Positions 1 through 64,000 of a DNA stretch of 64,000 nucleotides are shown here, piece after piece. The stretch comes from Acidobacteriota bacterium (GTDB lineage: Bacteria; Acidobacteriota; Thermoanaerobaculia; Gp7-AA8): assembly GCA_019244185.1 (NCBI GenBank), contig JAFATB010000019.1, forward strand, positions 160,001 through 224,000. Reading direction: 5' to 3'. The notes beneath the pieces were generated by a model. It did not search any database. It was not told the origin of the DNA and saw nothing but the letters and a program-made list of their open reading frames with translations. Position numbers and translations under genes: made by a program. Every line of letters starts with the position of its first letter. Positions within the stretch are counted from its first letter, which is position 1.

Positions 1-983
1 ATCGTGCGCGCGGCGTTGAGCGTCATCTGATCGACTTCGTCGACGAGCGTCACGAGGCGCGCGTTCGAGTCGTCGAACCACGCGTTGCGGTTGAAGCGGA
101 TCGGGTTCGCGCGATTGAGCGCGAGATACGGCGCGATCGTCAGCTGCCGCGTGCGCAGGAAGAGCGGCGCGAAGCCGACGCGCACGGACACGGTGTCAAT
201 GGTCGTGTCGTTGCCGATGGCGATGAAGTCGGCGCCGTTGCTCACCAGCCACTTGCCGGGGATGGCCAGGCGCTCGACCGCGCGCGGCGCCGCGGAGTTC
301 GTGATGTCGAACGCGTAGAGGCCGGTCTCGGAGATGCCCATGAGCAGCCCGGAGTTGAAGGCGACGTCGTTCCAGCCGAGGGGCGCGATGCCGGCGAATG
401 GACGGATGTTCGAGCTGATCGAGCTGACGAACGTCGGCGCGACAGTGGGCGTGCTGATGTCGAAGAGATCGATCTGGTTCGAGCAGAGCGACGTGCCTTT
501 CGGATAGCACGGCAGATCGGTGGACGGATAGAGACCGGCGAGGCGGTTGTTCGCCGCGGCGAGGCGGCGGTAGTGCAGCCCCGGCGTGCGCGCGACGAGG
601 ATCGGCGCGTTGCCGCCCGAGCGGACGTTGCGCAGGTCGTAGACCTCGAGGCCGGCCTCGCTGCTGAGATAGAGGAAGCCGTTGTTGAACGCGACGCCGC
701 CTTCGGTCTCGCGCGCGCCGAGGGAGCCGATGAAGTCCTCGCGCGCGATCTGCAGGTTGCCGACGTCGTTCACGGTGTACGTCGACAGCACGTTGCCGCG
801 CAACGCGAAGACGGTGTTGCCGCTGCGGAACACGCCGTGCGGCGAGAGATCGAAATCGGTCGACGCGGGATTCACATCCGCGAGCGAGAGCGGACACTCC
901 GCGATCAGATGATCCGCGTACAGAAATGGAGCGGAGAAGACGAGCAGCACGACGACCAAAGCGACCCGTGAACACACACGCAT
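1..983 (-). CDS. Secreted hypothetical protein, probable beta-propeller (LVIVD-like); 3' end outside window
   Basis: ATG at 983 reads MRVCSRVALVVVLLVFSAPFLYAD (signal peptide), with repeated 'GGVAFNNGFLYL...GLEVYDL' and 'DVAFNSGLL...GLYAFDI' blades. It runs off the window edge, so it is absent from the ORF track. Confidence 0.7.
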   Translation of the reverse strand, partial: MRVCSRVALVVVLLVFSAPFLYADHLIAECPLSLADVNPASTDFDLSPHGVFRSGNTVFALRGNVLSTYTVNDVGNLQIAREDFIGSLGARETEGGVAFNNGFLYLSSEAGLEVYDLRNVRSGGNAPILVARTPGLHYRRLAAANNRLAGLYPSTDLPCYPKGTSLCSNQIDLFDISTPTVAPTFVSSISSNIRPFAGIAPLGWNDVAFNSGLLMGISETGLYAFDITNSAAPRAVERLAIPGKWLVSNGADFIAIGNDTTIDTVSVRVGFAPLFLRTRQLTIAPYLALNRANPIRFNRNAWFDDSNARLVTLVDEVDQMTLNAART

Positions 984-1178
984 AAAGCCTCCCGTAAGCA
1001 CACCCGTGACGCCCGGCGTCCCCGCGCGCGTAGCGTCTCCACGATTCGCGGACACCGGCCGTTGACGATGGCGCGGCCCCGCTCCAATGAGCAGTCCAAG
1101 TTCGTCTTGGGAGCTAAGTGTGTCGCAAGTCGTGATTTTTTTGCAAGATCGGCCCGCCGTGTATCATGGACGCGGACA

Positions 1179-1763
1179 ATGCTCGACGGACATGTGCTGG
1201 TACTGAATCGCGTGTTTCAGGCCGTGCAAATCACGTCGGTGCGGCGCGCGCTGACGCTTCTGTACAAAGGACAGGTGCGAGCGGTCGACTCGGAGTATCG
1301 CACCTACGACTTCGAGATCTGGGCGGACATCCCCGTGCAGCCCAGCGATCATTATGTCCAGACGCCCAGCCGGAACATCCTCATTCCGCACGTCGTGCAG
1401 CTGCTCGCCTTCGACCGCCTGCCGCGGCAGGAAGTGAAGTTCTCGCGCGGCAACATCTATCTGCGCGACCAGAACCGCTGCCAGTACTGCGGGAAGAAGT
1501 TCCCCTCGTCCGAGCTCTCGCTCGATCACGTCATCCCCATCTCGCGCGGCGGCAAGTCGACGTGGGAGAACGTCGTCTGCGCGTGCCTGCCGTGCAACGT
1601 GCGCAAAGGCAACAAGCTCCTCCACGAAAGCGACATGCGCCTCATCCGCCTGCCGCACCGCCCGAAGTGGCATCCGCTGCACCGGCTGCAAGGGAGGACG
1701 TATCCGGAGATCTGGAAGAACTTTTTGGATGAGGCGTACTGGAACGTCGAGCTTCGATCTTAG
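1179..1763 (+). CDS. HNH endonuclease (McrA/HNH_5-like)
   Basis: VLVLN N-terminus; RD..CQYCG, LDHVIPISRGG, WENVVCACLPCNVRKGN motifs. Confidence 0.92.
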   Translation: MLDGHVLVLNRVFQAVQITSVRRALTLLYKGQVRAVDSEYRTYDFEIWADIPVQPSDHYVQTPSRNILIPHVVQLLAFDRLPRQEVKFSRGNIYLRDQNRCQYCGKKFPSSELSLDHVIPISRGGKSTWENVVCACLPCNVRKGNKLLHESDMRLIRLPHRPKWHPLHRLQGRTYPEIWKNFLDEAYWNVELRS

Positions 1764-1830
1764 GGACCGGGCAACGTATGCGGATGGACGGGCGCTTTGG
1801 CGCCCGTTCGTGTTTGGGGCGCCCGGCGTA

Positions 1831-1937
1831 GGAATGAAGAACGCAGAACGCAGAATGAAGAATTGAGAAGAGAGCCCGCCCGCGCGGCGTCGTTCTTTTT
1901 CTACGTTCTTCATTCTGCGTTCTGCGTTCTTCATTCC
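1831..1937. repeat. Perfect 32-bp inverted repeat built from 7-nt AGAANNN units
   Basis: GGAATGAAGAACGCAGAACGCAGAATGAAGAA (1831-1862) and its exact reverse complement (1906-1937). Confidence 0.9.
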
Positions 1938-2038
1938 GGTTTCTGTGCGGCCGCGCTGAAGCGCGCCTAAGCACCTGCAAACGCGCGTCTTCCTTCTTTG
2001 GATCACTTCTTGCTCTTGCGTCCTCCCCGGAGTACGCG

Positions 2039-2332
2039 ATGACGTTGGTGAACTCTCTTTGTGCGGAGATCAGTGTGTTTCAGGGGATCGGCGAGTCGAC
2101 CGGCATCGTCGTCGAGCGGAGCGCCATCCGCGGGAAGAAGGGGCTCTGCAAGAGCATGCGCGATCTGGCGATCAAGTCGCGCGTCCTCGGCGACGGCTAC
2201 TACTACATCCCGATCGACCTCTGGCCGAAAGCAAAAGAGCCGGTGACGGTGCACAAACACGACTGGACGGTCATCAGCTCGATCCCGCGGACGACCCGCA
2301 TCGGCAAGAAGCGGCGCGCCGCGAGCGAGTGA
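2039..2332 (+). CDS. Small hypothetical protein
   Basis: 97-aa ORF with GGAG upstream and host-like codon usage. Confidence 0.7.
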   Translation: MTLVNSLCAEISVFQGIGESTGIVVERSAIRGKKGLCKSMRDLAIKSRVLGDGYYYIPIDLWPKAKEPVTVHKHDWTVISSIPRTTRIGKKRRAASE

Positions 2333-2397
2333 CCGCGCGGCGGGTACGCCGCGTGCAGCCGCGACCTTCCGACAATCGAATGGGAGTGTGACTTCAC

Positions 2398-3579
2398 ATG
2401 AAACTGTGGAAAGTGTTTCTCCTCGCGCTGGCGATCGCCGCCCCGCTGTCGGCGCAAACCGAAGAAGGTCCGGGACAGGCGCAGGGCGCCGCCGTCGACA
2501 CGACGGGCCGCGGCTACAGCGCCGCGTACGTCATCGAGACCTCGACCAAGCAGCCGCTCTTCGCGCTCAACGAACATCAGCCGCTGCCGACGGCCTCGAT
2601 GGCGAAGATGATGACGCTGCTCATCACCATGGAGGAGATCCGCGACGGACGCCTCAAGTACGACACGCCGGTCACGGTCTCGGCGCGCGCGTCGAAGATG
2701 GGCGGCTCGCAGGTCTACCTGCGCGCGGGCTCGGTATGGCCCGTGAAAAACCTCATCATCGCCACGATGGTGCAGTCGGCGAACGATGCTGCCGAGGCGC
2801 TCGCGGAGAAGATCGCCGGGTCGGCGGAGAACTTCGCCGACATGATGAACCAGCGCGCGCAGGAGCTCGGGCTCACGCACTCGCACTTCTACGATCCGCA
2901 CGGCCTGCCGAACTCGAAGGATCCGACGCACATCAACACGATGTGCCCGCACGACCTCGCCATCCTCGGCATGGAAGTCATGAAGTACCAGCTTCTCCGC
3001 GATCTCGCGAAGACGCCGGAAATGCCGTTCCGCAACGGCACGCTCGAGAAGATCTACAACCCGAACCACCTCATCAATCCGCGCAAGGCGAATTACATGG
3101 AAGACGCGACCGGCATCAAGACCGGTTACTCCGGCCCCGCCGGCTACTGCGTCACCGCGTCCGCCAAACGCGCCGGGATGGAAGTCGTCGCGGTGGTGAT
3201 GGGCGCGAAGACCGGCGGCGGTCCGAATGGCTCGTTCGCGAATGCAGGACGCCTCATGAACGAGGCGCTCGTGAACTACCGCATGGCCACGCCCGCGAAG
3301 AAAGGCACGCAGGTCGGACAGGCGACCGTGAAGAACGGACGCGCGAAGACGGTGGCGGTCGTCGCCGGCGCCGATGCGACCGCGCTCGTGAAACGCGGCC
3401 AGGATCGCAACATCAAGATCACGTACAGCGGCGGCGAAGTGACCGCGCCGGTGAAGAAGGGACAGCAGATCGGCACCGTGCTCGTGCAGAACGGCAACGA
3501 GACGATCGCGAAGATCCCTGCGCTCGCCGCGGCCGACGTCGAGAAGCAGTCGGCGTGGAAGTCCTTCTGGCCCTTTTAG
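2398..3579 (+). CDS. dacA: D-alanyl-D-alanine carboxypeptidase (peptidase S11, PBP5-type)
   Basis: Signal peptide; SMAK, SAN and KTG motifs; PBP5 C-terminal domain. Confidence 0.92.
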   Translation: MKLWKVFLLALAIAAPLSAQTEEGPGQAQGAAVDTTGRGYSAAYVIETSTKQPLFALNEHQPLPTASMAKMMTLLITMEEIRDGRLKYDTPVTVSARASKMGGSQVYLRAGSVWPVKNLIIATMVQSANDAAEALAEKIAGSAENFADMMNQRAQELGLTHSHFYDPHGLPNSKDPTHINTMCPHDLAILGMEVMKYQLLRDLAKTPEMPFRNGTLEKIYNPNHLINPRKANYMEDATGIKTGYSGPAGYCVTASAKRAGMEVVAVVMGAKTGGGPNGSFANAGRLMNEALVNYRMATPAKKGTQVGQATVKNGRAKTVAVVAGADATALVKRGQDRNIKITYSGGEVTAPVKKGQQIGTVLVQNGNETIAKIPALAAADVEKQSAWKSFWPF

Positions 3580-4184
3580 CTGAAGACCACGCGTCGCCCT
3601 TCGACGCGCCACGCGCGCGTCGCTAACGATCGCAACGCCTCCACGTACGCGGCGTGCTCCTGACTCAGGATGCGCGCCGCAAGCGTGGAGGCGTCGTCGT
3701 CTTCATGCACCGGCACCGCGCGCTGCACGAGGATCGGTCCCGCGTCGAGCTGCTCGTCGACGAGATGCACCGTGCAGCCCGACACCTTCACGCCGTACGC
3801 GACCGCCTGCGCCTGCGCGTCGACGCCGGGAAACGCGGGCAACAGCGACGGATGGATGTTGACGATGCGATTGCGCCAGCGGGCGATGAACTCCGCGCCG
3901 AGAAGGCGCATGTAGCCCGCGAGCGCGATGAAGTCCGGCCGCGCCTCGTCGAGCACGCGCAGCACCTCGGTCTCGTGCGCCGCGCGCGAGGCGAAGAGCT
4001 TGTGATCGATCGCATGCGCCGCGTAGCCGTAGTCGCGCGCGCGCTGCAGTCCCGCGGCATCGGGACGGTTCGAGATCACGCACACGATCTGCGCCGGCAG
4101 CTCGCCGCGCGCGATCGCCTCGTGAATGGCCTGGAAGTTCGAGCCACGTCCGGAGAGCAGCACCGCGACGCGCATCACGCTCAC
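3576..4184 (-). CDS. purN: Phosphoribosylglycinamide formyltransferase
   Basis: SGRGSN, LAGYMR, NIHPSLLP and LDAGPI motifs. Confidence 0.97.
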   Translation of the reverse strand: MSVMRVAVLLSGRGSNFQAIHEAIARGELPAQIVCVISNRPDAAGLQRARDYGYAAHAIDHKLFASRAAHETEVLRVLDEARPDFIALAGYMRLLGAEFIARWRNRIVNIHPSLLPAFPGVDAQAQAVAYGVKVSGCTVHLVDEQLDAGPILVQRAVPVHEDDDASTLAARILSQEHAAYVEALRSLATRAWRVEGRRVVFS

Positions 4185-4191
4185 TCGACCC

Positions 4192-5256
4192 TTACTCGAT
4201 CCACGACGCGAAGCCGCTCGGCGGCACGTCGTACACCACGCGTCCCGAGCCCTTCACCACGTTGCCGATGAAGTAGCACGCCTGCCCGATCTGCGTGAAG
4301 TGCTGCGCCACGCGGCCGACGGCATCCGGCGCGACGATGAGCACCATGCCGATGCCCATGTTGAACACGCGCAGCATCTCGTCGCGGTCGACGTTGCCTT
4401 TCTCGAAGATCAAGCGGAACAGCGGCAGCACCGGCCACGAGCCGAGCTTGATCCGCGCGTCGAGCGTCTCCGGCAGCACGCGCGGCACGTTGTCCGTGAG
4501 GCCGCCGCCGGTGATGTGCGCGAGCGCGTGCAGCGCGCGCTCTTCGACGAGCGGCAGCAGCGGCTTGAGATACGAGATGTGCGGCGCCAGCAGCGCCTCG
4601 CCGATCTTGCCGATGCCGGGGACGATGCTCTGGTGGTCGTAGCCGAGCTGGTCGAAGAGCACCTTGCGCGCGAGCGAGTAGCCGTTCGTGTGCAGGCCGA
4701 CGGACGGCAGTCCGATCAGCACGTCGCCTTCGCGCACGGCCTTGCCGTCGATGAGCTTCGAAGCGTCGACGACGCCGAGGATGAAGCCGGCGACGTCGTA
4801 GTCATCGTCGCCGTAGAAGCCCGGCATCTCCGCGGTCTCGCCGCCGATCAGCGCGCAGCCGTTCTCGCGGCACGCGCGGGCCATGCCGCGCACGACGTCG
4901 GTCATCACCGGCGGGCGCAGCTTGCCGGTCGCGTAGTAGTCGAGGAAGAACAGCGGACGCGCGCCCTGCACGAGGATGTCGTTGACGCAGTGCGAGACGA
5001 GGTCGTAGCCGACGGTGTCGTGGATCTTCATCGCCTGCGCGACGCGCAGCTTCGTTCCGACGCCGTCGGTCGACGACACGAGGATCGGCGCATCGATGCC
5101 TTCGAACGTGCCGCGAAAGAGGCCGCCGAACGAGCCGATGTCGGAGAGCACGCCCGGCGTGTACGTGTCGCGCACGATGCGCCGCACCTCGCGCAGAGCC
5201 TCGTCCTGGGCGTCGATGTCGACGCCGGAATCGCGGTACGACGTCTTGTCCGGCAC
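4192..5256 (-). CDS. purM: AIR synthase
   Basis: YRDSGVDID, TDGVGTK, GGETAEMPG, HITGGG and FNMGIG motifs. GTG start at 5256 chosen over the track's longer ORF. Confidence 0.97.
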   Translation of the reverse strand: MPDKTSYRDSGVDIDAQDEALREVRRIVRDTYTPGVLSDIGSFGGLFRGTFEGIDAPILVSSTDGVGTKLRVAQAMKIHDTVGYDLVSHCVNDILVQGARPLFFLDYYATGKLRPPVMTDVVRGMARACRENGCALIGGETAEMPGFYGDDDYDVAGFILGVVDASKLIDGKAVREGDVLIGLPSVGLHTNGYSLARKVLFDQLGYDHQSIVPGIGKIGEALLAPHISYLKPLLPLVEERALHALAHITGGGLTDNVPRVLPETLDARIKLGSWPVLPLFRLIFEKGNVDRDEMLRVFNMGIGMVLIVAPDAVGRVAQHFTQIGQACYFIGNVVKGSGRVVYDVPPSGFASWIE

Positions 5257-5283
5257 GGGGGCGGAGTCTAGCATGTCGAATCC

Positions 5284-5736
5284 GTGGCTCAGGCTCTGCT
5301 CGTCTCCACGCTTCTCACCATTGCCGGTCTCGTCGCGACGATCGTCCTCGGCGTCCGCGCGACGCCGGCGCACGTCGCGAATCACATCATCGTCGCGCTC
5401 GCAACGGTGATCGTCGGCCTGTTCTCGCAGTCCATGACGATGTTCTTCTTCATCGGCACGGGCAAAGAACTGAAGGACAAATCCGAGCAGGACGCGCGCG
5501 TCGTGCAGCAGACCAAGGCGTTCAAGTCGCGCGTCTTCCCCGCGGCGATGTGGGCCATGGCCGCGATCATGGTGACCTTCATCATGGGCGGCGGCGTCGG
5601 CTCCGGCAAAACACCGCTGTGGCTGCACAACGCGTCGGCCGCGCTGTCGATCTTCCTCTTCGGCCGCGCGTACGTGATTCAGATCCGCGCGATGATGGAG
5701 AACGCGTCGCTGATGGAGCGCTACCTCAAGGACTGA
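5284..5736 (+). CDS. Four-TM membrane hypothetical protein
   Basis: Four hydrophobic segments; FFFIGTG motif; host codon usage. Confidence 0.75.
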   Translation: MAQALLVSTLLTIAGLVATIVLGVRATPAHVANHIIVALATVIVGLFSQSMTMFFFIGTGKELKDKSEQDARVVQQTKAFKSRVFPAAMWAMAAIMVTFIMGGGVGSGKTPLWLHNASAALSIFLFGRAYVIQIRAMMENASLMERYLKD

Positions 5737-7684
5737 CTTTGTCGAGGAGGCCGGCGGACGCGACGGCGGCGAGATACGCCTCGACGTCGGCGAGCTTCAC
5801 GTCGTCCACGCTGTAGATCGCCGCGAGGGCGTCGCGCACTTCCGAGGTCGTGCGCGTGCCGTCGACGAGATTCAGCGCCTCGTAGCGCAGCTCCGCGTCG
5901 AGTTGCAGCGGCTGCGTGACGCCGTGATCGGCGAGGTAGTCGTAGCCGAACGTGTCGAGCGGACCGCGCACTTTCGTCGAACGCCGATACACGACGCCGC
6001 TGCCGCGCGCCGGCGCTTTCGGATTGCCGAGCACCGCCGCGAGATTCGTGAGAAACGCCGCCGACTCTTTGCGCACGTCGGACGGCGCGTCGAAGAAACG
6101 CGCGAACGAATCGAACATCGCGCGCTCGTACCAGAGCTCGAACGACCGCGTGCCTTTGCGCAGCGACGTCGCGGCGCGTTCGAGCGCGTGCGTCTCGACG
6201 ACGTTCGCGAGCGTGCGCGCGTCGCTCGCGTCGATGCGCGCCAGGACGTAGCCGCTCGCCGCGGCGATGAAGCCCGCGCGCGCGAGCTTGGTGGGATCGA
6301 TGTTCGCCGGCACGTCGAAGTTCGTATGGATGTAGCGGTCGGGCCAGTCGTTGAGATAGATCGCCGGGATCGCGTACGTGCGGTCGCTGTATACCTGATG
6401 ATCGCTGCCGAGCGTGAGCGGCACGAACGACGCCTGCAACGCTTCCTTCCCGCCTTCCGGCGCGACGAGCGGCCAGCGCGCGACGCCGGTGCTCGCGAAC
6501 GCATCCGACTGTTCGTTGACCAGCATGCCGATCGTCTGCGCGATGTCGTAGATGAACGACGGCTGGCTCGATGGACCGCGCGTCACGTGAAAGATCGCCT
6601 TCGTCACCGGGCCGCCGCCGACCATGTCGAGATGGATCGCCGCCTTGATGCGCGCGGCGAGCTCGGGACGTCCGGCGAGCAGCGCGTGCGTGCCTTCGAT
6701 CTCCGGCGGATAGACGAAGCGGATCGTGCGGCGCGGCGGCGCGAGGCGTTTCTCGGCGATGAGCTTCGAGAGCGTGCGTGCGATCTCGAGCGTCGTCGCG
6801 CAGCCGCTCGCGTTGTCGTTCGCGCCGGGATGCGGATGATCGAGATGACAACTGAAGACGATCTCTTCGTTCGTCGTTCCGGGAATCGTGGCCGTGGCGA
6901 TGTCGTACGCGCCCGGCTCCTGCGCCGCGTCGACGACCGCGTGCATGCGGATCGTCTCGCCGTGCGCGAGCCGCTGCTGCAGCGCGCGTGCGGTCTTGAG
7001 CGACACCATGAACGCGAACGTCTTGAACGGCGCGAACGTCTCGAGGTGTCCCCAGCGCACGAGGTTCTCGTCCTCGCCCCACCACGCGGTCTTCTGGTTC
7101 TGCGCGTAGCTGACGATGCCGGCCGCGCCGTACTTCGCGACCGCGAGCGGCGCGACCGCGCCCGGTTGCGCCGATGCGAGGACGAGCTTTCCGCGCACGT
7201 CTTTGTTCGCGTAATCCGACTCGTGCGTGCCTTCGCCGCAGTCGACGAGCGTCGTCGTGACGTCGGCGCTCGTGCTGTCCTGCGCGAGCGTGATCGGCTC
7301 CGCGTCCCAGCTCGCGTAACGCACGACGTTCGCGCCGCTCGCATCGACTTCCCACAGCTCCGCGAAGTTCGCGTTCCACGCGGGGCGCGAGCGCTGCGTG
7401 CCGTAGAAGAGCGTGCCGTCGGCCGGGAACGACTCGAGGTGCGCGTCGGCGAGTCCGTAGCGCTTCAGCTCCGCGACGATCTGCTCCGCGGTCGCGCGAA
7501 ATCCACGCGAGCCACGCATGCGGTGCTGGCGCGAGAAGCCTTCGAGATTGCGCTTCGCCGACTCGCCGGAGATCTCCGACGCGAGCGCGGAGACTTCCTT
7601 GTCCGTCAGAAACGGCAGCGTGTCGGCGGCGAGCTGTGTGGCGGCGAGAGCGAGCGACAGCGTTGCGATCGCGATCCTGATCAT
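5726..7684 (-). CDS. Secreted M28-family aminopeptidase with PA domain (DUF4910-like)
   Basis: Signal peptide from MIRIAIAT; CHLDH, GANDNASG, PPEIEG, LDMVG, SDH and YIHT motifs. Confidence 0.85.
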   Translation of the reverse strand: MIRIAIATLSLALAATQLAADTLPFLTDKEVSALASEISGESAKRNLEGFSRQHRMRGSRGFRATAEQIVAELKRYGLADAHLESFPADGTLFYGTQRSRPAWNANFAELWEVDASGANVVRYASWDAEPITLAQDSTSADVTTTLVDCGEGTHESDYANKDVRGKLVLASAQPGAVAPLAVAKYGAAGIVSYAQNQKTAWWGEDENLVRWGHLETFAPFKTFAFMVSLKTARALQQRLAHGETIRMHAVVDAAQEPGAYDIATATIPGTTNEEIVFSCHLDHPHPGANDNASGCATTLEIARTLSKLIAEKRLAPPRRTIRFVYPPEIEGTHALLAGRPELAARIKAAIHLDMVGGGPVTKAIFHVTRGPSSQPSFIYDIAQTIGMLVNEQSDAFASTGVARWPLVAPEGGKEALQASFVPLTLGSDHQVYSDRTYAIPAIYLNDWPDRYIHTNFDVPANIDPTKLARAGFIAAASGYVLARIDASDARTLANVVETHALERAATSLRKGTRSFELWYERAMFDSFARFFDAPSDVRKESAAFLTNLAAVLGNPKAPARGSGVVYRRSTKVRGPLDTFGYDYLADHGVTQPLQLDAELRYEALNLVDGTRTTSEVRDALAAIYSVDDVKLADVEAYLAAVASAGLLDKVSP

Positions 7685-8781
7685 CAAGTCCGGTAGAGCG
7701 CGGCGCCCCAATGCAGTCCCGAGCCGAGCGCCGTGAAGCAGACCAGCATGCCCGGTTTGATACGGCCGTCCGCGAGGCACTCGTGGAAGAGGATCGGCAG
7801 CGTGCCCGCGGTCGTGTTGCCGTAGCGCTCGATGTTGTGCGGCACTTTCTCCGCCGGCAGTCCGAGCTGCTTCGCAACGCCTTCGACGATGCGCAGGTTC
7901 GCCTGATGGATGAGCAGCAGGTCGATCTGCGACGGCTCGACGCCCGCGGACGCGCAGACCTCGCGCACCGACTCCGGCATCTTCGACACCGCCTGCTTGA
8001 AGACCTCGCGCCCTTCCATCACCGGGATGTACTCGCTCGCGTCGATCTGCGCGCGATCGACGAACGGACGCCGCCGGAAGCCGACGCCGGGAACGTAAAG
8101 CGCCTCGATGTTCGAGCCGTTCGTGTAGAGCTTCGCGGCGAGAAAGCCGCGCGCGTCATCGTCCGACGCTTCGACGACGACGGCACCCGCGCCATCCCCA
8201 AAGAGTACGGTTCGGTCGCGGATCTTCGTATTCTCCGCGTACTCCTCCGGCGTCGCCTCGCGGTCGCTGCGCCCGATCGTCGCGTCCCAGTTGTTGTGCC
8301 ACGGCATGAACGGCGTGTGCACGTCCGCGCCGACGAGAAGCAGGCGCTGGTACTTGCCGCTGCGGATCAGCGAGTCGGCGAGATCGAGTCCGTACAGAAA
8401 CCCCGAGCACTGCTGCCGGATGTCGAAGGTCGGCATCGACTCGCGCAGCCCCATCTTCGCCTGCAGCACCGGACCATTTCCCGGGAAGAAGTGATCGGGC
8501 GTCATCGTGGCGAAGATGACGGCGTCGAGCTCCTCTTTCGTGCGACCCGCCTTCGCGAGCGCACCCTCGGCGGCGATGCGCCCGAGGTCCGTCGAGCCGG
8601 TGCCGGGATTGACGTAGTGGCGCTGCTCGACGCCGCTGCGCGTGCGGATCCATTCGTCCGACGTGTCCATGATCTTCGCGAGCGCGTCGTTCTTCACGAC
8701 GTTCTGCCCGACGGCGATGCCGGTGCCGGTGATGACGGATTTCACGCTCTTCACGGACGTCACAATGCCGCGATCATGCAT
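7684..8781 (-). CDS. fabH: 3-oxoacyl-ACP synthase III family
   Basis: DTSDEWI, QCSGF, FGDGAGA, HQANLRI and YGNT motifs. Exact start uncertain. Confidence 0.92.
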   Translation of the reverse strand: MHDRGIVTSVKSVKSVITGTGIAVGQNVVKNDALAKIMDTSDEWIRTRSGVEQRHYVNPGTGSTDLGRIAAEGALAKAGRTKEELDAVIFATMTPDHFFPGNGPVLQAKMGLRESMPTFDIRQQCSGFLYGLDLADSLIRSGKYQRLLLVGADVHTPFMPWHNNWDATIGRSDREATPEEYAENTKIRDRTVLFGDGAGAVVVEASDDDARGFLAAKLYTNGSNIEALYVPGVGFRRRPFVDRAQIDASEYIPVMEGREVFKQAVSKMPESVREVCASAGVEPSQIDLLLIHQANLRIVEGVAKQLGLPAEKVPHNIERYGNTTAGTLPILFHECLADGRIKPGMLVCFTALGSGLHWGAALYRT

Positions 8782-9655
8782 CGTGCTTCGCGGTGAGCGC
8801 AAGCAACTCGTCGGCGCCAAACTGGTACTTGCGTCCGCAGAACTGGCACACGACTTCGGTGCCGCCTTCGTCGATCATCTCGCGCAGGTCGTCGTCGCCC
8901 AGGAGCGCGAGCGGCGCGAGCGCGCGATCGCGCGTGCACTGGCAGGTGTAGCTCACCGGAATCGTGTAGCCCGCATCGATCTGCTTGTAGTTGACGCCGT
9001 GCAGCACCGTCGCGACGACGTCTTCGATCGGCAGCTTCTCGAGCAGCGTCGACAGCGGCGGCGCTTCTTTGATGCGCTGTTCGATCGCGGCGATCGCTTC
9101 TTCGGTCGCGTGCGGAAACGCCTGAATCACGATGCCGCCCGCGGAGGCGACGCCGTCGCGGCGATTGAGCACGCCGAGGAGCACGGCGGAGGCGATCTGC
9201 TCGGAGCGCATGAGGTAACGCGTGATGTCCGTCGCGATGCCGTTGCCGCCCAGAAGTATCTGCGACGTGTACGGCTTTCCGGCAGGAGGCGTTCCCCGGA
9301 TGACGGTGAGACTGCCGTTGCCGATGGCGCTGTCGGCGTCGAGCAGCGGATCGTCGGGAACGGGGTTGGCGACGTAGCCGCGCACGTTGCCGCCGACGCT
9401 GCCGTCCGCGATGACGGTGCCGAGCGGCCCGTTGCCTTCGAAGCGCAGCGTGACGTACTGATTGCGCACGTCTTTGTCGAGCAGACGCGCGAGCAGGAGC
9501 GAGCCGGTCATGGCGCGGCCGAGCGCATCGGCGGCGACGGGAGAGAGGTCGAGGATCTCGCGCGCGGTCTCGACGGCGGTGGTCGTCTGCGCGGCGATGA
9601 CGCGGAAGTGGCCATCGACGGCCATACCCTGGATGAGGCGGTCGTGTTCTAGCAT
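8774..9655 (-). CDS. hslO: Hsp33 redox-regulated chaperone
   Basis: ALGR, GNGPLG, SEQI and C-terminal CQC...CQFC zinc motif. Confidence 0.95.
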   Translation of the reverse strand: MLEHDRLIQGMAVDGHFRVIAAQTTTAVETAREILDLSPVAADALGRAMTGSLLLARLLDKDVRNQYVTLRFEGNGPLGTVIADGSVGGNVRGYVANPVPDDPLLDADSAIGNGSLTVIRGTPPAGKPYTSQILLGGNGIATDITRYLMRSEQIASAVLLGVLNRRDGVASAGGIVIQAFPHATEEAIAAIEQRIKEAPPLSTLLEKLPIEDVVATVLHGVNYKQIDAGYTIPVSYTCQCTRDRALAPLALLGDDDLREMIDEGGTEVVCQFCGRKYQFGADELLALTAKHDA

Positions 9656-9703
9656 TGGAACGGGAAAAACGCCGCGGCGCGCACATTGCTTCCTCCCGAA
9701 TCC

Positions 9704-10078
9704 ATGCGAACTGTGCTGCTTTCTCTGCTGCTCGTCGTCGCGGCCTGCAAGGTCGATGAGAAAGGCAACGTCAAGCCGAGTGCGGAGACGCAGACGGCGA
9801 CGGCGGCCGCGAAGGAAAACGCGAAGGAGCTCGGCGACGACCTCCAGAAAAGCACGAAGGACGCGATCACGTCCGACGCCGGCCAGCGCGTGATCGCGCA
9901 GACGAAGGACGTCGCGCGCCAGGCCGAACACGCCGCGGGCGTTGCCGCCGAGGAAACCGGCGAGGCGCTGGCGCAGAAAGGACGCGACGCGCAGAACAAC
10001 GCGCAACAGCACGCGCCCGCCACCGCCACCTCGGGAACAGTGGTCACCACGACGACGGTTACCACCACGTCGCACTGA
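9704..10078 (+). CDS. Low-complexity lipoprotein
   Basis: Lipobox VAAC after a hydrophobic leader; Ala/Thr/Gln-rich body. Confidence 0.75.
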   Translation: MRTVLLSLLLVVAACKVDEKGNVKPSAETQTATAAAKENAKELGDDLQKSTKDAITSDAGQRVIAQTKDVARQAEHAAGVAAEETGEALAQKGRDAQNNAQQHAPATATSGTVVTTTTVTTTSH

Positions 10079-10133
10079 GCATCACCGCCGCGGATTTGCT
10101 TTATTCTTCGCCGCTGGAGGGTCCCGAAAGAAA

Positions 10134-12083
10134 TTGACCACGACCGCCGACATCCTCGAGGCGCAGAAAAAAGAGTGGAGCGTCGACGACGCGGTCTCGC
10201 TCTACATGATCGATCGCTGGGGCGCGGACTATTTCGACGTCGCGCCGAGCGGTGAGGTGACGGTTTCCCCGCTGCAGCAACGCGGCATTGCCGTGCCCAT
10301 CATCGACGTCGTCCGCGCGGCGCGGGAGACGATGAATCTCTCGACGCCGATCCTGGTGCGCTTTCAGGACCTGCTGCGCCATCGCGTGGAGATGCTCAAT
10401 CAGGCGTTCCGCAAAGCGATCCGCGAGAACAACTATCGCGGCGACTATCGCGGCGTCTTTCCCATCAAGGTCAATCAGCTGCGCGAAGTGGTCGAGGAGA
10501 TCCTCGACGCGGGCCGCCCGTTCCACCACGGCGTGGAAGTCGGCTCGAAGCCGGAGATGTTCGCCGGCCTCGCCGTCCACACCGATCCCGAGTCGATCAT
10601 CATCTGCAACGGCTACAAGGATCGCGCGTACATCCGCATGGCCCTCCTCGGGCGCAAGCTCGGCAAGAAGGTGATCCTCGTGGCGGAGAAGATCTCCGAG
10701 GTCGCCATGATCGTGAAGATCGCCGCCGAGATGGGCGTGGAGCCGTGGATCGGTCTGCGCGTGCGCCTGCTCTCGAAAGGCGCGGGCAAGTGGGCGACCT
10801 CCGGCGGCGAGCACGCGAAGTTCGGTCTCTCGACCGCCGAGATCCTGGAGGCGATGGAGATCATGCGCGAGGCGAACATGGCCTCCGCGTTCAAGCTCCT
10901 GCACTTCCACATCGGCTCGCAGATCCCCGACATCCTCACGATCAAACGCGCCGTCCGCGAGGCGGCGATGTATTACGCGAAGCTGTACAAGAGCGGCCAG
11001 AAGCTCGAGTACGTCGACGTCGGCGGCGGTCTGGCCATCGACTACGACGGCTCGCGCTCCACGTTCCACTCGTCGATGAACTACACCGTCGAGGAGTACG
11101 CGGCCGACATCGTCTACAACATCATGGACGTCTGCGACGACGAGAAGGTGCCGCATCCGGTCATCGTCTCGGAGTCCGGCCGCGCGACGGTCGCGCATCA
11201 CTCCGTGCTCGTCGTGCAGGCCTTCGCGGCGATCGAGAAGACGCCGCTCGAGTCGCGCGAGATCCGCGCGCGCGATCACAAGCTCGTGCGCGAGCTGATC
11301 GACATCGACGGCTCGCTCTCCGAGGACAACGTGCAGTCGGCGTGGCACGACCTGCAGCAGATCAAAGAGCAGGCGCAGACGATGTTCGAGCTCGGCCTGC
11401 TCGACCTCGATGTCAAAGCGAGAGTCGAGTCGCTGTACTGGGAAGTCGCCGAGCGCATGCAGAAGCTCGTGCGCACGATGGAGCCGGGCGAGGTGCCCGA
11501 GGATCTCGTGAACCTCAACATCGAGCTCGCCGATCAGCACATCTGCAACTTCTCGGTCTTCCAGTCGCTGCTCGATCACTGGGCGCTGGGCCAGCTGTTC
11601 CCGATCGTGCCCATTCATCGGCTGAACGAACGTCCGCAGCTGGAGTCGACGCTGGTCGACATCACGTGCGACTCCGACGGCAAGGTCTCGAAGTTCATCG
11701 ACCTCAACGACGTCCGCGAGACGCTCCCGCTCCACGAGATTCGCGCGGACGAGCCCTACTACCTCGGCATCTTCCTCACCGGCGCCTATCAGGACATCAT
11801 GGGCGACATCCACAATCTCTTCGGCCGCGTGAACGAGGTGCACGTGTTCCTCGATCCGGACGAAGACGCGGGCTTCTACATCGAGGAAGAGATCCCCGGC
11901 CAGCCGATCGGCGAAGTGCTCGCCATGACGCAATGGGACTGGCGCGATCTCGAGAAGCGGATGAAGCAGCAGATCGACGTCGCCATCAAACAGGATCGCG
12001 TGAAGCCGACCGAGGGCATGCGCCTGCTGCAGGATTACGAGCGCGGCCTCAAGGACCAGACGTACCTCACCTTCGATTCATAG
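10134..12083 (+). CDS. speA: Biosynthetic arginine decarboxylase
   Basis: FPIKVNQ, GSKPE, HFHIGSQ, DVGGGL, ESGR, TCDSDG and GAYQ motifs. TTG start after GGAGG. Confidence 0.96.
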   Translation: MTTTADILEAQKKEWSVDDAVSLYMIDRWGADYFDVAPSGEVTVSPLQQRGIAVPIIDVVRAARETMNLSTPILVRFQDLLRHRVEMLNQAFRKAIRENNYRGDYRGVFPIKVNQLREVVEEILDAGRPFHHGVEVGSKPEMFAGLAVHTDPESIIICNGYKDRAYIRMALLGRKLGKKVILVAEKISEVAMIVKIAAEMGVEPWIGLRVRLLSKGAGKWATSGGEHAKFGLSTAEILEAMEIMREANMASAFKLLHFHIGSQIPDILTIKRAVREAAMYYAKLYKSGQKLEYVDVGGGLAIDYDGSRSTFHSSMNYTVEEYAADIVYNIMDVCDDEKVPHPVIVSESGRATVAHHSVLVVQAFAAIEKTPLESREIRARDHKLVRELIDIDGSLSEDNVQSAWHDLQQIKEQAQTMFELGLLDLDVKARVESLYWEVAERMQKLVRTMEPGEVPEDLVNLNIELADQHICNFSVFQSLLDHWALGQLFPIVPIHRLNERPQLESTLVDITCDSDGKVSKFIDLNDVRETLPLHEIRADEPYYLGIFLTGAYQDIMGDIHNLFGRVNEVHVFLDPDEDAGFYIEEEIPGQPIGEVLAMTQWDWRDLEKRMKQQIDVAIKQDRVKPTEGMRLLQDYERGLKDQTYLTFDS

Positions 12084-12093
12084 GAGCACTATC

Positions 12094-13023
12094 ATGCGGA
12101 AGACGTTTCTCGTCACGCTGTCCCTCTTGTGCGCGTACGCCACGCACGCGTTCGCTGCGACCGAGGCGCGCCTCAGCGGCGCGATCGTCGACGCGGCCAC
12201 GAAACAACCGATCCCCGACGCGACCATCACGCTCGACGCGATGGAAGTGAAGAAGGTGCATCAGTCGTCGAAGGCGAAGAAGGACGGCTCGTACGCGATC
12301 TTCGTGCTCGACGGCACCATCCGCTACAAGTTCACCGTCGCCGCGCCCGGCTACGCGACGTTCACCGACGAAGGGAAGCTGAAGCTCGGCGAGACGACGA
12401 AGCGCGACTTCGAGCTCGTGAAAGCAGGCGACGCCGTACCCGCGTCGACAGCGGCGGCCACTCCGCCGAAGAATGAGCCGGGCGTCACGGAGTACAACGA
12501 AGGTGCGGCGCTCGCGAACGCGGGCGACATCGCCGGCGCCACCGAGAAGTTCAAAGCGGCCGTCGCCGCGAAGCCGGAGCTCTATCCCGCCTGGAGCGCG
12601 CTCGCGAAGATGCAACTGCGCCAGAGCCACTACGCCGACGCGATCGCCGCCGCGAACAAGGTCCTCGAGATCGACGACACGGACGCGGAGATGCTGTCCG
12701 TCCTCGTGCAGGCATACACGGCCACCGGCGACAAGGCCAAAGCCGCCGAAGCGCAGAAGAAGCTGCCCGCCAACGCGTCGTCGCTCTTCAACGACGCCGC
12801 GCATTTCATCAACAGCAACAACGACGCGGCCGCCGAGCCGCTGCTCAAACAGGCCATCGGCATCGATCCCAATTTCGCGCAGGCGTACTTCGAGCTGGGG
12901 ATGATCTACGCCCGCGCGAGCAAAAACGCGGAGGCGAAGCAGAATCTCGAGACGTACCTGAAGCTCGCGCCGGACGGCAAGGACGCCGCGTCCGCGAAGG
13001 AAATGCTGGGCTACCTCAAGTGA
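12094..13023 (+). CDS. Secreted carboxypeptidase-regulatory-like domain plus TPR protein
   Basis: Signal peptide; G.IVD...PIPDATITL beta-sandwich; several TPR helices. Confidence 0.85.
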   Translation: MRKTFLVTLSLLCAYATHAFAATEARLSGAIVDAATKQPIPDATITLDAMEVKKVHQSSKAKKDGSYAIFVLDGTIRYKFTVAAPGYATFTDEGKLKLGETTKRDFELVKAGDAVPASTAAATPPKNEPGVTEYNEGAALANAGDIAGATEKFKAAVAAKPELYPAWSALAKMQLRQSHYADAIAAANKVLEIDDTDAEMLSVLVQAYTATGDKAKAAEAQKKLPANASSLFNDAAHFINSNNDAAAEPLLKQAIGIDPNFAQAYFELGMIYARASKNAEAKQNLETYLKLAPDGKDAASAKEMLGYLK

Positions 13024-13057
13024 GATCGCAGGCGATTGCGGGCGTAAGCCGACCGGG

Positions 13058-13206
13058 AGCGCCTCCGGCGGGGCGGCGCGGCCGCCAGCGCTAAGGGCTT
13101 AGCCAGTACGCACGTGCGGCTGCCGTCAACGACGTTAACCGCGACCGCACGTGCGTCTAGGCTAGGCCCTTAGCTCAGGCGGCCGTACCGCCCCGCCGGA
13201 GGCGCT
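13058..13206. repeat. About 150-bp imperfect palindrome (REPIN/MITE-like) between convergent genes
   Basis: AGCGCCTCCGGCGGGGCGG...CCGCCCCGCCGGAGGCGCT outer arms with nested GCTAAGGGC/GCCCTTAGC and ACGCACGTGCGG/CCGCACGTGCGT arms. Confidence 0.8.
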
Positions 13207-15472
13207 ATCGGTCGTTCTCCAGTCGCTGCGCGTCGATCACCGCGATGGCGGCCATGTTGACGATGTCGTTCACGTCGACGCCGCGTTGCAGGACGTGAAC
13301 GGGTTTCGCGATGCCCTGGAGAATCGGCCCGATCACCTCGGCGCCGGAGAGGCGCCAGAGCAGCTTGTACGCGGCGTTCGCGGCGTCGAGGTTCGCGAAA
13401 ACCAGCACGTTCGCGTCGCCCTGGATCGCGCTCCACGGGTAGTCGGTTTGCGCGATCTCGGGAGTGACGGCGGTGTCGGCTTGCATCTCGCCTTCGACGA
13501 TGAGATCGGGGCGGCGCTTGCGCAGGATCTCGACGGCATCGCGGACTTTCTCGGCGCCCGGATCCTTCGTCGAGCCGAAGTTCGAGAACGAGATCATCGC
13601 GATGCGCGGCTCGAGGTGGAAGCGCTTCGCCGTCTCGGCGGTCTGCTCGGCGATCTCCGCGAGCGTCTCGCTGTCGGGATCGATGTTCACCGTCGTATCC
13701 GCGAGCACCAGCATGCGGTTCTTGAACATCAGGAGGTAGGCGCCGGAGACGTGGCGCACGGTCGGGCGCGTCTTCACGATCTGCAGCGCCGGTTTGATGG
13801 TGGCGGGATAGAAGGCGCGAAGGCCGGAAATCACGCCGTCCGCATCGCCGCATTCGAGCATCATCATCGCGAAGTAATTCCGGCTGTTGAGGATCTTGCG
13901 CGCGTCGGAGAGTGTGATCCCGTGGCGGCGGCGCAGCTCGTGGAAGCGCTGCACGTAGCGCGGCAGATCGGGCGCGTGATTGATGTCGATGATCGTGATC
14001 TTCGACTCCTCGACGTGATACTTCGCGAGGATCGGCAGGAGCTCCTCGCGTCGGCCGAGGAGGATCGGGAACGCCAGACCTTCATCGACGAGGATCTTCG
14101 CGGCGCGGACGATCTTCTCCTGATCGCCCTCGGGGAACACGATGCGTTTCGGATCCTGGCGCGCGCGCGAGTAGAGCTCGTGCATCAGACCGCGCGAGCG
14201 GCCGAGCATGTGCTCGAGGCGGCGGCGGTACTCGCCGTAGTCGGTGATCGGCTGCTGTGCGACACCGGTCTCCGCGGCCGCGCGCGCGACCGCGACGGGC
14301 ACGTTGAGCAGCACGCGATAGTCGAACGGCTTCGGGATCAGGTACTCGCGTCCGAAGGCGATGCCGTCCTTGCCGTACGCGCGCAGGACAGAGTCGGGGA
14401 CGTCTTCCTTCGCCAGCTCGGCGAGCGCGCGCGACGCGGCGAGCTTCATCTCGTCGTTGATCGTCGTGGCGCGGCAGTCGAGCGCGCCGCGGAAGATGAA
14501 TGGAAACCCAAGGACATTGTTGACCTGGTTCGGGTAGTCGGAGCGGCCCGTGGCCATGATCACGTCGGGGCGCGCGGAGACGGCCTCGTCGTAGCCGATC
14601 TCCGGAGTCGGGTTCGCCATCGCGAACACGATCGGATCGTTCGCCATCGAGCGGATCATGTCCTGCGTCACGATCCCGCCGGCGGAGAGGCCGATGAAGA
14701 CGTCGGAGCCTTTGAACGCGTCGGCGAGCGTGCGGCGATCCGTCTCGACCGCGAACTCCTCCTTGTACGCCGTCATGTCTTCCGTCCGGCCTTTGTAGAT
14801 GATGCCGTGGCGGTCGACGAGCAAGGCGTTTTCCTTCCGCAGACCGAGCTTCACGTAGAGGCGCAGGCACGCCATCGCCGCGGCGCCCGCGCCGGAGATC
14901 ACCATCTTCACATCTTCGATCTTCTTGCCGGCCACTTCGAGCGCGTTGATCAGCGCGGCGGCGGAGATGATCGCGGTGCCGTGCTGGTCGTCGTGGAAGA
15001 CGGGGATGTTCATCTCCGCCTTCAGCCGCTCCTCGATCTCGAAGCACTCCGGCGCGGCGATGTCCTCGAGGTTGATCCCGCCGAACGTCGGCTCGAGCAG
15101 TTTCACCGCGCGAATGAACTCCTCGGTATCGCGCGTGTCGAGCTCGAGATCGAACACGTCGATGTCGGCGAAGCGCTTGAAGAGCACGCCTTTGCCTTCC
15201 ATCACCGGCTTGCCGGCGGCGGCGCCGATGTTCCCGAGTCCGAGGACAGCGGTGCCGTTCGTGATCACGGCGACGAGATTGCCTTTCGCGGTGTACTTGT
15301 AGACGTCCGCGGGATTCGCGGCGATGTCGAGGCAGGGAGCGGCGACGCCGGGCGTATAGGCGAGCGAGAGGTCGCGTTGCGTGGCGGTCGGCTTCGACGG
15401 CACCACCTCGATCTTTCCGGGACGTCCGCTCGCATGGTAGTCGAGGGCTTCGTCGCGGCTGTTGTCCGGCAT
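13205..15472 (-). CDS. maeB: NADP-dependent malic enzyme with PTA domain
   Basis: [26 protein letters not shown] and TGRSDYPNQ motifs; C-terminal GEMQAD PTA-like domain. Confidence 0.97.
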
Positions 15473-15513
15473 GGCGTCTCCTTCGGCGCGGAGTGTATCT
15501 GAAGGCGAAACGA

Positions 15514-15539
15514 GAACGGCGGCCCGAAGGCCGCCGTTC
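15514..15539 (-). terminator. Probable intrinsic terminator after secF
   Basis: 11-bp stem GAACGGCGGCC with a UUCG loop on the minus strand; weak U tail. Confidence 0.65.
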
Positions 15540-15563
15540 GTGTGGGGAGGGCTGTGGAGTTCG

Positions 15564-16763
15564 TCAGCTCGCCTTGCGCTTGCGCGCGGCGGGCTCGATG
15601 CGCGTCGGCTCGGGACGCACCGGCGCGGCAGCGGCGCGCTTCGACGTCCAGCGATCGAGGCCGACCGCGACGGCGGGAACGATGAGCAGCGTCGAGTACG
15701 TACCGGAGATGACGCCCATGAGCAGGATCCAGGCGAAGCCGCGGATGACGTCGCCGCCGAAGGCGATCAGCGCGACCAGGACGAGGAACACGGAGCCGCT
15801 GGTGAGGATCGTTCGCGACAGCGTCTGGTTGATGGCCAGGTCGAGGTGCTCGGCGAGCGGCATCGGCTTCTTGATCTTGCGCTTGTTCTCGCGCACGCGG
15901 TCGTACATGACCACCGTGTCGTTGATCGAGTAGCCGACGATCATGAGCAACGCGGCCACGATGTTCAGCGAGAACTCGAGGCGCATGAAGAGCATGAACG
16001 AGAGCGCGATGGCGACGTCGTGGATGATGCAGGCGACGGCGCCGAGGCCGAAGGTGAGGTCGGCGAAACGGAACCAGATGTAGAGACCCATCGCCAGCGA
16101 CGAGAGGATGATCGCAATGAGCGCCTTCCGCTGCAGCTCGCTGCCGACCTGCGGACCGACCGTTTCCTGATTGAGGATGTTGAACGCGCCGGCGAACGTC
16201 TTCTCATTGAGGACGCGCGCGTCGTTCGCGGTGATGCCCGCGGTGCTCGTGGCGTCCTGCAGCGTCTTGAAGATGCCGATCGACGAGCGCTTCTCGATGA
16301 CCTTCCGCGCGAGCTGATCGTAGTACGCGACCGCGGCGGGGTTCGTGCCGCGGTTGTCCGGATCGAGCTGCTTGAAGAGGCCGGAGAGGCGATCGGCGCC
16401 GTAGTAGTTGAGGTCGAGCTTCGAGGCCGCTTCCGGATTCATGTCGCGGTGCAGGCTCTCGGTGATCTGGCCGGCGTAGTCGGTCTCGCGCTTCTGCTCG
16501 GGGAGGCGGATGAGCAGCGCGCGGTTGTCGGGCGTGCCGTACTGCTGGATCGTGGCGTCGGGGAAGCGTCCGCGGAGCTGCGCGATCGGCGGCGCGTCCT
16601 TGAACTTGAGCGTGATCGCGGCGCCGCCGGCGAAGTCGATGCCCCAGTTCACGCCCCAGATGAAGTAGGCGACGATGCCGGCCAGGACGAACACCGCGGA
16701 GACCGCGACGCCCTTCCAGCGGTGCTTGACGAACTTGTAGTCGGGATTGACGAAAATCTGCAT
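15564..16763 (-). CDS. secF: Protein translocase subunit SecF
   Basis: [26 protein letters not shown] and TLSRTILT motifs. Confidence 0.97.
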
Positions 16764-16781
16764 GGTGGTCTCCTCGTCCGC

Positions 16782-18347
16782 TTAGATGCTGATCTCGCGC
16801 GGACGATCGGTCGGCTTGTAGACGATGTCGAAGATCATGCGCGACACAAAGAACGCCGTGAACACCGACGCGCCGAGGCCGATGAGCAGCGTCACCGCGA
16901 AGCCTTTGATCGGACCGGTGCCGAACTGGAAGAGGAACAGCGCCGAGATGATCGTGGTGAGGTGCGTGTCGATGATGGTCGCGAACGCGCGCGAGAAGCC
17001 CTGATCGATCGCGGCGCGCACGGTCTTCCCTTCGCGCAGCTCTTCGCGGATGCGCTCGAAGACGAGCACGTTCGTGTCGACGGCCATGCCCAGCGTCAGG
17101 ATGATGCCGGCGATGCCGGGCAGCGTGAGCGTCGCTTTGAAGTACGCCATCATGCCGAGGAGGATGACGAGGTTGAGCAGCAGCGCGAGCACCGCGTTGA
17201 TGCCGGCGCCGCGGTAGTAGACGATGATCGCGGCGATCAGGATCAGGAAGCCGATGACCGATGCGGTCACGCCCTGACGGATCGAGTCGCGTCCGAGCGA
17301 GGGGCCGACGGTGCGCTCTTCGAGCGTCGTGAGCGACGCGGGGAGCGAGCCGCTGCGCAGGACGAGCGCGAGATCGCTGGCCTGCTGGGTCGTGAAGCTG
17401 CCTTCGATCACGCCGCTGTCGGTGATCTGGCTGTGGATGACCGGCGCGGAGACGACCTTGTTGTCGAGCACGATCGCGAGCTTGCGCCCGACGTGCGTGC
17501 CGGTGAGGTTGCCGAACTTCGGAGCGCCTTCCGGCGTGAGCGTGAAGCCGATGACCGGCGCGCCGACCTGGCCCTTCTGCACGCGCGCGTTCTTGAGATC
17601 GCGGCCGCTGACGGGAACTTCCTTGTGCACGGCGTAGAACTCGGTGCCGACGACGCGTCCGAGCTCGTCCTCGCGGCTGCCCGGCAGGATGTCGACGTCC
17701 GCGCGGACGTTCGCCGGCAGCGCGTCGTACACCGCCTGCGCGGTTGCCTGCGCCTCGCCTTCGACGATGCGGAACTGCAGCTGCGCCGTCGTGCGGATGA
17801 TGTCCTTCACGCGCGCCGGATCATCGACGCCCGGCAGCTGAATGACGATGCGGTCCTCGCCCTCGGGGACGATGATCGGCTCGGTCACGCCGAGGGCGTT
17901 GACGCGGCGGTCGATCGCCTCGACGGCCTGCTGCACGGTGTCGTGCTGGAGCGTCGCCGCGGTCTGCGGCTTGAGGTGGAAGCGGAGGCCGTCGGCCGCG
18001 CGCGAGACTTCGAACGCGGGCAGGAAATCGTGGCCGATGCGCTCGTAGTCCGCGGTGCCGACACCCGCGGCGGTCGTGGCCACGAACGTCGTGTCGTCGA
18101 GACGGCGCGTGGTCGGAACCGGCAGGTTCTGCGACGAGGCCTGGCTCTTGAGCGAGTTCATCGCCTGGTCGGTTTCGAGACGCAGCGCCTCGTTGACGTT
18201 GACGCGCATCACCAGGTGGATGCCGCCTTTGAGATCGAGGCCGCGTCGAATCGGCTCAGGGTTGTCCTTCGTCGGGATGATGGCGACCGTGAACACCACC
18301 AGCACGGCGAGGATCAACACGATTTTCCAAAGCACAGTTCTATTCAA
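16782..18347 (-). CDS. secD: Protein translocase subunit SecD
   Basis: GLDLKGG, GVTEP, VGPSLG, TLPGIAG and GMAVD..VLVFERIREE motifs. Confidence 0.97.
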   Translation of the reverse strand: MNRTVLWKIVLILAVLVVFTVAIIPTKDNPEPIRRGLDLKGGIHLVMRVNVNEALRLETDQAMNSLKSQASSQNLPVPTTRRLDDTTFVATTAAGVGTADYERIGHDFLPAFEVSRAADGLRFHLKPQTAATLQHDTVQQAVEAIDRRVNALGVTEPIIVPEGEDRIVIQLPGVDDPARVKDIIRTTAQLQFRIVEGEAQATAQAVYDALPANVRADVDILPGSREDELGRVVGTEFYAVHKEVPVSGRDLKNARVQKGQVGAPVIGFTLTPEGAPKFGNLTGTHVGRKLAIVLDNKVVSAPVIHSQITDSGVIEGSFTTQQASDLALVLRSGSLPASLTTLEERTVGPSLGRDSIRQGVTASVIGFLILIAAIIVYYRGAGINAVLALLLNLVILLGMMAYFKATLTLPGIAGIILTLGMAVDTNVLVFERIREELREGKTVRAAIDQGFSRAFATIIDTHLTTIISALFLFQFGTGPIKGFAVTLLIGLGASVFTAFFVSRMIFDIVYKPTDRPREISI

Positions 18348-18684
18348 GGTTTCCTCCGGACCGCGGCACGCTCACCGCCGATTCGTCTCCGGTCACGACA
18401 CCGGACACGGCAGTGCGCGCCAACTTGACTTTGACGTTGTCGGCGATCTTCAGATAGACGACGTCGGGCTCAACACCCTGGACCGTCCCGTAAATCCCGC
18501 CGGTGGTGACCACGCGATCACCCTTCTTCAGGGCGCCGATCATTTCCTGCGTCTTCCGCCGCTGCTTGTTTGCGGGCGCGATGACGAGGAAGTAGAAGAC
18601 GAGGCCGATGGCGATGATCGGCAGAAACTGCACGATCGCCGCGGCGCCGCCGGCGGTGCTTTGGAGCAGAGCTATCGCATTCAT
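18340..18684 (-). CDS. yajC: Preprotein translocase subunit YajC
   Basis: FYFL..P, LKKGDRVVTTGGIYG; tgt-yajC-secD-secF synteny. Confidence 0.96.
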   Translation of the reverse strand: MNAIALLQSTAGGAAAIVQFLPIIAIGLVFYFLVIAPANKQRRKTQEMIGALKKGDRVVTTGGIYGTVQGVEPDVVYLKIADNVKVKLARTAVSGVVTGDESAVSVPRSGGNLE

Positions 18685-18704
18685 GGATGTTCTCTTTTCG
18701 CCGG

Positions 18705-19829
18705 CTACGCGTCTTTTCCGCCGCTGGCGTACCTCGAGAGGAATGCTTCGCGGAAAGACCCGAAGGAATTGGACGCAACAGCCTGCCGGATGTCCTTCAT
18801 CAAGTCAAGGTAAAACGAGATGTTGTGGATCGTGTTGTAGACCGCGGCGGCGATCTCGTCGTTCGTGTAGAGGTGCCGCAGATACGCGCGCGAAACGGTC
18901 GTGCAGGTGATGCAGGAGCATCGCGGATCGAGCGGCCGGTCGTCCGCGGCGAAGCGCGCGTTCTTGATGGCGACCTTGCCGAAGCTTGTGAAGAGCGTGC
19001 CGTTGCGCGCGTTCCGCGTCGGCATCACGCAGTCGAACATGTCGATGCCCGCCGTGACGCCGTTGACGAGATCTTCCGGCGTACCGACGCCCATCAGATA
19101 CCGCGGCTTGTCCGCCGGCAGCAGCGGCGCCGTGAAGTTCACGACGTCGAACATCTCTTCTTTCGGCTCGCCGACCGAGACGCCGCCGATGGCGACGCCG
19201 TCGAAGTCGATCGCGCCGATCTCTTCGACGCTGCGCTTGCGCAGGTCGAGATGAATGCCGCCCTGCACGATGCCGAAGAGCGCCGACGCGCCGGTACGCG
19301 CCGCGAGCGAACGCCGCGCCCACCGGTGCGTGAGCAGCATCGACTTCTCGATCTCCGCGTGCGAGAGGCCGTAGGCGGGACACTCGTCGAAGGCCATGGC
19401 GATGTCGACGCCCATGCGCGTCTGGATGCCGACCGATGTCTCCGGCGAGAGAAAGTACGCCGCGCCGTCGATGTGGCTGCGGAACTCGACGCCTTCCTCG
19501 CGAATCTTGCGGATCGCCGCGAGCGAGAAGAGCTGAAAGCCGCCGGAGTCGGAGAGCACCGCCCCGTTCCAGCCCATGAACTTGTGCACGCCGCCGAGCT
19601 TTTCGAGCAGGTCGATGCCCGGTCGCAGCATGAGGTGGTACGTGTTGTTGAGGATGATCTGCGGCCCGAGTCGCGCGAGCTGCTCGGTAGTCAAGCTCTT
19701 GACCGACGCCATCGTGCCGACCGGCATGAAGACCGGCGTGTCGATGACGCCGTGCCGCGTCGTCAGCTGCCCGCGACGCGCCGCGCCGTCGGTCGCGGTG
19801 ACGTGAAACTCGATGCGCGAATCCGCCAC
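18705..19829 (-). CDS. tgt: tRNA-guanine transglycosylase
   Basis: TPVFMPVGT, DSGGFQ, GIVQGG, DMFDCV and CxCxxC...HN motifs. Confidence 0.98.
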   Translation of the reverse strand: MADSRIEFHVTATDGAARRGQLTTRHGVIDTPVFMPVGTMASVKSLTTEQLARLGPQIILNNTYHLMLRPGIDLLEKLGGVHKFMGWNGAVLSDSGGFQLFSLAAIRKIREEGVEFRSHIDGAAYFLSPETSVGIQTRMGVDIAMAFDECPAYGLSHAEIEKSMLLTHRWARRSLAARTGASALFGIVQGGIHLDLRKRSVEEIGAIDFDGVAIGGVSVGEPKEEMFDVVNFTAPLLPADKPRYLMGVGTPEDLVNGVTAGIDMFDCVMPTRNARNGTLFTSFGKVAIKNARFAADDRPLDPRCSCITCTTVSRAYLRHLYTNDEIAAAVYNTIHNISFYLDLMKDIRQAVASNSFGSFREAFLSRYASGGKDA

Positions 19830-19833
19830 GGCG

Positions 19834-20508
19834 CTACTGCAGTTTCATCTGCTCCACTTTCACTCCCGCGGGCAACTGCAGGGCGAAGCGGCTGGCCGGA
19901 ACCGGCTGGTTGATGCGGATGTTGGTGAACTCGTAGCGGGTGACGTCGCCGTCGCCCTCGACGTATTCGACCTTCGAGGTGAGGTACGTCTTCTTGTCGA
20001 TCCACAGCTTGATGTGGCGCACGCGCTTCGAGACCGCGCGCGTCTTCGGCGCGAGGTCGAGCACGTACACCGGCAGCTTCGGCGAGTCGCTGAACGTGAA
20101 GTCGAAGTAGCGTCCGAGCTCGTCGATCGCACCGGAGGCGCCCATGTATTTGAAGATGCGATCCTCGAAGCGCTTGACGTCGATGCGCTCGGCCTTGTTG
20201 AGGTCGGGGTAGTACGTCGTGAGCGTGCCGCCGGCGATCACCATCTGCACGCGCTTCGGCGCCGCGTAGGTCCACAGCACGTTGTTCGGCTTCGAGTAGA
20301 CGAACGTCCCGTTCGACACCTCGGGCTTCGCGAGGAGCGCCAGCTCTTTTTCCTGACGGAAGTCCGCCTGGAGCGTGGAGGTGTTCTTCTGCTGTTCCTG
20401 AACTTTCTTGATGACGCTGTCGAGCGTCACGGGAGCAGCGGCGGCGATGATGGGCAGCGTCGCGAGAGCGGCCGCGCGGAGCGCCGCGTGGATCGTGCGT
20501 TTGACCAT
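19834..20508 (-). CDS. lolA: Outer-membrane lipoprotein carrier LolA family
   Basis: Signal peptide; TLQADFRQ...GTF.YSKP...W.Y..P pattern. Confidence 0.8.
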   Translation of the reverse strand: MVKRTIHAALRAAALATLPIIAAAAPVTLDSVIKKVQEQQKNTSTLQADFRQEKELALLAKPEVSNGTFVYSKPNNVLWTYAAPKRVQMVIAGGTLTTYYPDLNKAERIDVKRFEDRIFKYMGASGAIDELGRYFDFTFSDSPKLPVYVLDLAPKTRAVSKRVRHIKLWIDKKTYLTSKVEYVEGDGDVTRYEFTNIRINQPVPASRFALQLPAGVKVEQMKLQ

Positions 20509-20574
20509 GCGGCGCTCAACCCCGCCGGAGGGGGTGAAATTTCCCTGTATACTGAGGCGACCGCGAGGTTATTT

Positions 20575-21396
20575 ATGAAAAAATCGCTGTGTGCCGCAGT
20601 GCTCGCGTGGATCGCTCTGCCGGTCTTCGGCGCGATCCAGTACGACTTCCTCCAGAAGAGCAGCATGGACGACTCGGCCGTCCCCGCGGCCGACCTCACG
20701 GCACGCGCCCTCATCGACGGCCGCCGCTCCCGCGTCGACTTCCTCTCCGGCAACACGTATCCGCCGGGAACCTACGTCGTCTCGAAGGACGCGCGCCGCC
20801 TGTTCTTCGTCGATCCGCTCAACAAGTGGTACACCGAGTTCAACACAGACAGCGTCGCCAGCGCCATCGGCGCGAGCAGCCTGAAGATCGAGAACCAGAA
20901 GATCTCCGTCGAGACCCTGCCGGACGAGCTGGTCGTCGCCGGCATCAAGACCGAGCACGTGCAGGTGACGCTCACGTACGACATCACTCTCGACGTCCGC
21001 ACCATGTCGCTCAAGCAGCGCGTGCGCACCGTGATCGACAACTGGACCACGCCGCAGTTCGGCGACATCATGCAGGCCGCCTTCACGAACAGCGCGCGCA
21101 CCGGCAACGCCGCCATCGACAGCCTCATCGAAGCGGAGATGTCGAAGGTGCACGGCTTTCCGATGCGGCAGGTGGTGACGGTGCGGTCGCAGATCGATCT
21201 GCCGCACATCGAGTCGCAGCTCAAGCTGCCGGCCACGCGCACGGTCGTGCACGAGACGAGCGTCACCGCCGTGCACGAGCTCGACGCCGATCCGGCGCTG
21301 TTCAACGTGCCGGCCGGCTATCGTCGCGCGGACGCGCCGGACCTGCCGAAGTCCGCGACCCAGGTGCTGCAGTTCGAGCCGTCGACGCCGAAGTGA
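20575..21396 (+). CDS. Secreted hypothetical protein (DUF4412-like)
   Basis: ATG at 20575 after a TATACT -10 element; signal peptide; GFPMR and C-terminal F.VPAGY. Confidence 0.7.
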   Translation: MKKSLCAAVLAWIALPVFGAIQYDFLQKSSMDDSAVPAADLTARALIDGRRSRVDFLSGNTYPPGTYVVSKDARRLFFVDPLNKWYTEFNTDSVASAIGASSLKIENQKISVETLPDELVVAGIKTEHVQVTLTYDITLDVRTMSLKQRVRTVIDNWTTPQFGDIMQAAFTNSARTGNAAIDSLIEAEMSKVHGFPMRQVVTVRSQIDLPHIESQLKLPATRTVVHETSVTAVHELDADPALFNVPAGYRRADAPDLPKSATQVLQFEPSTPK

Positions 21397-21482
21397 CGCG
21401 GCCTCGCGTGTTAGTATCGTTCCCGGAAGCGTTCCCAGCGGTTCGTTCGTCGTAACGAAGCGTCCAGTGGTTCCCAGTAGTC

Positions 21483-22796
21483 ATGGTCAAGAAACCTAAG
21501 CGTTGGGGGAGAGTGGTGCGGAAGCCGCGGGTCTATCTCGCGCTGGCCGTGCCGCTCGCGATCCCGCTGTTCCTCGCCGCCGTGCGCTCGCAGCCGGAGT
21601 TCGGCAATGCCACGGCCGCGTCCGTCGCACCGCTCCCGTTGCGTTATGACGCGCTGCGTCCGTTCCGCACGCAGTTGCCCGAGCACGCGATGCTGCTGAC
21701 GATGGAGCAGGACGACACGCTCGACTCGGTGCTCGTCGACGGCGGGCTCTCCTCGCACGACAGCGCGCTCCTCACGCGCGAGTTCGCGAAGTCGATCGAC
21801 GTCCGCCGTCTGCGGCCCGGCCATCTCCTCCGCTTCCACTACGACGCCGCGAACCGCGTCGACAGCGTGCAGATGAAAGTCACCGGCTGGGGCGAGATCG
21901 GCGCGCTGCGCAGCGGCGACGGCTTTTCCGTCAGCCCGCATCCCGCGTTGCCGCACAGCGTCGAGACGACCGTCTCCGCCGTCATCGACACCTCCCTCTA
22001 CGATGCGCTGCGCGGCAGCGGCGAGAACCCGGCGCTCGTGCAACAGCTCGTCGACATCTTCCAGTGGGACATCGACTTCTTCGAGCTGCATCGCGGCGAC
22101 GCGTTCAGCCTCGTCGTGACGAAGAATTACGTCGGCGGCGATCTCGTCGGCTACGGCCCCGTCACCGCCGCGCGCTTCACGCACAAGGGCACGACGTACG
22201 AGGCGTTCCGCGACGCGACGCCCGGCGGCGGCCCCGGCTACTACGCGCGCACCGGCACGCCGCTGCGCAAGCAGTTCCTCAAGGCGCCGCTCAAGTTCAC
22301 GCGCATCACGTCCGGATTCAGCAAGCACCGCTTTCATCCCGTGCTGAAGTATTTCCGTCCGCACAACGGCATCGACTACGGCGCGCCGATCGGCACGCCG
22401 GTGATGACGACCGCCGACGGCGTCGTCGTCGAGGCGCGCTACAGCCCGGGCGAAGGCAACTTCATCCGCGTGCGTCACAGCTCGCGCTACGACACGTACT
22501 ACCTCCACCTCTCGCGCTTTGCGAAAGGTTTGAAGCGCGGCACGCGCGTGGCGCAGGGCGACGTCATCGGTTACGTCGGCATGACCGGCCTTGCGACGGG
22601 GCCGCATCTCGATTACCGCGTGACCGACGGCGGCCACTGGCTGAATCCTCTGAATCTGAAATCCATCACGCCTGATCCGCTGGGCGGCGACGCGCTGCGG
22701 CGCTTCCGCGCCGAAGTCGCGCGCCTCACGCCGAAGCTCAGCGAGCCGGCGCGCGAGCTCGCGGAAAAAGCGGTGCAGCAGCGGGCACTCTTCTAG
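21483..22796 (+). CDS. M23 murein DD-endopeptidase (MepM/OapA-like)
   Basis: N-terminal anchor; HNGIDY, YLHL and GPHLDY motifs. Confidence 0.92.
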   Translation: MVKKPKRWGRVVRKPRVYLALAVPLAIPLFLAAVRSQPEFGNATAASVAPLPLRYDALRPFRTQLPEHAMLLTMEQDDTLDSVLVDGGLSSHDSALLTREFAKSIDVRRLRPGHLLRFHYDAANRVDSVQMKVTGWGEIGALRSGDGFSVSPHPALPHSVETTVSAVIDTSLYDALRGSGENPALVQQLVDIFQWDIDFFELHRGDAFSLVVTKNYVGGDLVGYGPVTAARFTHKGTTYEAFRDATPGGGPGYYARTGTPLRKQFLKAPLKFTRITSGFSKHRFHPVLKYFRPHNGIDYGAPIGTPVMTTADGVVVEARYSPGEGNFIRVRHSSRYDTYYLHLSRFAKGLKRGTRVAQGDVIGYVGMTGLATGPHLDYRVTDGGHWLNPLNLKSITPDPLGGDALRRFRAEVARLTPKLSEPARELAEKAVQQRALF

Positions 22797-22815
22797 CAAA
22801 ATCGGGCCTCCATCT

Positions 22816-24678
22816 ATGAACAAGGTCACCGTCCGGGCGCCGGTGCGCGCCGATCTCGCTGGTGGAACTCTCGACCTCTGGCCGCTGTATCTGTTCCATC
22901 CCGGTTCGCGCACGGTGAACGTCGCGATCTCGTTCTACGCCGAATCCGAGGTCTCGGAGACCGGCGACGGCGCGATCGAGATCCACCTCACCGACCAGCA
23001 GTACAAGCAGCGCTATGAATCCGTGCAGGAGATGGGCGCCGATCCGAAAGCGGCGCTGCTCCATCGCGCGGTCGAGCACTTCAAGCTCTCCGGCGTCCGC
23101 ATCACCACCCGGACCGACGCACCGCGTGGCTCCGGCCTCGGCGGCTCGTCCGCGCTCGCCATCACGCTCGTGCGCGGGCTCTCCGAGCTCGCCGGACAAC
23201 CGGTCGACGGCGAGGACCTCATCTTCCTCGTGCGCGATCTCGAGACGCGCCTGCTGCACGTTCCCGCCGGCATTCAGGATTACTACCCGCCGGTCTTCGG
23301 CGGCCTCGGCTCGCTGCATCTCAATCCCGGCAAGCCCGCGCGCCATCCGCTGCAGACCTCCGCGCACGACCTCGGCGCGCACATGCTGCTGCACTACACC
23401 GGCATTGCGCACTTCTCCGGCACGAACAACTGGGAGCTCTACAAGCGCCACGTCGACGGCCGCAAGAAAGTGCAGAAAGGCTTCGCGAACATTGCCGAGA
23501 CCGCGATCGAGATGGAGCGCGCGCTCGACGCCGGCAACTACGAGGCCGCGGGCGCCGCTCTGCGGAAAGAATGGCTGCATCGCAAGGCGCTCATCGAAGG
23601 CATCACCACGCCCGAGATCGACGCCGCGATCGAAGCCGCGGAAAACGCCGGCGCGTGGGGCGGCAAAGTGTGCGGCGCCGGCGGCGGCGGCTGCATCGTG
23701 TTTCTCTTCCCGCCCGAGCGGCGCGAAGCGATCGCGCAGGCGCTGGCGACAGTGCCGGGCCGCGTCCTCGACGCGATTCCGGTCGCACACGGGATGACAG
23801 TCGAGAACGACCGCGGCGCGCAGGCGGTCGCACCATCGCGCGTGCGGCGTCCGGCGCGCGGCGGCGAAACGCTGGAGCAACTCTACGTCTCCGGCGGCGA
23901 AGGCAAATACCGGCCGTACATCCTCGCGGAAGGAATCGTGACGCATACGGAAGGGCGGAGCGGCTTCCATCAGTCGACCGTGCGTTCGTACGTCGCGCCG
24001 ATCGCGCCGCAGGACGGGCGCGTGCTGTGGCAGCAGGCGTCGCAGATCGACCCGGAGCGCCTCGACATCCGCGCGGTACCCGATCCGTCGCACACGACCG
24101 ACCTCGCCATTAGCCCCGAGGCGCTCATGCAGAACGCGAGGCAGGCGGAGGAAGGGTTCCGCCAGTTCCTCGCCGCGAACGGCAAGACGCAGATCTTCCA
24201 CAACCCGGCGTTCGGCTTCTACTCCGAGCCGAACGAAACGCGCGAGGCGTTCCTCGTCCGCTGCAACGAGGAGGCGAAGCGCCGGCTCGAAGACCAGCAG
24301 GAGCGCCTCGAGTCGACGTTCCGCCGTCGCTTCGATCAGCTGCGCGAGCGGAGCGAACGCGAACAGCGCGAGCTCGAGGCGAATGAGGAAGGTCCGCGCG
24401 ACGAAAAGCAGGACGTGAACGTCGCGTGGGGACAGGCGCTCTACAACCTCACCAGCGGCAAACCCGCCGCCGTCGCCGAGCCGGGCGTCTCGTCCGTGCG
24501 CGAAACCGACTACCTCGACAACATCGCCCAGATGCAGCGCGCCTGGGACCGCGAGCTCGACGCCCTGCGCGAAGACCTGCAGTCGAAAGCCCGCGCCATC
24601 GAAGACATCTCCATCATCCCGACGGAGCGCAACATCGAGGTGACGCGCTACCTGATCCTCTGGGCCGCCGCCCTGTAG
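22816..24678 (+). CDS. GHMP kinase (HddA-like) fused to an about 290-aa C-terminal domain
   Basis: APVRADLAGG, PRGSGLGGS, GIQD and KVCGAGGGG motifs; extra coiled-coil-containing C-terminus. Confidence 0.85.
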   Translation: MNKVTVRAPVRADLAGGTLDLWPLYLFHPGSRTVNVAISFYAESEVSETGDGAIEIHLTDQQYKQRYESVQEMGADPKAALLHRAVEHFKLSGVRITTRTDAPRGSGLGGSSALAITLVRGLSELAGQPVDGEDLIFLVRDLETRLLHVPAGIQDYYPPVFGGLGSLHLNPGKPARHPLQTSAHDLGAHMLLHYTGIAHFSGTNNWELYKRHVDGRKKVQKGFANIAETAIEMERALDAGNYEAAGAALRKEWLHRKALIEGITTPEIDAAIEAAENAGAWGGKVCGAGGGGCIVFLFPPERREAIAQALATVPGRVLDAIPVAHGMTVENDRGAQAVAPSRVRRPARGGETLEQLYVSGGEGKYRPYILAEGIVTHTEGRSGFHQSTVRSYVAPIAPQDGRVLWQQASQIDPERLDIRAVPDPSHTTDLAISPEALMQNARQAEEGFRQFLAANGKTQIFHNPAFGFYSEPNETREAFLVRCNEEAKRRLEDQQERLESTFRRRFDQLRERSEREQRELEANEEGPRDEKQDVNVAWGQALYNLTSGKPAAVAEPGVSSVRETDYLDNIAQMQRAWDRELDALREDLQSKARAIEDISIIPTERNIEVTRYLILWAAAL

Positions 24679-24742
24679 CCGCGGAATACCGATCCGCTCG
24701 ATTCGTTAGCACACCGCGCGCGTGATAGCATCCCGCGCGAGT

Positions 24743-24819
24743 CGGGCAGTAGCGCAGCCTGGTAGCGTACCTGAATGGGGTTCAGGTGGTCGGGGGTTCA
24801 AATCCCCCCTGCCCGACCA
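24743..24819 (+). tRNA. tRNA-Pro(GGG)
   Basis: CGGGCAG/CTGCCCG acceptor stem plus ACCA; anticodon arm CCTGA-ATGGGGT-TCAGG; T-loop TTCAAAT. Confidence 0.97.
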
Positions 24820-25002
24820 AACACAACCCCAAAGCCCCCAACAACTTAGCTCCCACCCCTCTCTTCGACGCTCACGCCGAATCGGGCTCCGTGCCTGGTT
24901 GCGCGCCTAGTGACGTTTCCGCGTCTGCAGCCCCTTCGACTTCGTCGGAGTCGGACGATCTCGACGCCGCGGCTGCGACGATCCCCAACAAGGAGAACAT
25001 CG

Positions 25003-25218
25003 ATGAAGAAGGACTTTGTCCCCCGGCACATCCTCGCCGAGGAGCTCGGCGTGCACACGCAGACGATCGCGAAATGGGAGCGGGACGGCTGGTTCCCGCA
25101 GCCCGAACACCGGATCTCGGATCGCCTGATCCTCTACCGCCGGTCGTCCGTGGACGAGGCGATCGCGGAACGGCGCGCTCGCCAGGTGATGCGCCGCCCT
25201 CCGCGCCGCGTGGCGTAA
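25003..25218 (+). CDS. Excisionase/AlpA-like HTH protein
   Basis: AGGAGA RBS; LAEELGVHTQTIAKWERDGWFPQP HTH. Confidence 0.85.
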   Translation: MKKDFVPRHILAEELGVHTQTIAKWERDGWFPQPEHRISDRLILYRRSSVDEAIAERRARQVMRRPPRRVA

Positions 25219-25262
25219 CGCCGAAGAAGCGACTCAAGCTTCGGCGTATCGCCCGCGGGCTC

Positions 25263-26471
25263 TTGTACGACAACACCACACGCACCGCGAAGCTCTCGGT
25301 TTACGTCCTTGGCGGCAAGGGCGAGCGGCGCGTTCGCCGCACACTTCACAACGTCTCGGCCGAAGAGGCGGAGCGAGCGATGGCGACGTTCCGCGAGCGC
25401 GTCAATCGCGAGCCCGCGCAACCGCCGCCGCTCATCGCGCCGACGTTTGAGGAGTTCTACGACCGGTACTTTCCTCTCATCGTCGAAGGTCTTTCACCTT
25501 CGACCGCGAAGGACTATCGGCTCGTCGCCGAGCGGTGCCTGTTGAAACGCTTCGGATCGTGGCGGCTGTCGGACATCACGGCTGGCGCGGTGAACCTCTG
25601 GATTCGCGAACTGAAGTTGGAACGGCGGGCGGCCGGCAAACGGCCGCTCGCCGGCGCCACGATCAACGGCTACGCGAACATCCTCCGCGCGCTCGTGAAC
25701 TATGCCGTCCGCTTCGACGTGCTGGAGGAGAGCCCGTTCAAGAAGCGACTCGAACGCGAGAAGGTGAACCGCCCGAAGAACGAGCTGTCCGACCGCGAGT
25801 GCGCGGCGTTCCTCGCCGCGTTCGACGATCGAGAGGCGTTCGTGGCCGACCTACGCGCCAAGTACCGACGCGGTGAGGTCGTGCCATGCGAGCGCTACCC
25901 GACCCCGCGCGTCTTCGGCGGCAGCCGCCGCTGGGACAGCGAGGCGGCAAACGACATCTGGGAGCACTTCCACGCGCTCAAGCCGTTCTTCATCGTCGCG
26001 CTCACCACCGGCCTCCGGCTCGGCGATCTCTGTCGCCTGACGTGGAAGGACGTCCGCTGGACCGAGGGCTGGATTCAGCTCGTCATGGAGAAAACGGAGC
26101 GCGAGGTCGTCGTCCCGATCAGCGCCGCGTGCGAGGCCGCCCTCAAAGAGTGCCGCGCACGTCCCGTCGTCGGGGAGCTCGTCTTCGTCGATGAAGTCGG
26201 CGCGCCGCTCTCCGTCACCCGCATCCGCCGCGGCTTCGCGCTCGCGAAGAAGCTCGCCGGCATCACGCGCAAAGTTCGCTTCCACGACCTCCGGCACACC
26301 TACGGCTCCTCGCTCGCGTCCGACGGCTTATCGCTCGCCATCATCGGCAAAGTCATGGGTCACGCGAGCCAGATCACCACGGCTCGCTACGCACGCCCCG
26401 ATACGCGCGTCTTCGAGGCCGTTCGAGAAGCCCTCGACCGCCGCCACGGCGGCAGCTCGGATCGCCGATGA
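25263..26471 (+). CDS. Tyrosine integrase (start uncertain)
   Basis: PTFEEF, core-binding helices, TGLRLGD, FHDLRH and MGH...TARY motifs. Confidence 0.93.
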   Translation: MYDNTTRTAKLSVYVLGGKGERRVRRTLHNVSAEEAERAMATFRERVNREPAQPPPLIAPTFEEFYDRYFPLIVEGLSPSTAKDYRLVAERCLLKRFGSWRLSDITAGAVNLWIRELKLERRAAGKRPLAGATINGYANILRALVNYAVRFDVLEESPFKKRLEREKVNRPKNELSDRECAAFLAAFDDREAFVADLRAKYRRGEVVPCERYPTPRVFGGSRRWDSEAANDIWEHFHALKPFFIVALTTGLRLGDLCRLTWKDVRWTEGWIQLVMEKTEREVVVPISAACEAALKECRARPVVGELVFVDEVGAPLSVTRIRRGFALAKKLAGITRKVRFHDLRHTYGSSLASDGLSLAIIGKVMGHASQITTARYARPDTRVFEAVREALDRRHGGSSDRR

Positions 26472-26757
26472 CGCCACACACCCCTGAAAGGAAGGCTCCA
26501 GCATGCACGCACAACCTGTCCGGTCACCCCTCCGGTTCTACGACTGGAGGGGTTCCGTCTCCTGCTCGTATCGTCGGCTTCCCGGTAGCTCGCAGAGATC
26601 GCAGTACTTCCGCGATGCAGCGACGCCCGATGCCGCTGTGGTTTCTCTCACGACTTACCCCATCCCGCCGCCCCACCGTCCGCGCGACAGCCGCTCTCCC
26701 GCGTGTAGACCGCACGCCCACCATCCGCCACCGAGATACAATTCATTGAGGCTCCCT

Positions 26758-27675
26758 ATGCAGCAGACCGCGCTCGCTTTTCATGATGCCGAGGACTTCC
26801 TCCGCGGCGTCTCTCCGCTCCGCGAGCTCGGCGCGTACGAGTGGCTCTGGTCGCAACCGGGAGCGACCTTCAAGACGCTCGCGAACAAGTTCCGCGCACA
26901 ACCGGAGAAGCGTCCCTCCGACTTCGTTCCGGCGGAGATCGCGGACGCCACCGCCGCCGAGGTGCAACACATCCTCGCCGCACGCGGCGTCCCGCACTTC
27001 GGCGTGCAGCTCCGTCAGAGTTACGAGTGCCCGCAGGCACTCCGCGACACCCGGCACCCGCTGGAGATGCTCTACTACCTGGGCACCTGGAACTTCATCG
27101 AGTCGGATGCCGTCGCCGTCGTCGGCACCCGGAAGGCATCCCCCGATGCGCTCGCGGAAACGGACGCCCTCGTGCGCGCGCTCGTCGCCGAAGATTGGAC
27201 CATCGTCTCCGGCCTCGCGGAGGGCATCGACACGCAGGCCCACACCTCCGCGATCGATGCCTCCGGCCGCACCATCGCGGTGATCGGCACGCCCATCTCC
27301 GAGATCTACCCGCGCGCGAACGCGGAGCTGCATGCGCGCATCGCACGCGACTTCCTCGTCGTGAGCCAAGTCCCCGTGCTCCGCTCCTCGCAGCAGTCGT
27401 GGATGCAGAACCGCGCCTTCTTCCGCGAGCGGAACATCACCATGGCCGCGCTCACGCAGGCGAGCATCATCGTGGAAGCCGGCGAGATGTCGGGCGCTCG
27501 CATCCTCGCGCGCGCTGCGGTGGAACTCGGCCACCCGCTCTTCATCCTCGATCGCTGCTTCCGCGACCCCGCGGCCCGCTGGTCGCACGCCTTCGTCGAG
27601 GAGCACGGTGCCGTCCGCGTCCGCGACCACGCCGAGGTGCTGGAGGCCCTCCGGGGTGTTCATCGCAGTCGATGA
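26758..27675 (+). CDS. DprA/Smf-family protein
   Basis: AVVGTR, IVSGLAEGIDTQAH, FFRERN and IVEAGEMSGA motifs. Confidence 0.9.
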   Translation: MQQTALAFHDAEDFLRGVSPLRELGAYEWLWSQPGATFKTLANKFRAQPEKRPSDFVPAEIADATAAEVQHILAARGVPHFGVQLRQSYECPQALRDTRHPLEMLYYLGTWNFIESDAVAVVGTRKASPDALAETDALVRALVAEDWTIVSGLAEGIDTQAHTSAIDASGRTIAVIGTPISEIYPRANAELHARIARDFLVVSQVPVLRSSQQSWMQNRAFFRERNITMAALTQASIIVEAGEMSGARILARAAVELGHPLFILDRCFRDPAARWSHAFVEEHGAVRVRDHAEVLEALRGVHRSR

Positions 27676-28282
27676 TCTCCTCCGCCCGCTCTACCCACAT
27701 CTCACCGCCGCCGACCAGTGCTACTTCCTGCGCGAGTACACGGCGGGTCGCGGCTATGCCGGCAGTGAGACAAACCAGCTCATCCTGAACCTGAAGAAGC
27801 CGCCCGACCGGCGTGGCACGCCGGAGTGGCGCTACAAGGAGCGCGCGATCCAGCAGATCGCCCGCGAGTTTCGGGAGTCCGTGAATCTCGCGGCGCTCCG
27901 CCGCATCACGCTCGTCCCCATGCCGCCATCGAAGGCCAAAGGGGATCCGCTGTACGACGACCGCATGCTCCGGGTGCTCCGCGCGGTCGACGTCGAAGGC
28001 CAGCTCGACATCCGCGAGCTGCTCCTCGCCGTCGAGAGCATGACGGCCGCGCATGCGACCGAGAGACGGCCCACCGTCGATCAGCTCATGGCGAACTTCG
28101 TCGTCGACGACGCCCTCGCTGTTCCTCTGCCCCGTACCATTGCGCTCGTCGATGACGTACTCACGACCGGCGCGCACTTCGTCGCGGCGAAGGAGGTGCT
28201 CACCGTGCGTTTCCCAAGCGTCCCCGTCCGTGGGGTCTACGTCGCGCGGAGGGTGTTCGATGATCCTCCCTCGCGGCCCTAG
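27656..28282 (+). CDS. Phosphoribosyltransferase-fold protein partnering DprA
   Basis: GTG after GGAGG overlapping the dprA end; LVPMPPSK and IALVDDVLTTGAHF PRPP motif. Confidence 0.88.
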   Translation: MFIAVDDLLRPLYPHLTAADQCYFLREYTAGRGYAGSETNQLILNLKKPPDRRGTPEWRYKERAIQQIAREFRESVNLAALRRITLVPMPPSKAKGDPLYDDRMLRVLRAVDVEGQLDIRELLLAVESMTAAHATERRPTVDQLMANFVVDDALAVPLPRTIALVDDVLTTGAHFVAAKEVLTVRFPSVPVRGVYVARRVFDDPPSRP

Positions 28283-28330
28283 CGTCGCGCGCTGGCCATC
28301 ACGTTTTATTCGTCCGTCGTTCTGTGATGC

Positions 28331-28359
28331 TGCCTGCCATCCCGAGAGGATGGCAGGCA
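28331..28359. terminator. 12-bp hairpin after the PRTase gene
   Basis: TGCCTGCCATCC-CGAGA-GGATGGCAGGCA. Confidence 0.55.
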
Positions 28360-28410
28360 TGTTCGCTCTCGTTTCTCGACGCATTGCCCCCACCCGTGTA
28401 TGGTCAGGCC

Positions 28411-28941
28411 ATGAGGCGCTTGCTGCTGTTCTCCATCCTCGCTCTCGCGCTGGCGCTCCCTTCGCGGGGAGTCGCGGCCACTTCATCCGTTCCCCGGGTA
28501 GAGTTCCTCCGCGACCTCGCGCTTGTGCGCGGCTTCGCGCCGTCTCCGGGCGCCACCGCGACTTGCTTCAGCGATGTCGTAGCCACCGATGAGGACGCGA
28601 CATTCCTGTGCACCGCCAAAGCCGGAGCGTGGGTTCGTGGCTATAACGACGGGGCATTCCGTCCGACCGCCCCCGTCACCCGCGCCGAAGCAGCTGTCAT
28701 GATCGCGAACCTCTTCACGACGTGCCCGCTTCGGCACCGAACGACTACCGCGGATATCGCGCATCACGCGGAGCGTGATCGTATCGAGATTGCGCTCTCG
28801 CATGAGTGGCTGATGCAGCGCGGTGGCCGCTTCGAGCCCGCTCAATCGCTCACGCAGAGTGAGGCCCTCCAGGCGCTGTCGCAACTTGCACGGGCGGTCG
28901 CTGACAGCAACCCGGACGCCTCCTCCTGCTACCTCCAGTAA
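28411..28941 (+). CDS. Secreted S-layer homology (SLH) domain protein
   Basis: Signal peptide; FSDV...GYNDGAFRPTAPVTRAEAAVMI and a second FEP...LT.SEA repeat. Confidence 0.85.
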   Translation: MRRLLLFSILALALALPSRGVAATSSVPRVEFLRDLALVRGFAPSPGATATCFSDVVATDEDATFLCTAKAGAWVRGYNDGAFRPTAPVTRAEAAVMIANLFTTCPLRHRTTTADIAHHAERDRIEIALSHEWLMQRGGRFEPAQSLTQSEALQALSQLARAVADSNPDASSCYLQ

Positions 28942-28950
28942 CGGTCGACG

Positions 28951-30198
28951 CTATTCCGGCGTCGCCGTTACGTCATCGATTCGGAACCATGTGGCGAACG
29001 CGGCGTCGTTCGATGCTTCGAACCGCAGTTTCACTGACTTTCCCCCGAGTCCGAAGACCCGGACCGCCTGTTCGGCGTACGACAGCGGTACGTCAAATCC
29101 GAGGGGCTTAGTCGGACGTTCATTTGTGAACCGCCCGATTGTCATGAGCTCGCCGCCGGTCGCGGCGTCGATCAGTGCTACGCGCAGTACATCGTAAGGA
29201 TACGCCGCCGTCTCCTCCGTCAGCACGGAGGCGTAGTACCGCACTAGCACACTCGCACTTCCAGCCGGCACGACGAAGGGGCGCGATTCCACCCACTGGA
29301 CGCTGTTTCGCTCCGCGCCGAGGTAAAGATACGCCGCGCTGCCGTTCCTGCCCCACGTCCCTCCGCCACGCAACACAGCGAAATCGGTTCCGCGGTAGTA
29401 CGTGCGAGTCCACGAGCCGTCCGCCGCCGCGTTCGTGGGGGCGAGAATCCTTTCGAAGTTGCCGTTAATCACGAGCGGCGACGTCGACGGGACGTTGTCG
29501 GACACGAACGTCCGGCCGCCCACCATCGCGTCGTCCAAGCTCGGCCGCATCGCGTCGTCAATGCCGTCCCCCTTGCTCTCATAGTCCTGGAACCCGGCCA
29601 AGTCCGTTCGACGCAGACGCAGACGGTTGATCCCTTGCGTGTGCGAGTCTGGGGTGTTACCGGTGCCGAAGACGTGAAAGTGCAGGTGGACGGACCAGGC
29701 GGATTCGGAGTTATTGCCGCTGCCGCCAGCGTTCGCGACGATGTCGCCAGTGTGGACGATCGCGCCCCCTGTCCGATACGCGGGCTTGATGTCCGACAGG
29801 TGCATCAGCACGAGGAGAAACGATTTTCCGTTCGACCCCGGCACCCGGATGTGCAGTTGCCGCCCGCCCATGCCCGTCGTATCCATCTTCGCCGTAACTA
29901 CCGTTCCATCGGCTGGAGCCAGCACGTCGAAGTTCTTCGCGGCGCCCGTCGCGTCGCGCTGCACGATGTCTAGCGCGTACGTGTTCTCCCACTGCGTATT
30001 GCTGGGATCGACCGACCGCTGCCCGGCGACGTTGTGCGACGTCGCCCCATGATTGCCCTGCGTGATGATCGCGGATCCCTGCCACGGCGCGTGGAGCAGC
30101 GGCTGATCGGAGGATGTCTGCACGGGCGTCTGTGCGGATGCTGCTGCGGCAACGACGAGCACAATGGCGCCTACCGCCATTCTGTTGAGACGGGTCAT
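28951..30198 (-). CDS. Secreted M23-like peptidase with C-terminal jelly-roll domain
   Basis: Signal peptide; ALDI, VLAPADGTV, LMHL and VHLHFH motifs; C-terminal INGNFE...FRIDDV domain. Confidence 0.75.
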   Translation of the reverse strand: MTRLNRMAVGAIVLVVAAAASAQTPVQTSSDQPLLHAPWQGSAIITQGNHGATSHNVAGQRSVDPSNTQWENTYALDIVQRDATGAAKNFDVLAPADGTVVTAKMDTTGMGGRQLHIRVPGSNGKSFLLVLMHLSDIKPAYRTGGAIVHTGDIVANAGGSGNNSESAWSVHLHFHVFGTGNTPDSHTQGINRLRLRRTDLAGFQDYESKGDGIDDAMRPSLDDAMVGGRTFVSDNVPSTSPLVINGNFERILAPTNAAADGSWTRTYYRGTDFAVLRGGGTWGRNGSAAYLYLGAERNSVQWVESRPFVVPAGSASVLVRYYASVLTEETAAYPYDVLRVALIDAATGGELMTIGRFTNERPTKPLGFDVPLSYAEQAVRVFGLGGKSVKLRFEASNDAAFATWFRIDDVTATPE

Positions 30199-30377
30199 CG
30201 AGGTCTCCTGCGCGGTTATTTTGAGTTATCAACCACAGAACGGCAGGATGTGTTCCTCCAGCTAGAGCCAATGGTTACGCCTCCACTTCGACCGGCTCCG
30301 CGTTGCGCCGCCCCGTCCGCGTGACAGTTCCACCTGCGCCGCGCTTGAGCGCTCGCGGCTGAAAGGAACTGCTTACG

Positions 30378-30808
30378 ATGACTACAACTGTTACTGCTCT
30401 TTCGCTGTCGCCTCCGGAGAAGCGACAGGCGTTTTCCCGTCTACGCCTCACCGCCTGCGCCTTTTCGGCGCCGCGGTCGGAGGTGTCCTCATCACGGCCT
30501 GTGGCCAGACGCCAGGCACTGACACCGGACGGCTGTATGTCTTCAGTCTCACTCCGAGCATCATCACGCTTTGTCTCCTCGGAGCGCTGTTCGTCCTCGT
30601 CGGCGTCGCCGCCGGCACCCTCGGCGCGCTCCACGTTCTGCGGAATGCGGATACGACGATCGTTCGGCATCAGCGATCCGTGCTCACACGGGTCTTCCAA
30701 GCGTCGCAGCAGCTGCAACTCGCCGTCGAGGAGAGCGTCGCCGAGGCCCACCGCCGCGTCGACGCGCTCCGCGCGCAGCTTGCGCGCATGCAGGAGACGA
30801 CGCGATGA
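30378..30808 (+). pseudogene. TM plus coiled-coil protein with a probable frameshift near its 5' end
   Basis: The frame ending at TGA 30808 (ATGA overlap with the next gene) reads LYVFSLTPSIITLCLLGALFVLVGVAAG...RVDALRAQLARMQETTR but has no canonical start. The RBS-preceded ATG at 30378 is in another frame. Confidence 0.55.
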
Positions 30809-31119
30809 CCCGCAAGGCATCTACCGCCCTCGTTACTCGCACTACCGCTGATCTCGTGCCGGCGCGCGCCCTCGACACCTCCGTCACCGCTGCCGCGCAA
30901 CGCGTGATCGGCGCAGCCGGCGACGGGTCGCTCCGCCCGCGCCACGCGAAGCAACTCCGCAAGATCATGGAGGAGGTCGCGCCCGTGGTCGACAACTTCG
31001 TTCGCATCGCGGAGCGTGGCAATCAGCTCGCGCGATCGAGCGCACAACTCGCGCACGACGTCGAGCAACTCGCGACCGCCGTCGACGACTTTGCGACCAA
31101 GCGCGCTGAAACGCGGTGA
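30805..31119 (+). CDS. Helical hypothetical protein
   Basis: GGAG RBS; ATGA and GTGA coupling on both sides. Confidence 0.65.
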   Translation: MTRKASTALVTRTTADLVPARALDTSVTAAAQRVIGAAGDGSLRPRHAKQLRKIMEEVAPVVDNFVRIAERGNQLARSSAQLAHDVEQLATAVDDFATKRAETR

Positions 31120-31682
31120 AGGTCGCCGAGGCGAACGCGCGCGCGGAGAAGGCCAAGGAGATCGCTCGCGAGCAAGCCAACGTCCAACTCCTGACCGCGA
31201 AGGTGCAATCCGCTGAACTCAAGGCGCGTCTCGATGCGCTCGAAGCGCCGCGGAAAGAGGCGGCGAGACAGGCGAAGGCGGGGCCGGCCACGAGACCGTT
31301 GCCCGTCGATCGCGTGCAAGCTGCTCTCGACGCCAAGGCGGACGCTGCGCGGAAGAAGAATGAAAGCGACGCCGCGCGCATCGTTCGCGACGTGCAGATC
31401 GGCGCCGTCGCCGCCGACGAGCAGCACCCGTACGACGGCTACGCGGGCTGCATCTACCTCGCGGCGAAGCTCGACGATGGCCTGACGAGCGCGGAGGCCG
31501 CGGATCGCACGCGCGAAGCCGTGCTCGCGATGATGCTCGGCACCGACGTCTCGCCCGAGCAGGTCGCGCTCTACTACACGGCGTATGAGGCGCTGAAGGA
31601 GCGCGCGGCGGCTGCCGCCAAGCGCAGCGAAGCCACGGAGCTCTTCGCCGCCGCCGAGGCCCTCACCGGAGGTGTGCAGTGA
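31116..31682 (+). CDS. Coiled-coil hypothetical protein
   Basis: Ala/Glu/Lys-rich helical ORF coupled by GTGA overlaps. Confidence 0.7.
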   Translation: MKVAEANARAEKAKEIAREQANVQLLTAKVQSAELKARLDALEAPRKEAARQAKAGPATRPLPVDRVQAALDAKADAARKKNESDAARIVRDVQIGAVAADEQHPYDGYAGCIYLAAKLDDGLTSAEAADRTREAVLAMMLGTDVSPEQVALYYTAYEALKERAAAAAKRSEATELFAAAEALTGGVQ

Positions 31683-33529
31683 GCCGGCAACGTCGAACGG
31701 TGCGCCGCCACGTGACCGAGCCCGTGATCGTCCTCGGCACCGAGATAGGGACCGGGAAGGTGTACGCGCTCCGCCACGCCGCCTTCCAGCGCGGCGTCCA
31801 CATCCTCGGCGCGATCGGAGCCGGCAAGACCTCGCTCCTGCTCCGCCTCCTCTACGGTATCGGCACGCGGTACCCGTGGGTGCTCCACGACTTCATCGGC
31901 ACCGGCCATCGCCGGTTGCAAGCGTGGGTCGCGTACCTCGCCACCACCTTCGCGCTCGCAGAACGTTGGTGCCCCGATATGACCGGGAGCACGGCGCGCT
32001 TTCTCTCCCGGTACGCATTCCTCACCATCGGCGACGCGAATCCCGCCATTCGGATCGATCTCCTCCGGCGCCGGCGCCTCCCGGACGGCACCCTGGAGAG
32101 CGTGCGCGACGTGACGGGGCGTGCGCTCGAGATCTTCTTCGCGAAGCTGAACGACCCGGACGCGGCACTCCGGGTCCGCTTCCGAAGGATCGCCACGGCC
32201 GTCCTCGCGTGCATGGTCGCCGCCGAACGGTCCATTACAGAGGCCTATCTCGTGCTCGACGACCCGATGTACGTGTCGTTCCTCGAACGCGAGCTCGCCA
32301 AGCGCAGGTTCCGGCGCTCCGACCATCGCTTCCTCATCCACCAGCTCGCGGAACTGCACCACGTGCTCGCGCTCCGACCATCGGACCCGACGAAAAGCTG
32401 GCGCGCCTTCGAGGACATGACCGAGTCCACGCGAAACAGCTTCTCCGACTGCGCGCCCGGCACACTCATGGGCGAGATCCTCGGCGACGAGACCTTCCCG
32501 CTCGAAGCCGTCGCGTACGGCCGCACGTCGCTCTCCGTCACGACGCGGCATGCCGACGAGACGCTGAAGAGCCAGATTTTCCAAGCCCTCCACGGCATGC
32601 TCCACGCGCTCTTCCTCGCCCGCCCCGACATCGCCGGTCTGCCGCCGCTCACGTACATCGTCGACGAGCCGCGCTGGGTACGCCGCAACTTCCCGGGCGT
32701 CCTCGCCGTCTCCCGGAATCTCGGCGTCTCCTACGTGATCGCGCATCAAGCCCGGAACCAATTCGAAGACCTTGGCCTCCGCACGCTTCCCGACCAACTG
32801 CGCTCACTCACGAATCTCCAGATCGCGTTCCGCCCAACCTCCTTCGCCGATGCCGAGGACGAGACGCTTCATACGCACGACATCCGTCCGGACGGCCTCG
32901 TGCTGCGGTTCATGACCTCCAGCTCGTCCGACGCGACCACGGATTCCTACGCCATCCATTCGGCGTGGAACGGCCTGATCCGGCCGTTCGGCAGCGACTC
33001 GACCTGGTCGAGCGGCTCCACGTACGCCACGGCCGAGCATGAGAGCGTCCATCCCGTCGGCTTTCAGGATCAAGTCCGGTATCTCGCAGCTGCCGCCCTC
33101 CGGCGTCCGCGCTTCACCGGCTCCGTCATCGCCGACGGGATCGGGACGGAGGTCGCCTTCGCAGCCGCGCCGGTGTTTCCGTCGGATATCGGAGGCGTGC
33201 CCGTCCTCGACTACTTTCGGACGTGGCACGACCGCTACTGGTGGAGCTGTCTCGTTCCGCGCGCCCCGTACGAGCCGCACGGCTCCATCGTCGTCGACGT
33301 CTCGCCGGTCGCTCCGGCGGCGCAGGAGGAGGCGCACGGCGTCACTGTCGCTCCAACAGCGCCGCCCGCCGCGGAACAGACCACCGCGTCGACCGCGGCT
33401 CCGACGCTCCCTGATGCCACGCCAGCTCCATCCACGCAGCCGGTCGCGCCGCCGTCGTATCAAGCCGCTGATCGGCGCGGCCGACGCACGCCGCGACGGC
33501 GGCAGCGACGCCGTGGAGCAGCTCAGTGA
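31679..33529 (+). CDS. TraD/VirD4/HerA-like coupling ATPase
   Basis: HILGAIGAGKT Walker A, YIVDE Walker B, IAHQ..Q motif; Pro/Ala tail. Confidence 0.8.
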   Translation: MSRQRRTVRRHVTEPVIVLGTEIGTGKVYALRHAAFQRGVHILGAIGAGKTSLLLRLLYGIGTRYPWVLHDFIGTGHRRLQAWVAYLATTFALAERWCPDMTGSTARFLSRYAFLTIGDANPAIRIDLLRRRRLPDGTLESVRDVTGRALEIFFAKLNDPDAALRVRFRRIATAVLACMVAAERSITEAYLVLDDPMYVSFLERELAKRRFRRSDHRFLIHQLAELHHVLALRPSDPTKSWRAFEDMTESTRNSFSDCAPGTLMGEILGDETFPLEAVAYGRTSLSVTTRHADETLKSQIFQALHGMLHALFLARPDIAGLPPLTYIVDEPRWVRRNFPGVLAVSRNLGVSYVIAHQARNQFEDLGLRTLPDQLRSLTNLQIAFRPTSFADAEDETLHTHDIRPDGLVLRFMTSSSSDATTDSYAIHSAWNGLIRPFGSDSTWSSGSTYATAEHESVHPVGFQDQVRYLAAAALRRPRFTGSVIADGIGTEVAFAAAPVFPSDIGGVPVLDYFRTWHDRYWWSCLVPRAPYEPHGSIVVDVSPVAPAAQEEAHGVTVAPTAPPAAEQTTASTAAPTLPDATPAPSTQPVAPPSYQAADRRGRRTPRRRQRRRGAAQ

Positions 33530-34452
33530 CTGAGCCGCGCTTCTCGCGCCTCCATCGTGATCCGGCGCTCCTCCCGCTCGTATTGCAGGACCGGGATCTC
33601 GCGGTCCTGCACGACCTCTTCTTCTTTCGATTCGCGACAACGCCGGCGCTGCTGCGAACTGCTGAGTGGGCGGGCGGTGGCGCGGGCCTCCAATACTTCG
33701 TGAAGCGCCTGACGGCGCTGTGGAAAGCAGGCTACATCGAACGCTTTGCCGGCCGGCAGAGCGCGTACCTTCGTGGTTCGGAGCCGTTCGTCTACACAAT
33801 CGGGTCGGGCAAGGCGACAGCTGCCGTGCGAACCGGGCTGCGGCCGATGGACATATCGCCGGAACGCTGGCGGCAGGTGCTCCGCGAGGCCGCACCTGCG
33901 CGGGATCGGGCGCGGTACGCGCTCGGGCTCCTTGGCATCGACGCGGCGGAGATTGAGCGCGTCCTCCACAACAACACCGAGCTCGCCCTTCGCCACTACG
34001 CGGGTGAGGGTTCCGGCGTTCGTCACCGCGTCCTCGCCGCGGACTGCCTTTCGCGCTGCTGGCTCGATGCGCGCATGCGCGGGCAGAGAATTGACGGCGT
34101 TCTGCCTGACGGCGTCGCCGATCTCACGTTTCAAGAGCCGGAACCGCGCCGATTCCGGGACCTGATTACCGCACAGGGAGTCGTGCGAATCCGTCCGGAT
34201 TGCCTCTTCACGATTGCTGGAACCCGCTACGCACTTGAAGCGGAGACCGGCACCTCGAACGCGGCGAAGTTGGGCTCGAAGCTCGCGCGCTACGCGCGAC
34301 GCCTCGCCGTCGCAGATCCTTGCCTACGTGTCGTCGTCTGCTGTGCAACAGATGCCCACTGCCGCCTCGTCCTCGACATCCTGCAGCATCTCCACGTGCC
34401 TGTGGCGTCGATCATGGTCGGACAAGCCGATTCGCTCGTGCTCACTCGATAA
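33526..34452 (+). CDS. Replication-relaxation family protein
   Basis: LQDRDLAVLHDL..RFATT winged helix, HRVL, IRPD, LEAETGT and KLARY pattern typical of Replic_Relax. Confidence 0.8.
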   Translation: MTEPRFSRLHRDPALLPLVLQDRDLAVLHDLFFFRFATTPALLRTAEWAGGGAGLQYFVKRLTALWKAGYIERFAGRQSAYLRGSEPFVYTIGSGKATAAVRTGLRPMDISPERWRQVLREAAPARDRARYALGLLGIDAAEIERVLHNNTELALRHYAGEGSGVRHRVLAADCLSRCWLDARMRGQRIDGVLPDGVADLTFQEPEPRRFRDLITAQGVVRIRPDCLFTIAGTRYALEAETGTSNAAKLGSKLARYARRLAVADPCLRVVVCCATDAHCRLVLDILQHLHVPVASIMVGQADSLVLTR

Positions 34453-34467
34453 TGCCCCACCATTGCC

Positions 34468-35745
34468 CTACGGACGGACGTCGACTTTCGCAGAGACGAC
34501 TCCTTTCAGCACCCAGCCCCACGATTCGTCCACCGGATACTGTTCCGGCACAAATCGCCGTTGCTCCTCCGTCAGCTCGTCGACGGCGATCCCGACGAAG
34601 ACCTCGTAAAGCCCGGTGGTCTTAAACTCATGCTCGACACTCATCGCGGGCCCGAACGCGATGATGTCAGCCCCAGGTCGGTTCGGCTGCTCGCCGAAAC
34701 TCACGTAGTACTTTGTGTGATTGCTCCGAAACTGCGGCGCCGGCTCGATCCGGAGGCTTACCCAACGCGGCCGACCGTTCACCTGCTTCACCGTGAACGT
34801 GGTCTGCGTTAAGGGGTCGTGCAACGTTTCGCCCGGGCGTGTCGTCCTGAAGCTGGCGTCGATGCGATCTTTTAGCTCTTGGTGACCAGGCCAAAGGTAG
34901 AGGTCCGGCCGATCGCCCGTCCATTTCGCAGGGCGCACGGCGTACGTAAAACCGAGAAAGATCCTCGTCTGCACCTTCGGTGGTAGGGCACAAAACGCGG
35001 CGCCAAGCGTGAGGAGCGAGATCGCGATGATGCCAACCTGCTTCGCTGCCTTCGTGAGCGTTTCCCACCACGTCACCGTATCGTTGACGGTCAACAGCCC
35101 TGGGTTTTCGCCGAGCAGCCGAACGATGCGGAGGGGAAGGTACCCAAGCGCTTGCCGGACGACTGCAAGCACGCGATTAATCTCCGTGCGCAGGCGCGTG
35201 TCATCGTCGGCGAGGGCCGCGTCAAGGCGGTAGTTCGGGTTCTCGATCGCGACCTCCGGGTTCGCACGAATTTCAAGCTCCCGCCCATCACGGGAGATGG
35301 ACGCCGAAATCCCCGCGCCCACTCCACGCCGCGCACCGCGGCCGCGATCATTGGGCCGAAAGAACCACACGCGTACGTCGTAGATGCCCGCGGTATCGCT
35401 CGTTCGATTGGTCTTTTTCGCATCCATCCATGCGCGGTGGGCGTCGTCCCACCGCGAGAACGTGCCCGCCGGATCGATGTTCGCCTTTCCTTTCCGTTGC
35501 GCGGACCAAAGCGCACCGATCGTCGCGTAGTCGCACGCCCCGATCGGTGCTTCCCCCCGGATGCAGCTGGCGAGCGCGCGGGTCGTGATGAAGTTGAAGA
35601 GGAAGGCTCGCGACGACGCTTCGCTGTCCGCGAGCAGACCACGCGTCTCTAGATACACGCGGATTTCCTCGAAGGCTTCGATGAGCAGCGGCACAGCAAT
35701 CGCCGCGTCAAGGGCCGCCGCAGTGTTGCCTGCCTTGGAAGGCAA
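34468..35745 (-). CDS. Single-pass membrane hypothetical protein with PKD-like C-terminus
   Basis: TTG at 35745 after GAGGAGG; TM VGIIAISLLTLGAAFCAL; YYVSFGE...EHEFKTTGLYEV. Confidence 0.65.
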   Translation of the reverse strand: MPSKAGNTAAALDAAIAVPLLIEAFEEIRVYLETRGLLADSEASSRAFLFNFITTRALASCIRGEAPIGACDYATIGALWSAQRKGKANIDPAGTFSRWDDAHRAWMDAKKTNRTSDTAGIYDVRVWFFRPNDRGRGARRGVGAGISASISRDGRELEIRANPEVAIENPNYRLDAALADDDTRLRTEINRVLAVVRQALGYLPLRIVRLLGENPGLLTVNDTVTWWETLTKAAKQVGIIAISLLTLGAAFCALPPKVQTRIFLGFTYAVRPAKWTGDRPDLYLWPGHQELKDRIDASFRTTRPGETLHDPLTQTTFTVKQVNGRPRWVSLRIEPAPQFRSNHTKYYVSFGEQPNRPGADIIAFGPAMSVEHEFKTTGLYEVFVGIAVDELTEEQRRFVPEQYPVDESWGWVLKGVVSAKVDVRP

Positions 35746-36294
35746 GGTTGCCTCCTCGATCTTGCCCAGGCCGCATTCGCACCGCCGTGAAAATCTCTGG
35801 CGTGAACGCTTCAAGCTCCTGGCCCGGCCCGATCCTGACGACGTTGCGTGCACTTCGGGCGCACGTGCATGGTCGTCGGCTTCGGTCCTGTCGCTCCAAC
35901 AGTCCTCACTCTCGTTCTTGCGGCTCGCACGAGCAGCGCGCGGCTTTCGCGTGCCGCGAGAACGGTACGAGCGCCGCGCGCGGCATTCGTGTCCCTCCAA
36001 CGCCGCAGCTTCGATTCATTCAGACTATCTTACATAAGGAGTTCCTGCGTTACATAGGGGCGATTGGAAGGTGGCATGTGGAAGTCGGCTCACCGCCCAA
36101 TGCCTCACCCGTTCAACCGCGTCGGGAGCCGGCTGACCGCCTGACTCACTACGAGAACGAGGCGGCTTGGTGTTAGAGCACCAGCACCGCCTCGGTCACG
36201 GTCGTACCACACGGGCCGACCGACCTTCTCGACGCCTGCCGAACGCGTGACGAGCGCGTCTCGGCAGCTACTCAGTACCGTGAAGGAGCACGAT

Positions 36295-37019
36295 ATGACG
36301 AGCCTTGAAGGCACTCGCAAAGTACGCGATTCACAAGATTTCGCAAGTGGTGAGCGTGATCGCACCACACCAAATCATCTTCTGTGGCGTCCAGCGGAGG
36401 AAGCCGAACGGCCTCCGCGTAACAGCTCCCACGCGCAGCGTGGCGGGTCGGCCCACGGCCCGACGGGTACCGCCTCTGTGCTCACTGCGGGGCGCCGGTC
36501 GGACGACCGGAGCTGATCGCGATCCCCGCGAATGTCCGGACCTGCTTTCCGCTCGGTCCGAACGGAGGCGTGCTGATATGGCGACGCGTCCCTGGAACGA
36601 AAAAGTGGGTCCAGATCGAATACTTTCCACCCGATGACGAGCGCGATCAGTATGTTCCGGTCGATCCGCTGCTGAACTGCGAGGCCGCGGCGATCACGCT
36701 CGGACTGACCCTCAAGGCGCTGTACCCACGCGCCCCCTTCATGGCGTCCTCCGAAAAGCACGGAAGCCGGTGGTTCTTCCATCGAGATACCCTCCTCGCA
36801 ATCGACGCCGCGACCGAGCGCGCGATGCCCTCACGACGCGAGGTGCTCGCCGGGCGCGAAGCACGGCGCCGCCGCGGAGAGGGCCGTCGCGGGGGATCTC
36901 ATTCAGCCGCCTGCGACCGCCGCCATGGCGGCAGATGCCATCCGGCGCCGCAGCGAATTCCCTCATCGGAGGACGGCGCGGCGGTCACGCGTTCGATCTT
37001 GGACGATCTTGGGAAATGA
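36295..37019 (+). pseudogene. Frameshifted Cys-motif plus HTH_17/excisionase-like protein (or an intact gene from GTG 36570)
   Basis: GAAGGAG-ATG at 36295. The 36570 frame is open from 36423 and contains CAHCG...TCF and LLNCEAAAITLGLTLKALY...GSRWFF. Confidence 0.5.
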
Positions 37020-37078
37020 GTCGCGCCGGCCTGCCGTCAGGCTCGGCCGGCCGTATTCACCCATTCTTGTTGCACGAA

Positions 37079-37107
37079 GGTAGGGAAGTGCTCGGATCGG
37101 TCACTCC
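37079..37107 (+). promoter_or_regulatory. GGTAGGGAA-N11-GGTCACTCC motif, copy 1
   Basis: Exact bipartite match to the copies at 45274 and 57773; upstream of the recombinase. Confidence 0.75.
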
Positions 37108-37172
37108 TAGAGAGGTAGCCTCGGGCGGTCGAATCCGCTATGTCTCCGCGCATGAAGGAAATGCGAGGACAT

Positions 37173-37766
37173 ATGCAAGAGGGTGCCTACCAGGTCCGTA
37201 ACTCGGAGTTTCATCTCACGCCCGAAGAGCTTTCGACGCTCATCGCAGGCGCGCAGTCGGAGAGAGATCGTCTCATGGTGTTGGTCTTGGCGTTTACAGG
37301 AATTCGCCGCGCGGAGCTGCGCAGCCTTCGGCCCGCCGATATCGACAGCGTCACGGAACGCCTCATCGTGCGTCGCGGCAAGGGCGGCAAGCAGCGCATC
37401 GTCTTTCTGCCAAAGCGCGTCGCCTTGGATGTATGCCGGTACGCAGGAGCGCACGCGGAGGCGTTCGTGTTCCCAGGCCGAAACGGCGGCCCCATGTCGC
37501 TGCGCAACATCAACTACATCCTCACGCGTGTCGGGAAACACGCGGGCGTGGCCACGCCAAATCCGCGATATGTCGGCATCGGCCCGCATCTCCTGCGCCA
37601 CTCGTTCGCCCGAAACTGGAAGCGGAGCGGCGGCTCCATCGAGTCGCTGCAAAAAATGCTCGGTCACGCGAGCGCGAAGACAACACTGGATTGCTACGGA
37701 ACGGAGGACTTGCGCGAAGTTGAAGCAAACTACCGCGAGCGTTGCTCGCGGCTCGTTTCGAGCTAG
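37173..37766 (+). CDS. Small tyrosine recombinase (catalytic domain only)
   Basis: TGIRRAEL, GKGGKQR, HLLRHSFA and LGH...LDCY motifs. Alternative start 37140. Confidence 0.92.
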   Translation: MQEGAYQVRNSEFHLTPEELSTLIAGAQSERDRLMVLVLAFTGIRRAELRSLRPADIDSVTERLIVRRGKGGKQRIVFLPKRVALDVCRYAGAHAEAFVFPGRNGGPMSLRNINYILTRVGKHAGVATPNPRYVGIGPHLLRHSFARNWKRSGGSIESLQKMLGHASAKTTLDCYGTEDLREVEANYRERCSRLVSS

Positions 37767-37798
37767 TTTGCTCACTTTCGCCAGAGTAGGAAAAGCTC

Positions 37799-39208
37799 GT
37801 GCTGACCGTCGCCATCGTTCTGTTCTTCGTCACCACCCTTCTCATCGTTCAGGTGGCTATACGAAACCGCCCGCTCAAGTTGTACCGGCCGCTCGATGAC
37901 GATGACGTACCGTTTCCAGCTGCTGGACAAGCGAGCACCGTGTTTTCCCTCGCGGCGCTCTTTGGCTGCTACCCAGGCATCTTTCTCCTGATCGGGGGAA
38001 TTGGATTCGTGGGTGTTGCCGGCGGCAGCGCGGCCGCCCTACTACTCATCCGCGCGGCGCAGGCAGGTCACGAAGGCGGCTACGAGACGTTTCTCGAGGA
38101 TTTTCGCGACCGCTTTCGGGACACAGGGACGTTTTTCTTCGCGCTCTTCATCCTTCAGATTGGCTTTGCCATCTCTGAACTCGTCTTTCTACGGGTTGTA
38201 CTCCTACTCGCATTCGGCCTCAGTCCGAGCACGGCCAGCTACGCGGCGCTCGCCGTAGCAGTCGTTGGTTACTGCTACTGCCTCACGGGTGGCTATAACA
38301 CGGTCTTTCGCACAGACATTGTCCAACTTCTGACGGTCGCCGGGATGTGCCTGCTTCTCCTCGGCGCGCTCGCGACCTCACTCAGTCTTCCTGAATTCCT
38401 GACTGCCGCCGGAGCCAAGATGGTGCATCACGGTGGGTACTGGACGGCGGGATTCTTCCGATGGTCGTGGGTTGAACGCATCCTCGACTTCTCCTCCGGT
38501 TTCCTGCTTGGCTTTGCATTCCTACTCGTGAGCCCCGACACATGGAAACGGGTCTACATCGTTAGTCGCGTCCCGTCGCGTCGTGGCATCTCCCTCCTAT
38601 TCGTGGCGGCGGCATTCCCGTTCGTTGCAATCACGCCACTCGTTCTCGCGCTGCCAAATCTTCCACACGGCGTCGTCGACCCAACGGTGTTCCTCCAGCG
38701 CCTGGCCGGCAACCGAATCCTTCTTGGCGCAACGCTTATCGGTGTCTTCGCCAGCTTCCTCTCGTCATTCGACAGCGCGCTCATCGCAGCAACGCATGTG
38801 AGTCTCCTCTCGGCGCGTCGCGCGCGGCCTGCACTCGAAGAACTTGACCGGTTCCGATATCTAGCCGCGCTTCACTTCGTGATTGTGTCGCTGGTCTTTG
38901 TCATCGGGAGTCGCTTCGGAAATCCTGGGATTATGGCTACGATCCTCATGGGAACGTATCCCGTGCTCGGAGGCCTGCTGATCGGAACCCGCGCGGGCAC
39001 CCGCAATCTCCCGTCGGGAGCGTTCGGACTAGTCTTCCTTCTCGGCTGTGTCGCGTGGATTGTCTTCACGATGAGCGACGAAATGCGGTTCGAGGTGGGC
39101 CGGACGACAGACCTGAACTTCGTGCCGGCCGCTGGCTGTGTGCTCCTGGCATCCGCGGCGATGTCATGGATTCTCTCTTGGATTCCGCAGCAGCGGGAGG
39201 ACGAATGA
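37799..39208 (+). CDS. Divergent sodium:solute symporter-like membrane protein
   Basis: About 12-13 TM segments; Y...GGYNTVFRTDIVQ, PDTWKR and ASFLSSFDSAL match SSS-family patterns. Confidence 0.7.
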   Translation: MLTVAIVLFFVTTLLIVQVAIRNRPLKLYRPLDDDDVPFPAAGQASTVFSLAALFGCYPGIFLLIGGIGFVGVAGGSAAALLLIRAAQAGHEGGYETFLEDFRDRFRDTGTFFFALFILQIGFAISELVFLRVVLLLAFGLSPSTASYAALAVAVVGYCYCLTGGYNTVFRTDIVQLLTVAGMCLLLLGALATSLSLPEFLTAAGAKMVHHGGYWTAGFFRWSWVERILDFSSGFLLGFAFLLVSPDTWKRVYIVSRVPSRRGISLLFVAAAFPFVAITPLVLALPNLPHGVVDPTVFLQRLAGNRILLGATLIGVFASFLSSFDSALIAATHVSLLSARRARPALEELDRFRYLAALHFVIVSLVFVIGSRFGNPGIMATILMGTYPVLGGLLIGTRAGTRNLPSGAFGLVFLLGCVAWIVFTMSDEMRFEVGRTTDLNFVPAAGCVLLASAAMSWILSWIPQQREDE

Positions 39209-39795
39209 CTGACTTCGTTCTCGGCTACGCCGAGAAGCTTTGGGATCGCACGACGCCGGAGTATCGCGCCTTAGTCGTCGCGTTCATCCTCGCCCCCACA
39301 ATGGGCGCACTTCTCATCTGGTTGGCCGGGCCAGCGCCCTCCACGCATGCAACAATTTCCCCACCGCTGAACGTCATGCCACTTCGAGCACATGCAGCCG
39401 GACCGCGAGACCCCGCCACCACGGTCGTAATCGTGCAGCCGACGGAGGCGACCTTTACGATGCCATGGACAAGGCCACTAAGCGCCCTTCCCACGTCCCT
39501 CAGCGAGGAGCAGTGGCGAGGAAACACGGCGAAGATCTCGCAATCAAACCGTACAATTTCCATTGTCGTGCCGCTCGCTGGGGTGCAGGAACCCTTTGTC
39601 TTTCTGACGCAAGACGCGCCGCCGGATGCGGTGGAAATTTCAGGGCGAAAGTATGCGATGGCAGACTTGCGACTCCGTTCGCAGCAGGCAACCGACATTC
39701 TTCTTGGGGTGCTAATCTCCGCCGCGTTCGCTCTCGGCGTCGGCGTGTCGACTGCCAGCATTCCGATCCAGGCGCAGGAGCACGGAAGCGGTTAA
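39205..39795 (+). CDS. Two-TM hypothetical protein
   Basis: GGAGG-ATG with ATGA overlap; N- and C-terminal TM segments. Confidence 0.65.
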   Translation: MTDFVLGYAEKLWDRTTPEYRALVVAFILAPTMGALLIWLAGPAPSTHATISPPLNVMPLRAHAAGPRDPATTVVIVQPTEATFTMPWTRPLSALPTSLSEEQWRGNTAKISQSNRTISIVVPLAGVQEPFVFLTQDAPPDAVEISGRKYAMADLRLRSQQATDILLGVLISAAFALGVGVSTASIPIQAQEHGSG

Positions 39796-40038
39796 CACCG
39801 TGCAGAGGAATACGAGAATGGGATCGTTGAGCGGAACTCCGAGATATCGCGGCCCTGGATCGTTGTGTGCCCACGCCCGCCAGTGGAGTAAGAACGGATC
39901 CCATGGAAAGAAGATGAGCGCCACGGCGATGGCCGTACGTAGCACCGCGAGGATCTCTCGCCGTGAACGCACACAACTCACGAGAGCGATGATCGCGGCG
40001 ATCCCGACGCCGAGGTTGAGGACCGAATAGCGTGTCAT
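39712..40038 (-). CDS. Lycopene cyclase domain protein (CrtYd-like)
   Basis: 108 aa, hydrophobic; WD...W...GPRYLGVPLND pattern. Confidence 0.7.
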   Translation of the reverse strand: MTRYSVLNLGVGIAAIIALVSCVRSRREILAVLRTAIAVALIFFPWDPFLLHWRAWAHNDPGPRYLGVPLNDPILVFLCTVLTASVLLRLDRNAGSRHADAESERGGD

Positions 40039-40343
40039 GTCCGCGCTCCTCGCCGAAGTGTGTTGCGCAGAACGAGTCTCGTGATGACGGTATGACCAAA
40101 GAGCGCTAACCATTCCTCCAGGGGCAACCGCGCGACACGAATCGGCAAGGTACCTTCAGCCGGGAAGTACCAGACACCCGTCTCGAGCGCGATCTGATCG
40201 ACGATGAACCAGAGCGCGATAAGCACAACCGACGTACTCCAGAGTCGTCCCGAGCGAAGGTCTTCCAACGTAACCGCGGGCCACGCGAACGACATCACGG
40301 CCGCAAGCAACGCGAGATCGAAGTAGAGGTAGTCGATGTTCAT
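40035..40343 (-). CDS. Lycopene cyclase domain protein (CrtYc-like)
   Basis: 102 aa, hydrophobic; DQIALETGVWYF...LPLEE pattern; ATGA-coupled to its partner. Confidence 0.75.
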   Translation of the reverse strand: MNIDYLYFDLALLAAVMSFAWPAVTLEDLRSGRLWSTSVVLIALWFIVDQIALETGVWYFPAEGTLPIRVARLPLEEWLALFGHTVITRLVLRNTLRRGART

Positions 40344-40520
40344 TTCCCACTTTGGCGAAAGTGTGAAATGACGCTTACCTGCGCCCCCGATAGGAGGATT
40401 TCGACCGTTTCCGCAGATCGTCCGCCGCTGACTACTACAATGGTTTCCGCGACGGGAGATTTTGCACAGCACTCGGCTACGCGCCGCACTGATCTTTCTC
40501 AAACCTCTATCCCCACACCT

Positions 40521-40952
40521 ATGGCGATCAACATTCGCATGGTCGGAATGGTCACGGACGCCGTTCGCAGCCTCACGTTCACCCGCTCGGGTCTTCCGCG
40601 GTTCCGATTCGGCGTCCGCGTCGGAACCGTTCGCCCGAAGCAGTACGCCGTGACGCTCTATGGCCCGATGGCGCGGTTCGCAGACACCGCCCTTCGTACC
40701 GGGCAACGCATCCGCGTCGAAGGCGCGTACCTCCGTCGGTCGTCGCCGTACGAAGGTCTCGTGCGCGCAGACATGATTCGCCACGTCGGCCGCGCGGTGC
40801 CTCCGTACTTCGGAACCATGGTGCGGTTCGTTCCCGGAGCGCCGCCGACGCCGGCCGCCGCGCGGCCTCTCGCCGCCGATGCAGACCATCGCTCGGCGCA
40901 TGCGGTCAAGACCGCGCGCGTCATTGCTGACGCGATCGCGGCGGCGGTCTAA
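40521..40952 (+). CDS. Divergent SSB-like OB-fold protein
   Basis: INIRMVG...TRSG..RFRFGV...VTLYGPMA....LRTGQRIRVEG matches the SSB OB-fold pattern. Confidence 0.7.
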   Translation: MAINIRMVGMVTDAVRSLTFTRSGLPRFRFGVRVGTVRPKQYAVTLYGPMARFADTALRTGQRIRVEGAYLRRSSPYEGLVRADMIRHVGRAVPPYFGTMVRFVPGAPPTPAAARPLAADADHRSAHAVKTARVIADAIAAAV

Positions 40953-41166
40953 CCACACGCGAGAAGACGGCTTCTCGGGAGGCGGTCGTAGCGTGCAAAT
41001 CTCCGTCGCCTCTTCATCGCCGTGAATGGGACGCGACTTCGACCGAGTCGCCTGACGATGCCGTCCGCATCAGCGATGCTGCTGCTCGCGAGTCGTGAGA
41101 TTGCACCGGCTGATTCGTCAGCCGCTCACGCGGTTCTTTCTCAAGCCATCCTTTCACTCCACTCCT

Positions 41167-41544
41167 ATGCGAAGCGTGAACAAAGTGATCCTCGTCGGCC
41201 ACCTTGCCGCCGATCCGGAGCAGTCCACCACGACCGCCGGACGGGTGCGCGTGACCTTCCCGGTCGCAACGCACCGGGATACCACCTCCGAGGGCGCGAA
41301 GAAGGACGTCACCGACTATCACCGGGTGACCTCCTGGGGGAAGCTCGCCGAAATCTGCGGCAAGTACCTCGCGAAAGGCCAAGGCGTCTATGTCGAGGGC
41401 ATGATCCTGAATCGCGCCTACGAGAAGGACGGCCAGCGCCGCTACGTCACCGAGATCCGCGCGGACGAAGTGAACATGCTGACGTGGAAGAAGCGGGATG
41501 GCGTCTCGAACGCCATCCTCAGCGATCTGCCTGACGGCGTGTAA
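41167..41544 (+). CDS. ssb: Single-stranded DNA-binding protein
   Basis: VNKVILVGHL..DPE, WGKLAE, KG..VYVEG and YEKDGQRRYVTEI motifs; no DDIPF tail. Confidence 0.95.
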   Translation: MRSVNKVILVGHLAADPEQSTTTAGRVRVTFPVATHRDTTSEGAKKDVTDYHRVTSWGKLAEICGKYLAKGQGVYVEGMILNRAYEKDGQRRYVTEIRADEVNMLTWKKRDGVSNAILSDLPDGV

Positions 41545-41745
41545 GTCCGTCGCGTCGGGGCGAGTGGCTCTCGTGCAATCTCACACTCGCTCCCACTTCG
41601 ACCGATTCGGCGATGGATTCCGGTCCGCATGTTTTCCTTCGACTGCGGACGACTTCCACGTCGCACCGGCTTCTCCTCGCAGCTGGTCTCTTTGAAAACC
41701 CACACGCACACGGCGAGCACCGGAACTCCTTAACCCTGTAATCCT

Positions 41746-41989
41746 ATGAACGCTCCTCGCTACACGCACGTGCTCCTCGACGCCGATTCGGGTGAAGCCG
41801 TGGGGGGCGATCCGCGATATCGATCAAACACCCGATGGCTCCGTCTTCGGCGTCATTCGGCGGTTCGATCGTGACGAGCCCGAGACCTACATGTGGCTCG
41901 ACGGCCTCGAGGTCATCCGACTCGCGGACGCCGCGGCGCATGTGCGGAAGCACGTCGCCTGGGCGCTCGCGCAACCCGCACCCGCATGA
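41746..41989 (+). pseudogene. Small protein interrupted at a G6 tract
   Basis: Removing one G from 41802-41807 joins MNAPRYTHVLLDADSGEAVG to AIRDIDQTPDG...AQPAPA. Confidence 0.6.
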
Positions 41990-42315
41990 CGGCGCTCGAA
42001 AAGCAGCACGCGTGGAGAAGCACGACCACCGTCTGCCCCCGGTGCGCGGCACAGCCGGGAAGTCACGCGTGGCCGAAGTCCTGGCTCCAGGAGCTGACGA
42101 TTGTCGACGGCATCCAAGCCGTCCACGGCGTGCTGTGTCGTCGGCCCTCATGCGGCTTCGCGGAGATCATCAGCCTGCGCGCCCACACCACCCCGGCCGC
42201 CGCACCCCGGCGACGCCGATGGCTCCGTGATGCCTTCGCCAAGCGCCCGGGCACGTTCGTGCTCGCGACGCTCGTGCAGGGCATCGCGATCGGTGTGCTC
42301 CTCGCGCTCGCGTAA
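41986..42315 (+). CDS. Zinc-ribbon protein with C-terminal TM helix
   Basis: CPRC...CRRPSC; C-terminal hydrophobic helix; ATGA overlap. Confidence 0.7.
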   Translation: MTALEKQHAWRSTTTVCPRCAAQPGSHAWPKSWLQELTIVDGIQAVHGVLCRRPSCGFAEIISLRAHTTPAAAPRRRRWLRDAFAKRPGTFVLATLVQGIAIGVLLALA

Positions 42316-42418
42316 CTCCTCTGGTGCGGTTCCGATGTGGAAGTCGCTCCGCACCTTGGGCCTCTGTCCCCACGCTGTAAGAACCAGAGCCGCGCCGCAG
42401 CCGCAGCCCGGCTCCCGT

Positions 42419-42751
42419 TCAGGTGCGGTCGATCACGGTCGCGTCCGGAGCGTTCTCCTTCACGGACTTGATGCCGCTGTCGCGCGCCGTGGTGGAGGAG
42501 TACATCTCGCTCGTGCCGATCACCTGCCCGTTCGTCGCGGTAAGGGTGAAGTACGGGCTCCCGTTCGTCGCGGTCTTGCGGACGTAGCGGGCATCGTCCT
42601 TCGCATTCTTGCGGACGGACTCGATGCCGTTCTCCGCGCCGCTCTTCGTCTCGTACGTCTCGCTCGTGAGGATGGTCTCGTAGTTCCCTGCGCGCAGGTT
42701 GAACCGGTACTTGCCGCTGCGGCCCTTCTCGATCACGAACGATCCTGCCAT
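42419..42751 (-). CDS. yegP: YegP/DUF1508 family protein
   Basis: Tandem F.L.A.N...I.TSE.Y repeats; AGGAGG RBS. Confidence 0.92.
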   Translation of the reverse strand: MAGSFVIEKGRSGKYRFNLRAGNYETILTSETYETKSGAENGIESVRKNAKDDARYVRKTATNGSPYFTLTATNGQVIGTSEMYSSTTARDSGIKSVKENAPDATVIDRT

Positions 42752-42892
42752 GTCCGGTCTCCTCCTGGTCCGTCACAGGAGCAGTGTTCGCGCACGCTTT
42801 CGACATGCGCGTGCCCTGTCCCTCCGAAAGACACGAAGCGTGCGGAATGGTGGCGTTCAAACCGATCCTGACTGGCGTCGACGGCCGCACGC

Positions 42893-44125
42893 TCACCGCA
42901 CGACGATCTGCACACTCGCCGTTGCCGGCCCGCACGGCGTGTCGACGGTGAGGGTCACCGTGTCCGTCCCGGCATGCGTCGCCGTGTAGGTGTGCCGCGT
43001 CTCGGGTGGCGAATGCACCGGCCCGCCGAGAGCGTTGCCGAGCGACGATGCGACGCTTCCCACTTCGCCGTGCCGCTCCTGCGTCGTGTAGGAGACGTAT
43101 GTGCTTTCGCCGACCGCAAGCGACGCCTTGCCCGCCGTGAACGATTCGATGAGCGGCTTCGCGCAGGTCCACACCGTCTCGGGTCCGCCGATCCCGGCGG
43201 AGCCGCACGCACTGTCGCCGTAGAAGGTGATGTTTGCTTCGCCGGCGCGCGCCGGCGTGTACACGACCTCGATCTCGCCGTTCGCCGAGCGCGCGCCGGC
43301 CGCGGGCGTGACCGTCCCATTATCCGTCTCCACCCACCATCGCGTGATCGAGGAACCTGCGAGGAAGAGCCAGCGTTGCTGCTGGCCGACTGCAACGCGG
43401 CCGTTCGCCTGCCCGATGTCGACGGCCGGCGCCTCGCCGATGCAGCGGGCGATCGGCAGCGTCATCGAGCTCGCGCCGCAGCGGCCGGTCACCGTGAGGA
43501 CCGGCTCGGCCGGAAGGGAAGGGAAGTAGACGCGCGCGCTGCCGCCGAACGCGCTCGACCCGGCGAGCGCGTCCCGGAAGGGCTGCGCGCCCTCGATCGA
43601 CCAGAACGAGCCGTGCTCATAGCTGAACTGGAGCGTCGTAAAGGTGAAGGGCGCGAGCGCCCCGTGTTCCGCCCCGAAGCTATTAATGATCGGCGGTGGC
43701 TCGATCGGCACTGCTGCCGTCGTCTCAGGCCCGATGTCGCAGGTGGTCGCGATCGCCGAAGCGTCATGTTCGCGCGCGCAGTGACCACCATCGCCCCCGA
43801 GGAGGGGAGGTCGCACGCCACGTCGCGGATGTGGACGCGGGCGTTCGGCTCCGAGGCTTGCCACGAGACACGGACCGGCTCCCCGTCGCAGGCGGAGCCT
43901 TCGAACGTCAGCCGCACCGTGGGCTTCGAGGTGCAGGCTGAGCCGCCGAAGCGCACGGCGCGGCGTCGCACGAGCGGCCGTGTGAGCGGGTAGCAGGCGG
44001 TGGTGTCGGCCGGCGCCGCCACCTGCTGGATCTCCTCGGGCGGCGTCTGAGCGTGGGAGGCCACCGGGGCGAAGAGAAGTGTCAGCAGGCCGATGGCTCG
44101 TGCGCGGCGGGCGATGCTTCGCCAT
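42893..44125 (-). pseudogene. Secreted Ig-like repeat protein with frameshift(s)
   Basis: The signal peptide and first domain (AIGLLTLLFAPVASHAQ...RRRAVR...NMTL) lie in a different frame from the C-terminal Ig-like repeats. The frames switch near 43760. Confidence 0.65.
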
Positions 44126-44166
44126 ACTGAGACTGCTCCCGCCTTCTTCCTTCCGGTCTCTCGAAA

Positions 44167-44808
44167 ATGCAGAAAAGCGTCAAACTCACCGGCCTCGTGT
44201 CGGCAGAACGAAACGTCCCGACCACGCGCCCATCTGGCGTGCGCTACGTATCGAAAGAGGAGGTCGAACAGTTCTTCGCCGCGATCCCGAGGGAGAACCT
44301 TCGAGATCGGCTGCTGTTCGACCTCATCTACCGTCACGGGCTGCGACGTCGCGAAGTCGCGCTCATCAGCGTGGACGACGTCTCGCTCCGCCACAGGTCC
44401 ATCTGGATCAGCCGAGTGAAGCAAGGGATCCCAGGCATGTACCGGCTACATCCGAAGACGATCGCGCTGCTGCGCGACTACCTGCCGACGCGGCACGTCG
44501 GCAACGGCCGGTTTCTCTTTCAGAGCACGAGGCGACCGGGTGCCGCGATCTCACCCTCGATGATCTACTACCTGTTCCGGCGCTATGCGACGGCGGCCAA
44601 CCTGCCGGAGGGCCGGCGGAACGTGCACGTCTTCCGGCACAGCATCGCCGTGCATTTCATGAACGAAGGCATCGACTCGGCAGACGTGAAGGACTGGCTC
44701 GGCCATCGGAGCATCTCCTCCACGATGATCTACGCCCAAGTAACGAATAAGCGGCGAGACGCGACCTACCAGCGCGTGCGCTCGTCGAAGGAGATCGCGA
44801 GGACATGA
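44167..44808 (+). CDS. FimB/FimE-like tyrosine recombinase
   Basis: RYVSKEEV, RDRLL...YRHGLR, RVKQG, HVFRHS and WLGHRSISSTMIY motifs; no N-terminal CB domain. Confidence 0.9.
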   Translation: MQKSVKLTGLVSAERNVPTTRPSGVRYVSKEEVEQFFAAIPRENLRDRLLFDLIYRHGLRRREVALISVDDVSLRHRSIWISRVKQGIPGMYRLHPKTIALLRDYLPTRHVGNGRFLFQSTRRPGAAISPSMIYYLFRRYATAANLPEGRRNVHVFRHSIAVHFMNEGIDSADVKDWLGHRSISSTMIYAQVTNKRRDATYQRVRSSKEIART

Positions 44809-44812
44809 CGGC

Positions 44813-44842
44813 CATTCACGCTTTTCTGCAAAAGCGTCAATG
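44813..44842. other. Putative tyrosine-recombinase site (12-6-12 palindrome)
   Basis: CATTCACGCTTT-TCTGCA-AAAGCGTCAATG, 11/12 arm match; inverted spacer plus one arm repeated at 44168-44184. Confidence 0.65.
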
Positions 44843-45273
44843 CTGCCCTTCGGCAGACAGCTCATTTCGCGTTCATTTCAGACGATGGAACGCCGCTTAC
44901 GTTACCAAGCCGACCCAGTCCGTTGGTCGTCCCAGAACAACCAACACGAGGGAACTCGATGTCCATCTTTAAAGTGGACAGCATGCGTTCGGTCTAGCGT
45001 GATCTGCTAACGCCGCGTGCGGCTTCGGGGAATCCTGAGTTGCCGGCGACTTGTCACCCGTCCGCGTCCGTCCGGTCACGACTATCCCCGTTTCGCCAAG
45101 CGGCGCGGGGGCTACCCTCGCACGCTCGCGATTGCAGCCTTGGTGCGCGGCATCGTGCTCGGGCTCATCGGCGTTAGGAATACGGCAGAATGCGAGGACA
45201 CGGCGAGTCATCAGAACTCGCCGACGCGGCTATCCGCTGGGGAACCTTGAATCTTGCCGTTTTTCAGTCGAGG

Positions 45274-45302
45274 GGTAGGGAATTTTCTCTCCAGGTCACT
45301 CC
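45274..45302 (+). promoter_or_regulatory. GGTAGGGAA-N11-GGTCACTCC motif, copy 2
   Basis: Exact match, about 75 nt upstream of the SBP gene. Confidence 0.75.
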
Positions 45303-45378
45303 CCTTAGTGGCTCGAGCTACCACAAATGATGATATCCCTCACTCGACAGGCAGAGAGCTGGCGAGGAGGGTGCTGCC

Positions 45379-46392
45379 GTGAAGGAGTACCTGATGAATC
45401 ATCCTCGGCGTCCAAGTGCGTTGTTCACCATAATGTTACTGCTCCTCGCTAGCTGCGCGAAAGATGAGGGACGCACAACTTCAGCGGCCCCCGCAGCGCG
45501 CGCATCTCTTCGGGTTGCTGTGAATCCGGTGCCGCAGTCCGCGCTTGTGATCATCGCCGCAGAGCGCGGCTACTTTGCACGCGAAAACCTCGACGTCACC
45601 GTCAGCCGTTTCCCTACGGGCAAGCTCGCCTTTGACGCGGTGCTCGGAGGGGCGGCCGATGTTGCGACGGTCGCCGACGTCCCAATCATGTACGCGCTCA
45701 TGTCCGGGCAGGCGCCAGCAGTACTCGCGACAATCGAACGATCTGGGAAAAGCGTCAAACTGCTCGCCCGCAAGGACGCCGCAATCGCGTCTCCTGCGGA
45801 CCTTCGCGGCAAGAAGGTCGGTACGTTCAAGGGTAGCAGCGGGGAATTCTTTCTCGACGCGCTGTTGGCCAAGCACCACGTACCATCCGCCGAAGTGGCG
45901 ATCGTACATTTACAGCCACCGGACCTAGTGACGGCGATCACCAGAAAGGACGTCGCGGCTATTAGTATCTTCGAACCCCATATCCACAACGCGGCTACAG
46001 TTCTCGGATCGAACGCGTTGGTGGTCGAGGACCCGTCGGTCTACACCGAAATCTTCAATGTCGCGACGACAGAAAAGGCCCTCGCCGCTCGGCAAGACGC
46101 CTTTGTCTCGTTCCTACGCGCTCTGCAGCGAGCCGCGGACGACATCAGGCGGGATCCGAATGGCGCGCAGGCGAGCGTCGCTCGATTCACCCAGCTTGAC
46201 CCAAATGTGCTGCGTGAAATTTGGCCGATGTTTCAGTTCACCATCACGACCGATCGTGTGCTCCCCGATCTACTACGACGCGAAGCGGATTTCGCCGTGC
46301 GTTCTGGGTCGCTGCCAGCGCCGAGCTCGGAACCACAGTTCGAACGTGTGCTCAAACCTGAAGTTCTTAGTAAGGCAACCGCTACGCCATGA
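45379..46392 (+). CDS. NrtA/SsuA/NMT1-family ABC substrate-binding lipoprotein
   Basis: Lipobox LASC; IAAERGYFARENLDV, DLRGKKVG..KGSSGE and IFEP motifs. Confidence 0.9.
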   Translation: MKEYLMNHPRRPSALFTIMLLLLASCAKDEGRTTSAAPAARASLRVAVNPVPQSALVIIAAERGYFARENLDVTVSRFPTGKLAFDAVLGGAADVATVADVPIMYALMSGQAPAVLATIERSGKSVKLLARKDAAIASPADLRGKKVGTFKGSSGEFFLDALLAKHHVPSAEVAIVHLQPPDLVTAITRKDVAAISIFEPHIHNAATVLGSNALVVEDPSVYTEIFNVATTEKALAARQDAFVSFLRALQRAADDIRRDPNGAQASVARFTQLDPNVLREIWPMFQFTITTDRVLPDLLRREADFAVRSGSLPAPSSEPQFERVLKPEVLSKATATP

Positions 46393-46427
46393 CCGCCGAC
46401 CCCATTACGCGATAGAAAGTTCACGCA

Positions 46428-48812
46428 ATGGCAAACAACGGCACCGAAGGCGTTCTGAGAGATCTTCTACAAGATCTTCAGCAACGGCGCGACGGCAGTT
46501 TTTCAGAGAACCTCCAACGCCTCTTTACGCATGACGTCTTGTCTCAGCTTGCACCGCAAACCGACTTGAAAGCCGTTCTGAAATCCGCGTCGCCAGCCGA
46601 GGTGTCCGCTCGCGAACTCCAGGCCACCCGTGCCGATGACGGGAACCGATCGAATGATGCTGCCACCCTTCTCGCCCGAAATGCTTCGCCGGGCGCGTCA
46701 TCCACACCGGCTCGCGGCAAAAAGAGGCGTGGCAACGAGGGCACTCATGGCGTGTCTCAACCCGCTGTTTCGCCTTCAGCCATGAAGGCGCAGGTTCCGA
46801 AGGATGAAGAGGTGCTTCGTGACCCAGCTGCTCCATCGCCCACAATCATCGTCTCGGCATTTCATTACGTGAGCCAAACACTTGGAAAGTGGTTTCGGGT
46901 CATCCTTGAGCCCGAGCTTTTGAACGAGAGCGGCATACAGCCCCTAGAGCTGTCCCAGCACGAATACGCGTACGACGAAGCACCACAACGATTGAACATT
47001 CCTGTCTGGAAAACGGTGCGCGAGCCGCTCTGGATCCAATTCGGCGGCGAAGAGCAATCGCCATTCCCCGACTCTGATCGATACCTATACGTCTCCGCTG
47101 AGGAAAAGAGACTTCTAAACGAACTGCTTGAGAACTACGTTGAGGGCCGTCGCTTCTACCGGTTTATCCTCGGCCTCGGGAAGCTTGAGAATCTTGCAAC
47201 GGCGTCCGTTGACCGCATGGCTGGCGTTCTTGAGAAGCTTTACAAGCTCATGCCACCCGAACGACCGATCGCAGCCCCGGACATTTTTGACAGAGATGAA
47301 AAGAACGCCGTATGGCGCGCCTTCGTCTTTTCCTTTTTCCTATCGATTCGTGCACGGTCCCCGGAGGTTCATGTCCTTGTCGTTCCGTGCTGTTTCGATG
47401 GTTCCAGCATGCTTGAACGTGATCTACCCCAGCTCGGCACATTTGTCGGAGCGTATGTCGGCAAGCCGTCACAACAAACCATCGACTCGATTAGCAGAGT
47501 CTTCTCGCCAATTGTTCGCGCTCTTGCGCTTCGCGAACTAAACGCTCTTCAAGTGGCGAATGGTCGCGACATCGTAGGGATTGAGGATGTCATTCGAAGC
47601 TGCGCATACCTCGATAAGCGCGTACAAGAGGACGTCAACCAATATCGCGGCTGGCTGAAGAAAAATCTGCAGCCACTATTATATGGCAGGGGTGAGGACG
47701 AGTGGCCGGACTTGGATGTATTCCGGATGACGGGCGGGGATGAACGCATGCTTCAGCTCTTTGACCGCATCGCCTCGGCCGCCCGCGACGGCGTCGGCAA
47801 AGACGGACTGACCAAGGGAAGAACCTTTTTCTTTAGTTCTGAGCCAGGCTGCGGCAAAGAAAACATCGCGACCCTTTGCCATCTCCTTAGCCCCCGAGTA
47901 CTAAACGGAGATGGCGGCGAAAACACCCAGCATTTCACGGCGGCGTCAGCCATCGCGGGAGGTGAGAAATATGGACCGGCAATGCTAGCGACTGAAGTGC
48001 AGGCCAAGATCCACTTAGCCGCAATACAGGATCCTGAATGGCTCCGTCTCCGGTCATCGGCCTCCGCGGAGCTTCTCAATGCGGTTAAAATTTCGAAGGG
48101 CGATGCCCCCACGGCGAAAGCGGTCCTTGAGCTCCTCAGAAGCGCGCCGCTGTTTAATTACGATGCCTTCAATACGAGCCTGCTCAATCAGCGGAACTTC
48201 GCAGAGCTGATGTTCGGCTCAAGCGAGAAGCCGGGCGTCCTTTTTCGGATACATGAATTGTCGGGCACTGTTTTCCTGGATGAAATCAACACAACAGAAC
48301 CCGGAATAGCAAACAATCTGTTGCGTGTGCTTGATAAGCCGCATCAGATCCCGGTAAAAAAAGGCGATATCTACCGCGACGAGACGATCAACATTCAGAT
48401 CGTTTTCGGCTCGAATCGCACGGCGGAGGAATTGCTCGCAGATGGCTTCAATTCCGCCGTGGTGTTCCGTCTGGCGGCGCGGCCCTTCCGTATTCCGCCA
48501 CTCCGCGAGCGCAAGAATGACATCGCGATCTTTGTTAATCACCACCTGTTGAAGCGGCGGGATGACAATCGGGAAAAGCTTGGAAACCTGAGTCGTATCT
48601 CACTGAATGGCCTTCGTCTGATCTGCGAGCTTCCGTGGGCTGATAACTACCGAGGATTGCGAGCGTTCCTGGACGACTTGATCGAAGAGCGGCTGCGGCG
48701 CGAGGTGCGCGACGCGGAGATCACCTTCGACGACGTAATTCGGGCGATTTCCAGACGTGAGGCAATGCGCGTCACGCCAACCCCAGTGAAGGCCGTTCGA
48801 CTGTCAGCGTGA
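46428..48812 (+). CDS. Atypical sigma54-activator-like AAA+ protein
   Basis: EPGCGKE, TVFLDEI, LLRVL, FRL, IPPLRERKNDI and WADNYRGL motifs. GAFTGA loop and C-terminal HTH absent. Confidence 0.75.
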   Translation: MANNGTEGVLRDLLQDLQQRRDGSFSENLQRLFTHDVLSQLAPQTDLKAVLKSASPAEVSARELQATRADDGNRSNDAATLLARNASPGASSTPARGKKRRGNEGTHGVSQPAVSPSAMKAQVPKDEEVLRDPAAPSPTIIVSAFHYVSQTLGKWFRVILEPELLNESGIQPLELSQHEYAYDEAPQRLNIPVWKTVREPLWIQFGGEEQSPFPDSDRYLYVSAEEKRLLNELLENYVEGRRFYRFILGLGKLENLATASVDRMAGVLEKLYKLMPPERPIAAPDIFDRDEKNAVWRAFVFSFFLSIRARSPEVHVLVVPCCFDGSSMLERDLPQLGTFVGAYVGKPSQQTIDSISRVFSPIVRALALRELNALQVANGRDIVGIEDVIRSCAYLDKRVQEDVNQYRGWLKKNLQPLLYGRGEDEWPDLDVFRMTGGDERMLQLFDRIASAARDGVGKDGLTKGRTFFFSSEPGCGKENIATLCHLLSPRVLNGDGGENTQHFTAASAIAGGEKYGPAMLATEVQAKIHLAAIQDPEWLRLRSSASAELLNAVKISKGDAPTAKAVLELLRSAPLFNYDAFNTSLLNQRNFAELMFGSSEKPGVLFRIHELSGTVFLDEINTTEPGIANNLLRVLDKPHQIPVKKGDIYRDETINIQIVFGSNRTAEELLADGFNSAVVFRLAARPFRIPPLRERKNDIAIFVNHHLLKRRDDNREKLGNLSRISLNGLRLICELPWADNYRGLRAFLDDLIEERLRREVRDAEITFDDVIRAISRREAMRVTPTPVKAVRLSA

Positions 48813-48828
48813 GTGGCGCGCTGGTACC

Positions 48829-49794
48829 GTGTCTCGCGAACCACTAACATTTGCCATGCGATCAACCGAGACCACGACCATCTCCGCACCATGGCCCCCT
48901 GACGATCGTCCGGTGGCCGTCACGCGTTTCAACGGCCTCGACATCGAGTCCGATGGTCCGAGCTGTGTGGCTCAAGACCGGGTGTTCCCGCTGTTCGACG
49001 ATGAGTCGCTGCTCCTGGCAGCTGCCCTGGACCCGGCGCCTGATACGTCCGTTCTCGACGTCGGAACTGGATCGGGCATCTTGGCGCTCGCCGCAGCGCA
49101 GCGCGGCGCGACTGTCCTCGCGACGGATGTGAACCCACGGGCGATCGCCTGCGCCCGCCACAACACCGACGCGAATGGCTTTGCCAACTCCATTAAGATC
49201 CTTCACGCTGATGTCTACACGGGTTTGGACCGTGGCAAGCTCGACCTCATCGTGGCAAACCCTCCTTTTCTGCCTACACCGCCTGAGCTCGAGCTTCTGC
49301 TGACCAGCGGCGGTGGTCCATACGGCACACGGATCGTATCGCCGCTGATCGCCGACGCGCGCGCGATGTTACGGGACGGCGGCCGCTTCGTCTGCCTTGC
49401 CGTCAGCTTCGGGTCACCGGGCAGTTCGGTTGCGCAGCAGCTCGTCGAGAGCGCCTTCTCCGATGGGGATGACGTGCGTGTGCGGGACATCTACGGCTCT
49501 TCGATCTCCGTCGATCGCCTACTGGACCTCTACGCGCGGTGGCATTCAATAACCTCTTGGCGTCGAATGTTGGCCGACCATGGCCTCACGGAGTTGCACT
49601 ATGTCCTCATCGAGGCCAGCAAGGCCACGCCGCTGCCGGCTCCGCGGGCGGTGCAACTTCCCCCCGAGTCGACGTTTGCAGGTTCATGGGATGCGCGATT
49701 TCGCCGCTATGAGGCGTGGTTTAGCGCACTCGATTGCACGGTGTGGGTTCCGCGATCGCGCGGAGAGGCAGACGCTCTTCCGCATTACTTATGA
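48829..49794 (+). CDS. HemK/PrmC-like class I SAM methyltransferase
   Basis: VLDVGTGSG, TDVNPRA and LIVANPPF motifs. Confidence 0.88.
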   Translation: MSREPLTFAMRSTETTTISAPWPPDDRPVAVTRFNGLDIESDGPSCVAQDRVFPLFDDESLLLAAALDPAPDTSVLDVGTGSGILALAAAQRGATVLATDVNPRAIACARHNTDANGFANSIKILHADVYTGLDRGKLDLIVANPPFLPTPPELELLLTSGGGPYGTRIVSPLIADARAMLRDGGRFVCLAVSFGSPGSSVAQQLVESAFSDGDDVRVRDIYGSSISVDRLLDLYARWHSITSWRRMLADHGLTELHYVLIEASKATPLPAPRAVQLPPESTFAGSWDARFRRYEAWFSALDCTVWVPRSRGEADALPHYL

Positions 49795-50561
49795 ACAATT
49801 TGCGAGGCCGTCTCGGCGGCATGCTGACGTGGATCGCCGTCGTGCTCGTCTGGCACTTCGTGGCGGTCCATAGCAATGCCGGCCCGCTCTTCCCGCCGCC
49901 TGCGACTGTGCTCAAGGCATTCATCCTGTGGCTGCGTAGCGGTGATTTGGTTCAGGACGTTGCCGCAAGCTGCGGTCGGGTCACGCTCGGATGGCTGATT
50001 GGAACCGGAGTTGGACTTCTTGTTGGGCTCATTACAGGTGTGTGGTCGGTCGGCGATCGGACCATCGGCTCCGTACTCAACACGCTTCGTGCATTGCCGC
50101 CTGTCGCGCTCGTTCCGCTTGCGATTCTCTGGTTCGGTATTTCCGAAGTGTCCAAGATCGCGATCGTAGGATGGGGCGCCTTCTTCCCCGTCTGGTTAAA
50201 CACGCATATCGGAATCCGGGACATTGACCGAACCGTCGTGTGGGCTGCGCGGAGCCTCGGCGCGCGCGGTTCTTCGCTGCTCTTTCGCGTGATCTTGCCG
50301 GCGGCCCTGCCGCAAGTCGTAGCGGGAGTACGGCTGGCGATTGGCATCGCGTATGTCTGTGTCTTTGTGGCGGAACTGGCCGGAGCATCGCGCGGGCTCG
50401 GCTTCCGGATTGCGACGGCGCACCTGACGTTCCGTGCGGATCTGATGCTAGCTGGCTTAGCCGTCCTCGGATTCTTTGGCTACGCATCGGATCGCGTGTT
50501 CGTTCTAGGCACGGGATACCTGATGCCGTGGACACGAAGCAGCGTGGCTGGCAATGGGTGA
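49791..50561 (+). CDS. SsuC/TauC-like ABC permease
   Basis: LPPVALVPLAILWFG, AARSLGA (EAA loop) and VILPAALP motifs. Confidence 0.92.
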   Translation: MNNLRGRLGGMLTWIAVVLVWHFVAVHSNAGPLFPPPATVLKAFILWLRSGDLVQDVAASCGRVTLGWLIGTGVGLLVGLITGVWSVGDRTIGSVLNTLRALPPVALVPLAILWFGISEVSKIAIVGWGAFFPVWLNTHIGIRDIDRTVVWAARSLGARGSSLLFRVILPAALPQVVAGVRLAIGIAYVCVFVAELAGASRGLGFRIATAHLTFRADLMLAGLAVLGFFGYASDRVFVLGTGYLMPWTRSSVAGNG

Positions 50562-52179
50562 AATCCCCCTGAATGCCTCACCACAAGCGCCGTTTGTTGT
50601 CCTCGATCGGCTGACGGTGGAGTATCGAAGGCACGGCGATAACCACGCGACCGCCGCCGTCCAGGACCTGAGCCTCTCCGTTCAGGAAAAGGAGTTCGTG
50701 GCCGTGGTCGGCCCAAGTGGATGTGGGAAATCGACCCTTATCCACACGCTCGCCGGCTTCGTTCCGCCGACGCGTGGGACTGTCACCGTTGGGGGAGCCG
50801 TGATTCAGGGTCCCTCCCCGGACCGGGGTGTTCTTTTCCAGCGTTTGGGGTTGTTCCCATGGGCAACGGTGGCGGCCAACGTTCGGTTCGGTCTCGATTT
50901 TGGCGGGACGGTTGGCGACGGACGTGCGTCGGTTGCCGAACTGCTGCAGCGAGTTGGTCTGGAGTCGTTTGCAGACTTCTATCCTGCGCAACTCTCGGGT
51001 GGTATGGCGCAACGCGTGGCCATCGCTCGCGTGCTTGCGCCAGCACCACAGGTGCTCTTGCTGGACGAGCCGTTTGTTGCGCTCGACGCACAGACGCGGG
51101 ATGAAATGCATCAACTCCTCTTGCGCCTCCACGAGCGGAAACCCATGACGGTCATTCTCGTGACGCACGACGTCGAAGAAGCCGTTCTCCTCGCCGACCG
51201 TGTCATCGTTCTGAGCGCGCGCCCGGCTCACGTCGTGCAGGACGTCCCCGTCGACCTGGGGCGGCCCCGCGAGCGCGATATGGCGATGGATGAGCGCTTC
51301 ATCGCGAGCCGCATTGAGATTTCCGATGCACTCCGGGAGGAGGTCTTGAGAGCGCGCCTCCAAGCCCGCACGCGAACGCTCCGCGCAAAGGGACGCAGGG
51401 TCATCCGAGTAGGCGCAGTGCCCACGGCTGAATCAGCACCATTGACACAAATCCGTGCGACTGCACCGACGGACGACGTTCTCTACGAATTCTTTGAGTA
51501 CGATTCTGGCGCCGCCATTGTGCGAACGCTTCTCAGCGGTGAGTGTGACGTGGCCGTCTTGGGCGCTTGCCCAGTTCTTGCGGCGCTCCACGAAGAGGCT
51601 GCGCTCGTTGTGGTGCGCGATGGCGGCCATGTCAAGAGTGGCTTGGCCGCGGCTTTGGTCGCGACGCCGACGGTTGCTGGTCTCACGCCCGAAGAGCTTG
51701 CGGAACTGCCGATTGGCATCAACGGACGCGGATCAAACGCGGAGTACCTAACACGCGCTTTTTTCCGAGACATCCAGCGCGAGGTGTCGATGGTCGTGAA
51801 ACCGTTCGACCAGCTTCTGCGGGAACTTGAGAAGCGGCGATTGCAGCTCGCCGGCCTGCCTGCACCCTATCTCCAACGGGCCGTCACCGATCTAGGTTGC
51901 GCGGTTGTCTGCAACTTTGCCGAGCTGGTCAACCCATTGCAGATCGCTGTGGTCGTCTGCAGGCGAGAACTGGATGGGTTCCTCCTGCATCCATTCGTAC
52001 GACAGTGGGACATCGCGGTACGTGAGATGGCCGCGAAGCTCAATTATGACGGCGATGCTTCCGCAACGAGGTGGTCGAATGAGCAGCTCGCCGACCGGCT
52101 CGCGGTGCTTGACCATTTAGTCGTCGCACCTGCGTACGGGAACACACTGCGGGTGAGTGACTACGTGCGCCTCGAATAG
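50554..52179 (+). CDS. SsuB/TauB-like ABC ATPase fused to a C-terminal SBP-like domain
   Basis: GPSGCGKS, LSGGMAQR, LLLDEPF and VTHD motifs, then about 270 aa starting IRVGAVPTAESAPL with DVAVLG and IGINGRGS. Confidence 0.85.
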   Translation: MGEIPLNASPQAPFVVLDRLTVEYRRHGDNHATAAVQDLSLSVQEKEFVAVVGPSGCGKSTLIHTLAGFVPPTRGTVTVGGAVIQGPSPDRGVLFQRLGLFPWATVAANVRFGLDFGGTVGDGRASVAELLQRVGLESFADFYPAQLSGGMAQRVAIARVLAPAPQVLLLDEPFVALDAQTRDEMHQLLLRLHERKPMTVILVTHDVEEAVLLADRVIVLSARPAHVVQDVPVDLGRPRERDMAMDERFIASRIEISDALREEVLRARLQARTRTLRAKGRRVIRVGAVPTAESAPLTQIRATAPTDDVLYEFFEYDSGAAIVRTLLSGECDVAVLGACPVLAALHEEAALVVVRDGGHVKSGLAAALVATPTVAGLTPEELAELPIGINGRGSNAEYLTRAFFRDIQREVSMVVKPFDQLLRELEKRRLQLAGLPAPYLQRAVTDLGCAVVCNFAELVNPLQIAVVVCRRELDGFLLHPFVRQWDIAVREMAAKLNYDGDASATRWSNEQLADRLAVLDHLVVAPAYGNTLRVSDYVRLE

Positions 52180-52201
52180 ACGATGGACGTGGGGACTCAC
52201 G

Positions 52202-53638
52202 TTGACAACAGCGAGCGATCAGTCAGGCTTTAGGCGTCTACGGGACGCCATAGAAGCCGTGGTGCGTCTCCGCCAGCAGGCTTGGCACGCCATCGTCGAG
52301 CATCTGTCACGACTGCGACCCGCCGGCGACGGCGGCGAAACAACGCGAGCCTCAAGGGTGCGGCGCGTATGCGTTCTCGTCTCAAGCTCGCGTGGCGGCG
52401 GTAGCGTAACGGCCGAGATGCTCCAGTGGCAAGGCGCCGAGTGTGACGTTTGGGGCCGCAGGATTCTCAGCCTTCCTGGCGAAGAGAAGCCGCATCTGAT
52501 TCTGGCCGGTTTGGCATATCCGGCACGGTCTGAGCGCTACGACGATCTCGAAGCCCCAGACGCATGCGCATCCGCTGTTGAGGGGCTGCTGAACGAGGTG
52601 TCGTCCGAAATAGGCTATCCGGCTGCCCAGACCAGCGATTGGCACCTCTACGCCTCCCAGCTTTACCGGCGTCTGTTGCTGCAGTGGCCCTTCGAGATGA
52701 TTCGGCTGCACCCGGAAGCCGTGACTTGTTCGATCGCCGACACGCTCCTGCGCGCGTTCCCTGAAGGATACCGCGACACGCCCGACAATAGGCGCCGCGT
52801 GCTGGACTGCTGCGTGTCTTGCTTCCCGTTTATTCGGTCCTCCTTCTACGACTGCGGCATCCTACGCAATACAAGCGACGCTCGCCTGCTCGCGCACGGG
52901 GCTTGGTCCTATGAGGAGCCACCATTCGTGCTTCCACCACCTTGGCACCATGCAAGCGCCGCAGAAGTTGAATGCGGAACACTCCTTCTTCGCGACCCCT
53001 CGAACGCTTGGCGGCTGCCATTCTGGCGGGTCACCTTTCCGACACAAGACATACGACTCCTGCATCTCGTTCGGGACGTAGCGGAGTCCGTCCAAGGTCT
53101 TTGTGACGGCTGGAATTACGTCTTTGGCTTCCAGACGCTTCCGAGCGATTTGCCTCTCCGCATTTCTGGGTATTCGAATCACGTCACGAGTGTCGAGACA
53201 GCCTGGAAGCGCTTTCGACTCAACTTCTCCGTCGATCGCCAGCTCAGCGAGCTGCTGCTTACGGACCGGCGTCCTATGGAGCTTGCGCATGTGTGCTCGA
53301 TGCAGTGGCGATTCGCACACGAACGGATACTCGCCGATGCCTCCATCCTCAGTCTACCGCGGCTGCAGCTGCAGTTTTCGGACGTCCGATCCCAACCGCT
53401 CCAGGCGTTGGAGAACGCATGTGTAGCACTGAACCTCGGAGTATCGAAGTCTGGCGCTGACTATGGCCGATCGTTTTCCTCGCGGCGAGTCATGGCAACC
53501 GACACGAACGATCGCGGAGTTTCATTTGAGCGTTGGAGGCAGTCGCCCTACGCATCGGTGATAACGCGATTAGCCAAAAGCGAGGATGTTGCTAACGTAG
53601 CCCGCTGCCTCGGATTGACTCGGGTTCGGGACGACTAA
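52202..53638 (+). CDS. Sulfotransferase-like P-loop protein (start uncertain: 52157 or 52202)
   Basis: VLVSSSRGGGS PAPS-loop-like motif; LLLRDPSNAWRL and LHLVRD...L.DGW. Confidence 0.65.
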   Translation: MTTASDQSGFRRLRDAIEAVVRLRQQAWHAIVEHLSRLRPAGDGGETTRASRVRRVCVLVSSSRGGGSVTAEMLQWQGAECDVWGRRILSLPGEEKPHLILAGLAYPARSERYDDLEAPDACASAVEGLLNEVSSEIGYPAAQTSDWHLYASQLYRRLLLQWPFEMIRLHPEAVTCSIADTLLRAFPEGYRDTPDNRRRVLDCCVSCFPFIRSSFYDCGILRNTSDARLLAHGAWSYEEPPFVLPPPWHHASAAEVECGTLLLRDPSNAWRLPFWRVTFPTQDIRLLHLVRDVAESVQGLCDGWNYVFGFQTLPSDLPLRISGYSNHVTSVETAWKRFRLNFSVDRQLSELLLTDRRPMELAHVCSMQWRFAHERILADASILSLPRLQLQFSDVRSQPLQALENACVALNLGVSKSGADYGRSFSSRRVMATDTNDRGVSFERWRQSPYASVITRLAKSEDVANVARCLGLTRVRDD

Positions 53639-53691
53639 CATGGCCGCTACCGCGCGATTGAATTGTGGTCGAGCGTTTGGGAGGTTACTGT

Positions 53692-54495
53692 ATGCAAACG
53701 TGTTTAGCGCCGTTTTTCATCGGTCGCGCTGAATTGAATCTGGACATGCACGGCACCTTTGATGTCGTGTTGCCATCTGACTTGGTGGGCGATGAGCCTG
53801 GTTCGATGGAAGCTATCGTTCGCATCAATAGCGCAATACGAGATGTGGTCGCTGATTGTGCGGCGCGCGGCGAAGTGGCGCTCGTCTTGTGTGGGGATTG
53901 TTTGAGTGCCATTGGGTGTCTAGCCGGCCTCGAGCGACGTGATGTTTACCCCTTCCTGCTGTGGTTCGATGCTCACGGCGACTTCCACACGACAGAGACG
54001 ACGCTGAGCGGTCACCTCGGAGGAATGCCGCTAGCAATGATTACTGGCAGGGGCGATACCTCCTTGCTGTCAGGCGTGGGCCTTTCCCCGTTAGCCGACA
54101 CCCGTGTTTGCCTTATCGGCGCCCGAGATGTGGAGCCAGGCGAAAGAGAGCTACTTGCGGCTTCCGACGTGCTTCAGGGTCGATGTCTCGCTGACGTGTT
54201 GGAAAGATTGCCTAAGGGATGTCCGGTGTGGGTACACTTCGATACGGACTACATAAGCTCTCGCGACGCGCCAGCGATGCGCTATCCCGCGAGCGGAGGC
54301 CCTTCAGCGCTCGACGTTAGGGCAGAGTTCGAGATGATCGCACGAAGGTTCTCTGTCTTGGGAGTGTCAATATCAGCGTGGGCCCCTCACTTGGACGAAG
54401 GGAGCCGCACGGCGTCAGCATGCTGGGGGGCGATAGCCGGCATCCTGCCCCATGGAGATCGCGCGAATGAAAGCGGAGATCGGCGCGGCGACTAA
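53692..54495 (+). CDS. Arginase/ureohydrolase family protein
   Basis: GDC, WFDAHGDFH, SGHLGGMP, IGARD and VHFDTD motifs. Confidence 0.9.
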   Translation: MQTCLAPFFIGRAELNLDMHGTFDVVLPSDLVGDEPGSMEAIVRINSAIRDVVADCAARGEVALVLCGDCLSAIGCLAGLERRDVYPFLLWFDAHGDFHTTETTLSGHLGGMPLAMITGRGDTSLLSGVGLSPLADTRVCLIGARDVEPGERELLAASDVLQGRCLADVLERLPKGCPVWVHFDTDYISSRDAPAMRYPASGGPSALDVRAEFEMIARRFSVLGVSISAWAPHLDEGSRTASACWGAIAGILPHGDRANESGDRRGD

Positions 54496-54832
54496 GAGTA
54501 CGGATGCAGGTGCGTATGGACAAAATAACAGCGATTCAAGATCTCGCACGTGCCGCCTTTGGTGGCCCGCCGCAACTGGCCTACGGCGACTATCTCTGCG
54601 GAATCGCGACCAACCACCTCGGTCGGCATGCTCTTCGCGCCGAAAAATGGCAAAGAGTTGCGCGAGGACGTATGCGACGTGACGACCGCGGACATGAGCA
54701 TCGACGTTCTAAACGAGGCACAGGCGGATCGCCGTCGACCCCAAAACGCTCTCCACGGGCGAGGAGGAGTGGCGCACCCGTTCCTATGTCCGCGTCTTCA
54801 CCGCGTCACAACGCCGCCCGTCACGAGTGTTT

Positions 54833-55486
54833 TTATGAGATGTGCTCAGATGCCCTGCTCGCCGTCATCACTTGAAACTGCCGTGCATAGTCGTCAATGA
54901 GCATTTCTAGCGCCGCGACAGTTGTGCTCTTCCAGCGATCCAAATACGCAAATGTTTCGCGCTCCATCGCATGAAAACTGTGGGAAGTTGCCGCTCGATA
55001 TACAACGGCCGCCGCGAGTCCTATCGCGCCGATGACGAGCGGGACCTGAACTGCCGCGAGAGCCGTGCGGGCAATGGCCATCCGTACGCCGCCGCCCGCC
55101 AAGAGTCCCGCGGCCGCAGAATAGACGACCCGGCGGTCTGGAGCGAATGACACCGCCTGCACTGGTGGCAGTGTCGTCGCCTCTCTTGTATGCGCTGTCC
55201 ACGCGCTGTTGAACTCGTGGAAGCGCTTACGAAGCGAGACGTCGGCTCCCGCCAGCGACTCCAGCGCGTCTTTGGCCACGTGGTTGAGGAGCGAGTCGAG
55301 CAGCAGCCGCTCCTTCCGTCCCAATACTGCTTCGAAGTAGCCAGCGATGCGCTCTCTTGCTTGCGCCGCGTCGGACGAGCCGGGCTCCAGGTAATGCGAG
55401 CGTACGTACTCGATCAACTCAGCGCTGATCTCGTCCGCATCACGCCGCGTTCTCTGTCGGGTCGAAAGAAATTCGGTCGATTGCAT
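54833..55486 (-). CDS. Helical protein with hydrophobic hairpin, dynamin partner
   Basis: GGGAGG-ATG 28 nt after the dynamin stop; AAAGLLAGGG...LVIGAIGLAAAVVY. Confidence 0.75.
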   Translation of the reverse strand: MQSTEFLSTRQRTRRDADEISAELIEYVRSHYLEPGSSDAAQARERIAGYFEAVLGRKERLLLDSLLNHVAKDALESLAGADVSLRKRFHEFNSAWTAHTREATTLPPVQAVSFAPDRRVVYSAAAGLLAGGGVRMAIARTALAAVQVPLVIGAIGLAAAVVYRAATSHSFHAMERETFAYLDRWKSTTVAALEMLIDDYARQFQVMTASRASEHIS

Positions 55487-55514
55487 GGTGTCCCTCCCGT
55501 ATCGCACGCGATGT

Positions 55515-57710
55515 TTAGAGGACTGCGGTGAGTTCGTCGATCGTTCCGCGCTCTTTCGCGGTCGTCTGTTCCTGTCCTTCGAGAAATCGAATCTCCTCCC
55601 GGAGAACCTCCGCTTCCTGGCGCTCGTTGAGCAGGCGGTCGTAGGCTGAGGAGCGCTCGGCGACCACCAACGCCATCCGGCTGTTGAAATCAGCCCGATA
55701 CCCACTAGCCGTAAGGCTGACCGCCTCGGTCATATCGTCGCTCAACTTCTGGACTGCCAGTTGAGACAGTTGGCGAAACTCCTCGAAATGTTTGCGCTCA
55801 TTGCGAATTTTCTGCTGGCGGTCAGGAGCACCATCGAAAAACTCCTTGGCCGCCTGCGCTCCCCCCAGCAGCGCGGCCCCCAGAACAGCACCGGGAGGTC
55901 CTCCGACCAGGAAGCCTCCGATGCCTCCGAGGAGTGCACCGATAATTCCGCCCACAGCCGCGCGCGGCTTCCGATCGCCTTTCACCTTGATGTACTCGTA
56001 CGCGCGGTCCTCCGCGTCACGTGTGATCGCTTCCATGCTAATTGTTGGAAGATGAACTGAGTACTTCGACTCGAACGTCTGTCCGAGCTCTCTCATCTTT
56101 CGCTCGTACGCCTCTCGGAGAGCCGCCACTCGTTGTTTAAGCAACCCATCGGATTCGTTGCTGAAATCGACGAGAAGTTTCTTCATCTCATCGATGGAAG
56201 CTGCGTCTGAGAGAGCTTTGTCGTATCGCTTCGCAAGCGCAGAAAACGCAACCTGCGTTTCGCCGAGGCCGGTGAAGGCGTCGAGGTCCTGCGTTCCAAA
56301 TGAGGCAAGCGCGTCCTGGTAGCGCTTTAAGATCTCCTTGAGCTGTTCAATCTCCTCCTCGAAATCTTCAGGGGGACGCGTCACCTGGCTCCTGCGCAAA
56401 TGGATGCGCTCACCGTAGATGCGGCGATGCTCGTGATAAGCATCTGCGATGTGGGTCAAGATCGAGCCTACGAAGCTCGCAAATGCCTTACTGGAAAACT
56501 CGCGCAGCAGAGCTTCCGCCGCATCGAAGTTGGAGTCGCGTGCCAGCGCTTGCCGGATCGTGGTGGCGGTGTCTGGCGATCGCCCTTTCTCCCGCTGCTC
56601 CGCTTCCTCCTGAATGTAGTAGGCCAGCAACCGCTTGATCTCTTCGTCGCGGCGCAGCGCCTCAACCTTCTCGCCCGCGTCGATGCGGTTCGCTATGATC
56701 TTGAGGAGGCTGTCGATGGCCAGAATACGCCCCCGCCTGATTTCAGACTCGGGGTAGAGCGAGTGCGTCTCGTGGACTAGCGTCGTGCGTTGAGCGGCTG
56801 TTAGCGACCAGGCGTGCGTCAGAAAGAGGAACGCGTTCTGCTTGGGCTTCTGCGGCACCTTATGCTTGAAGAAATGCTCCAGCGACCTGCTGGCGATGTT
56901 GTCGGCCCGGTGTAGCAGGACCACCGCGTCGGCATCGACGATGTACTTGATCGTCGCCTCGTCTAGTCCGCCACGCGCGTTGACCCCCGGCGTGTCGACG
57001 ATGTGGAGATCGGAGTACCCAAAGCGAAGTGGATATCCTACCGTCACCTGAACGGGGATTCGCTGCAAATCGCGGTACTCGTCGAGGTAGTGCCGGACGA
57101 GCGCGACGAACTTCGCCTTGGGAAGGCGATGTGGGCTTTCCAGGAGAGCCTCGCCATTCTCGTCGCGTCTCTCCAACAGTTCGGCCACGATCTCGTCGGT
57201 GATCGCCTCAGGCTGTTCGGTGAGCAGGTATTCGTTCAGCTGGAAGATCGGGAGATCACGATACTCCTCGCGCACCGCTGCGATGGCCTCTAGGCGGTCG
57301 CGCATCGGGCCGAGGTCTTCCGCCCTTCCGCTTTCAAATTCCAGCCGGGCTTCGGGCATCGTCCCGTACCGCACGCTGAGAAACACGGGGGGGCGTCCCG
57401 GCTGATACGCGGTGTCAACGATCTCAATGACGCCGCTCGTGCACTGAAGAATGTCGGAGGGAAGGACTCTCTGCCGAAGTAATGCGTTGAGGAACGTCGA
57501 CTTACCGGCCTTGGCCTCCCCAACGACTACCAGCAGGTACCTTCCTTCCGCGAGCTTTCTGATGTCGTTCGCGAGAAACTTTAGGTCGTTTTCCGACAGC
57601 GGATCGCTGACGTTAGTATTCTTCACCAGTTCCGATCGCGCCCGCATGTATCGGTGAAAGATGTCTAACGTCGCGGCGCGAATCTGTTCCTGTTGCTGCT
57701 GAGCGAACAC
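55515..57710 (-). CDS. Bacterial dynamin-like GTPase
   Basis: VVGEAKAGKSTFLNALL, CTS, IVDTPG and ADAV motifs; coiled coils; Gly-rich hydrophobic hairpin. Confidence 0.9.
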   Translation of the reverse strand: MFAQQQQEQIRAATLDIFHRYMRARSELVKNTNVSDPLSENDLKFLANDIRKLAEGRYLLVVVGEAKAGKSTFLNALLRQRVLPSDILQCTSGVIEIVDTAYQPGRPPVFLSVRYGTMPEARLEFESGRAEDLGPMRDRLEAIAAVREEYRDLPIFQLNEYLLTEQPEAITDEIVAELLERRDENGEALLESPHRLPKAKFVALVRHYLDEYRDLQRIPVQVTVGYPLRFGYSDLHIVDTPGVNARGGLDEATIKYIVDADAVVLLHRADNIASRSLEHFFKHKVPQKPKQNAFLFLTHAWSLTAAQRTTLVHETHSLYPESEIRRGRILAIDSLLKIIANRIDAGEKVEALRRDEEIKRLLAYYIQEEAEQREKGRSPDTATTIRQALARDSNFDAAEALLREFSSKAFASFVGSILTHIADAYHEHRRIYGERIHLRRSQVTRPPEDFEEEIEQLKEILKRYQDALASFGTQDLDAFTGLGETQVAFSALAKRYDKALSDAASIDEMKKLLVDFSNESDGLLKQRVAALREAYERKMRELGQTFESKYSVHLPTISMEAITRDAEDRAYEYIKVKGDRKPRAAVGGIIGALLGGIGGFLVGGPPGAVLGAALLGGAQAAKEFFDGAPDRQQKIRNERKHFEEFRQLSQLAVQKLSDDMTEAVSLTASGYRADFNSRMALVVAERSSAYDRLLNERQEAEVLREEIRFLEGQEQTTAKERGTIDELTAVL

Positions 57711-57744
57711 TCGTCACCTCTCCGCAAGGATGTTGTGTATGAAG

Positions 57745-57773
57745 GGAGTGACCGGAAAAAGCATTTCCCTACC
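57745..57773 (-). promoter_or_regulatory. GGTAGGGAA-N11-GGTCACTCC motif, copy 3
   Basis: GGAGTGACC-N11-TTCCCTACC on the plus strand, about 35 nt upstream of the dynamin GTG. Confidence 0.75.
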
Positions 57774-57789
57774 CCCCCCCACGCGCCAC

Positions 57790-57886
57790 CGACCGCACGG
57801 TGATTTGCAGGATCGCGTCACGGGGCGTAGCGCTTTCGCACGGTTACCGTCACCGTGTCGGTGCCGGCGTGTGTCGCGGTGTAGGC
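57790..57886 (-). pseudogene. Remnant 3' end of a paralogue of the 42893-44125 Ig-like gene
   Basis: Encodes YTATHAGTDTVTVTV then (shifted) ILQITVR, versus YTATHAGTDTVTLTV...VQIVVR; mostly synonymous differences. Confidence 0.75.
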
Positions 57887-58007
57887 GGGACGGTTCTCGG
57901 TGTTCCGCAGTTACACCGCGGCCGCCGGGCTACCGCCGGATCGGCGCCACTCGTACGTTTTGCCGTACCCGATACTGTCGGCCAACCCATCTGCTGTCAT
58001 CGTCCGG

Positions 58008-61000
58008 CTAGGCGCTTGCTATCACGGCGAACGGCAGTTGATACGTTTCCATAAGGTGATTCTCCGTTACGCTTAGCAGTTCCAGCTGGCTCTGGGATGC
58101 CCTGGAGGTGGAGAGGCCCGGCTGAACAACAAAGACCTTCACGCGCAGAGCGCGCTCGCGACTGATCTCGCGGATGCGGATCAACTCCTCGGACGTGCCA
58201 CGCTCGATTCGTGAACCGCCCTGCTCTTGGGCTGCCGCCTCGCGCCGGAGCAGATGCGTCAGCATGTCCGTCTGCCGCTCTGTTGAGGCCATCCACGAAA
58301 TGCACTTCTGCGCCTGGCCGCACACCTCGTACAAATCGCCGACGCGGGCTCCCGGCGCGTCACCCTTCGCATACTTGCAGTGGTACAGCTCCAGGATGAC
58401 CTCCGTCGGAATGTCGCCCTCGCCGACCAGCCGTATCGCCACAACATCCGCGAGTTCGCCCTTCCCATCATCGTCGAAGATGACCGCATACGCAGGATCT
58501 TTTAGCAATTCCTGAATTACGCGTGCCTGAACGGAATCCGCGTCCTTCGTGAACCCCTGTGACTCCTTCCGGATATTCGTCCCGGCCCAATCCCATGTTC
58601 GGATCTTCTGTGGGTCATACGGCGGCTGATGCACCTTTAGCTCAACGTGCTCGTTTCCTTCGAGCGAGGAGCCGTCAACGAACCAGATCAGCGGAGGCTC
58701 TTCGTAAAAGAACTCCGTGAGGTCGCAAGGTTCGGCCCGATCTCCGCGGCGGATAGTCACCGTCGTGTCTCCGACGATGCGAAACGCGTAGTTGGGCGCG
58801 TCGTCGTCCTCAAACAGCTCCAGCTCAACGACTACCGAAACCGTCTCGGACGGGATGCTTATTTGGAGAGCGCCATCGCTCGTTGGCTCAACTAAGTCGA
58901 TACTCAACCCGCTAAGAGGAACATCAACTCCATCAATCGTGATCGTCCATTGGGCTTCATTCGCTTTATAGATCTCCTCCGGCCAGTCAGCGTAAATCGG
59001 CATGACTGTCGGCCGCGTCGATACGTCTGAGCGTTCAATGTTCCCTTGAGAACCTCATCTGGATCGATTGTCGTATCCAGCAGTTTTTGGCCAACTTCGT
59101 CGCACCACGTAATGAATCTCGCAACATTCTCCCGTTGATGCGACCACACGCGGCCGCGACGCGACGCGCCGATCGTCGCGCGATGTCCGTTCTCAAACCC
59201 GCCGCCGGCGAGTACGCTCTTTCGGCCCTTTCGCTTGATGACATCGGTGAGTGCCGATGCCACATCTGCACCCATGCGGCCGGTATAGCGAACATTTCGG
59301 CCGAGCTGCTCCGACAGCCCGACATTCTGCAGCTTCAGACGTGTAATGCCGGAAAAGGTGCGAAATACGTCCTGCCCTTTGATGAGCGTCACATCTTCAC
59401 CGGCGACGGCGCGCGCCAAGGATCTGTATTCGCCGGCATTCGCCGAGCAGTTGATGAACAGGAGCTTCTGCGTCGCCGACCAATGCAAGACGTACAGCTC
59501 CCATTGCCAGTCGTAGATCGTTTCGACATCGCTCCACGAAAGCGCGAGTCGCTTCGCTGTCACGACTACCAAAACAGTCTTATCCGCGTTCAAGGCAGGG
59601 TACACTTGCTCGCAGTTTGCGATGCCGGGTATCCCTTCCCGAAAGTTTTCCGGTGCCCAGTTCTCACAAGCGGTCTTGAACACGACGGCGCTGCACGCTG
59701 GCCTTAGTGTCTTCAGGGGGATTTCTTCCGGAAAGTCCGTAAAGCCGGCGAGGAATGTCTGGAGATTGATCTGCTCGCCGATGAGCGTGTCGCTCAGTTC
59801 CGGCAACAGTACATTCCAATCCGGGTCACGGTTGTAGAGCTTTCGCAGCTCTGCGCGGACGTTCACATCGGCGACGTTCGCGATGAATGTAGCGTCGCCA
59901 AGATCCTGTCGTGCACGCGTGAACCGCCCTGCGAGTTGCAGCGTTACCGCGAGCGTCTTGCGGATGTCGTGGAATGCGGCGATTTTTAGCTCGGGAAGAT
60001 CGAAGCCTTCGCCGAGCATGTCAACACACACCACAATCTTCGATTTGCCCGAAAGGATCGCATCTCGCGCCGCTTCGCGCGCTTTAGTCGATTTGACACC
60101 TGTGTGGAGCTGCACAGGATTGAATTCTCGATACCGCTTGTAGATGTCAAACACCCGCTGCGCATCACGCAGGGTTTCAACGCGTGCCATGAGAATATGG
60201 CCCTTGGTGGCGTCTGCGCGTAGCTGTTCGATCGCTGCGTTCGCGATGGCCTGATCCACGCGTGAGGGATTGAACTCGTACACTGACCGAAATTGGATCG
60301 GTCGGAAGTACCCGTCTTCTTGAGCTTTCTTGAGCGAATATTTGTAGATGATCTTGCCATCGAGCGTTCGGCCGTCTTCACGGAAAGGCGTCGCTGTGAA
60401 CTGCAACACTCGTTTCGCCGAGAAACGCTCCATGAACGCACGCCACGTGGGTGACTCCGCGTGATGCGCCTCGTCGATGAACAAATATGGACAATGATGG
60501 GCCATCCGATCCTGAACGTCGTCGTCGCATTGGCTCGCGATTGCGCTCGTCATGACGATGACGTGGCATTGCTCAAAGAATGCGTCGACCTCGGCGACGC
60601 TCGTCGGTACGTGTGTGAGCATGCCGACAACAGGGCAGCGCGCCGATGCGGCGAGAACGGCGCTGCCTGGCATCTTCAGCACGCCAAGCGACAGAAACTT
60701 CTCGGCGAGCTGCGTTCGCAGCGCGTCGGTCGGCACCACCACAAGCAACCGCTCACAAGCTGCCGACGTCAGGACCGACAGCATGACTTCGGTCTTTCCC
60801 GTGCCCGTTGGCATCACGATCGTTCCCACGTCTGAGGACAACGACCAGTGCGAATGGACTGCGTGGACTGCACCGATCTGCGGGCGCCGGAGTCCGATGA
60901 TGCTCCGGCTCGCATCTTCTTCCACGTAGCGAAACGCGTGCGCCCATGATTCGCGCGTGTTGCCTATCTCTCTTCGCACGTCGGGATTCGTAATTCTCTT

Positions 61001-61282
61001 CGGGTGCTTGATCCATCTGCCGCGCCGTAGATCCGCGCCGACGGCAGCCGTCTTGGGAAGCAGAACGGCGTATGTATCGGCCGACTCAACAAACTTCGGA
61101 TCGGTCGCGACGATGACTTCTGTGCCGTCTCCGTCCGGTTTGAACAGGAAGCCCTTCCGCTTGTTCCGGGTGAGAGGGATAAGTGCTCCCTCCGCCGCAA
61201 CATCGCGATCAACTACCTGACGAATCGGGCTGCCGAGGACCCACTCGTCGTTAGCGAGGACGTCGGGGAAATCTACTCGCAT
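58008..61282 (-). pseudogene. SF2 (ResIII-like) helicase with C-terminal PD-(D/E)xK-like nuclease, split by one frameshift near 59024
   Basis: MPTGTGKT, DEAHH, TATP, GEGFD and QLAGRFTR motifs; C-terminal DDDG.GELAD...LYHCKY...YEVCGQAQK. Adding one G gives AQTVSTRPTVMPIYADWP. Confidence 0.85.
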
Positions 61283-61786
61283 GTTGTTAGACCGCGCTAA
61301 GCGCTACGTGAAGAATTTCAACAAATCCCACGCGTTGGCGCAATGTGCGACGCGCGGCGGTGAGCGGGGCGGCCTTCACTCGGAACTCAAGCACAGGACG
61401 TTAGACACGGTCCGGCCGGATTCGTGGCGTCCTCGAGGATGCAGGGCTCGGCTATCGGACTTGCGCCGACGGCGCAGGACTGGTAGCAATCTTCTGTTCC
61501 TTCACCGACCGCAGTTCCCGAATCTGCTTCCTCAACCAACCGTCTCATGTCGCGTGCTTCGTCGCTTCCTGAAGCGTCAATCCGCAGCTTGACGGTTCGG
61601 TGGTTGATGGTAAGGATGAGGTCACCAGTTCGATCCTGGTCGTGGGCTCGCAGCGCATCCAGACGCCGGAACTCCAGCGCGCTGCCCGAAGACTGCATCG
61701 AGCGGCCGACCACATTCCGAACGTCAGAATCGTGGTCACCTTCGGTCGAGGAAGGGAGCACTCCTACCTCCTTCCTCCATTCTTCT

Positions 61787-62821
61787 ATGGGTTCGCTCCT
61801 CTCCGGTGCGTGGCCGACACCACCGCCCGCTCCTCGTCTCGACGCGTTCCAACGCCTCGCGGTCGGTGCGCCCGCATCCGCTGAACTCCCGCCTCCGGCG
61901 ACGCTCGCCGAGCTTGATCAAGTCTTCCGGCGGTTCTTCGAGGCCGCCACCGCCGTGGCGGGCCTGAGCCGCTGCACCGCACACAACTTTCAGGTGGCGT
62001 ACCGCTCGTTCCGCGCCTACCTCGTGACGCAGGTGCCGGACGACGGGGCTCCGCTCGGCGCGACCCTGCACGACATCGACGGCTGGATCGCCGTGCTCCG
62101 GACGCGTCCGCGGCCTGCCGCGGCGAACAGCATCCACCGCTACTGGCGGAGTGTCCGGGGCTTCTTCGGTTACGTTGAGCACCTGACCGGGCTCCCGTCG
62201 CCGTTCGCGGGGCTTCGGCCGCCGCGCCTGCCGGACCGAATCCCGAAGGCCCGTACACCGGCCGAGTGCGCCCGCATCCTCGCCGCCGTCGCGAACTACC
62301 CTGGCTGGTCGGCGTTCGAACGCGGCCGGAACCGCGCGCTCATCGGCATGGCGCTCTACGCTGGACTTCGCCGCGGTGACCTCGTGCGGCTCCAGTACGC
62401 AAACGTCGACGTCCAGGAGCGCACGATTCGCGTCGAAGGCGGCAAAGGTCGCGGCGGTGGAAAGGATCGGGTCGTGATGATGGCGCCGGACCTCCTCGAC
62501 ATCGTGCTCGCTTACCTCCGCGAGCGGCATCGGCGCCGGCTGGTCCTGCCCGAGTTCTTCGCGAGTACCGCAGGTCAGCGACCGATCGCTGACGTGACCA
62601 TTAACCGGCTCGTCCGACGCCTCCGAATCGCCTCCGGTGTGCCGTTCACGCTCCATAGCCTGCGGCACTCCTTTGTGACGCAGCTCCTACGTGCAGGCGT
62701 CCCGCTGCACACGGTGAGCGCGCTCGCGGGTCACACGCAGATCACGACAACCGCCGGATACCTCCGAGTGTGGGACGAGGACAAGGTTGCCGCGGTTCAG
62801 CGGCTGTCCTTCGACGGCTGA
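61787..62821 (+). CDS. XerC/D-like tyrosine recombinase
   Basis: CB domain; YAGLRRGD, GKGRGGGKDR, HSLRHSF and AGH...TAGY motifs. Confidence 0.92.
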   Translation: MGSLLSGAWPTPPPAPRLDAFQRLAVGAPASAELPPPATLAELDQVFRRFFEAATAVAGLSRCTAHNFQVAYRSFRAYLVTQVPDDGAPLGATLHDIDGWIAVLRTRPRPAAANSIHRYWRSVRGFFGYVEHLTGLPSPFAGLRPPRLPDRIPKARTPAECARILAAVANYPGWSAFERGRNRALIGMALYAGLRRGDLVRLQYANVDVQERTIRVEGGKGRGGGKDRVVMMAPDLLDIVLAYLRERHRRRLVLPEFFASTAGQRPIADVTINRLVRRLRIASGVPFTLHSLRHSFVTQLLRAGVPLHTVSALAGHTQITTTAGYLRVWDEDKVAAVQRLSFDG

Positions 62822-62832
62822 TGGTGCGCGTG

Positions 62833-63855
62833 TCACCCGGCGTCGCGTTCGATGCCTCCGAGCGGCAGGTGAAGGCGCGCCGCGTACGTCGCGTGTTCGC
62901 CCTCGAAGACGTGCGAGTACCGCTGGAGCATCGCCAGGCTTCGGTGCCCGAGCAGATCCATGCTCACGCGATCCGGCACCCCTGCCTGCCGCAGGAAAGT
63001 GGCGTAGCTGTGCCGGAGCATGTGGGGCGTCACTAAAAACCCTGCCGACGCGCTGATGCGCCGGAACAGCCGTGTCACCGCGACGAGCGGCATTGGCTGG
63101 TCGCGCCAGGTGGAAACGAAGAGCGCCGGAGTCAGTACCCGACGCTGCCCGCGAAGGGTCAGGTACGCGCGCAAGAACGCCGTCAGCTGCGGGGTCACGT
63201 ACGCGGTGCGATCGCGTCCGCCATGCCGGCCCTTGCCGCGCCGGATGAGCAGGCGTCCGCGTTCGAGGTCGAGGTCGGCGAGTTCCAACCGGAGCGCCTC
63301 GCCGCGGCGAAGCCCCGCGCAAACGTACGTCGCGATCAGCGCCACGTTTCGAGCACGTTCGAACCGATCGGCTACGAGACTGCGGGCAGAGGCGAAGACG
63401 CGATCCACTTCGGACGGGGTGAGGCAGCGCGGCTGCGGAAGCGGTGCGCGGGGACGATCGAGCAACTCGAACGGGTTCAGCGTACCGTCCAATCGTTCAA
63501 ACCGCCGGAAGATCGAGACCATCGCTTCGAAGTACGCGGCGACCGACGTGCGCTCGCAGTGCTCCATGCGGAGCGTTGCGATCCAACCTTCGATCACTTG
63601 TGTCTGCGCTGGCATATCGCCGCGCGCAAACGCGTCTGTCCGCGTCCCCCGCAGGTAGCGGGCAAATCTTCGAGCTGCGACCCGCCATCGCCGCGTCGTC
63701 GCTGGTGAGAGCCCTTCGATTCGCTCGGCCGCCAGGCAGGTTTCTTCGACACGCGTGAGGAAGGTCTCGACCGAAGCGACCGCAAACGGGCGCGATCGCG
63801 CCTGGCGGTGCCGACGATTCGGAAACCGCTCGTGAGGATAGGGAGGGGAGTGCAT
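62833..63855 (-). CDS. XerC/D-like tyrosine recombinase
   Basis: EGLSPAT; CAGLRRGE, GKGRHGGRDR, HMLRHSY and LGH...LQRY motifs. Confidence 0.92.
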   Translation of the reverse strand: MHSPPYPHERFPNRRHRQARSRPFAVASVETFLTRVEETCLAAERIEGLSPATTRRWRVAARRFARYLRGTRTDAFARGDMPAQTQVIEGWIATLRMEHCERTSVAAYFEAMVSIFRRFERLDGTLNPFELLDRPRAPLPQPRCLTPSEVDRVFASARSLVADRFERARNVALIATYVCAGLRRGEALRLELADLDLERGRLLIRRGKGRHGGRDRTAYVTPQLTAFLRAYLTLRGQRRVLTPALFVSTWRDQPMPLVAVTRLFRRISASAGFLVTPHMLRHSYATFLRQAGVPDRVSMDLLGHRSLAMLQRYSHVFEGEHATYAARLHLPLGGIERDAG

Positions 63856-64000
63856 GTTCTCGGATTCATGGTCAGGGACGGCGGACCTGCACCCGCCGCG
63901 CTTTGAACCGGCGACCCTTCAGGAGCCAGTAGCACGCGCCTACCGGCAGGTTCGCAAGCTCGCGTGTGCGCGCCGAGATCTCCTCCGCAGGCGTGAGGAG

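Follow-up and report, generated by a model that had tools for sequence, protein, structure and literature searches.

A probable ECF sigma promoter motif before accessory genes in a family of gp7 Acidobacteriota

A bipartite sequence motif of fixed spacing precedes dozens of unrelated accessory genes in a family of uncultured Thermoanaerobaculia (gp7 Acidobacteriota). The motif is probably (at a probability of roughly 0.8) the core promoter of a regulon under an alternative, ECF-type sigma factor, whose many targets would include three cargo units of the window, the whole 64-kb stretch of DNA analysed here; its likeliest reader is a divergent ECF sigma factor encoded on another contig (G000 C13:75067-75759). 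ECF regulons with cognate promoters, read by group 4 sigma-70 factors, include those of E. coli sigma-E, B. subtilis sigma-W and M. tuberculosis SigL. That an ECF-sigma promoter joins defence, metabolic and recombinase cargo in one regulon had been proposed in a first-pass annotation of the window, and comparative evidence from motif class, spacing, orientation and the abutment of motif and start codons supports it. For this uncultured, globally common soil lineage it would be the first defined regulon, with a promoter code that can be read, a candidate sigma factor that can be named and target lists of 2-3 to 57 genes per genome. Strain-unique island cargo that carries a perfect copy of the lineage promoter also makes the wiring of horizontally acquired genes into a host-specific switch testable.

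Three motif copies and their cargo in the window

A search of the 64-kb window for GGTAGGGAA-N11-GGTCACTCC returns exactly three matches, each with 0 mismatches and each where the first-pass annotation had placed it, and no fourth copy appears even with 3 mismatches allowed. The core of the window was described as free of the motif, and positions 1-24 kb indeed contain no match. The mean number of copies expected by chance is 0.01 and 0 of 100 shuffles reach three; chance is no explanation for the three copies. Their spacers differ and each copy is oriented into the ORF downstream, as first described. Alignment of the flanks reveals nothing in common beyond the motif, which rules out an extended repeat or a mobile promoter cassette. 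The copies, the units behind them and a neighboring tRNA gene are as follows.

24743..24819, + strand: tRNA-Pro(GGG), probable integration site
37079..37107, + strand: motif copy 1, GGTAGGGA-N15-CACTCC, PWM score 34.2 bits; predicted promoter of a small gene for a tyrosine recombinase and of the 469-aa gene after it
37140..37766, + strand: tyrosine recombinase, catalytic domain only (Pfam Phage_integrase, E 3.2e-27)
37799..39208, + strand: 469-aa gene that matches no Pfam family and probably shares a transcript with the recombinase gene
45274..45302, + strand: motif copy 2, PWM score 30.9 bits; predicted promoter of the eight-ORF unit 45379-54875
45379..54875, + strand: copy 2 cargo unit, eight ORFs
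54833..57710, - strand: copy 3 cargo unit, a dynamin-family GTPase gene and an overlapping 290-aa gene
54833-55705, - strand: 290-aa gene overlapping the dynamin gene, with only a weak DUF2207_C match
55515-57710, - strand: dynamin-family GTPase, 731 aa (PADLOC LeoBC, E 2.2e-19)
57745..57773, - strand: motif copy 3, PWM score 33.0 bits; predicted promoter for the dynamin-family gene and, behind it, the 290-aa gene

The distance from copy 1 to the recombinase start is 32 nt if the gene opens at ATG 37140 (208 aa) or 65 nt if it opens at ATG 37173 (197 aa), behind a Shine-Dalgarno-like GAGGA box. The label “SSS transporter” previously given to the 469-aa gene finds no confirmation, as this gene has no Pfam match at E<=0.05. 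Copy 2 lies 76 nt before a gene for an NMT1-type binding protein, which is followed by genes for a 794-aa protein with an RtcR/PspF-like AAA+ part, a methyltransferase, an ABC permease, an ABC ATPase, a 493-aa unknown protein, an arginase-family protein and a 123-aa unknown protein; the G+C content of this unit (57-62%) is below that of the genome. Copy 3 lies 34 nt before the 731-aa dynamin-family gene. The two genes behind it had been called a dynamin pair, a description that fits the 731-aa protein, a dynamin by Pfam, and does not fit its 290-aa partner.

Two of the three window cargo units were found in none of the 120 other genomes of the order (0/120 both for the 794-aa gene and for the 731-aa dynamin), and a metagenome scan confirmed no relatives of the window dynamin. 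The tRNA-Pro(GGG) gene probably marks the left edge of an island that holds all three motif copies and whose content, up to about 63.9 kb, includes Replic_Relax, SSB, DUF1508 and four tyrosine recombinases. The proposal that the motif travels with its cargo is only partly supported: a motif-like site lies upstream of one of the six family homologs of the PD-Lambda-1 gene, and this homolog belongs to a genome of the same genus (G008), its site having one mismatch.

Placement and spread of the motif class

Scans of the whole genome and of its relatives, both suggested in the first-pass annotation, place the window copies in a larger motif class with the consensus GGTAGGGA-N15/16-C(A/T)CTCC. A PWM scan of the genome finds 35 sites at >=20 bits on 13 contigs, against 0 in the reversed genome, and the spacer is 15 nt in 24 sites and 16 nt in 11. 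Over spacings of 0-54, TAGGGA is paired with CACTCC in 14 cases at 15, in 4 at 16 and in one at 18, and nowhere else; in a control with reversed motif halves the spacings scatter. A crude gene caller made for this analysis marks 92.6% of the genome as coding; based on its calls, 33 of the 35 sites lie entirely between genes (binomial P 2e-35) and the first downstream gene is co-oriented with the motif at 33 of 35 (P 2e-8), which contradicts a random placement relative to genes.

The motif class is family-wide. Within the genus it is present in 34 of 35 genomes with 7-47 copies each, against 0-2 for the reversed control; within the family it is present in 112 of 117 genomes. It is absent from both genomes of sister family f3 (0/2), and the 14 other genomes of the class have 0-1 copies each. 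Regulon size varies across genera from 2-3 to 57 sites, and hundreds of copies in about 50 genera keep their gene-proximal placement.

This placement bears on an alternative that the first-pass annotation had itself raised, namely that the copies are recombination sites. In this reading they would be of the site-specific kind, and the 12.5-kb block bracketed by copies 2 and 3 would be inverted or excised. These two copies are mutually inverted, and tyrosine recombinase genes lie nearby, one of them directly behind copy 1. Recombination sites are nonetheless a scarcely credible reading, because nearly all of the 35 genomic copies are upstream of and oriented into unrelated genes, because the gene-proximal placement persists across the genera, and because the gene sets behind copies 2 and 3 converge, each with its copy as the putative promoter. 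The motif halves are not inverted repeats, the spacers are unconserved, and the inverted arms around a crossover spacer that characterize att, dif and attC sites are lacking.

The fine placement of the motif relative to start codons argues for a promoter. At 11 of the 35 sites the start codon of an ORF of >=60 aa lies 3-9 nt after the motif, vs 11.6% of random positions; in 8 of these 11 it lies at 5-6 nt and has no Shine-Dalgarno box, so that the motif itself would have to be the core promoter. One ORF that opens at the motif's end encodes a phosphoesterase whose Pfam domain begins at residue 8. A second class of sites has GGAG-type boxes 2-10 nt after the motif and starts at 17-27 nt. The pattern recurs in a second genome (G049): of 34 sites 30 were examined, two have an ATG at 6 nt, and a conserved 75-aa gene lies 8 nt from the motif in both genomes. 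The motif has the fixed spacing, the directionality and the directly upstream position of a bipartite -35/-10 promoter.

In the promoter reading, the -35 element would be GGTAGGGA, spanning about -35 to -28, and the -10 element would be G(T)C(A/T)CTCC, spanning about -14 to -7. Transcription would be expected to start 6-7 nt after the last C; with such a start about a quarter of the target mRNAs would therefore be leaderless, and most other targets would have leaders of roughly 10-70 nt. The earlier -35 element, GGGAA, is corrected to GGTAGGGA. A start close behind the -10 element had also been predicted, 5-8 nt after GTCACT, and the leaderless genes move it to 6-7 nt past the end of CTCC.

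The same start-codon distances weigh against two other readings of the motif. A transcription-factor site (for an activator or repressor) beside a separate housekeeping promoter would account for two conserved blocks about two helical turns apart, but sites 5-6 nt from the start (eight) or 17-27 nt from it (many more) leave no room for a downstream -10 box. The motif is moreover strictly directional, pointing into the gene at 33/35 sites, and is neither a repeat nor a palindrome, and in the 60 loci no DNA-binding protein other than a sigma factor is linked to it; a transcription-factor site is thus very unlikely. An RNA-level element in the 5' leader, such as a CUCC box that masks the Shine-Dalgarno sequence, is suggested by the complementarity of CTCC to GGAG and by minimum-energy folds that pair the box with a downstream Shine-Dalgarno sequence in several sites (C9:18865, C21:86335, C1:22972). 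The leaderless sites have no such box to mask, however, nothing pairs with the invariant 5' half, and a further conserved promoter would be needed upstream, where the alignment shows none. Folding of 24 sites with their flanks rules out a common RNA structure (mean z -0.72, no structure shared), and a leader element of this kind is highly improbable.

A candidate sigma factor and its cassette

The sigma factor was said in the first-pass annotation not to be encoded in the window, and a genome scan with TIGR02937 agrees: no ECF gene lies within the 64 kb, and the candidate cassette is on another contig. The genome has about 50 ECF genes, including four paralogous cassettes of the C13 subfamily (C13, C11, C17 and C2), whose sigma genes all score above the cut-off of TIGR02937 (sigma70-ECF); the C11 paralog reaches 46.1 bits vs a cut-off of 42.9, over residues 140-289. 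The candidate C13 protein has the ECF architecture, with regions 2 and 4 only and a score over the curated cut-off, and the nearest solved relative is the M. tuberculosis ECF factor SigL.

In all 60 complete related loci (60/60, counted among named MAG loci whose sequence extends far enough) the motif is found just after the anti-sigma gene and before a small secreted-peptide gene. It lies 1336-1410 nt after the end of the sigma gene and 42-66 nt before a 59-76-aa signal-peptide ORF. Within the genus the motif occupies this cassette position in 26 of 30 loci, the other four being cut contigs. The -10 region starts with GTC in most cassette promoters (G in 49/63, T in 50/63), whereas only 14 of 30 regulon sites have this GTC (T at that position).

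The candidate sigma factor also tracks the presence of the motif. C13-type orthologs, 72-83% identical, occur in 34 of 35 genus genomes, and the sole genome without one (G014, 99% complete) is also the sole one with 0 motif copies. Among 121 genomes of the order the motif is present in 105 of 106 with the sigma factor vs 9 of 15 without it, an association that Fisher tests overstate because kin genomes are not independent. Three of the nine genomes with motif and without sigma factor, all of genus g26, have a diverged ortholog in the same cassette, and five sigma-less genomes have 1-2 motif copies, which is within control noise. G025, a 78% complete genome of a sister family, has 3 copies and no detected sigma factor, and G075 has the sigma factor (52% identity) and no exact motif. 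Among the G025 copies is a tandem pair of small leaderless ORFs, and no sigma gene lies near them.

The first-pass annotation had further asked whether the motif precedes an ECF sigma gene. This does not hold for the C13-type sigma/anti-sigma operon, which has no motif before it (a search of 77 loci gave 3 matches, weak or artefactual) and is hence not autoregulated from it, but it does hold for the C11-type paralog, where the motif lies directly before the sigma gene in 4-5 of 10 orthologs. In G000, G003, G017 and G022 the start of this paralogous gene is 4-7 nt away from the motif copy before it. Genus g26 likewise has the autoregulatory arrangement, at its diverged ortholog. The peptide gene of the C17 cassette has a similar -10 region but lacks GGTAGGGA.

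Given the roughly 50 ECF genes and the four paralogous cassettes, the reader could therefore be a paralog, or several sigma factors could share the motif. The C13 cassette would then be only a target of a promoter read by a C11, C17 or C2 type or by an unrelated alternative sigma factor, as the missing motif before the C13 operon, the motif before C11-type genes and the close resemblance of the C11 sigma-4 recognition helix to that of the C13 type might suggest. This is nevertheless unlikely. Only 9 of 24 other genomes of the genus have a C11-type ortholog (E<1e-50), vs 34/35 with the motif; it is the C13 type that co-occurs with the motif and has it at a fixed place in every complete locus; and G014, which is without the motif, nevertheless retains one cassette of the subfamily, about 40% identical to each of the four G000 paralogs.

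With the C13 sigma factor as reader, its gene would be co-transcribed with that of a soluble anti-sigma factor, in which an N-terminal zinc-type H-x3-C-x2-C domain is joined to TPR repeats. Once released by the anti-sigma factor, the sigma factor would direct RNA polymerase to fire all of the about 35 promoters at once. The small secreted-peptide gene behind the anti-sigma gene would be among the targets, forming a feedback loop; other targets would be the gene of the sigma paralog at C11:61008 and, in the window, the three cargo units of the island.

Comparison with known systems and a possible peptide switch

In general, ECF promoters have a -35 element with an AAC core and a -10 element with CGT or GTC. 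The system described here resembles ECF regulons in its two-domain sigma factor (regions 2 and 4), in an anti-sigma gene that overlaps the sigma gene's end, and in a stringent bipartite promoter with 21-22 nt from the -35 start to GTC and a -10 element that begins with GTC in most of the cassette promoters. In contrast to these regulons, the -10 element extends to GTCACTCC and the -35 box GGTAGGGA has no AAC core, a point against the ECF reading. In most genera the sigma operon also has no autoregulation through the motif, a departure from most ECF systems studied, and the cassette promoter would instead drive the secreted-peptide gene.

The predicted anti-sigma factor resembles the ZAS factors RsrA, ChrR and RslA in its N-terminal H-x3-C-x2-C motif (H30, C34 and C37, with H10, are invariant in 51 sequences) and in the position of its gene directly after the sigma gene, which it overlaps or abuts. 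It differs from them in carrying, joined to this domain, a soluble TPR superhelix (about 350 residues, about eight repeats), and in that its weak matches to NCBIfam RsrA and Pfam zf-HC2 are below the family cut-offs. No membrane segment is found in its sequence or structure model.

A cytoplasmic TPR protein beside a small secreted-peptide gene with a signal sequence, together with the predicted control of the peptide gene by the circuit's own output, is also reminiscent of the RRNPP systems (Rap/Phr, NprR/NprX, PlcR/PapR, AimR/AimP). Rap and NprR are among the profile and fold matches of the TPR anti-sigma factor, with generic TPR proteins (LGN, kinesin light chain) matching equally well or better, and a putative receptor-peptide pairing of RRNPP type has gene linkage (60/60 loci) and a generic TPR fold behind it. 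In contrast to the RRNPP systems, the output module is an anti-sigma domain rather than an HTH or phosphatase, the hosts are Acidobacteriota rather than Firmicutes or their phages, and the predicted mature peptide has about 40 residues rather than 5-10.

Control of anti-phage defence by an ECF sigma/anti-sigma pair, as proposed here, has a parallel in DdvS/DdvA of Myxococcus xanthus, which is reported to control a CRISPR-Cas system (PMC6061681). Unlike the system described here, with its dozens of targets, the DdvS/DdvA pair is reported with a membrane-bound anti-sigma factor (DdvA), one target operon and no linked peptide gene (PMC6061681). The available portion of the ECF re-classification paper describes no group with a TPR anti-sigma factor (PMC7826278), and literature retrieved in part on ECF factors, anti-sigma factors, tetratricopeptide repeats and peptides or quorum describes no such system. 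A literature search joining “Thermoanaerobaculia” with “sigma factor” found nothing, and one for the letters of GGTAGGGA with “sigma” gave, among the matches listed, only primer tables and reagent names. As far as these searches show, no ECF sigma factor under such peptide control has been described so far.

The fixed promoter before a secreted-peptide gene behind a TPR anti-sigma gene may point to peptide-controlled sigma activity. In a tentative extension of the regulon, possible but doubtful, the sigma/TPR-anti-sigma/secreted-peptide cassette would be a peptide-pheromone switch of the quorum-sensing type with an ECF sigma output, into which incoming islands plug. The sigma factor would drive the peptide gene and the peptide would be sensed by the TPR domain, leading to more free sigma factor, so that at high density the whole family-specific promoter class would fire. 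Incoming mobile islands and defence genes would join by carrying or evolving a promoter of about 14 bases, and strain-specific defence (the Eleos-like dynamin, PD-Lambda-1), recombinase and antagonism genes would be switched on together. Among the targets there is an enrichment of unknown genes, genes of atypical composition, mobile genes and genes of defence and antagonism, the last comprising a LodA oxidase, lipases, patatins and a T6SS part.

Motif copies and their placement

Three exact copies of GGTAGGGAA-N11-GGTCACTCC were reported in the first-pass annotation, each said to face a downstream gene. Both observations hold in the 64-kb window, where an open reading frame (ORF) lies ahead of all three:

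37079-37107 (+), copy 1, ahead of a short tyrosine recombinase ORF
45274-45302 (+), copy 2, ahead of an NMT1-type binding protein, first in a plus-strand unit of eight ORFs
57745-57773 (-), copy 3, ahead of a 731-aa dynamin-family GTPase

The window contains no fourth GGTAGGGAA-N11-GGTCACTCC match with three mismatches permitted, and none of 100 shuffles of the window has three matches. Outside the motif, nothing is common to the three copies. The motif very probably represents a real promoter class of the ECF type, read by a sigma factor encoded outside the window. This proposal, already made in the first-pass annotation, is supported by comparative data on placement, spread, and cassette linkage, from which the mechanism is inferred.

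In the source genome, G000 (5.30 Mb, 26 contigs; the window is C14:160001-224000), TAGGGA and CACTCC pair at spacings of 15 (n=14), 16 (n=4), and 18 (n=1) and at no other, and reversed halves used as a control give scattered spacings. The working consensus is GGTAGGGA-N15/16-C(A/T)CTCC, then T, with a spacer that is A/T-rich at its start and has a G two bases ahead of the second block. A weight-matrix scan at ≥20 bits finds 35 sites versus 0 in the reversed genome, and intermediate scores are rare. The spacer is 15 long in 24 of these sites and 16 in the other 11; GGTAGGGA is perfect in 32/35.

Genes were predicted with a crude codon-usage caller written for the analysis (4537 genes, 92.6% coding). 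Relative to these genes, genome-wide placement is non-random: 33/35 sites are fully intergenic (binomial P 2e-35), the other two overlapping the preceding gene by its final 5 nt, and the first downstream gene is co-oriented with the motif at 33/35 (binomial P 2e-8). A start codon opening an ORF of at least 60 aa occurs 3-9 nt past the motif at 11/35 sites; random positions give 11.6% (P 0.0015). At eight of these 11 sites the start codon is 5-6 nt away and lacks a Shine-Dalgarno box; in the phosphoesterase target, an ORF opens at the motif end and its Pfam domain starts from residue 8. In a second class of sites, a GGAG-type box at 2-10 nt is followed by a start codon at 17-27 nt.

Since no space separates the motif from start codons at 5-6 nt, the motif must itself contain the -10 element. 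If the A of ATG is +1, GGTAGGGA would span about -35 to -28 and C(A/T)CTCC about -12 to -7. From the first G to the GTC commonly seen ahead of the second block is 21-22 nt, which matches ECF promoter geometry. If the motif were instead a regulator site beside a housekeeping promoter, the leaderless sites would leave no space for that promoter; an RNA element is disfavoured too, as the folded sites have no common fold. The recombination sites offered as an alternative in the first-pass annotation are rejected on promoter-like placement, missing arm symmetry, and sheer copy number, and copies 2 and 3 each head one of two convergent gene sets. The consensus is unusual, and predicted leaderless targets are frequent.

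At several sites (for example C9:18865, C21:86335, C1:22972), a Shine-Dalgarno GGAG lies 7-10 nt past the complementary CTCC of the -10 box; upstream read-through transcripts would therefore fold a hairpin masking the ribosome site, which may insulate such genes from upstream transcription.

Phylogenetic spread and the candidate sigma factor

The exact pattern is present in 34/35 genomes of the genus (7-47 copies; reversed control 0-2) and in 112/117 of the family, across about 50 genera (1-57 copies). One sister family (f2) has it in its single genome (3 copies), another (f3) in 0/2 genomes, and 14 class genomes from other families have 0-1 copies each. The spread and co-occurrence counts include the unpublished genomes G002, G024, G030, G075, and G083, and the scanned loci include L047 and L073 (G024) and L054 and L082 (G002); only the G075 case described below rests on unpublished genomes alone.

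None of the roughly 50 ECF genes of G000 lies inside the window, in agreement with the first-pass view that the sigma is encoded elsewhere. Four paralogous sigma/anti-sigma cassettes, on contigs C13, C11, C2, and C17, form one subfamily. An ortholog of the C13-type sigma, 72-83% identical, occurs in 34/35 genus genomes. The exception, G014 (99% complete), is the sole genus genome without the motif; its best sigma match has 40% identity, and it retains a subfamily cassette equidistant from all four G000 paralogs, with neither peptide gene nor motif behind it. In an order-wide draw of 121 genomes, at least one motif copy is found in 105/106 genomes with a sigma ortholog (E<=1e-45) versus 9/15 without (Fisher P 9e-6, overstated because kin are not independent). 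G075 is the single genome with the sigma and no motif. Three of the nine motif-bearing genomes without such an ortholog belong to genus g26 (6-7 copies each), and in all three the same cassette includes a sigma ortholog of 41-44% identity. G063 and G131 have a diverged motif behind the anti-sigma gene and a canonical one ahead of the sigma operon, and G070 has weak motif-like matches only. Five more have 1-2 copies, inside control noise. The last, G025 (78% complete), has 3 copies and no detected sigma of the subfamily. Across the C13 orthogroup, in genera just 62-79% identical overall, the sigma-4 recognition helix is invariant; the C11 paralog has a similar helix, and that of G014 is diverged. 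The main residual doubt is that a sigma other than the C13 type reads the promoter.

In G025, of the sister family, a tandem motif pair lies 475 nt apart (L206 4429-5000), each with an ATG 4 nt past CTCC. The first codons are near-identical, and the pair looks like duplicated leaderless small genes.

Organization of the sigma cassettes

The first-pass annotation proposed checking whether the motif precedes an ECF sigma gene; it does so for the C11 paralog and not for the C13-type operon. The copy at C11:60974-61003 ends 4-7 nt ahead of a 299-aa sigma ORF that exceeds the TIGR02937 sigma70-ECF cut-off over residues 140-289, and the overlapping 453-aa gene that follows encodes H-x3-C-x2-C and TPR repeats. 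Upstream of the C13-type operon, 77 loci yield 3 matches (two weak, one a coordinate artefact). The C13 motif (36.9 bits) is instead found 22 nt past the anti-sigma stop codon and 47 nt ahead of a 65-aa signal-peptide ORF, followed by a G+C-rich hairpin and an ABC-2 exporter. The motif lies behind the anti-sigma gene in 26/30 genus loci, the remaining four being contigs that end early, and in 60/60 named MAG loci with at least 1750 nt beyond the sigma gene. In these 60 it is 1336-1410 nt past the sigma's end and 42-66 nt ahead of a 59-76-aa signal-peptide ORF, usually ending PPKP or PPRP. The consensus is cleanest among the cassette promoters, where the -10 region is GTCACTCC. A cassette whose promoter serves a secreted-peptide gene behind the TPR anti-sigma gene, and not the sigma gene, would be new.

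An AlphaFold2 model of the anti-sigma (51 sequences) is all-helical with a mean pLDDT of 92.7: a short N-terminal domain with invariant H10, H30, C34, and C37 precedes about eight TPR-like repeats. Fold comparison ranks peptide-binding TPR superhelices highest (LGN/Pins, TM about 0.5; Rap with or without pheromone, TM 0.42-0.46), and sequence profiles match kinesin light chain, Rap, and NprR. This likeness is generic.

An ABC-type ATPase with a Walker A motif follows the cassette in 50/58 loci (in G000, C13:77218-79796; L056 3719-6297), so the exporter is a conserved cassette neighbour; it might be reached by transcriptional read-through past the hairpin. In the C17 cassette (C17:80620-82616, L058), a weaker motif (17.2 bits, GGTAGGTA) runs divergently to the sigma gene, and the cassette has a signal-peptide gene of its own, which converges with the anti-sigma gene. 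Upstream of this peptide gene, CGTCACACC is found and GGTAGGGA is absent; the paralogous sigmas possibly differ in -35 specificity. Past the C11 anti-sigma gene (C11:63330-64220, L028 about 3860-4750), translation in every frame gives short repeating units, suggesting that the DNA here is a tandem repeat with a unit of roughly 30 nt.

Predicted regulon and the probable tRNA-Pro island

Accessory, mobile, defence, and antagonism genes predominate in the predicted regulon, a further new feature. A Pfam scan of 32 of the 35 G000 sites (two best candidate ORFs per site) gave matches at 15 and none at 17: recombinase, NMT1 binding protein, dynamin, NDH-2, TetR, patatin, ABC ATPase, phosphoesterase, MOSC, SAF, AAA, DUF4041+T5orf172, T6SS TssK/VasE, alkyl-sulfatase-like, and paralogous sigma. 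Among 24 proteins searched with PADLOC, the DUF4041 protein matches PD-Lambda-1 (E 4e-172) and the window dynamin is LeoBC-like (2e-19), with weak IetA and RtcR-like matches. Median G+C over the 1.5 kb past the sites is 65.0% versus 67.3% past all gene starts (Mann-Whitney P 8e-7), and 13/35 sites fall under the genome's 10th percentile. In a second genome, G049, examined at 30 of its 34 sites, 14 of the 30 first ORFs have a Pfam match: cyclase+NB-ARC, class-3 lipase, patatin, metallo-beta-lactamase-fold protein, NMT1 binding protein, tyrosinase, SAM synthetase, LCAT-like hydrolase, sigma-54 activator, GAF, LodA lysine oxidase, glycosyltransferase, and cytochrome c protein. The patatin matches the PADLOC phospholipase effector model (E 1.6e-46).

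Genomes with just 2-3 copies retain the cassette promoter. A 75-aa acidic protein starting 8 nt past the motif, then TetR and an ABC permease (C6:394356-395340, L009 1501-2485; also L190, G049), is probably a second core member. Sites resembling the one ahead of it, as judged by spacers only, recur widely among the genera; of the four 2-3-copy genomes read, three have such a site (G061, G101, and G117, not G110).

The three window copies all lie inside what looks like an integrative element at tRNA-Pro (24743-63900). From tRNA-Pro(GGG) at 24743-24819, about 39 kb extend to ~63.9 kb and hold Replic_Relax, SSB, DUF1508, a ResIII/SNF2 helicase with PbeA and type IV restriction matches, and four tyrosine recombinases:

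37140, tyrosine recombinase
44167, tyrosine recombinase
61547, tyrosine recombinase
62833-63855, tyrosine recombinase

The dynamin gene and a 794-aa gene of the copy-2 unit are found in 0/120 other genomes of the order; strain-specific cargo therefore bears perfect copies of a family-specific putative promoter. Of six PD-Lambda-1 homologs within the bacterial family, only one, from the same genus, has a motif-like site upstream, which argues for gain of the motif within the lineage and not for a promoter that moves with the gene in every case.

Two genes at 46428-49794 lie within the operon described as ABC-type in the first-pass annotation: the 794-aa protein has an RtcR/PspF-type AAA+-like C-terminal part (PADLOC 2.7e-18), and a methyltransferase has a partial MADS mad2 match (2.7e-24). 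The copy-2 unit may serve defence or regulation and not plain metabolism.

Follow-up and report, generated by a model that had tools for sequence, protein, structure and literature searches.

Three consecutive gene units (u1, u2 and u3), standing head to tail in the 64,000-nt stretch of DNA analysed here (the window), each carry one arm upstream and one arm downstream of the gene, and the complementarity of these arms is confirmed as real and non-random. The explanation that we prefer, and to which we attach moderate confidence, is that the two ends of each unit's mRNA pair with one another in an hbs- or hok-like manner, and that this pairing would act as a protective clamp of a self-contained expression module on a mobile island of an uncultured acidobacterium. 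The mRNA clamp is favoured because the arms co-vary, sit in the box/leader region on one side and in a terminator-like hairpin on the other, travel with the module, and have their wobble pairs on the sense strand. A sequence-only reading of this DNA had offered three interpretations, namely (a) an mRNA clamp or switch, (b) a Frpo-like structure of single-stranded DNA (ssDNA), and (c) integron-like cassettes; the first is the one favoured by the present analysis, while the other two found no support in it. That the pairing occurs at the RNA level, where the transcripts start and end, and what the helix does are points that we infer from the sequence.

Organization of the three units

All features of the units lie on the plus strand. 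Unit u1 begins with an upstream box (40398..40414; ATTTCGACCGTTTCCGC) consisting of two TTCGAC-like words 9-10 nt apart and located ~45 nt before the 5' arm (40449..40467), an arm recovered by the duplex, the unit catalogue and the whole-unit fold. Then come a leader (40492..40520), made of the TCTTTCTCAA motif and a G-free stretch running to the ATG, an ORF for an SSB-like OB-fold protein of 143 aa (40521..40952), which matches PF00436 weakly (E 0.0028, below cut-off), and a local 3' hairpin (40977..41014), whose loop and 3' strand constitute the 3' arm (40993-41009). In u2, the upstream box (41036..41052; ACTTCGACCGAGTCGCC) precedes a 5' arm (41088..41106) composed of the outer helix GCGAGT, a bulged C and the inner helix GTGAGATTGCAC. 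Directly 3' of this arm lies a small hairpin (41107..41124; CGGCTGA/TCAGCCG), both sides of whose stem are changed in relatives, and it is followed by a leader (41134..41166; the TTCTTTCTCAA motif, then a G-free stretch to the ATG), the ssb ORF (41167..41544; 125 aa; PF00436, E 1e-29) and a local 3' hairpin (41557..41594), the loop and 3' strand of which are the 3' arm (41573-41590). Unit u3 comprises an upstream box (41595..41611; ACTTCGACCGATTCGGC), a 5' arm (41644..41663) whose core CGACTTCCAC is invariant in 9/9 genomes, a leader motif (41687..41699; TCTCTTTGAAAAC), two small ORFs (41746..41989 and 41986..42315) and a local 3' hairpin (42323..42355) with the 3' arm (42333-42353) as its loop and 3' strand. 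A convergent gene, DUF1508, lies 3' of u3 on the minus strand (42419-42751). The enclosed genes are those that had been described from the sequence alone: an SSB-like gene in u1, ssb in u2, and in u3 two small ORFs, for which no family was found.

On the 5' side, each arm thus stands between the upstream box and a G-poor leader, and on the 3' side within a terminator-like hairpin. An equivalent upstream box precedes every unit in all loci, and probably represents a promoter or regulator site. No sigma-70-type promoter (-35/-10 pair) was found in 40200-42600 (0 sites), and motif searches did not rise above chance, whether for the leader motif (9 matches against 6.6 expected), the box (3 against 2.4) or the two-word box (12 against 11.9); genome-wide, such short motifs were too frequent to be of use. 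When nhmmer profiles of the 5' modules were run against the whole genome, significant matches were confined to the three known units, the next best having E values of 0.011 and 0.88.

Complementarity of the arms and its chance level

Sequence check and RNAduplex placed the three arm pairs exactly where the sequence-only reading had located them, with energies of -24.0 kcal/mol for u1 (two bulges), -29.7 kcal/mol for u2 (one bulge) and -35.0 kcal/mol for u3 (one bulge and one G-U). Non-cognate arm pairs in the window were weaker in RNAduplex (-4.0 to -17.6 kcal/mol). As a chance control, we used the local alignment score of the 100 nt upstream against the reverse complement of the 100 nt downstream, with a null of 1151 random pseudo-units of the same lengths taken elsewhere in the window. 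The possibility, raised together with the original claim, that pairs of equal quality arise often by chance was thereby checked: the scores of u2 (15.5) and u3 (14.5) were reached by none of the 1151 pseudo-units, and that of u1 (12.0) by 10. RNAduplex on the 100-nt flanks had been tried as a null and was replaced by this strict local alignment score, as it returned about -60 kcal/mol everywhere from loose interior loops.

The fold of 41030-41600 closes on the u2 arms (z = -3.88). Summed over the 26 units of the catalogue described below, duplex energies barely favour the sense strand, the two strands being nearly equal (-936.6 vs -925.9 kcal/mol). A search of Rfam with the whole window gave no family at gathering scores except one tRNA, and in 40300-42500 the single match, to Xoo5, was at chance level (E 0.88).

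Recurrence and covariation in related loci

The catalogue of units drawn from the window and 11 related loci has 26 entries, in each of which 16-32 Watson-Crick pairs link the arms. Folding of every unit, which had been proposed as a check on the original claim, was carried out, and the minimum-energy fold of the whole-unit RNA closed on the arms in 26/26 units, with 14-25 arm-arm pairs. Arms scoring 12.5-16 were present in 10/20 related ssb loci, the 99.9th percentile of the window null being 12.5, and the cognate 3' segment was the best partner in 22 of the 23 units having a choice.

The assertion that the arms differ between units yet stay complementary within each held in the window, and also across lineages once relatives were compared. 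The inner-helix variants GTGAGATTGCAC, GTGGGATCGCAG, GTGGGATTGCAGCC, GAAGATTGCAC and GGTTGCAGCC are each matched by their own 3' arm. The SSB-like proteins of u1 and of another unit, unit X (locus L035), are homologues with 36% identity, and the arms of these two units are wholly different in sequence and complementary within each. Pairing extends to 75.4% of cells in the whole-unit alignment A1 and never exceeds 57.1% once the partners are slid; four arm pairs are changed on both sides. The covariation score of A1 was 0.128 vs 0.083 in shuffles, and 0/500 shuffles were as high. These data show pairing kept through compensatory change between lineages, although the set of relatives is small and closely related (9 genomes from a single family). 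RNAalifold, run on A1, did not return the arms, its structure matching the 5' core to part of the coding sequence; in 4/11 rows of this alignment, the 3' arm stands in the wrong columns.

For u3, the signal is one of conservation. Conservation is much stronger in its arms than in the coding sequence (10/20 pairs never vary, at an alignment mean identity of 68%), and 83.9% of cells pair against at most 42.8% when slid, with no excess of covariation (0.064 vs 0.062 in shuffles, 231/500 shuffles being as high). Two u3 pairs are G-U or U-G in 4/9 sequences each, alternating with A-U (2/9) and C-G (3/9); these wobbles favour the sense strand, because the other strand would have A-C mismatches. An exact 12-mer search in the genus gave forward and reverse matches 460-490 nt apart on one contig in 5 genomes only, and single matches may be due to chance.

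Competing local 3' hairpins

Competing local hairpins had been noted from the sequence alone. When the 3' segment of each unit was folded by itself, the structure of lowest energy was such a hairpin, at 40977-41014 in u1, 41557-41594 in u2 and 42323-42355 in u3. Each hairpin has a 5' strand that imitates the outer portion of the 5' arm, which makes the local hairpin and the arm-arm helix mutually exclusive, and the outer and inner helices are parted by a conserved bulge or mismatch. Between relatives, the hairpin 5' strand changes along with the 3' arm. A strict automatic test of the loop-plus-3'-strand geometry was passed by 16/26 units, while by inspection the hairpin is visible in 22/26, two of the remaining four units being cut by the end of the stored segment. 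On alignment A1, the local 3' hairpin is paired in 52.3% at register 0 vs 74.3% at +1, the register of the hairpin differing between lineages. With loops of 15-19 nt and weak T tracts, the local hairpins are poor canonical terminators.

Behaviour of the units as whole modules

Units are inverted or lost as whole expression modules, arms included. In two genomes (loci L006/L030 and L007/L025), u1 is inverted together with its box, its arms being kept, and is there divergent from u2 and u3. Unit u2 is missing in L009, where the junction lies at the box, and unit X is located after ssb in L035 and L042. The breakpoints of the inverted or missing units are outside the arms, at the conserved upstream box, which argues against the arms being recombination ends. 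Across 40353-43000, the contigs assembled from three metagenome runs are colinear with the window. Over 39800-43000, the contigs of four DNA runs contained no joints within the units, which is weak evidence, since contigs drop rare forms. Among the sequencing runs listed as containing this stretch, none was an RNA run.

Proposed mechanism and alternative explanations

As we picture the mRNA clamp, each module would run in the order upstream box, 5' arm, small hairpin, G-poor leader, ORF, and terminator-like hairpin with pyrimidine tract, the 5' arm probably lying at, or within a few nucleotides of, the transcript 5' end, and the terminator-like hairpin being complementary to that arm in its loop and 3' strand. 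In the finished message, the 5' end would pair with the exposed hairpin loop (inner helix, 10-14 bp) and would then push aside the 5' strand that belongs to the hairpin (outer helix, 5-6 bp on the far side of the bulge), yielding a helix of 15-25 bp that joins the two mRNA ends. Most likely, this helix would keep RNase J and RNase E/G away from the 5' end and exonucleases away from the 3' end, and would thereby prolong the life of the short mRNAs encoding SSB-type proteins; it could, in addition, be a site for RNase III. The host genome encodes RNase III, RNase E/G and RNase J. As each unit has its own arm sequence, neighbouring messages would pair with themselves only. More speculatively, and with doubt prevailing over confidence, one may picture a "self-sealing message" module, in which the hairpin loop of each early gene is a 10-14 nt toehold that the message's own 5' end invades by strand displacement after termination, closing an mRNA pseudo-circle, with a distinct address per module so that three adjacent messages never cross-pair. 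If true, it would be a designed-looking, reusable kinetic device that terminates first and then clamps, and a generally applicable means of giving short messages great stability in a new host.

The same RNA pairing could serve not as a clamp but as a regulatory switch or a processing signal, an alternative that we regard as unlikely. As a switch, the 5' arm would capture the emerging hairpin loop and 3' strand, thereby preventing termination and allowing read-through into the next unit; as a processing signal, the helices would allow RNase III to excise the units from a longer precursor. The mutual exclusion of the two helices in every unit, the conserved bulge or mismatch between the outer and inner helices, the head-to-tail arrangement and the presence of RNase III in the host all fit such a role. 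However, the last unit, u3, has the same design though the convergent DUF1508 gene follows it, so that control of read-through is not the general purpose, and the divergence of u1 from u2 in two genomes means that not all units derive from one precursor. RNase III processing stems flank 16S and 23S rRNA within one precursor, and resemble the present arrangement in that consecutive units are each enclosed by their own long-range helix; they differ from it in that they belong to one precursor and to stable RNAs, whereas the units here apparently have their own promoter-side boxes and are protein-coding. Pairing between the untranslated regions (UTRs) of icaR mRNA reportedly recruits RNase III. 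Prediction gives no indication of a hok-type translational lock, in which end pairing would hide the ribosome-binding region: over 19 units, of which several had mis-picked u3 starts, positions -18..+6 had a mean unpaired probability of 0.53 in the free ensemble and of 0.58 when the 5' arm was blocked, so that the clamp makes little difference to how open the start region is.

The remaining alternatives place the pairing in DNA. That the arms are ends used in recombination or transposition, whether of integron-like cassettes, of invertible segments or of mobile insertion cassettes with terminal inverted repeats, served by a tyrosine recombinase, is highly improbable in our judgement, even though each gene is flanked by inverted repeats, the presence, order and orientation of the units vary between genomes, and tyrosine recombinases are encoded in the window, four of the five previously claimed being confirmed, with matches to the generic PF00589 only. 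The inverted u1 takes its box along and the u2 deletion joint lies at the box, both placing the breakpoints outside the arms; no direct repeats flanking the arms were found by inspection, and the contigs of the three metagenome runs show no joints across 40353-43000, although this is weak evidence. Moreover, the hairpin 5' strand, which recombination sites would not need, changes along with the 3' arm, and bulged, imperfect arms suit folding better than crossover. Every integron cassette carries, on its 3' side, a local attC hairpin within which the cassette boundaries fall; the likeness to the present locus consists in single-gene modules in a row, bulged imperfect palindromes and tyrosine recombinases nearby, whereas here the arms are 0.5-0.7 kb apart and the unit boundaries fall outside them. 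Pairing of the arms in ssDNA during transfer or rolling-circle replication, looping out the genes for priming, for loading of SSB or DprA, or for early transcription (Frpo- or N4-like), is likewise improbable, if slightly less so. It would agree with the SSB-type proteins encoded by the units, with the DprA-like and Replic_Relax-like genes of the island, and with the dispersed structured repeats before ssb genes known in plasmid leading regions (excerpt of PMC11541004). Both those Frpo/ssi elements and the arms described here are repeated structured elements linked to ssb and other early genes of a mobile element; yet Frpo, according to the same excerpt (PMC11541004), is a local upstream hairpin that rebuilds the -35 and -10, whereas here the pairing spans the gene, no -35/-10 matches were found in 40200-42600, and the orientation of the units is mixed, since in L006/L030 and L007/L025 the strand that carries u1, arms included, is not that of u2 and u3. 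Minus-strand DNA of the two intergenic regions did not fold better than shuffled sequences (z -1.77, with 11/200 shuffles as good, and z -1.12, with 24/200), the template strand would have A-C mismatches in place of the u3 wobble pairs, and relaxase or type IV secretion genes were not recognised on the island beyond the weak Replic_Relax match. Searches of NCBIfam and PHROGs with the island proteins returned nothing beyond DprA.

Relation to known end-pairing messages

To our knowledge, only a few bacterial genes have a documented pairing of the 5' and 3' untranslated ends within one mRNA, and we know of no named system with exactly this layout; the statement to that effect in the sequence-only reading stands, single-gene 5'/3'-UTR pairing being known for hbs, hok and icaR. 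In the Bacillus subtilis hbs mRNA, a 14-bp interaction that links the 5' UTR with the 3' UTR, proven by compensatory mutants, restricts nuclease attack and prolongs half-life (PMC5737220, in part). The likeness lies in a short message for an abundant DNA-binding protein, with complementary stretches in the 5' UTR and in the 3' UTR near the terminator. As far as the available part of that paper describes it, hbs is a single gene with 14 perfect bp whose 3' partner lies upstream of the terminator (PMC5737220), whereas here three adjacent genes would have bulged helices of 15-25 bp, each with its own sequence, and the 3' partner is supplied by a terminator-like hairpin itself, through its loop and 3' strand, hence the competing structures. 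The tac/fbi pairing of hok mRNA from plasmid R1 (excerpt of PMC9841398) is alike in joining the very 5' end of the full-length mRNA to its 3' end, in having alternative structures and in its mobile-element setting. There, the pairing locks toxin translation together with an antisense RNA and 3' trimming (PMC9841398, same excerpt), while the present units encode SSB-type and small proteins without known family, and start-site accessibility is predicted to be unchanged by the clamp. Base pairing between the two UTRs of one mRNA also occurs in Staphylococcus aureus icaR, where, according to the portion of the source available, it covers the ribosome-binding site (PMC3868564); here, the leader is G-poor and predicted to be open.

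What would be new, on our best reading of the sequence, is the presence of three orthogonal clamps competing with their own terminator-like hairpins. With three neighbouring genes that each have their own co-varying clamp, and with the same design of loop toehold, competing strand and bulge at the junction in every copy, the locus offers a natural series for testing end pairing, to which homologous genes with unrelated arm sequences can be added. A further suggestion from the locus is that short messages needed for establishment, that of ssb among them, may be boosted by end pairing on mobile elements.

The small open reading frames of u3

The second ORF of u3 (109 aa, no known family) is present in 9/401 genomes of the class, and a search of the ESM Atlas with its protein gave no lead, all scores being below 0.9. 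In the first ORF, also without family, the run 41802-41807 has one G more in this genome than in 4/4 aligned orthologues, which breaks the frame; at this frameshift, the metagenome contigs X1-X3 are identical to the window.

Three adjacent units with orthogonal complementary arms

Three consecutive plus-strand gene units occupy approximately 40400-42355: u1 encodes an SSB-like protein (PF00436, E 0.0028), u2 is ssb (PF00436, E 1e-29), and u3 holds two small ORFs without a family. The complementary 5' and 3' arms that the sequence-only reading had placed around these genes, 0.5-0.7 kb apart, proved to be exactly as described on sequence check and by duplex energies, namely 40449-40467 with 40993-41009 in u1 (two bulges), 41088-41106 with 41573-41590 in u2 (one bulge), and 41644-41663 with 42333-42353 in u3 (one bulge and a single G-U). 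Cognate arm duplexes reach -24.0, -29.7 and -35.0 kcal/mol for u1, u2 and u3, respectively, while non-cognate combinations are weaker (-4.0 to -17.6 kcal/mol). When scored by strict local alignment of the 100 nt upstream against the reverse complement of the 100 nt downstream, the arms obtained 12.0, 15.5 and 14.5, values matched by 10/1151, 0/1151 and 0/1151 random equal-length pseudo-units elsewhere in the window, an excess over chance. RNAduplex on long flanks, also tried as a null, was uninformative. Within u3, a six-G run (41802-41807) carries one extra G relative to 4/4 aligned orthologues, splitting the first small ORF into two frames; the metagenome contigs have the same extra G.

Each unit begins with a box, located about 45 nt upstream of the 5' arm, in which two TTCGAC-like words are spaced by 9-10 nt. 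In the 5' arm itself, a bulge or mismatch divides an outer stretch of 5-6 bp from an inner one of 10-14 bp; the arm is followed by a small hairpin, a TCTTTCTCAA or CTCTTTGA(A/C)A motif, a G-poor leader and the ORF, and finally a local hairpin and a pyrimidine-rich tract. This order was kept in every unit, and a small hairpin 3' of the stop codon is often present as well.

Recurrence and co-variation in related loci

Relatives were sought at the DNA level in 41 genomes and at the protein level in the reference collection. The related loci, about 70% identical to this stretch, lie in Thermoanaerobaculia/Acidobacteriota metagenome-assembled genomes, and the module, traced by the second u3 protein, was found in 9/401 genomes sampled from the class, all 9 in one family; the set is narrow and made of close kin, which limits the finding. 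The window and 11 loci gave a catalogue of 26 units of types u1, u2, u3 and X, the last being an SSB-like unit located between ssb and u3 in loci L035 and L042. Both loci also have ssb arms of the GCGAAG type and a u3 that has diverged, so that L035 is not the sole source for any of these three features. All 26 units have arms, with 16-32 Watson-Crick pairs, and in all 26 the minimum-energy RNA fold of the entire unit closes on them; the cognate 3' segment was the best partner in 22 of the 23 units having a choice. Profiles of the 5' module detected no units beyond the three known in the 5.3-Mb assembly, and no Rfam family matched at the units. In L042 (1501-1910), the ssb frame ends early, at 1806, and SSB sequence resumes in a different frame upstream of the 3' arm, so that this ssb reads as a frameshifted copy with its arms retained.

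Arms scoring 12.5-16 occur in 10 of 20 ssb loci (66-86% identical at the protein level), and the other 10 score at most 9.5. The upstream region of the armless loci is different, without box and leader, which indicates that the arms belong to the module and not to ssb genes in general. Five armless loci (L034, L036, L038, L040 and L041) have in common a conserved element upstream, around ATCTCAATCTTGAGC..GAAGGAGG, and a stretch of conserved sequence downstream, a second, unrelated ssb flank family in the same class.

The ssb units carry the inner helix variants GTGAGATTGCAC, GTGGGATCGCAG, GTGGGATTGCAGCC and GAGATTGC, and the SSB-like units GGAGATTTTGCAC, GAAGATTGCAC and GGTTGCAGCC, each with its own matching 3' arm. 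Unit X and u1 encode homologous proteins (36% identity); their arms are unrelated in sequence and complementary within each unit. When 11 ssb units were aligned with MAFFT, 75.4% of cells paired in the arm helix, while sliding the partners gave no more than 57.1%; 4 pairs are altered on both sides, and the covariation score was equalled by 0/500 shuffles. These pairing counts are conservative, the 3' arm being misaligned in four rows, which is also why RNAalifold did not return the arm helix from this alignment. The u3 arms pair in 83.9% of cells (at most 42.8% when slid), with 10/20 pairs invariant at a mean alignment identity of 68%, and a covariation score the same as in shuffles. Co-variation, which had been claimed for the arms at large, is seen in the ssb and SSB-like units; in u3 the arms are conserved instead. 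Two u3 pairs alternate, one between G-U and A-U and the other between U-G and C-G; such wobbles are consistent with sense-strand folding, and the template strand would have A-C mismatches. Summed duplex energies did not separate sense from template strand.

A putative mRNA end clamp competing with a local hairpin

In the predicted fold of 41030-41600 (z = -3.88) the arms form the closing helix, in line with the earlier option of a clamp joining the 5' and 3' ends of an mRNA. In the divergent arrangement described below, the two 5' arms are about 110 nt apart, with little between them but two boxes. As this interval must hold both promoters, each box is probably part of a promoter and each 5' arm would lie near a transcript 5' end. 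Among the sequencing runs listed as containing this stretch, none is an RNA run.

The competing hairpins previously noticed at the 3' arms were borne out, and their geometry is specific. Of the 3' arm, the inner portion makes up the loop of the local hairpin and the outer portion its 3' strand, an arrangement that passed an automatic test in 16/26 units and was seen in 22/26 by inspection of folds, two misses being truncated segments. The 5' strand of the hairpin is similar to the outer portion of the 5' arm, and changes along with the 3' arm between lineages (GCGAGTG/CACTCGC in the window, GCGGGCG/CGCCCGC in four relatives). By this mimicry, local hairpin and arm helix are mutually exclusive, and the loop would present a single-stranded site where the 5' arm can land.

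The clamp would bury the mRNA 5' end and extend the 3' hairpin, and could thereby shield the message from end-dependent decay; the arm helix could also serve as an RNase III site. The host has genes for RNase III, RNase E/G and RNase J. With and without the clamp, the start region is predicted to be about equally accessible, so a hok-like translational lock is not indicated, and the leader seems shaped to remain open. Nor can control of read-through be the general purpose of the clamps, since u3 has one despite the convergent gene downstream.

The closest known counterparts are the intramolecular 5'/3'-UTR interactions of hbs, hok and icaR. For hok, the likeness is to the tac/fbi intramolecular end pairing described in PMC9841398; for hbs, to a 14-bp 5'/3'-UTR interaction for which PMC5737220 describes protection from decay shown by compensatory mutants. 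In contrast to these systems, three clamps are adjacent here and mutually orthogonal, each uses a loop toehold to compete with the terminator-like hairpin of its own unit, a conserved bulge lies where the two helices join, and the design is reused around homologous as well as unrelated small genes of a mobile island.

Single-stranded DNA and recombination alternatives

Folding of the arms in single-stranded DNA, in the manner of Frpo, is a possible, weakly supported alternative: minus-strand DNA folds of the two intergenic regions were not better than shuffles, no -35/-10 pair is present at the units, and a u1 that is divergent in two genomes cannot have the same transferred template strand as u2 and u3. 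Frpo elements are, moreover, described in PMC11541004 as local hairpins upstream of genes. Integron-like cassettes with circular forms had also been proposed. In L006/L030 and L007/L025, u1 is directed away from u2 with its own box included, leaving the boxes back to back; L009 lacks u2, and u3 directly follows u1 with a single box at the joint; in L035 and L042 an SSB-like unit is placed after ssb. In all of these arrangements the breakpoints lie outside the arms. Inspection of the sequence revealed no direct repeats flanking the arms, and contigs of three metagenome DNA runs were colinear with no joints within 40353-43000, a weak test as contigs drop rare forms. Integron-like, inverton and inverted-repeat transposon readings are therefore not supported.

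Island setting and other repeats

The window has a G+C content of 64%. A tRNA gene (24743-24816) precedes genes for a tyrosine integrase, a DprA-like protein and an M23 peptidase, along with a weak match to Replic_Relax; family searches gave no match for most of the remaining ORFs as far as about 45 kb. The three units thus sit in an integrated mobile island; as no relaxase or secretion genes were recognised in it, the terms conjugative and leading region are not established. The start of the 561-aa integrase ORF overlaps the tRNA gene 3' end (24743-26471), probably the left border of the island, and two more tyrosine recombinase genes, convergent, lie at the right end of the window (61547-63855).

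Just upstream of u1 lies a low-GC palindrome, TCATTTCCCACTTT GGCG AAAGTGTGAAATGA (40340-40371), at which the contigs of all three runs end and short alternative 49-mers occur. A perfect 13-nt complement, TGCAGAAAAGCGT / ACGCTTTTCTGCA (44168-44180 and 44818-44837), surrounds a short tyrosine recombinase ORF (44167-44808). Its 5' copy overlaps the start codon, and its 3' copy forms the first half and loop of a local palindrome, ACGCTTTTCTGCAAAAGCGT; the 13-mer is absent from all related loci retrieved. This pair may represent a fourth unit of the end-pairing kind, in which the start codon would be covered, or else a site of recombination. Outside the island, two long local inverted repeats were seen, one at 13050-13214 (82-nt arms, 83% complementarity, 1-nt gap) and one at 1831-1937 (39-nt arms, 92% complementarity, 29 nt between).
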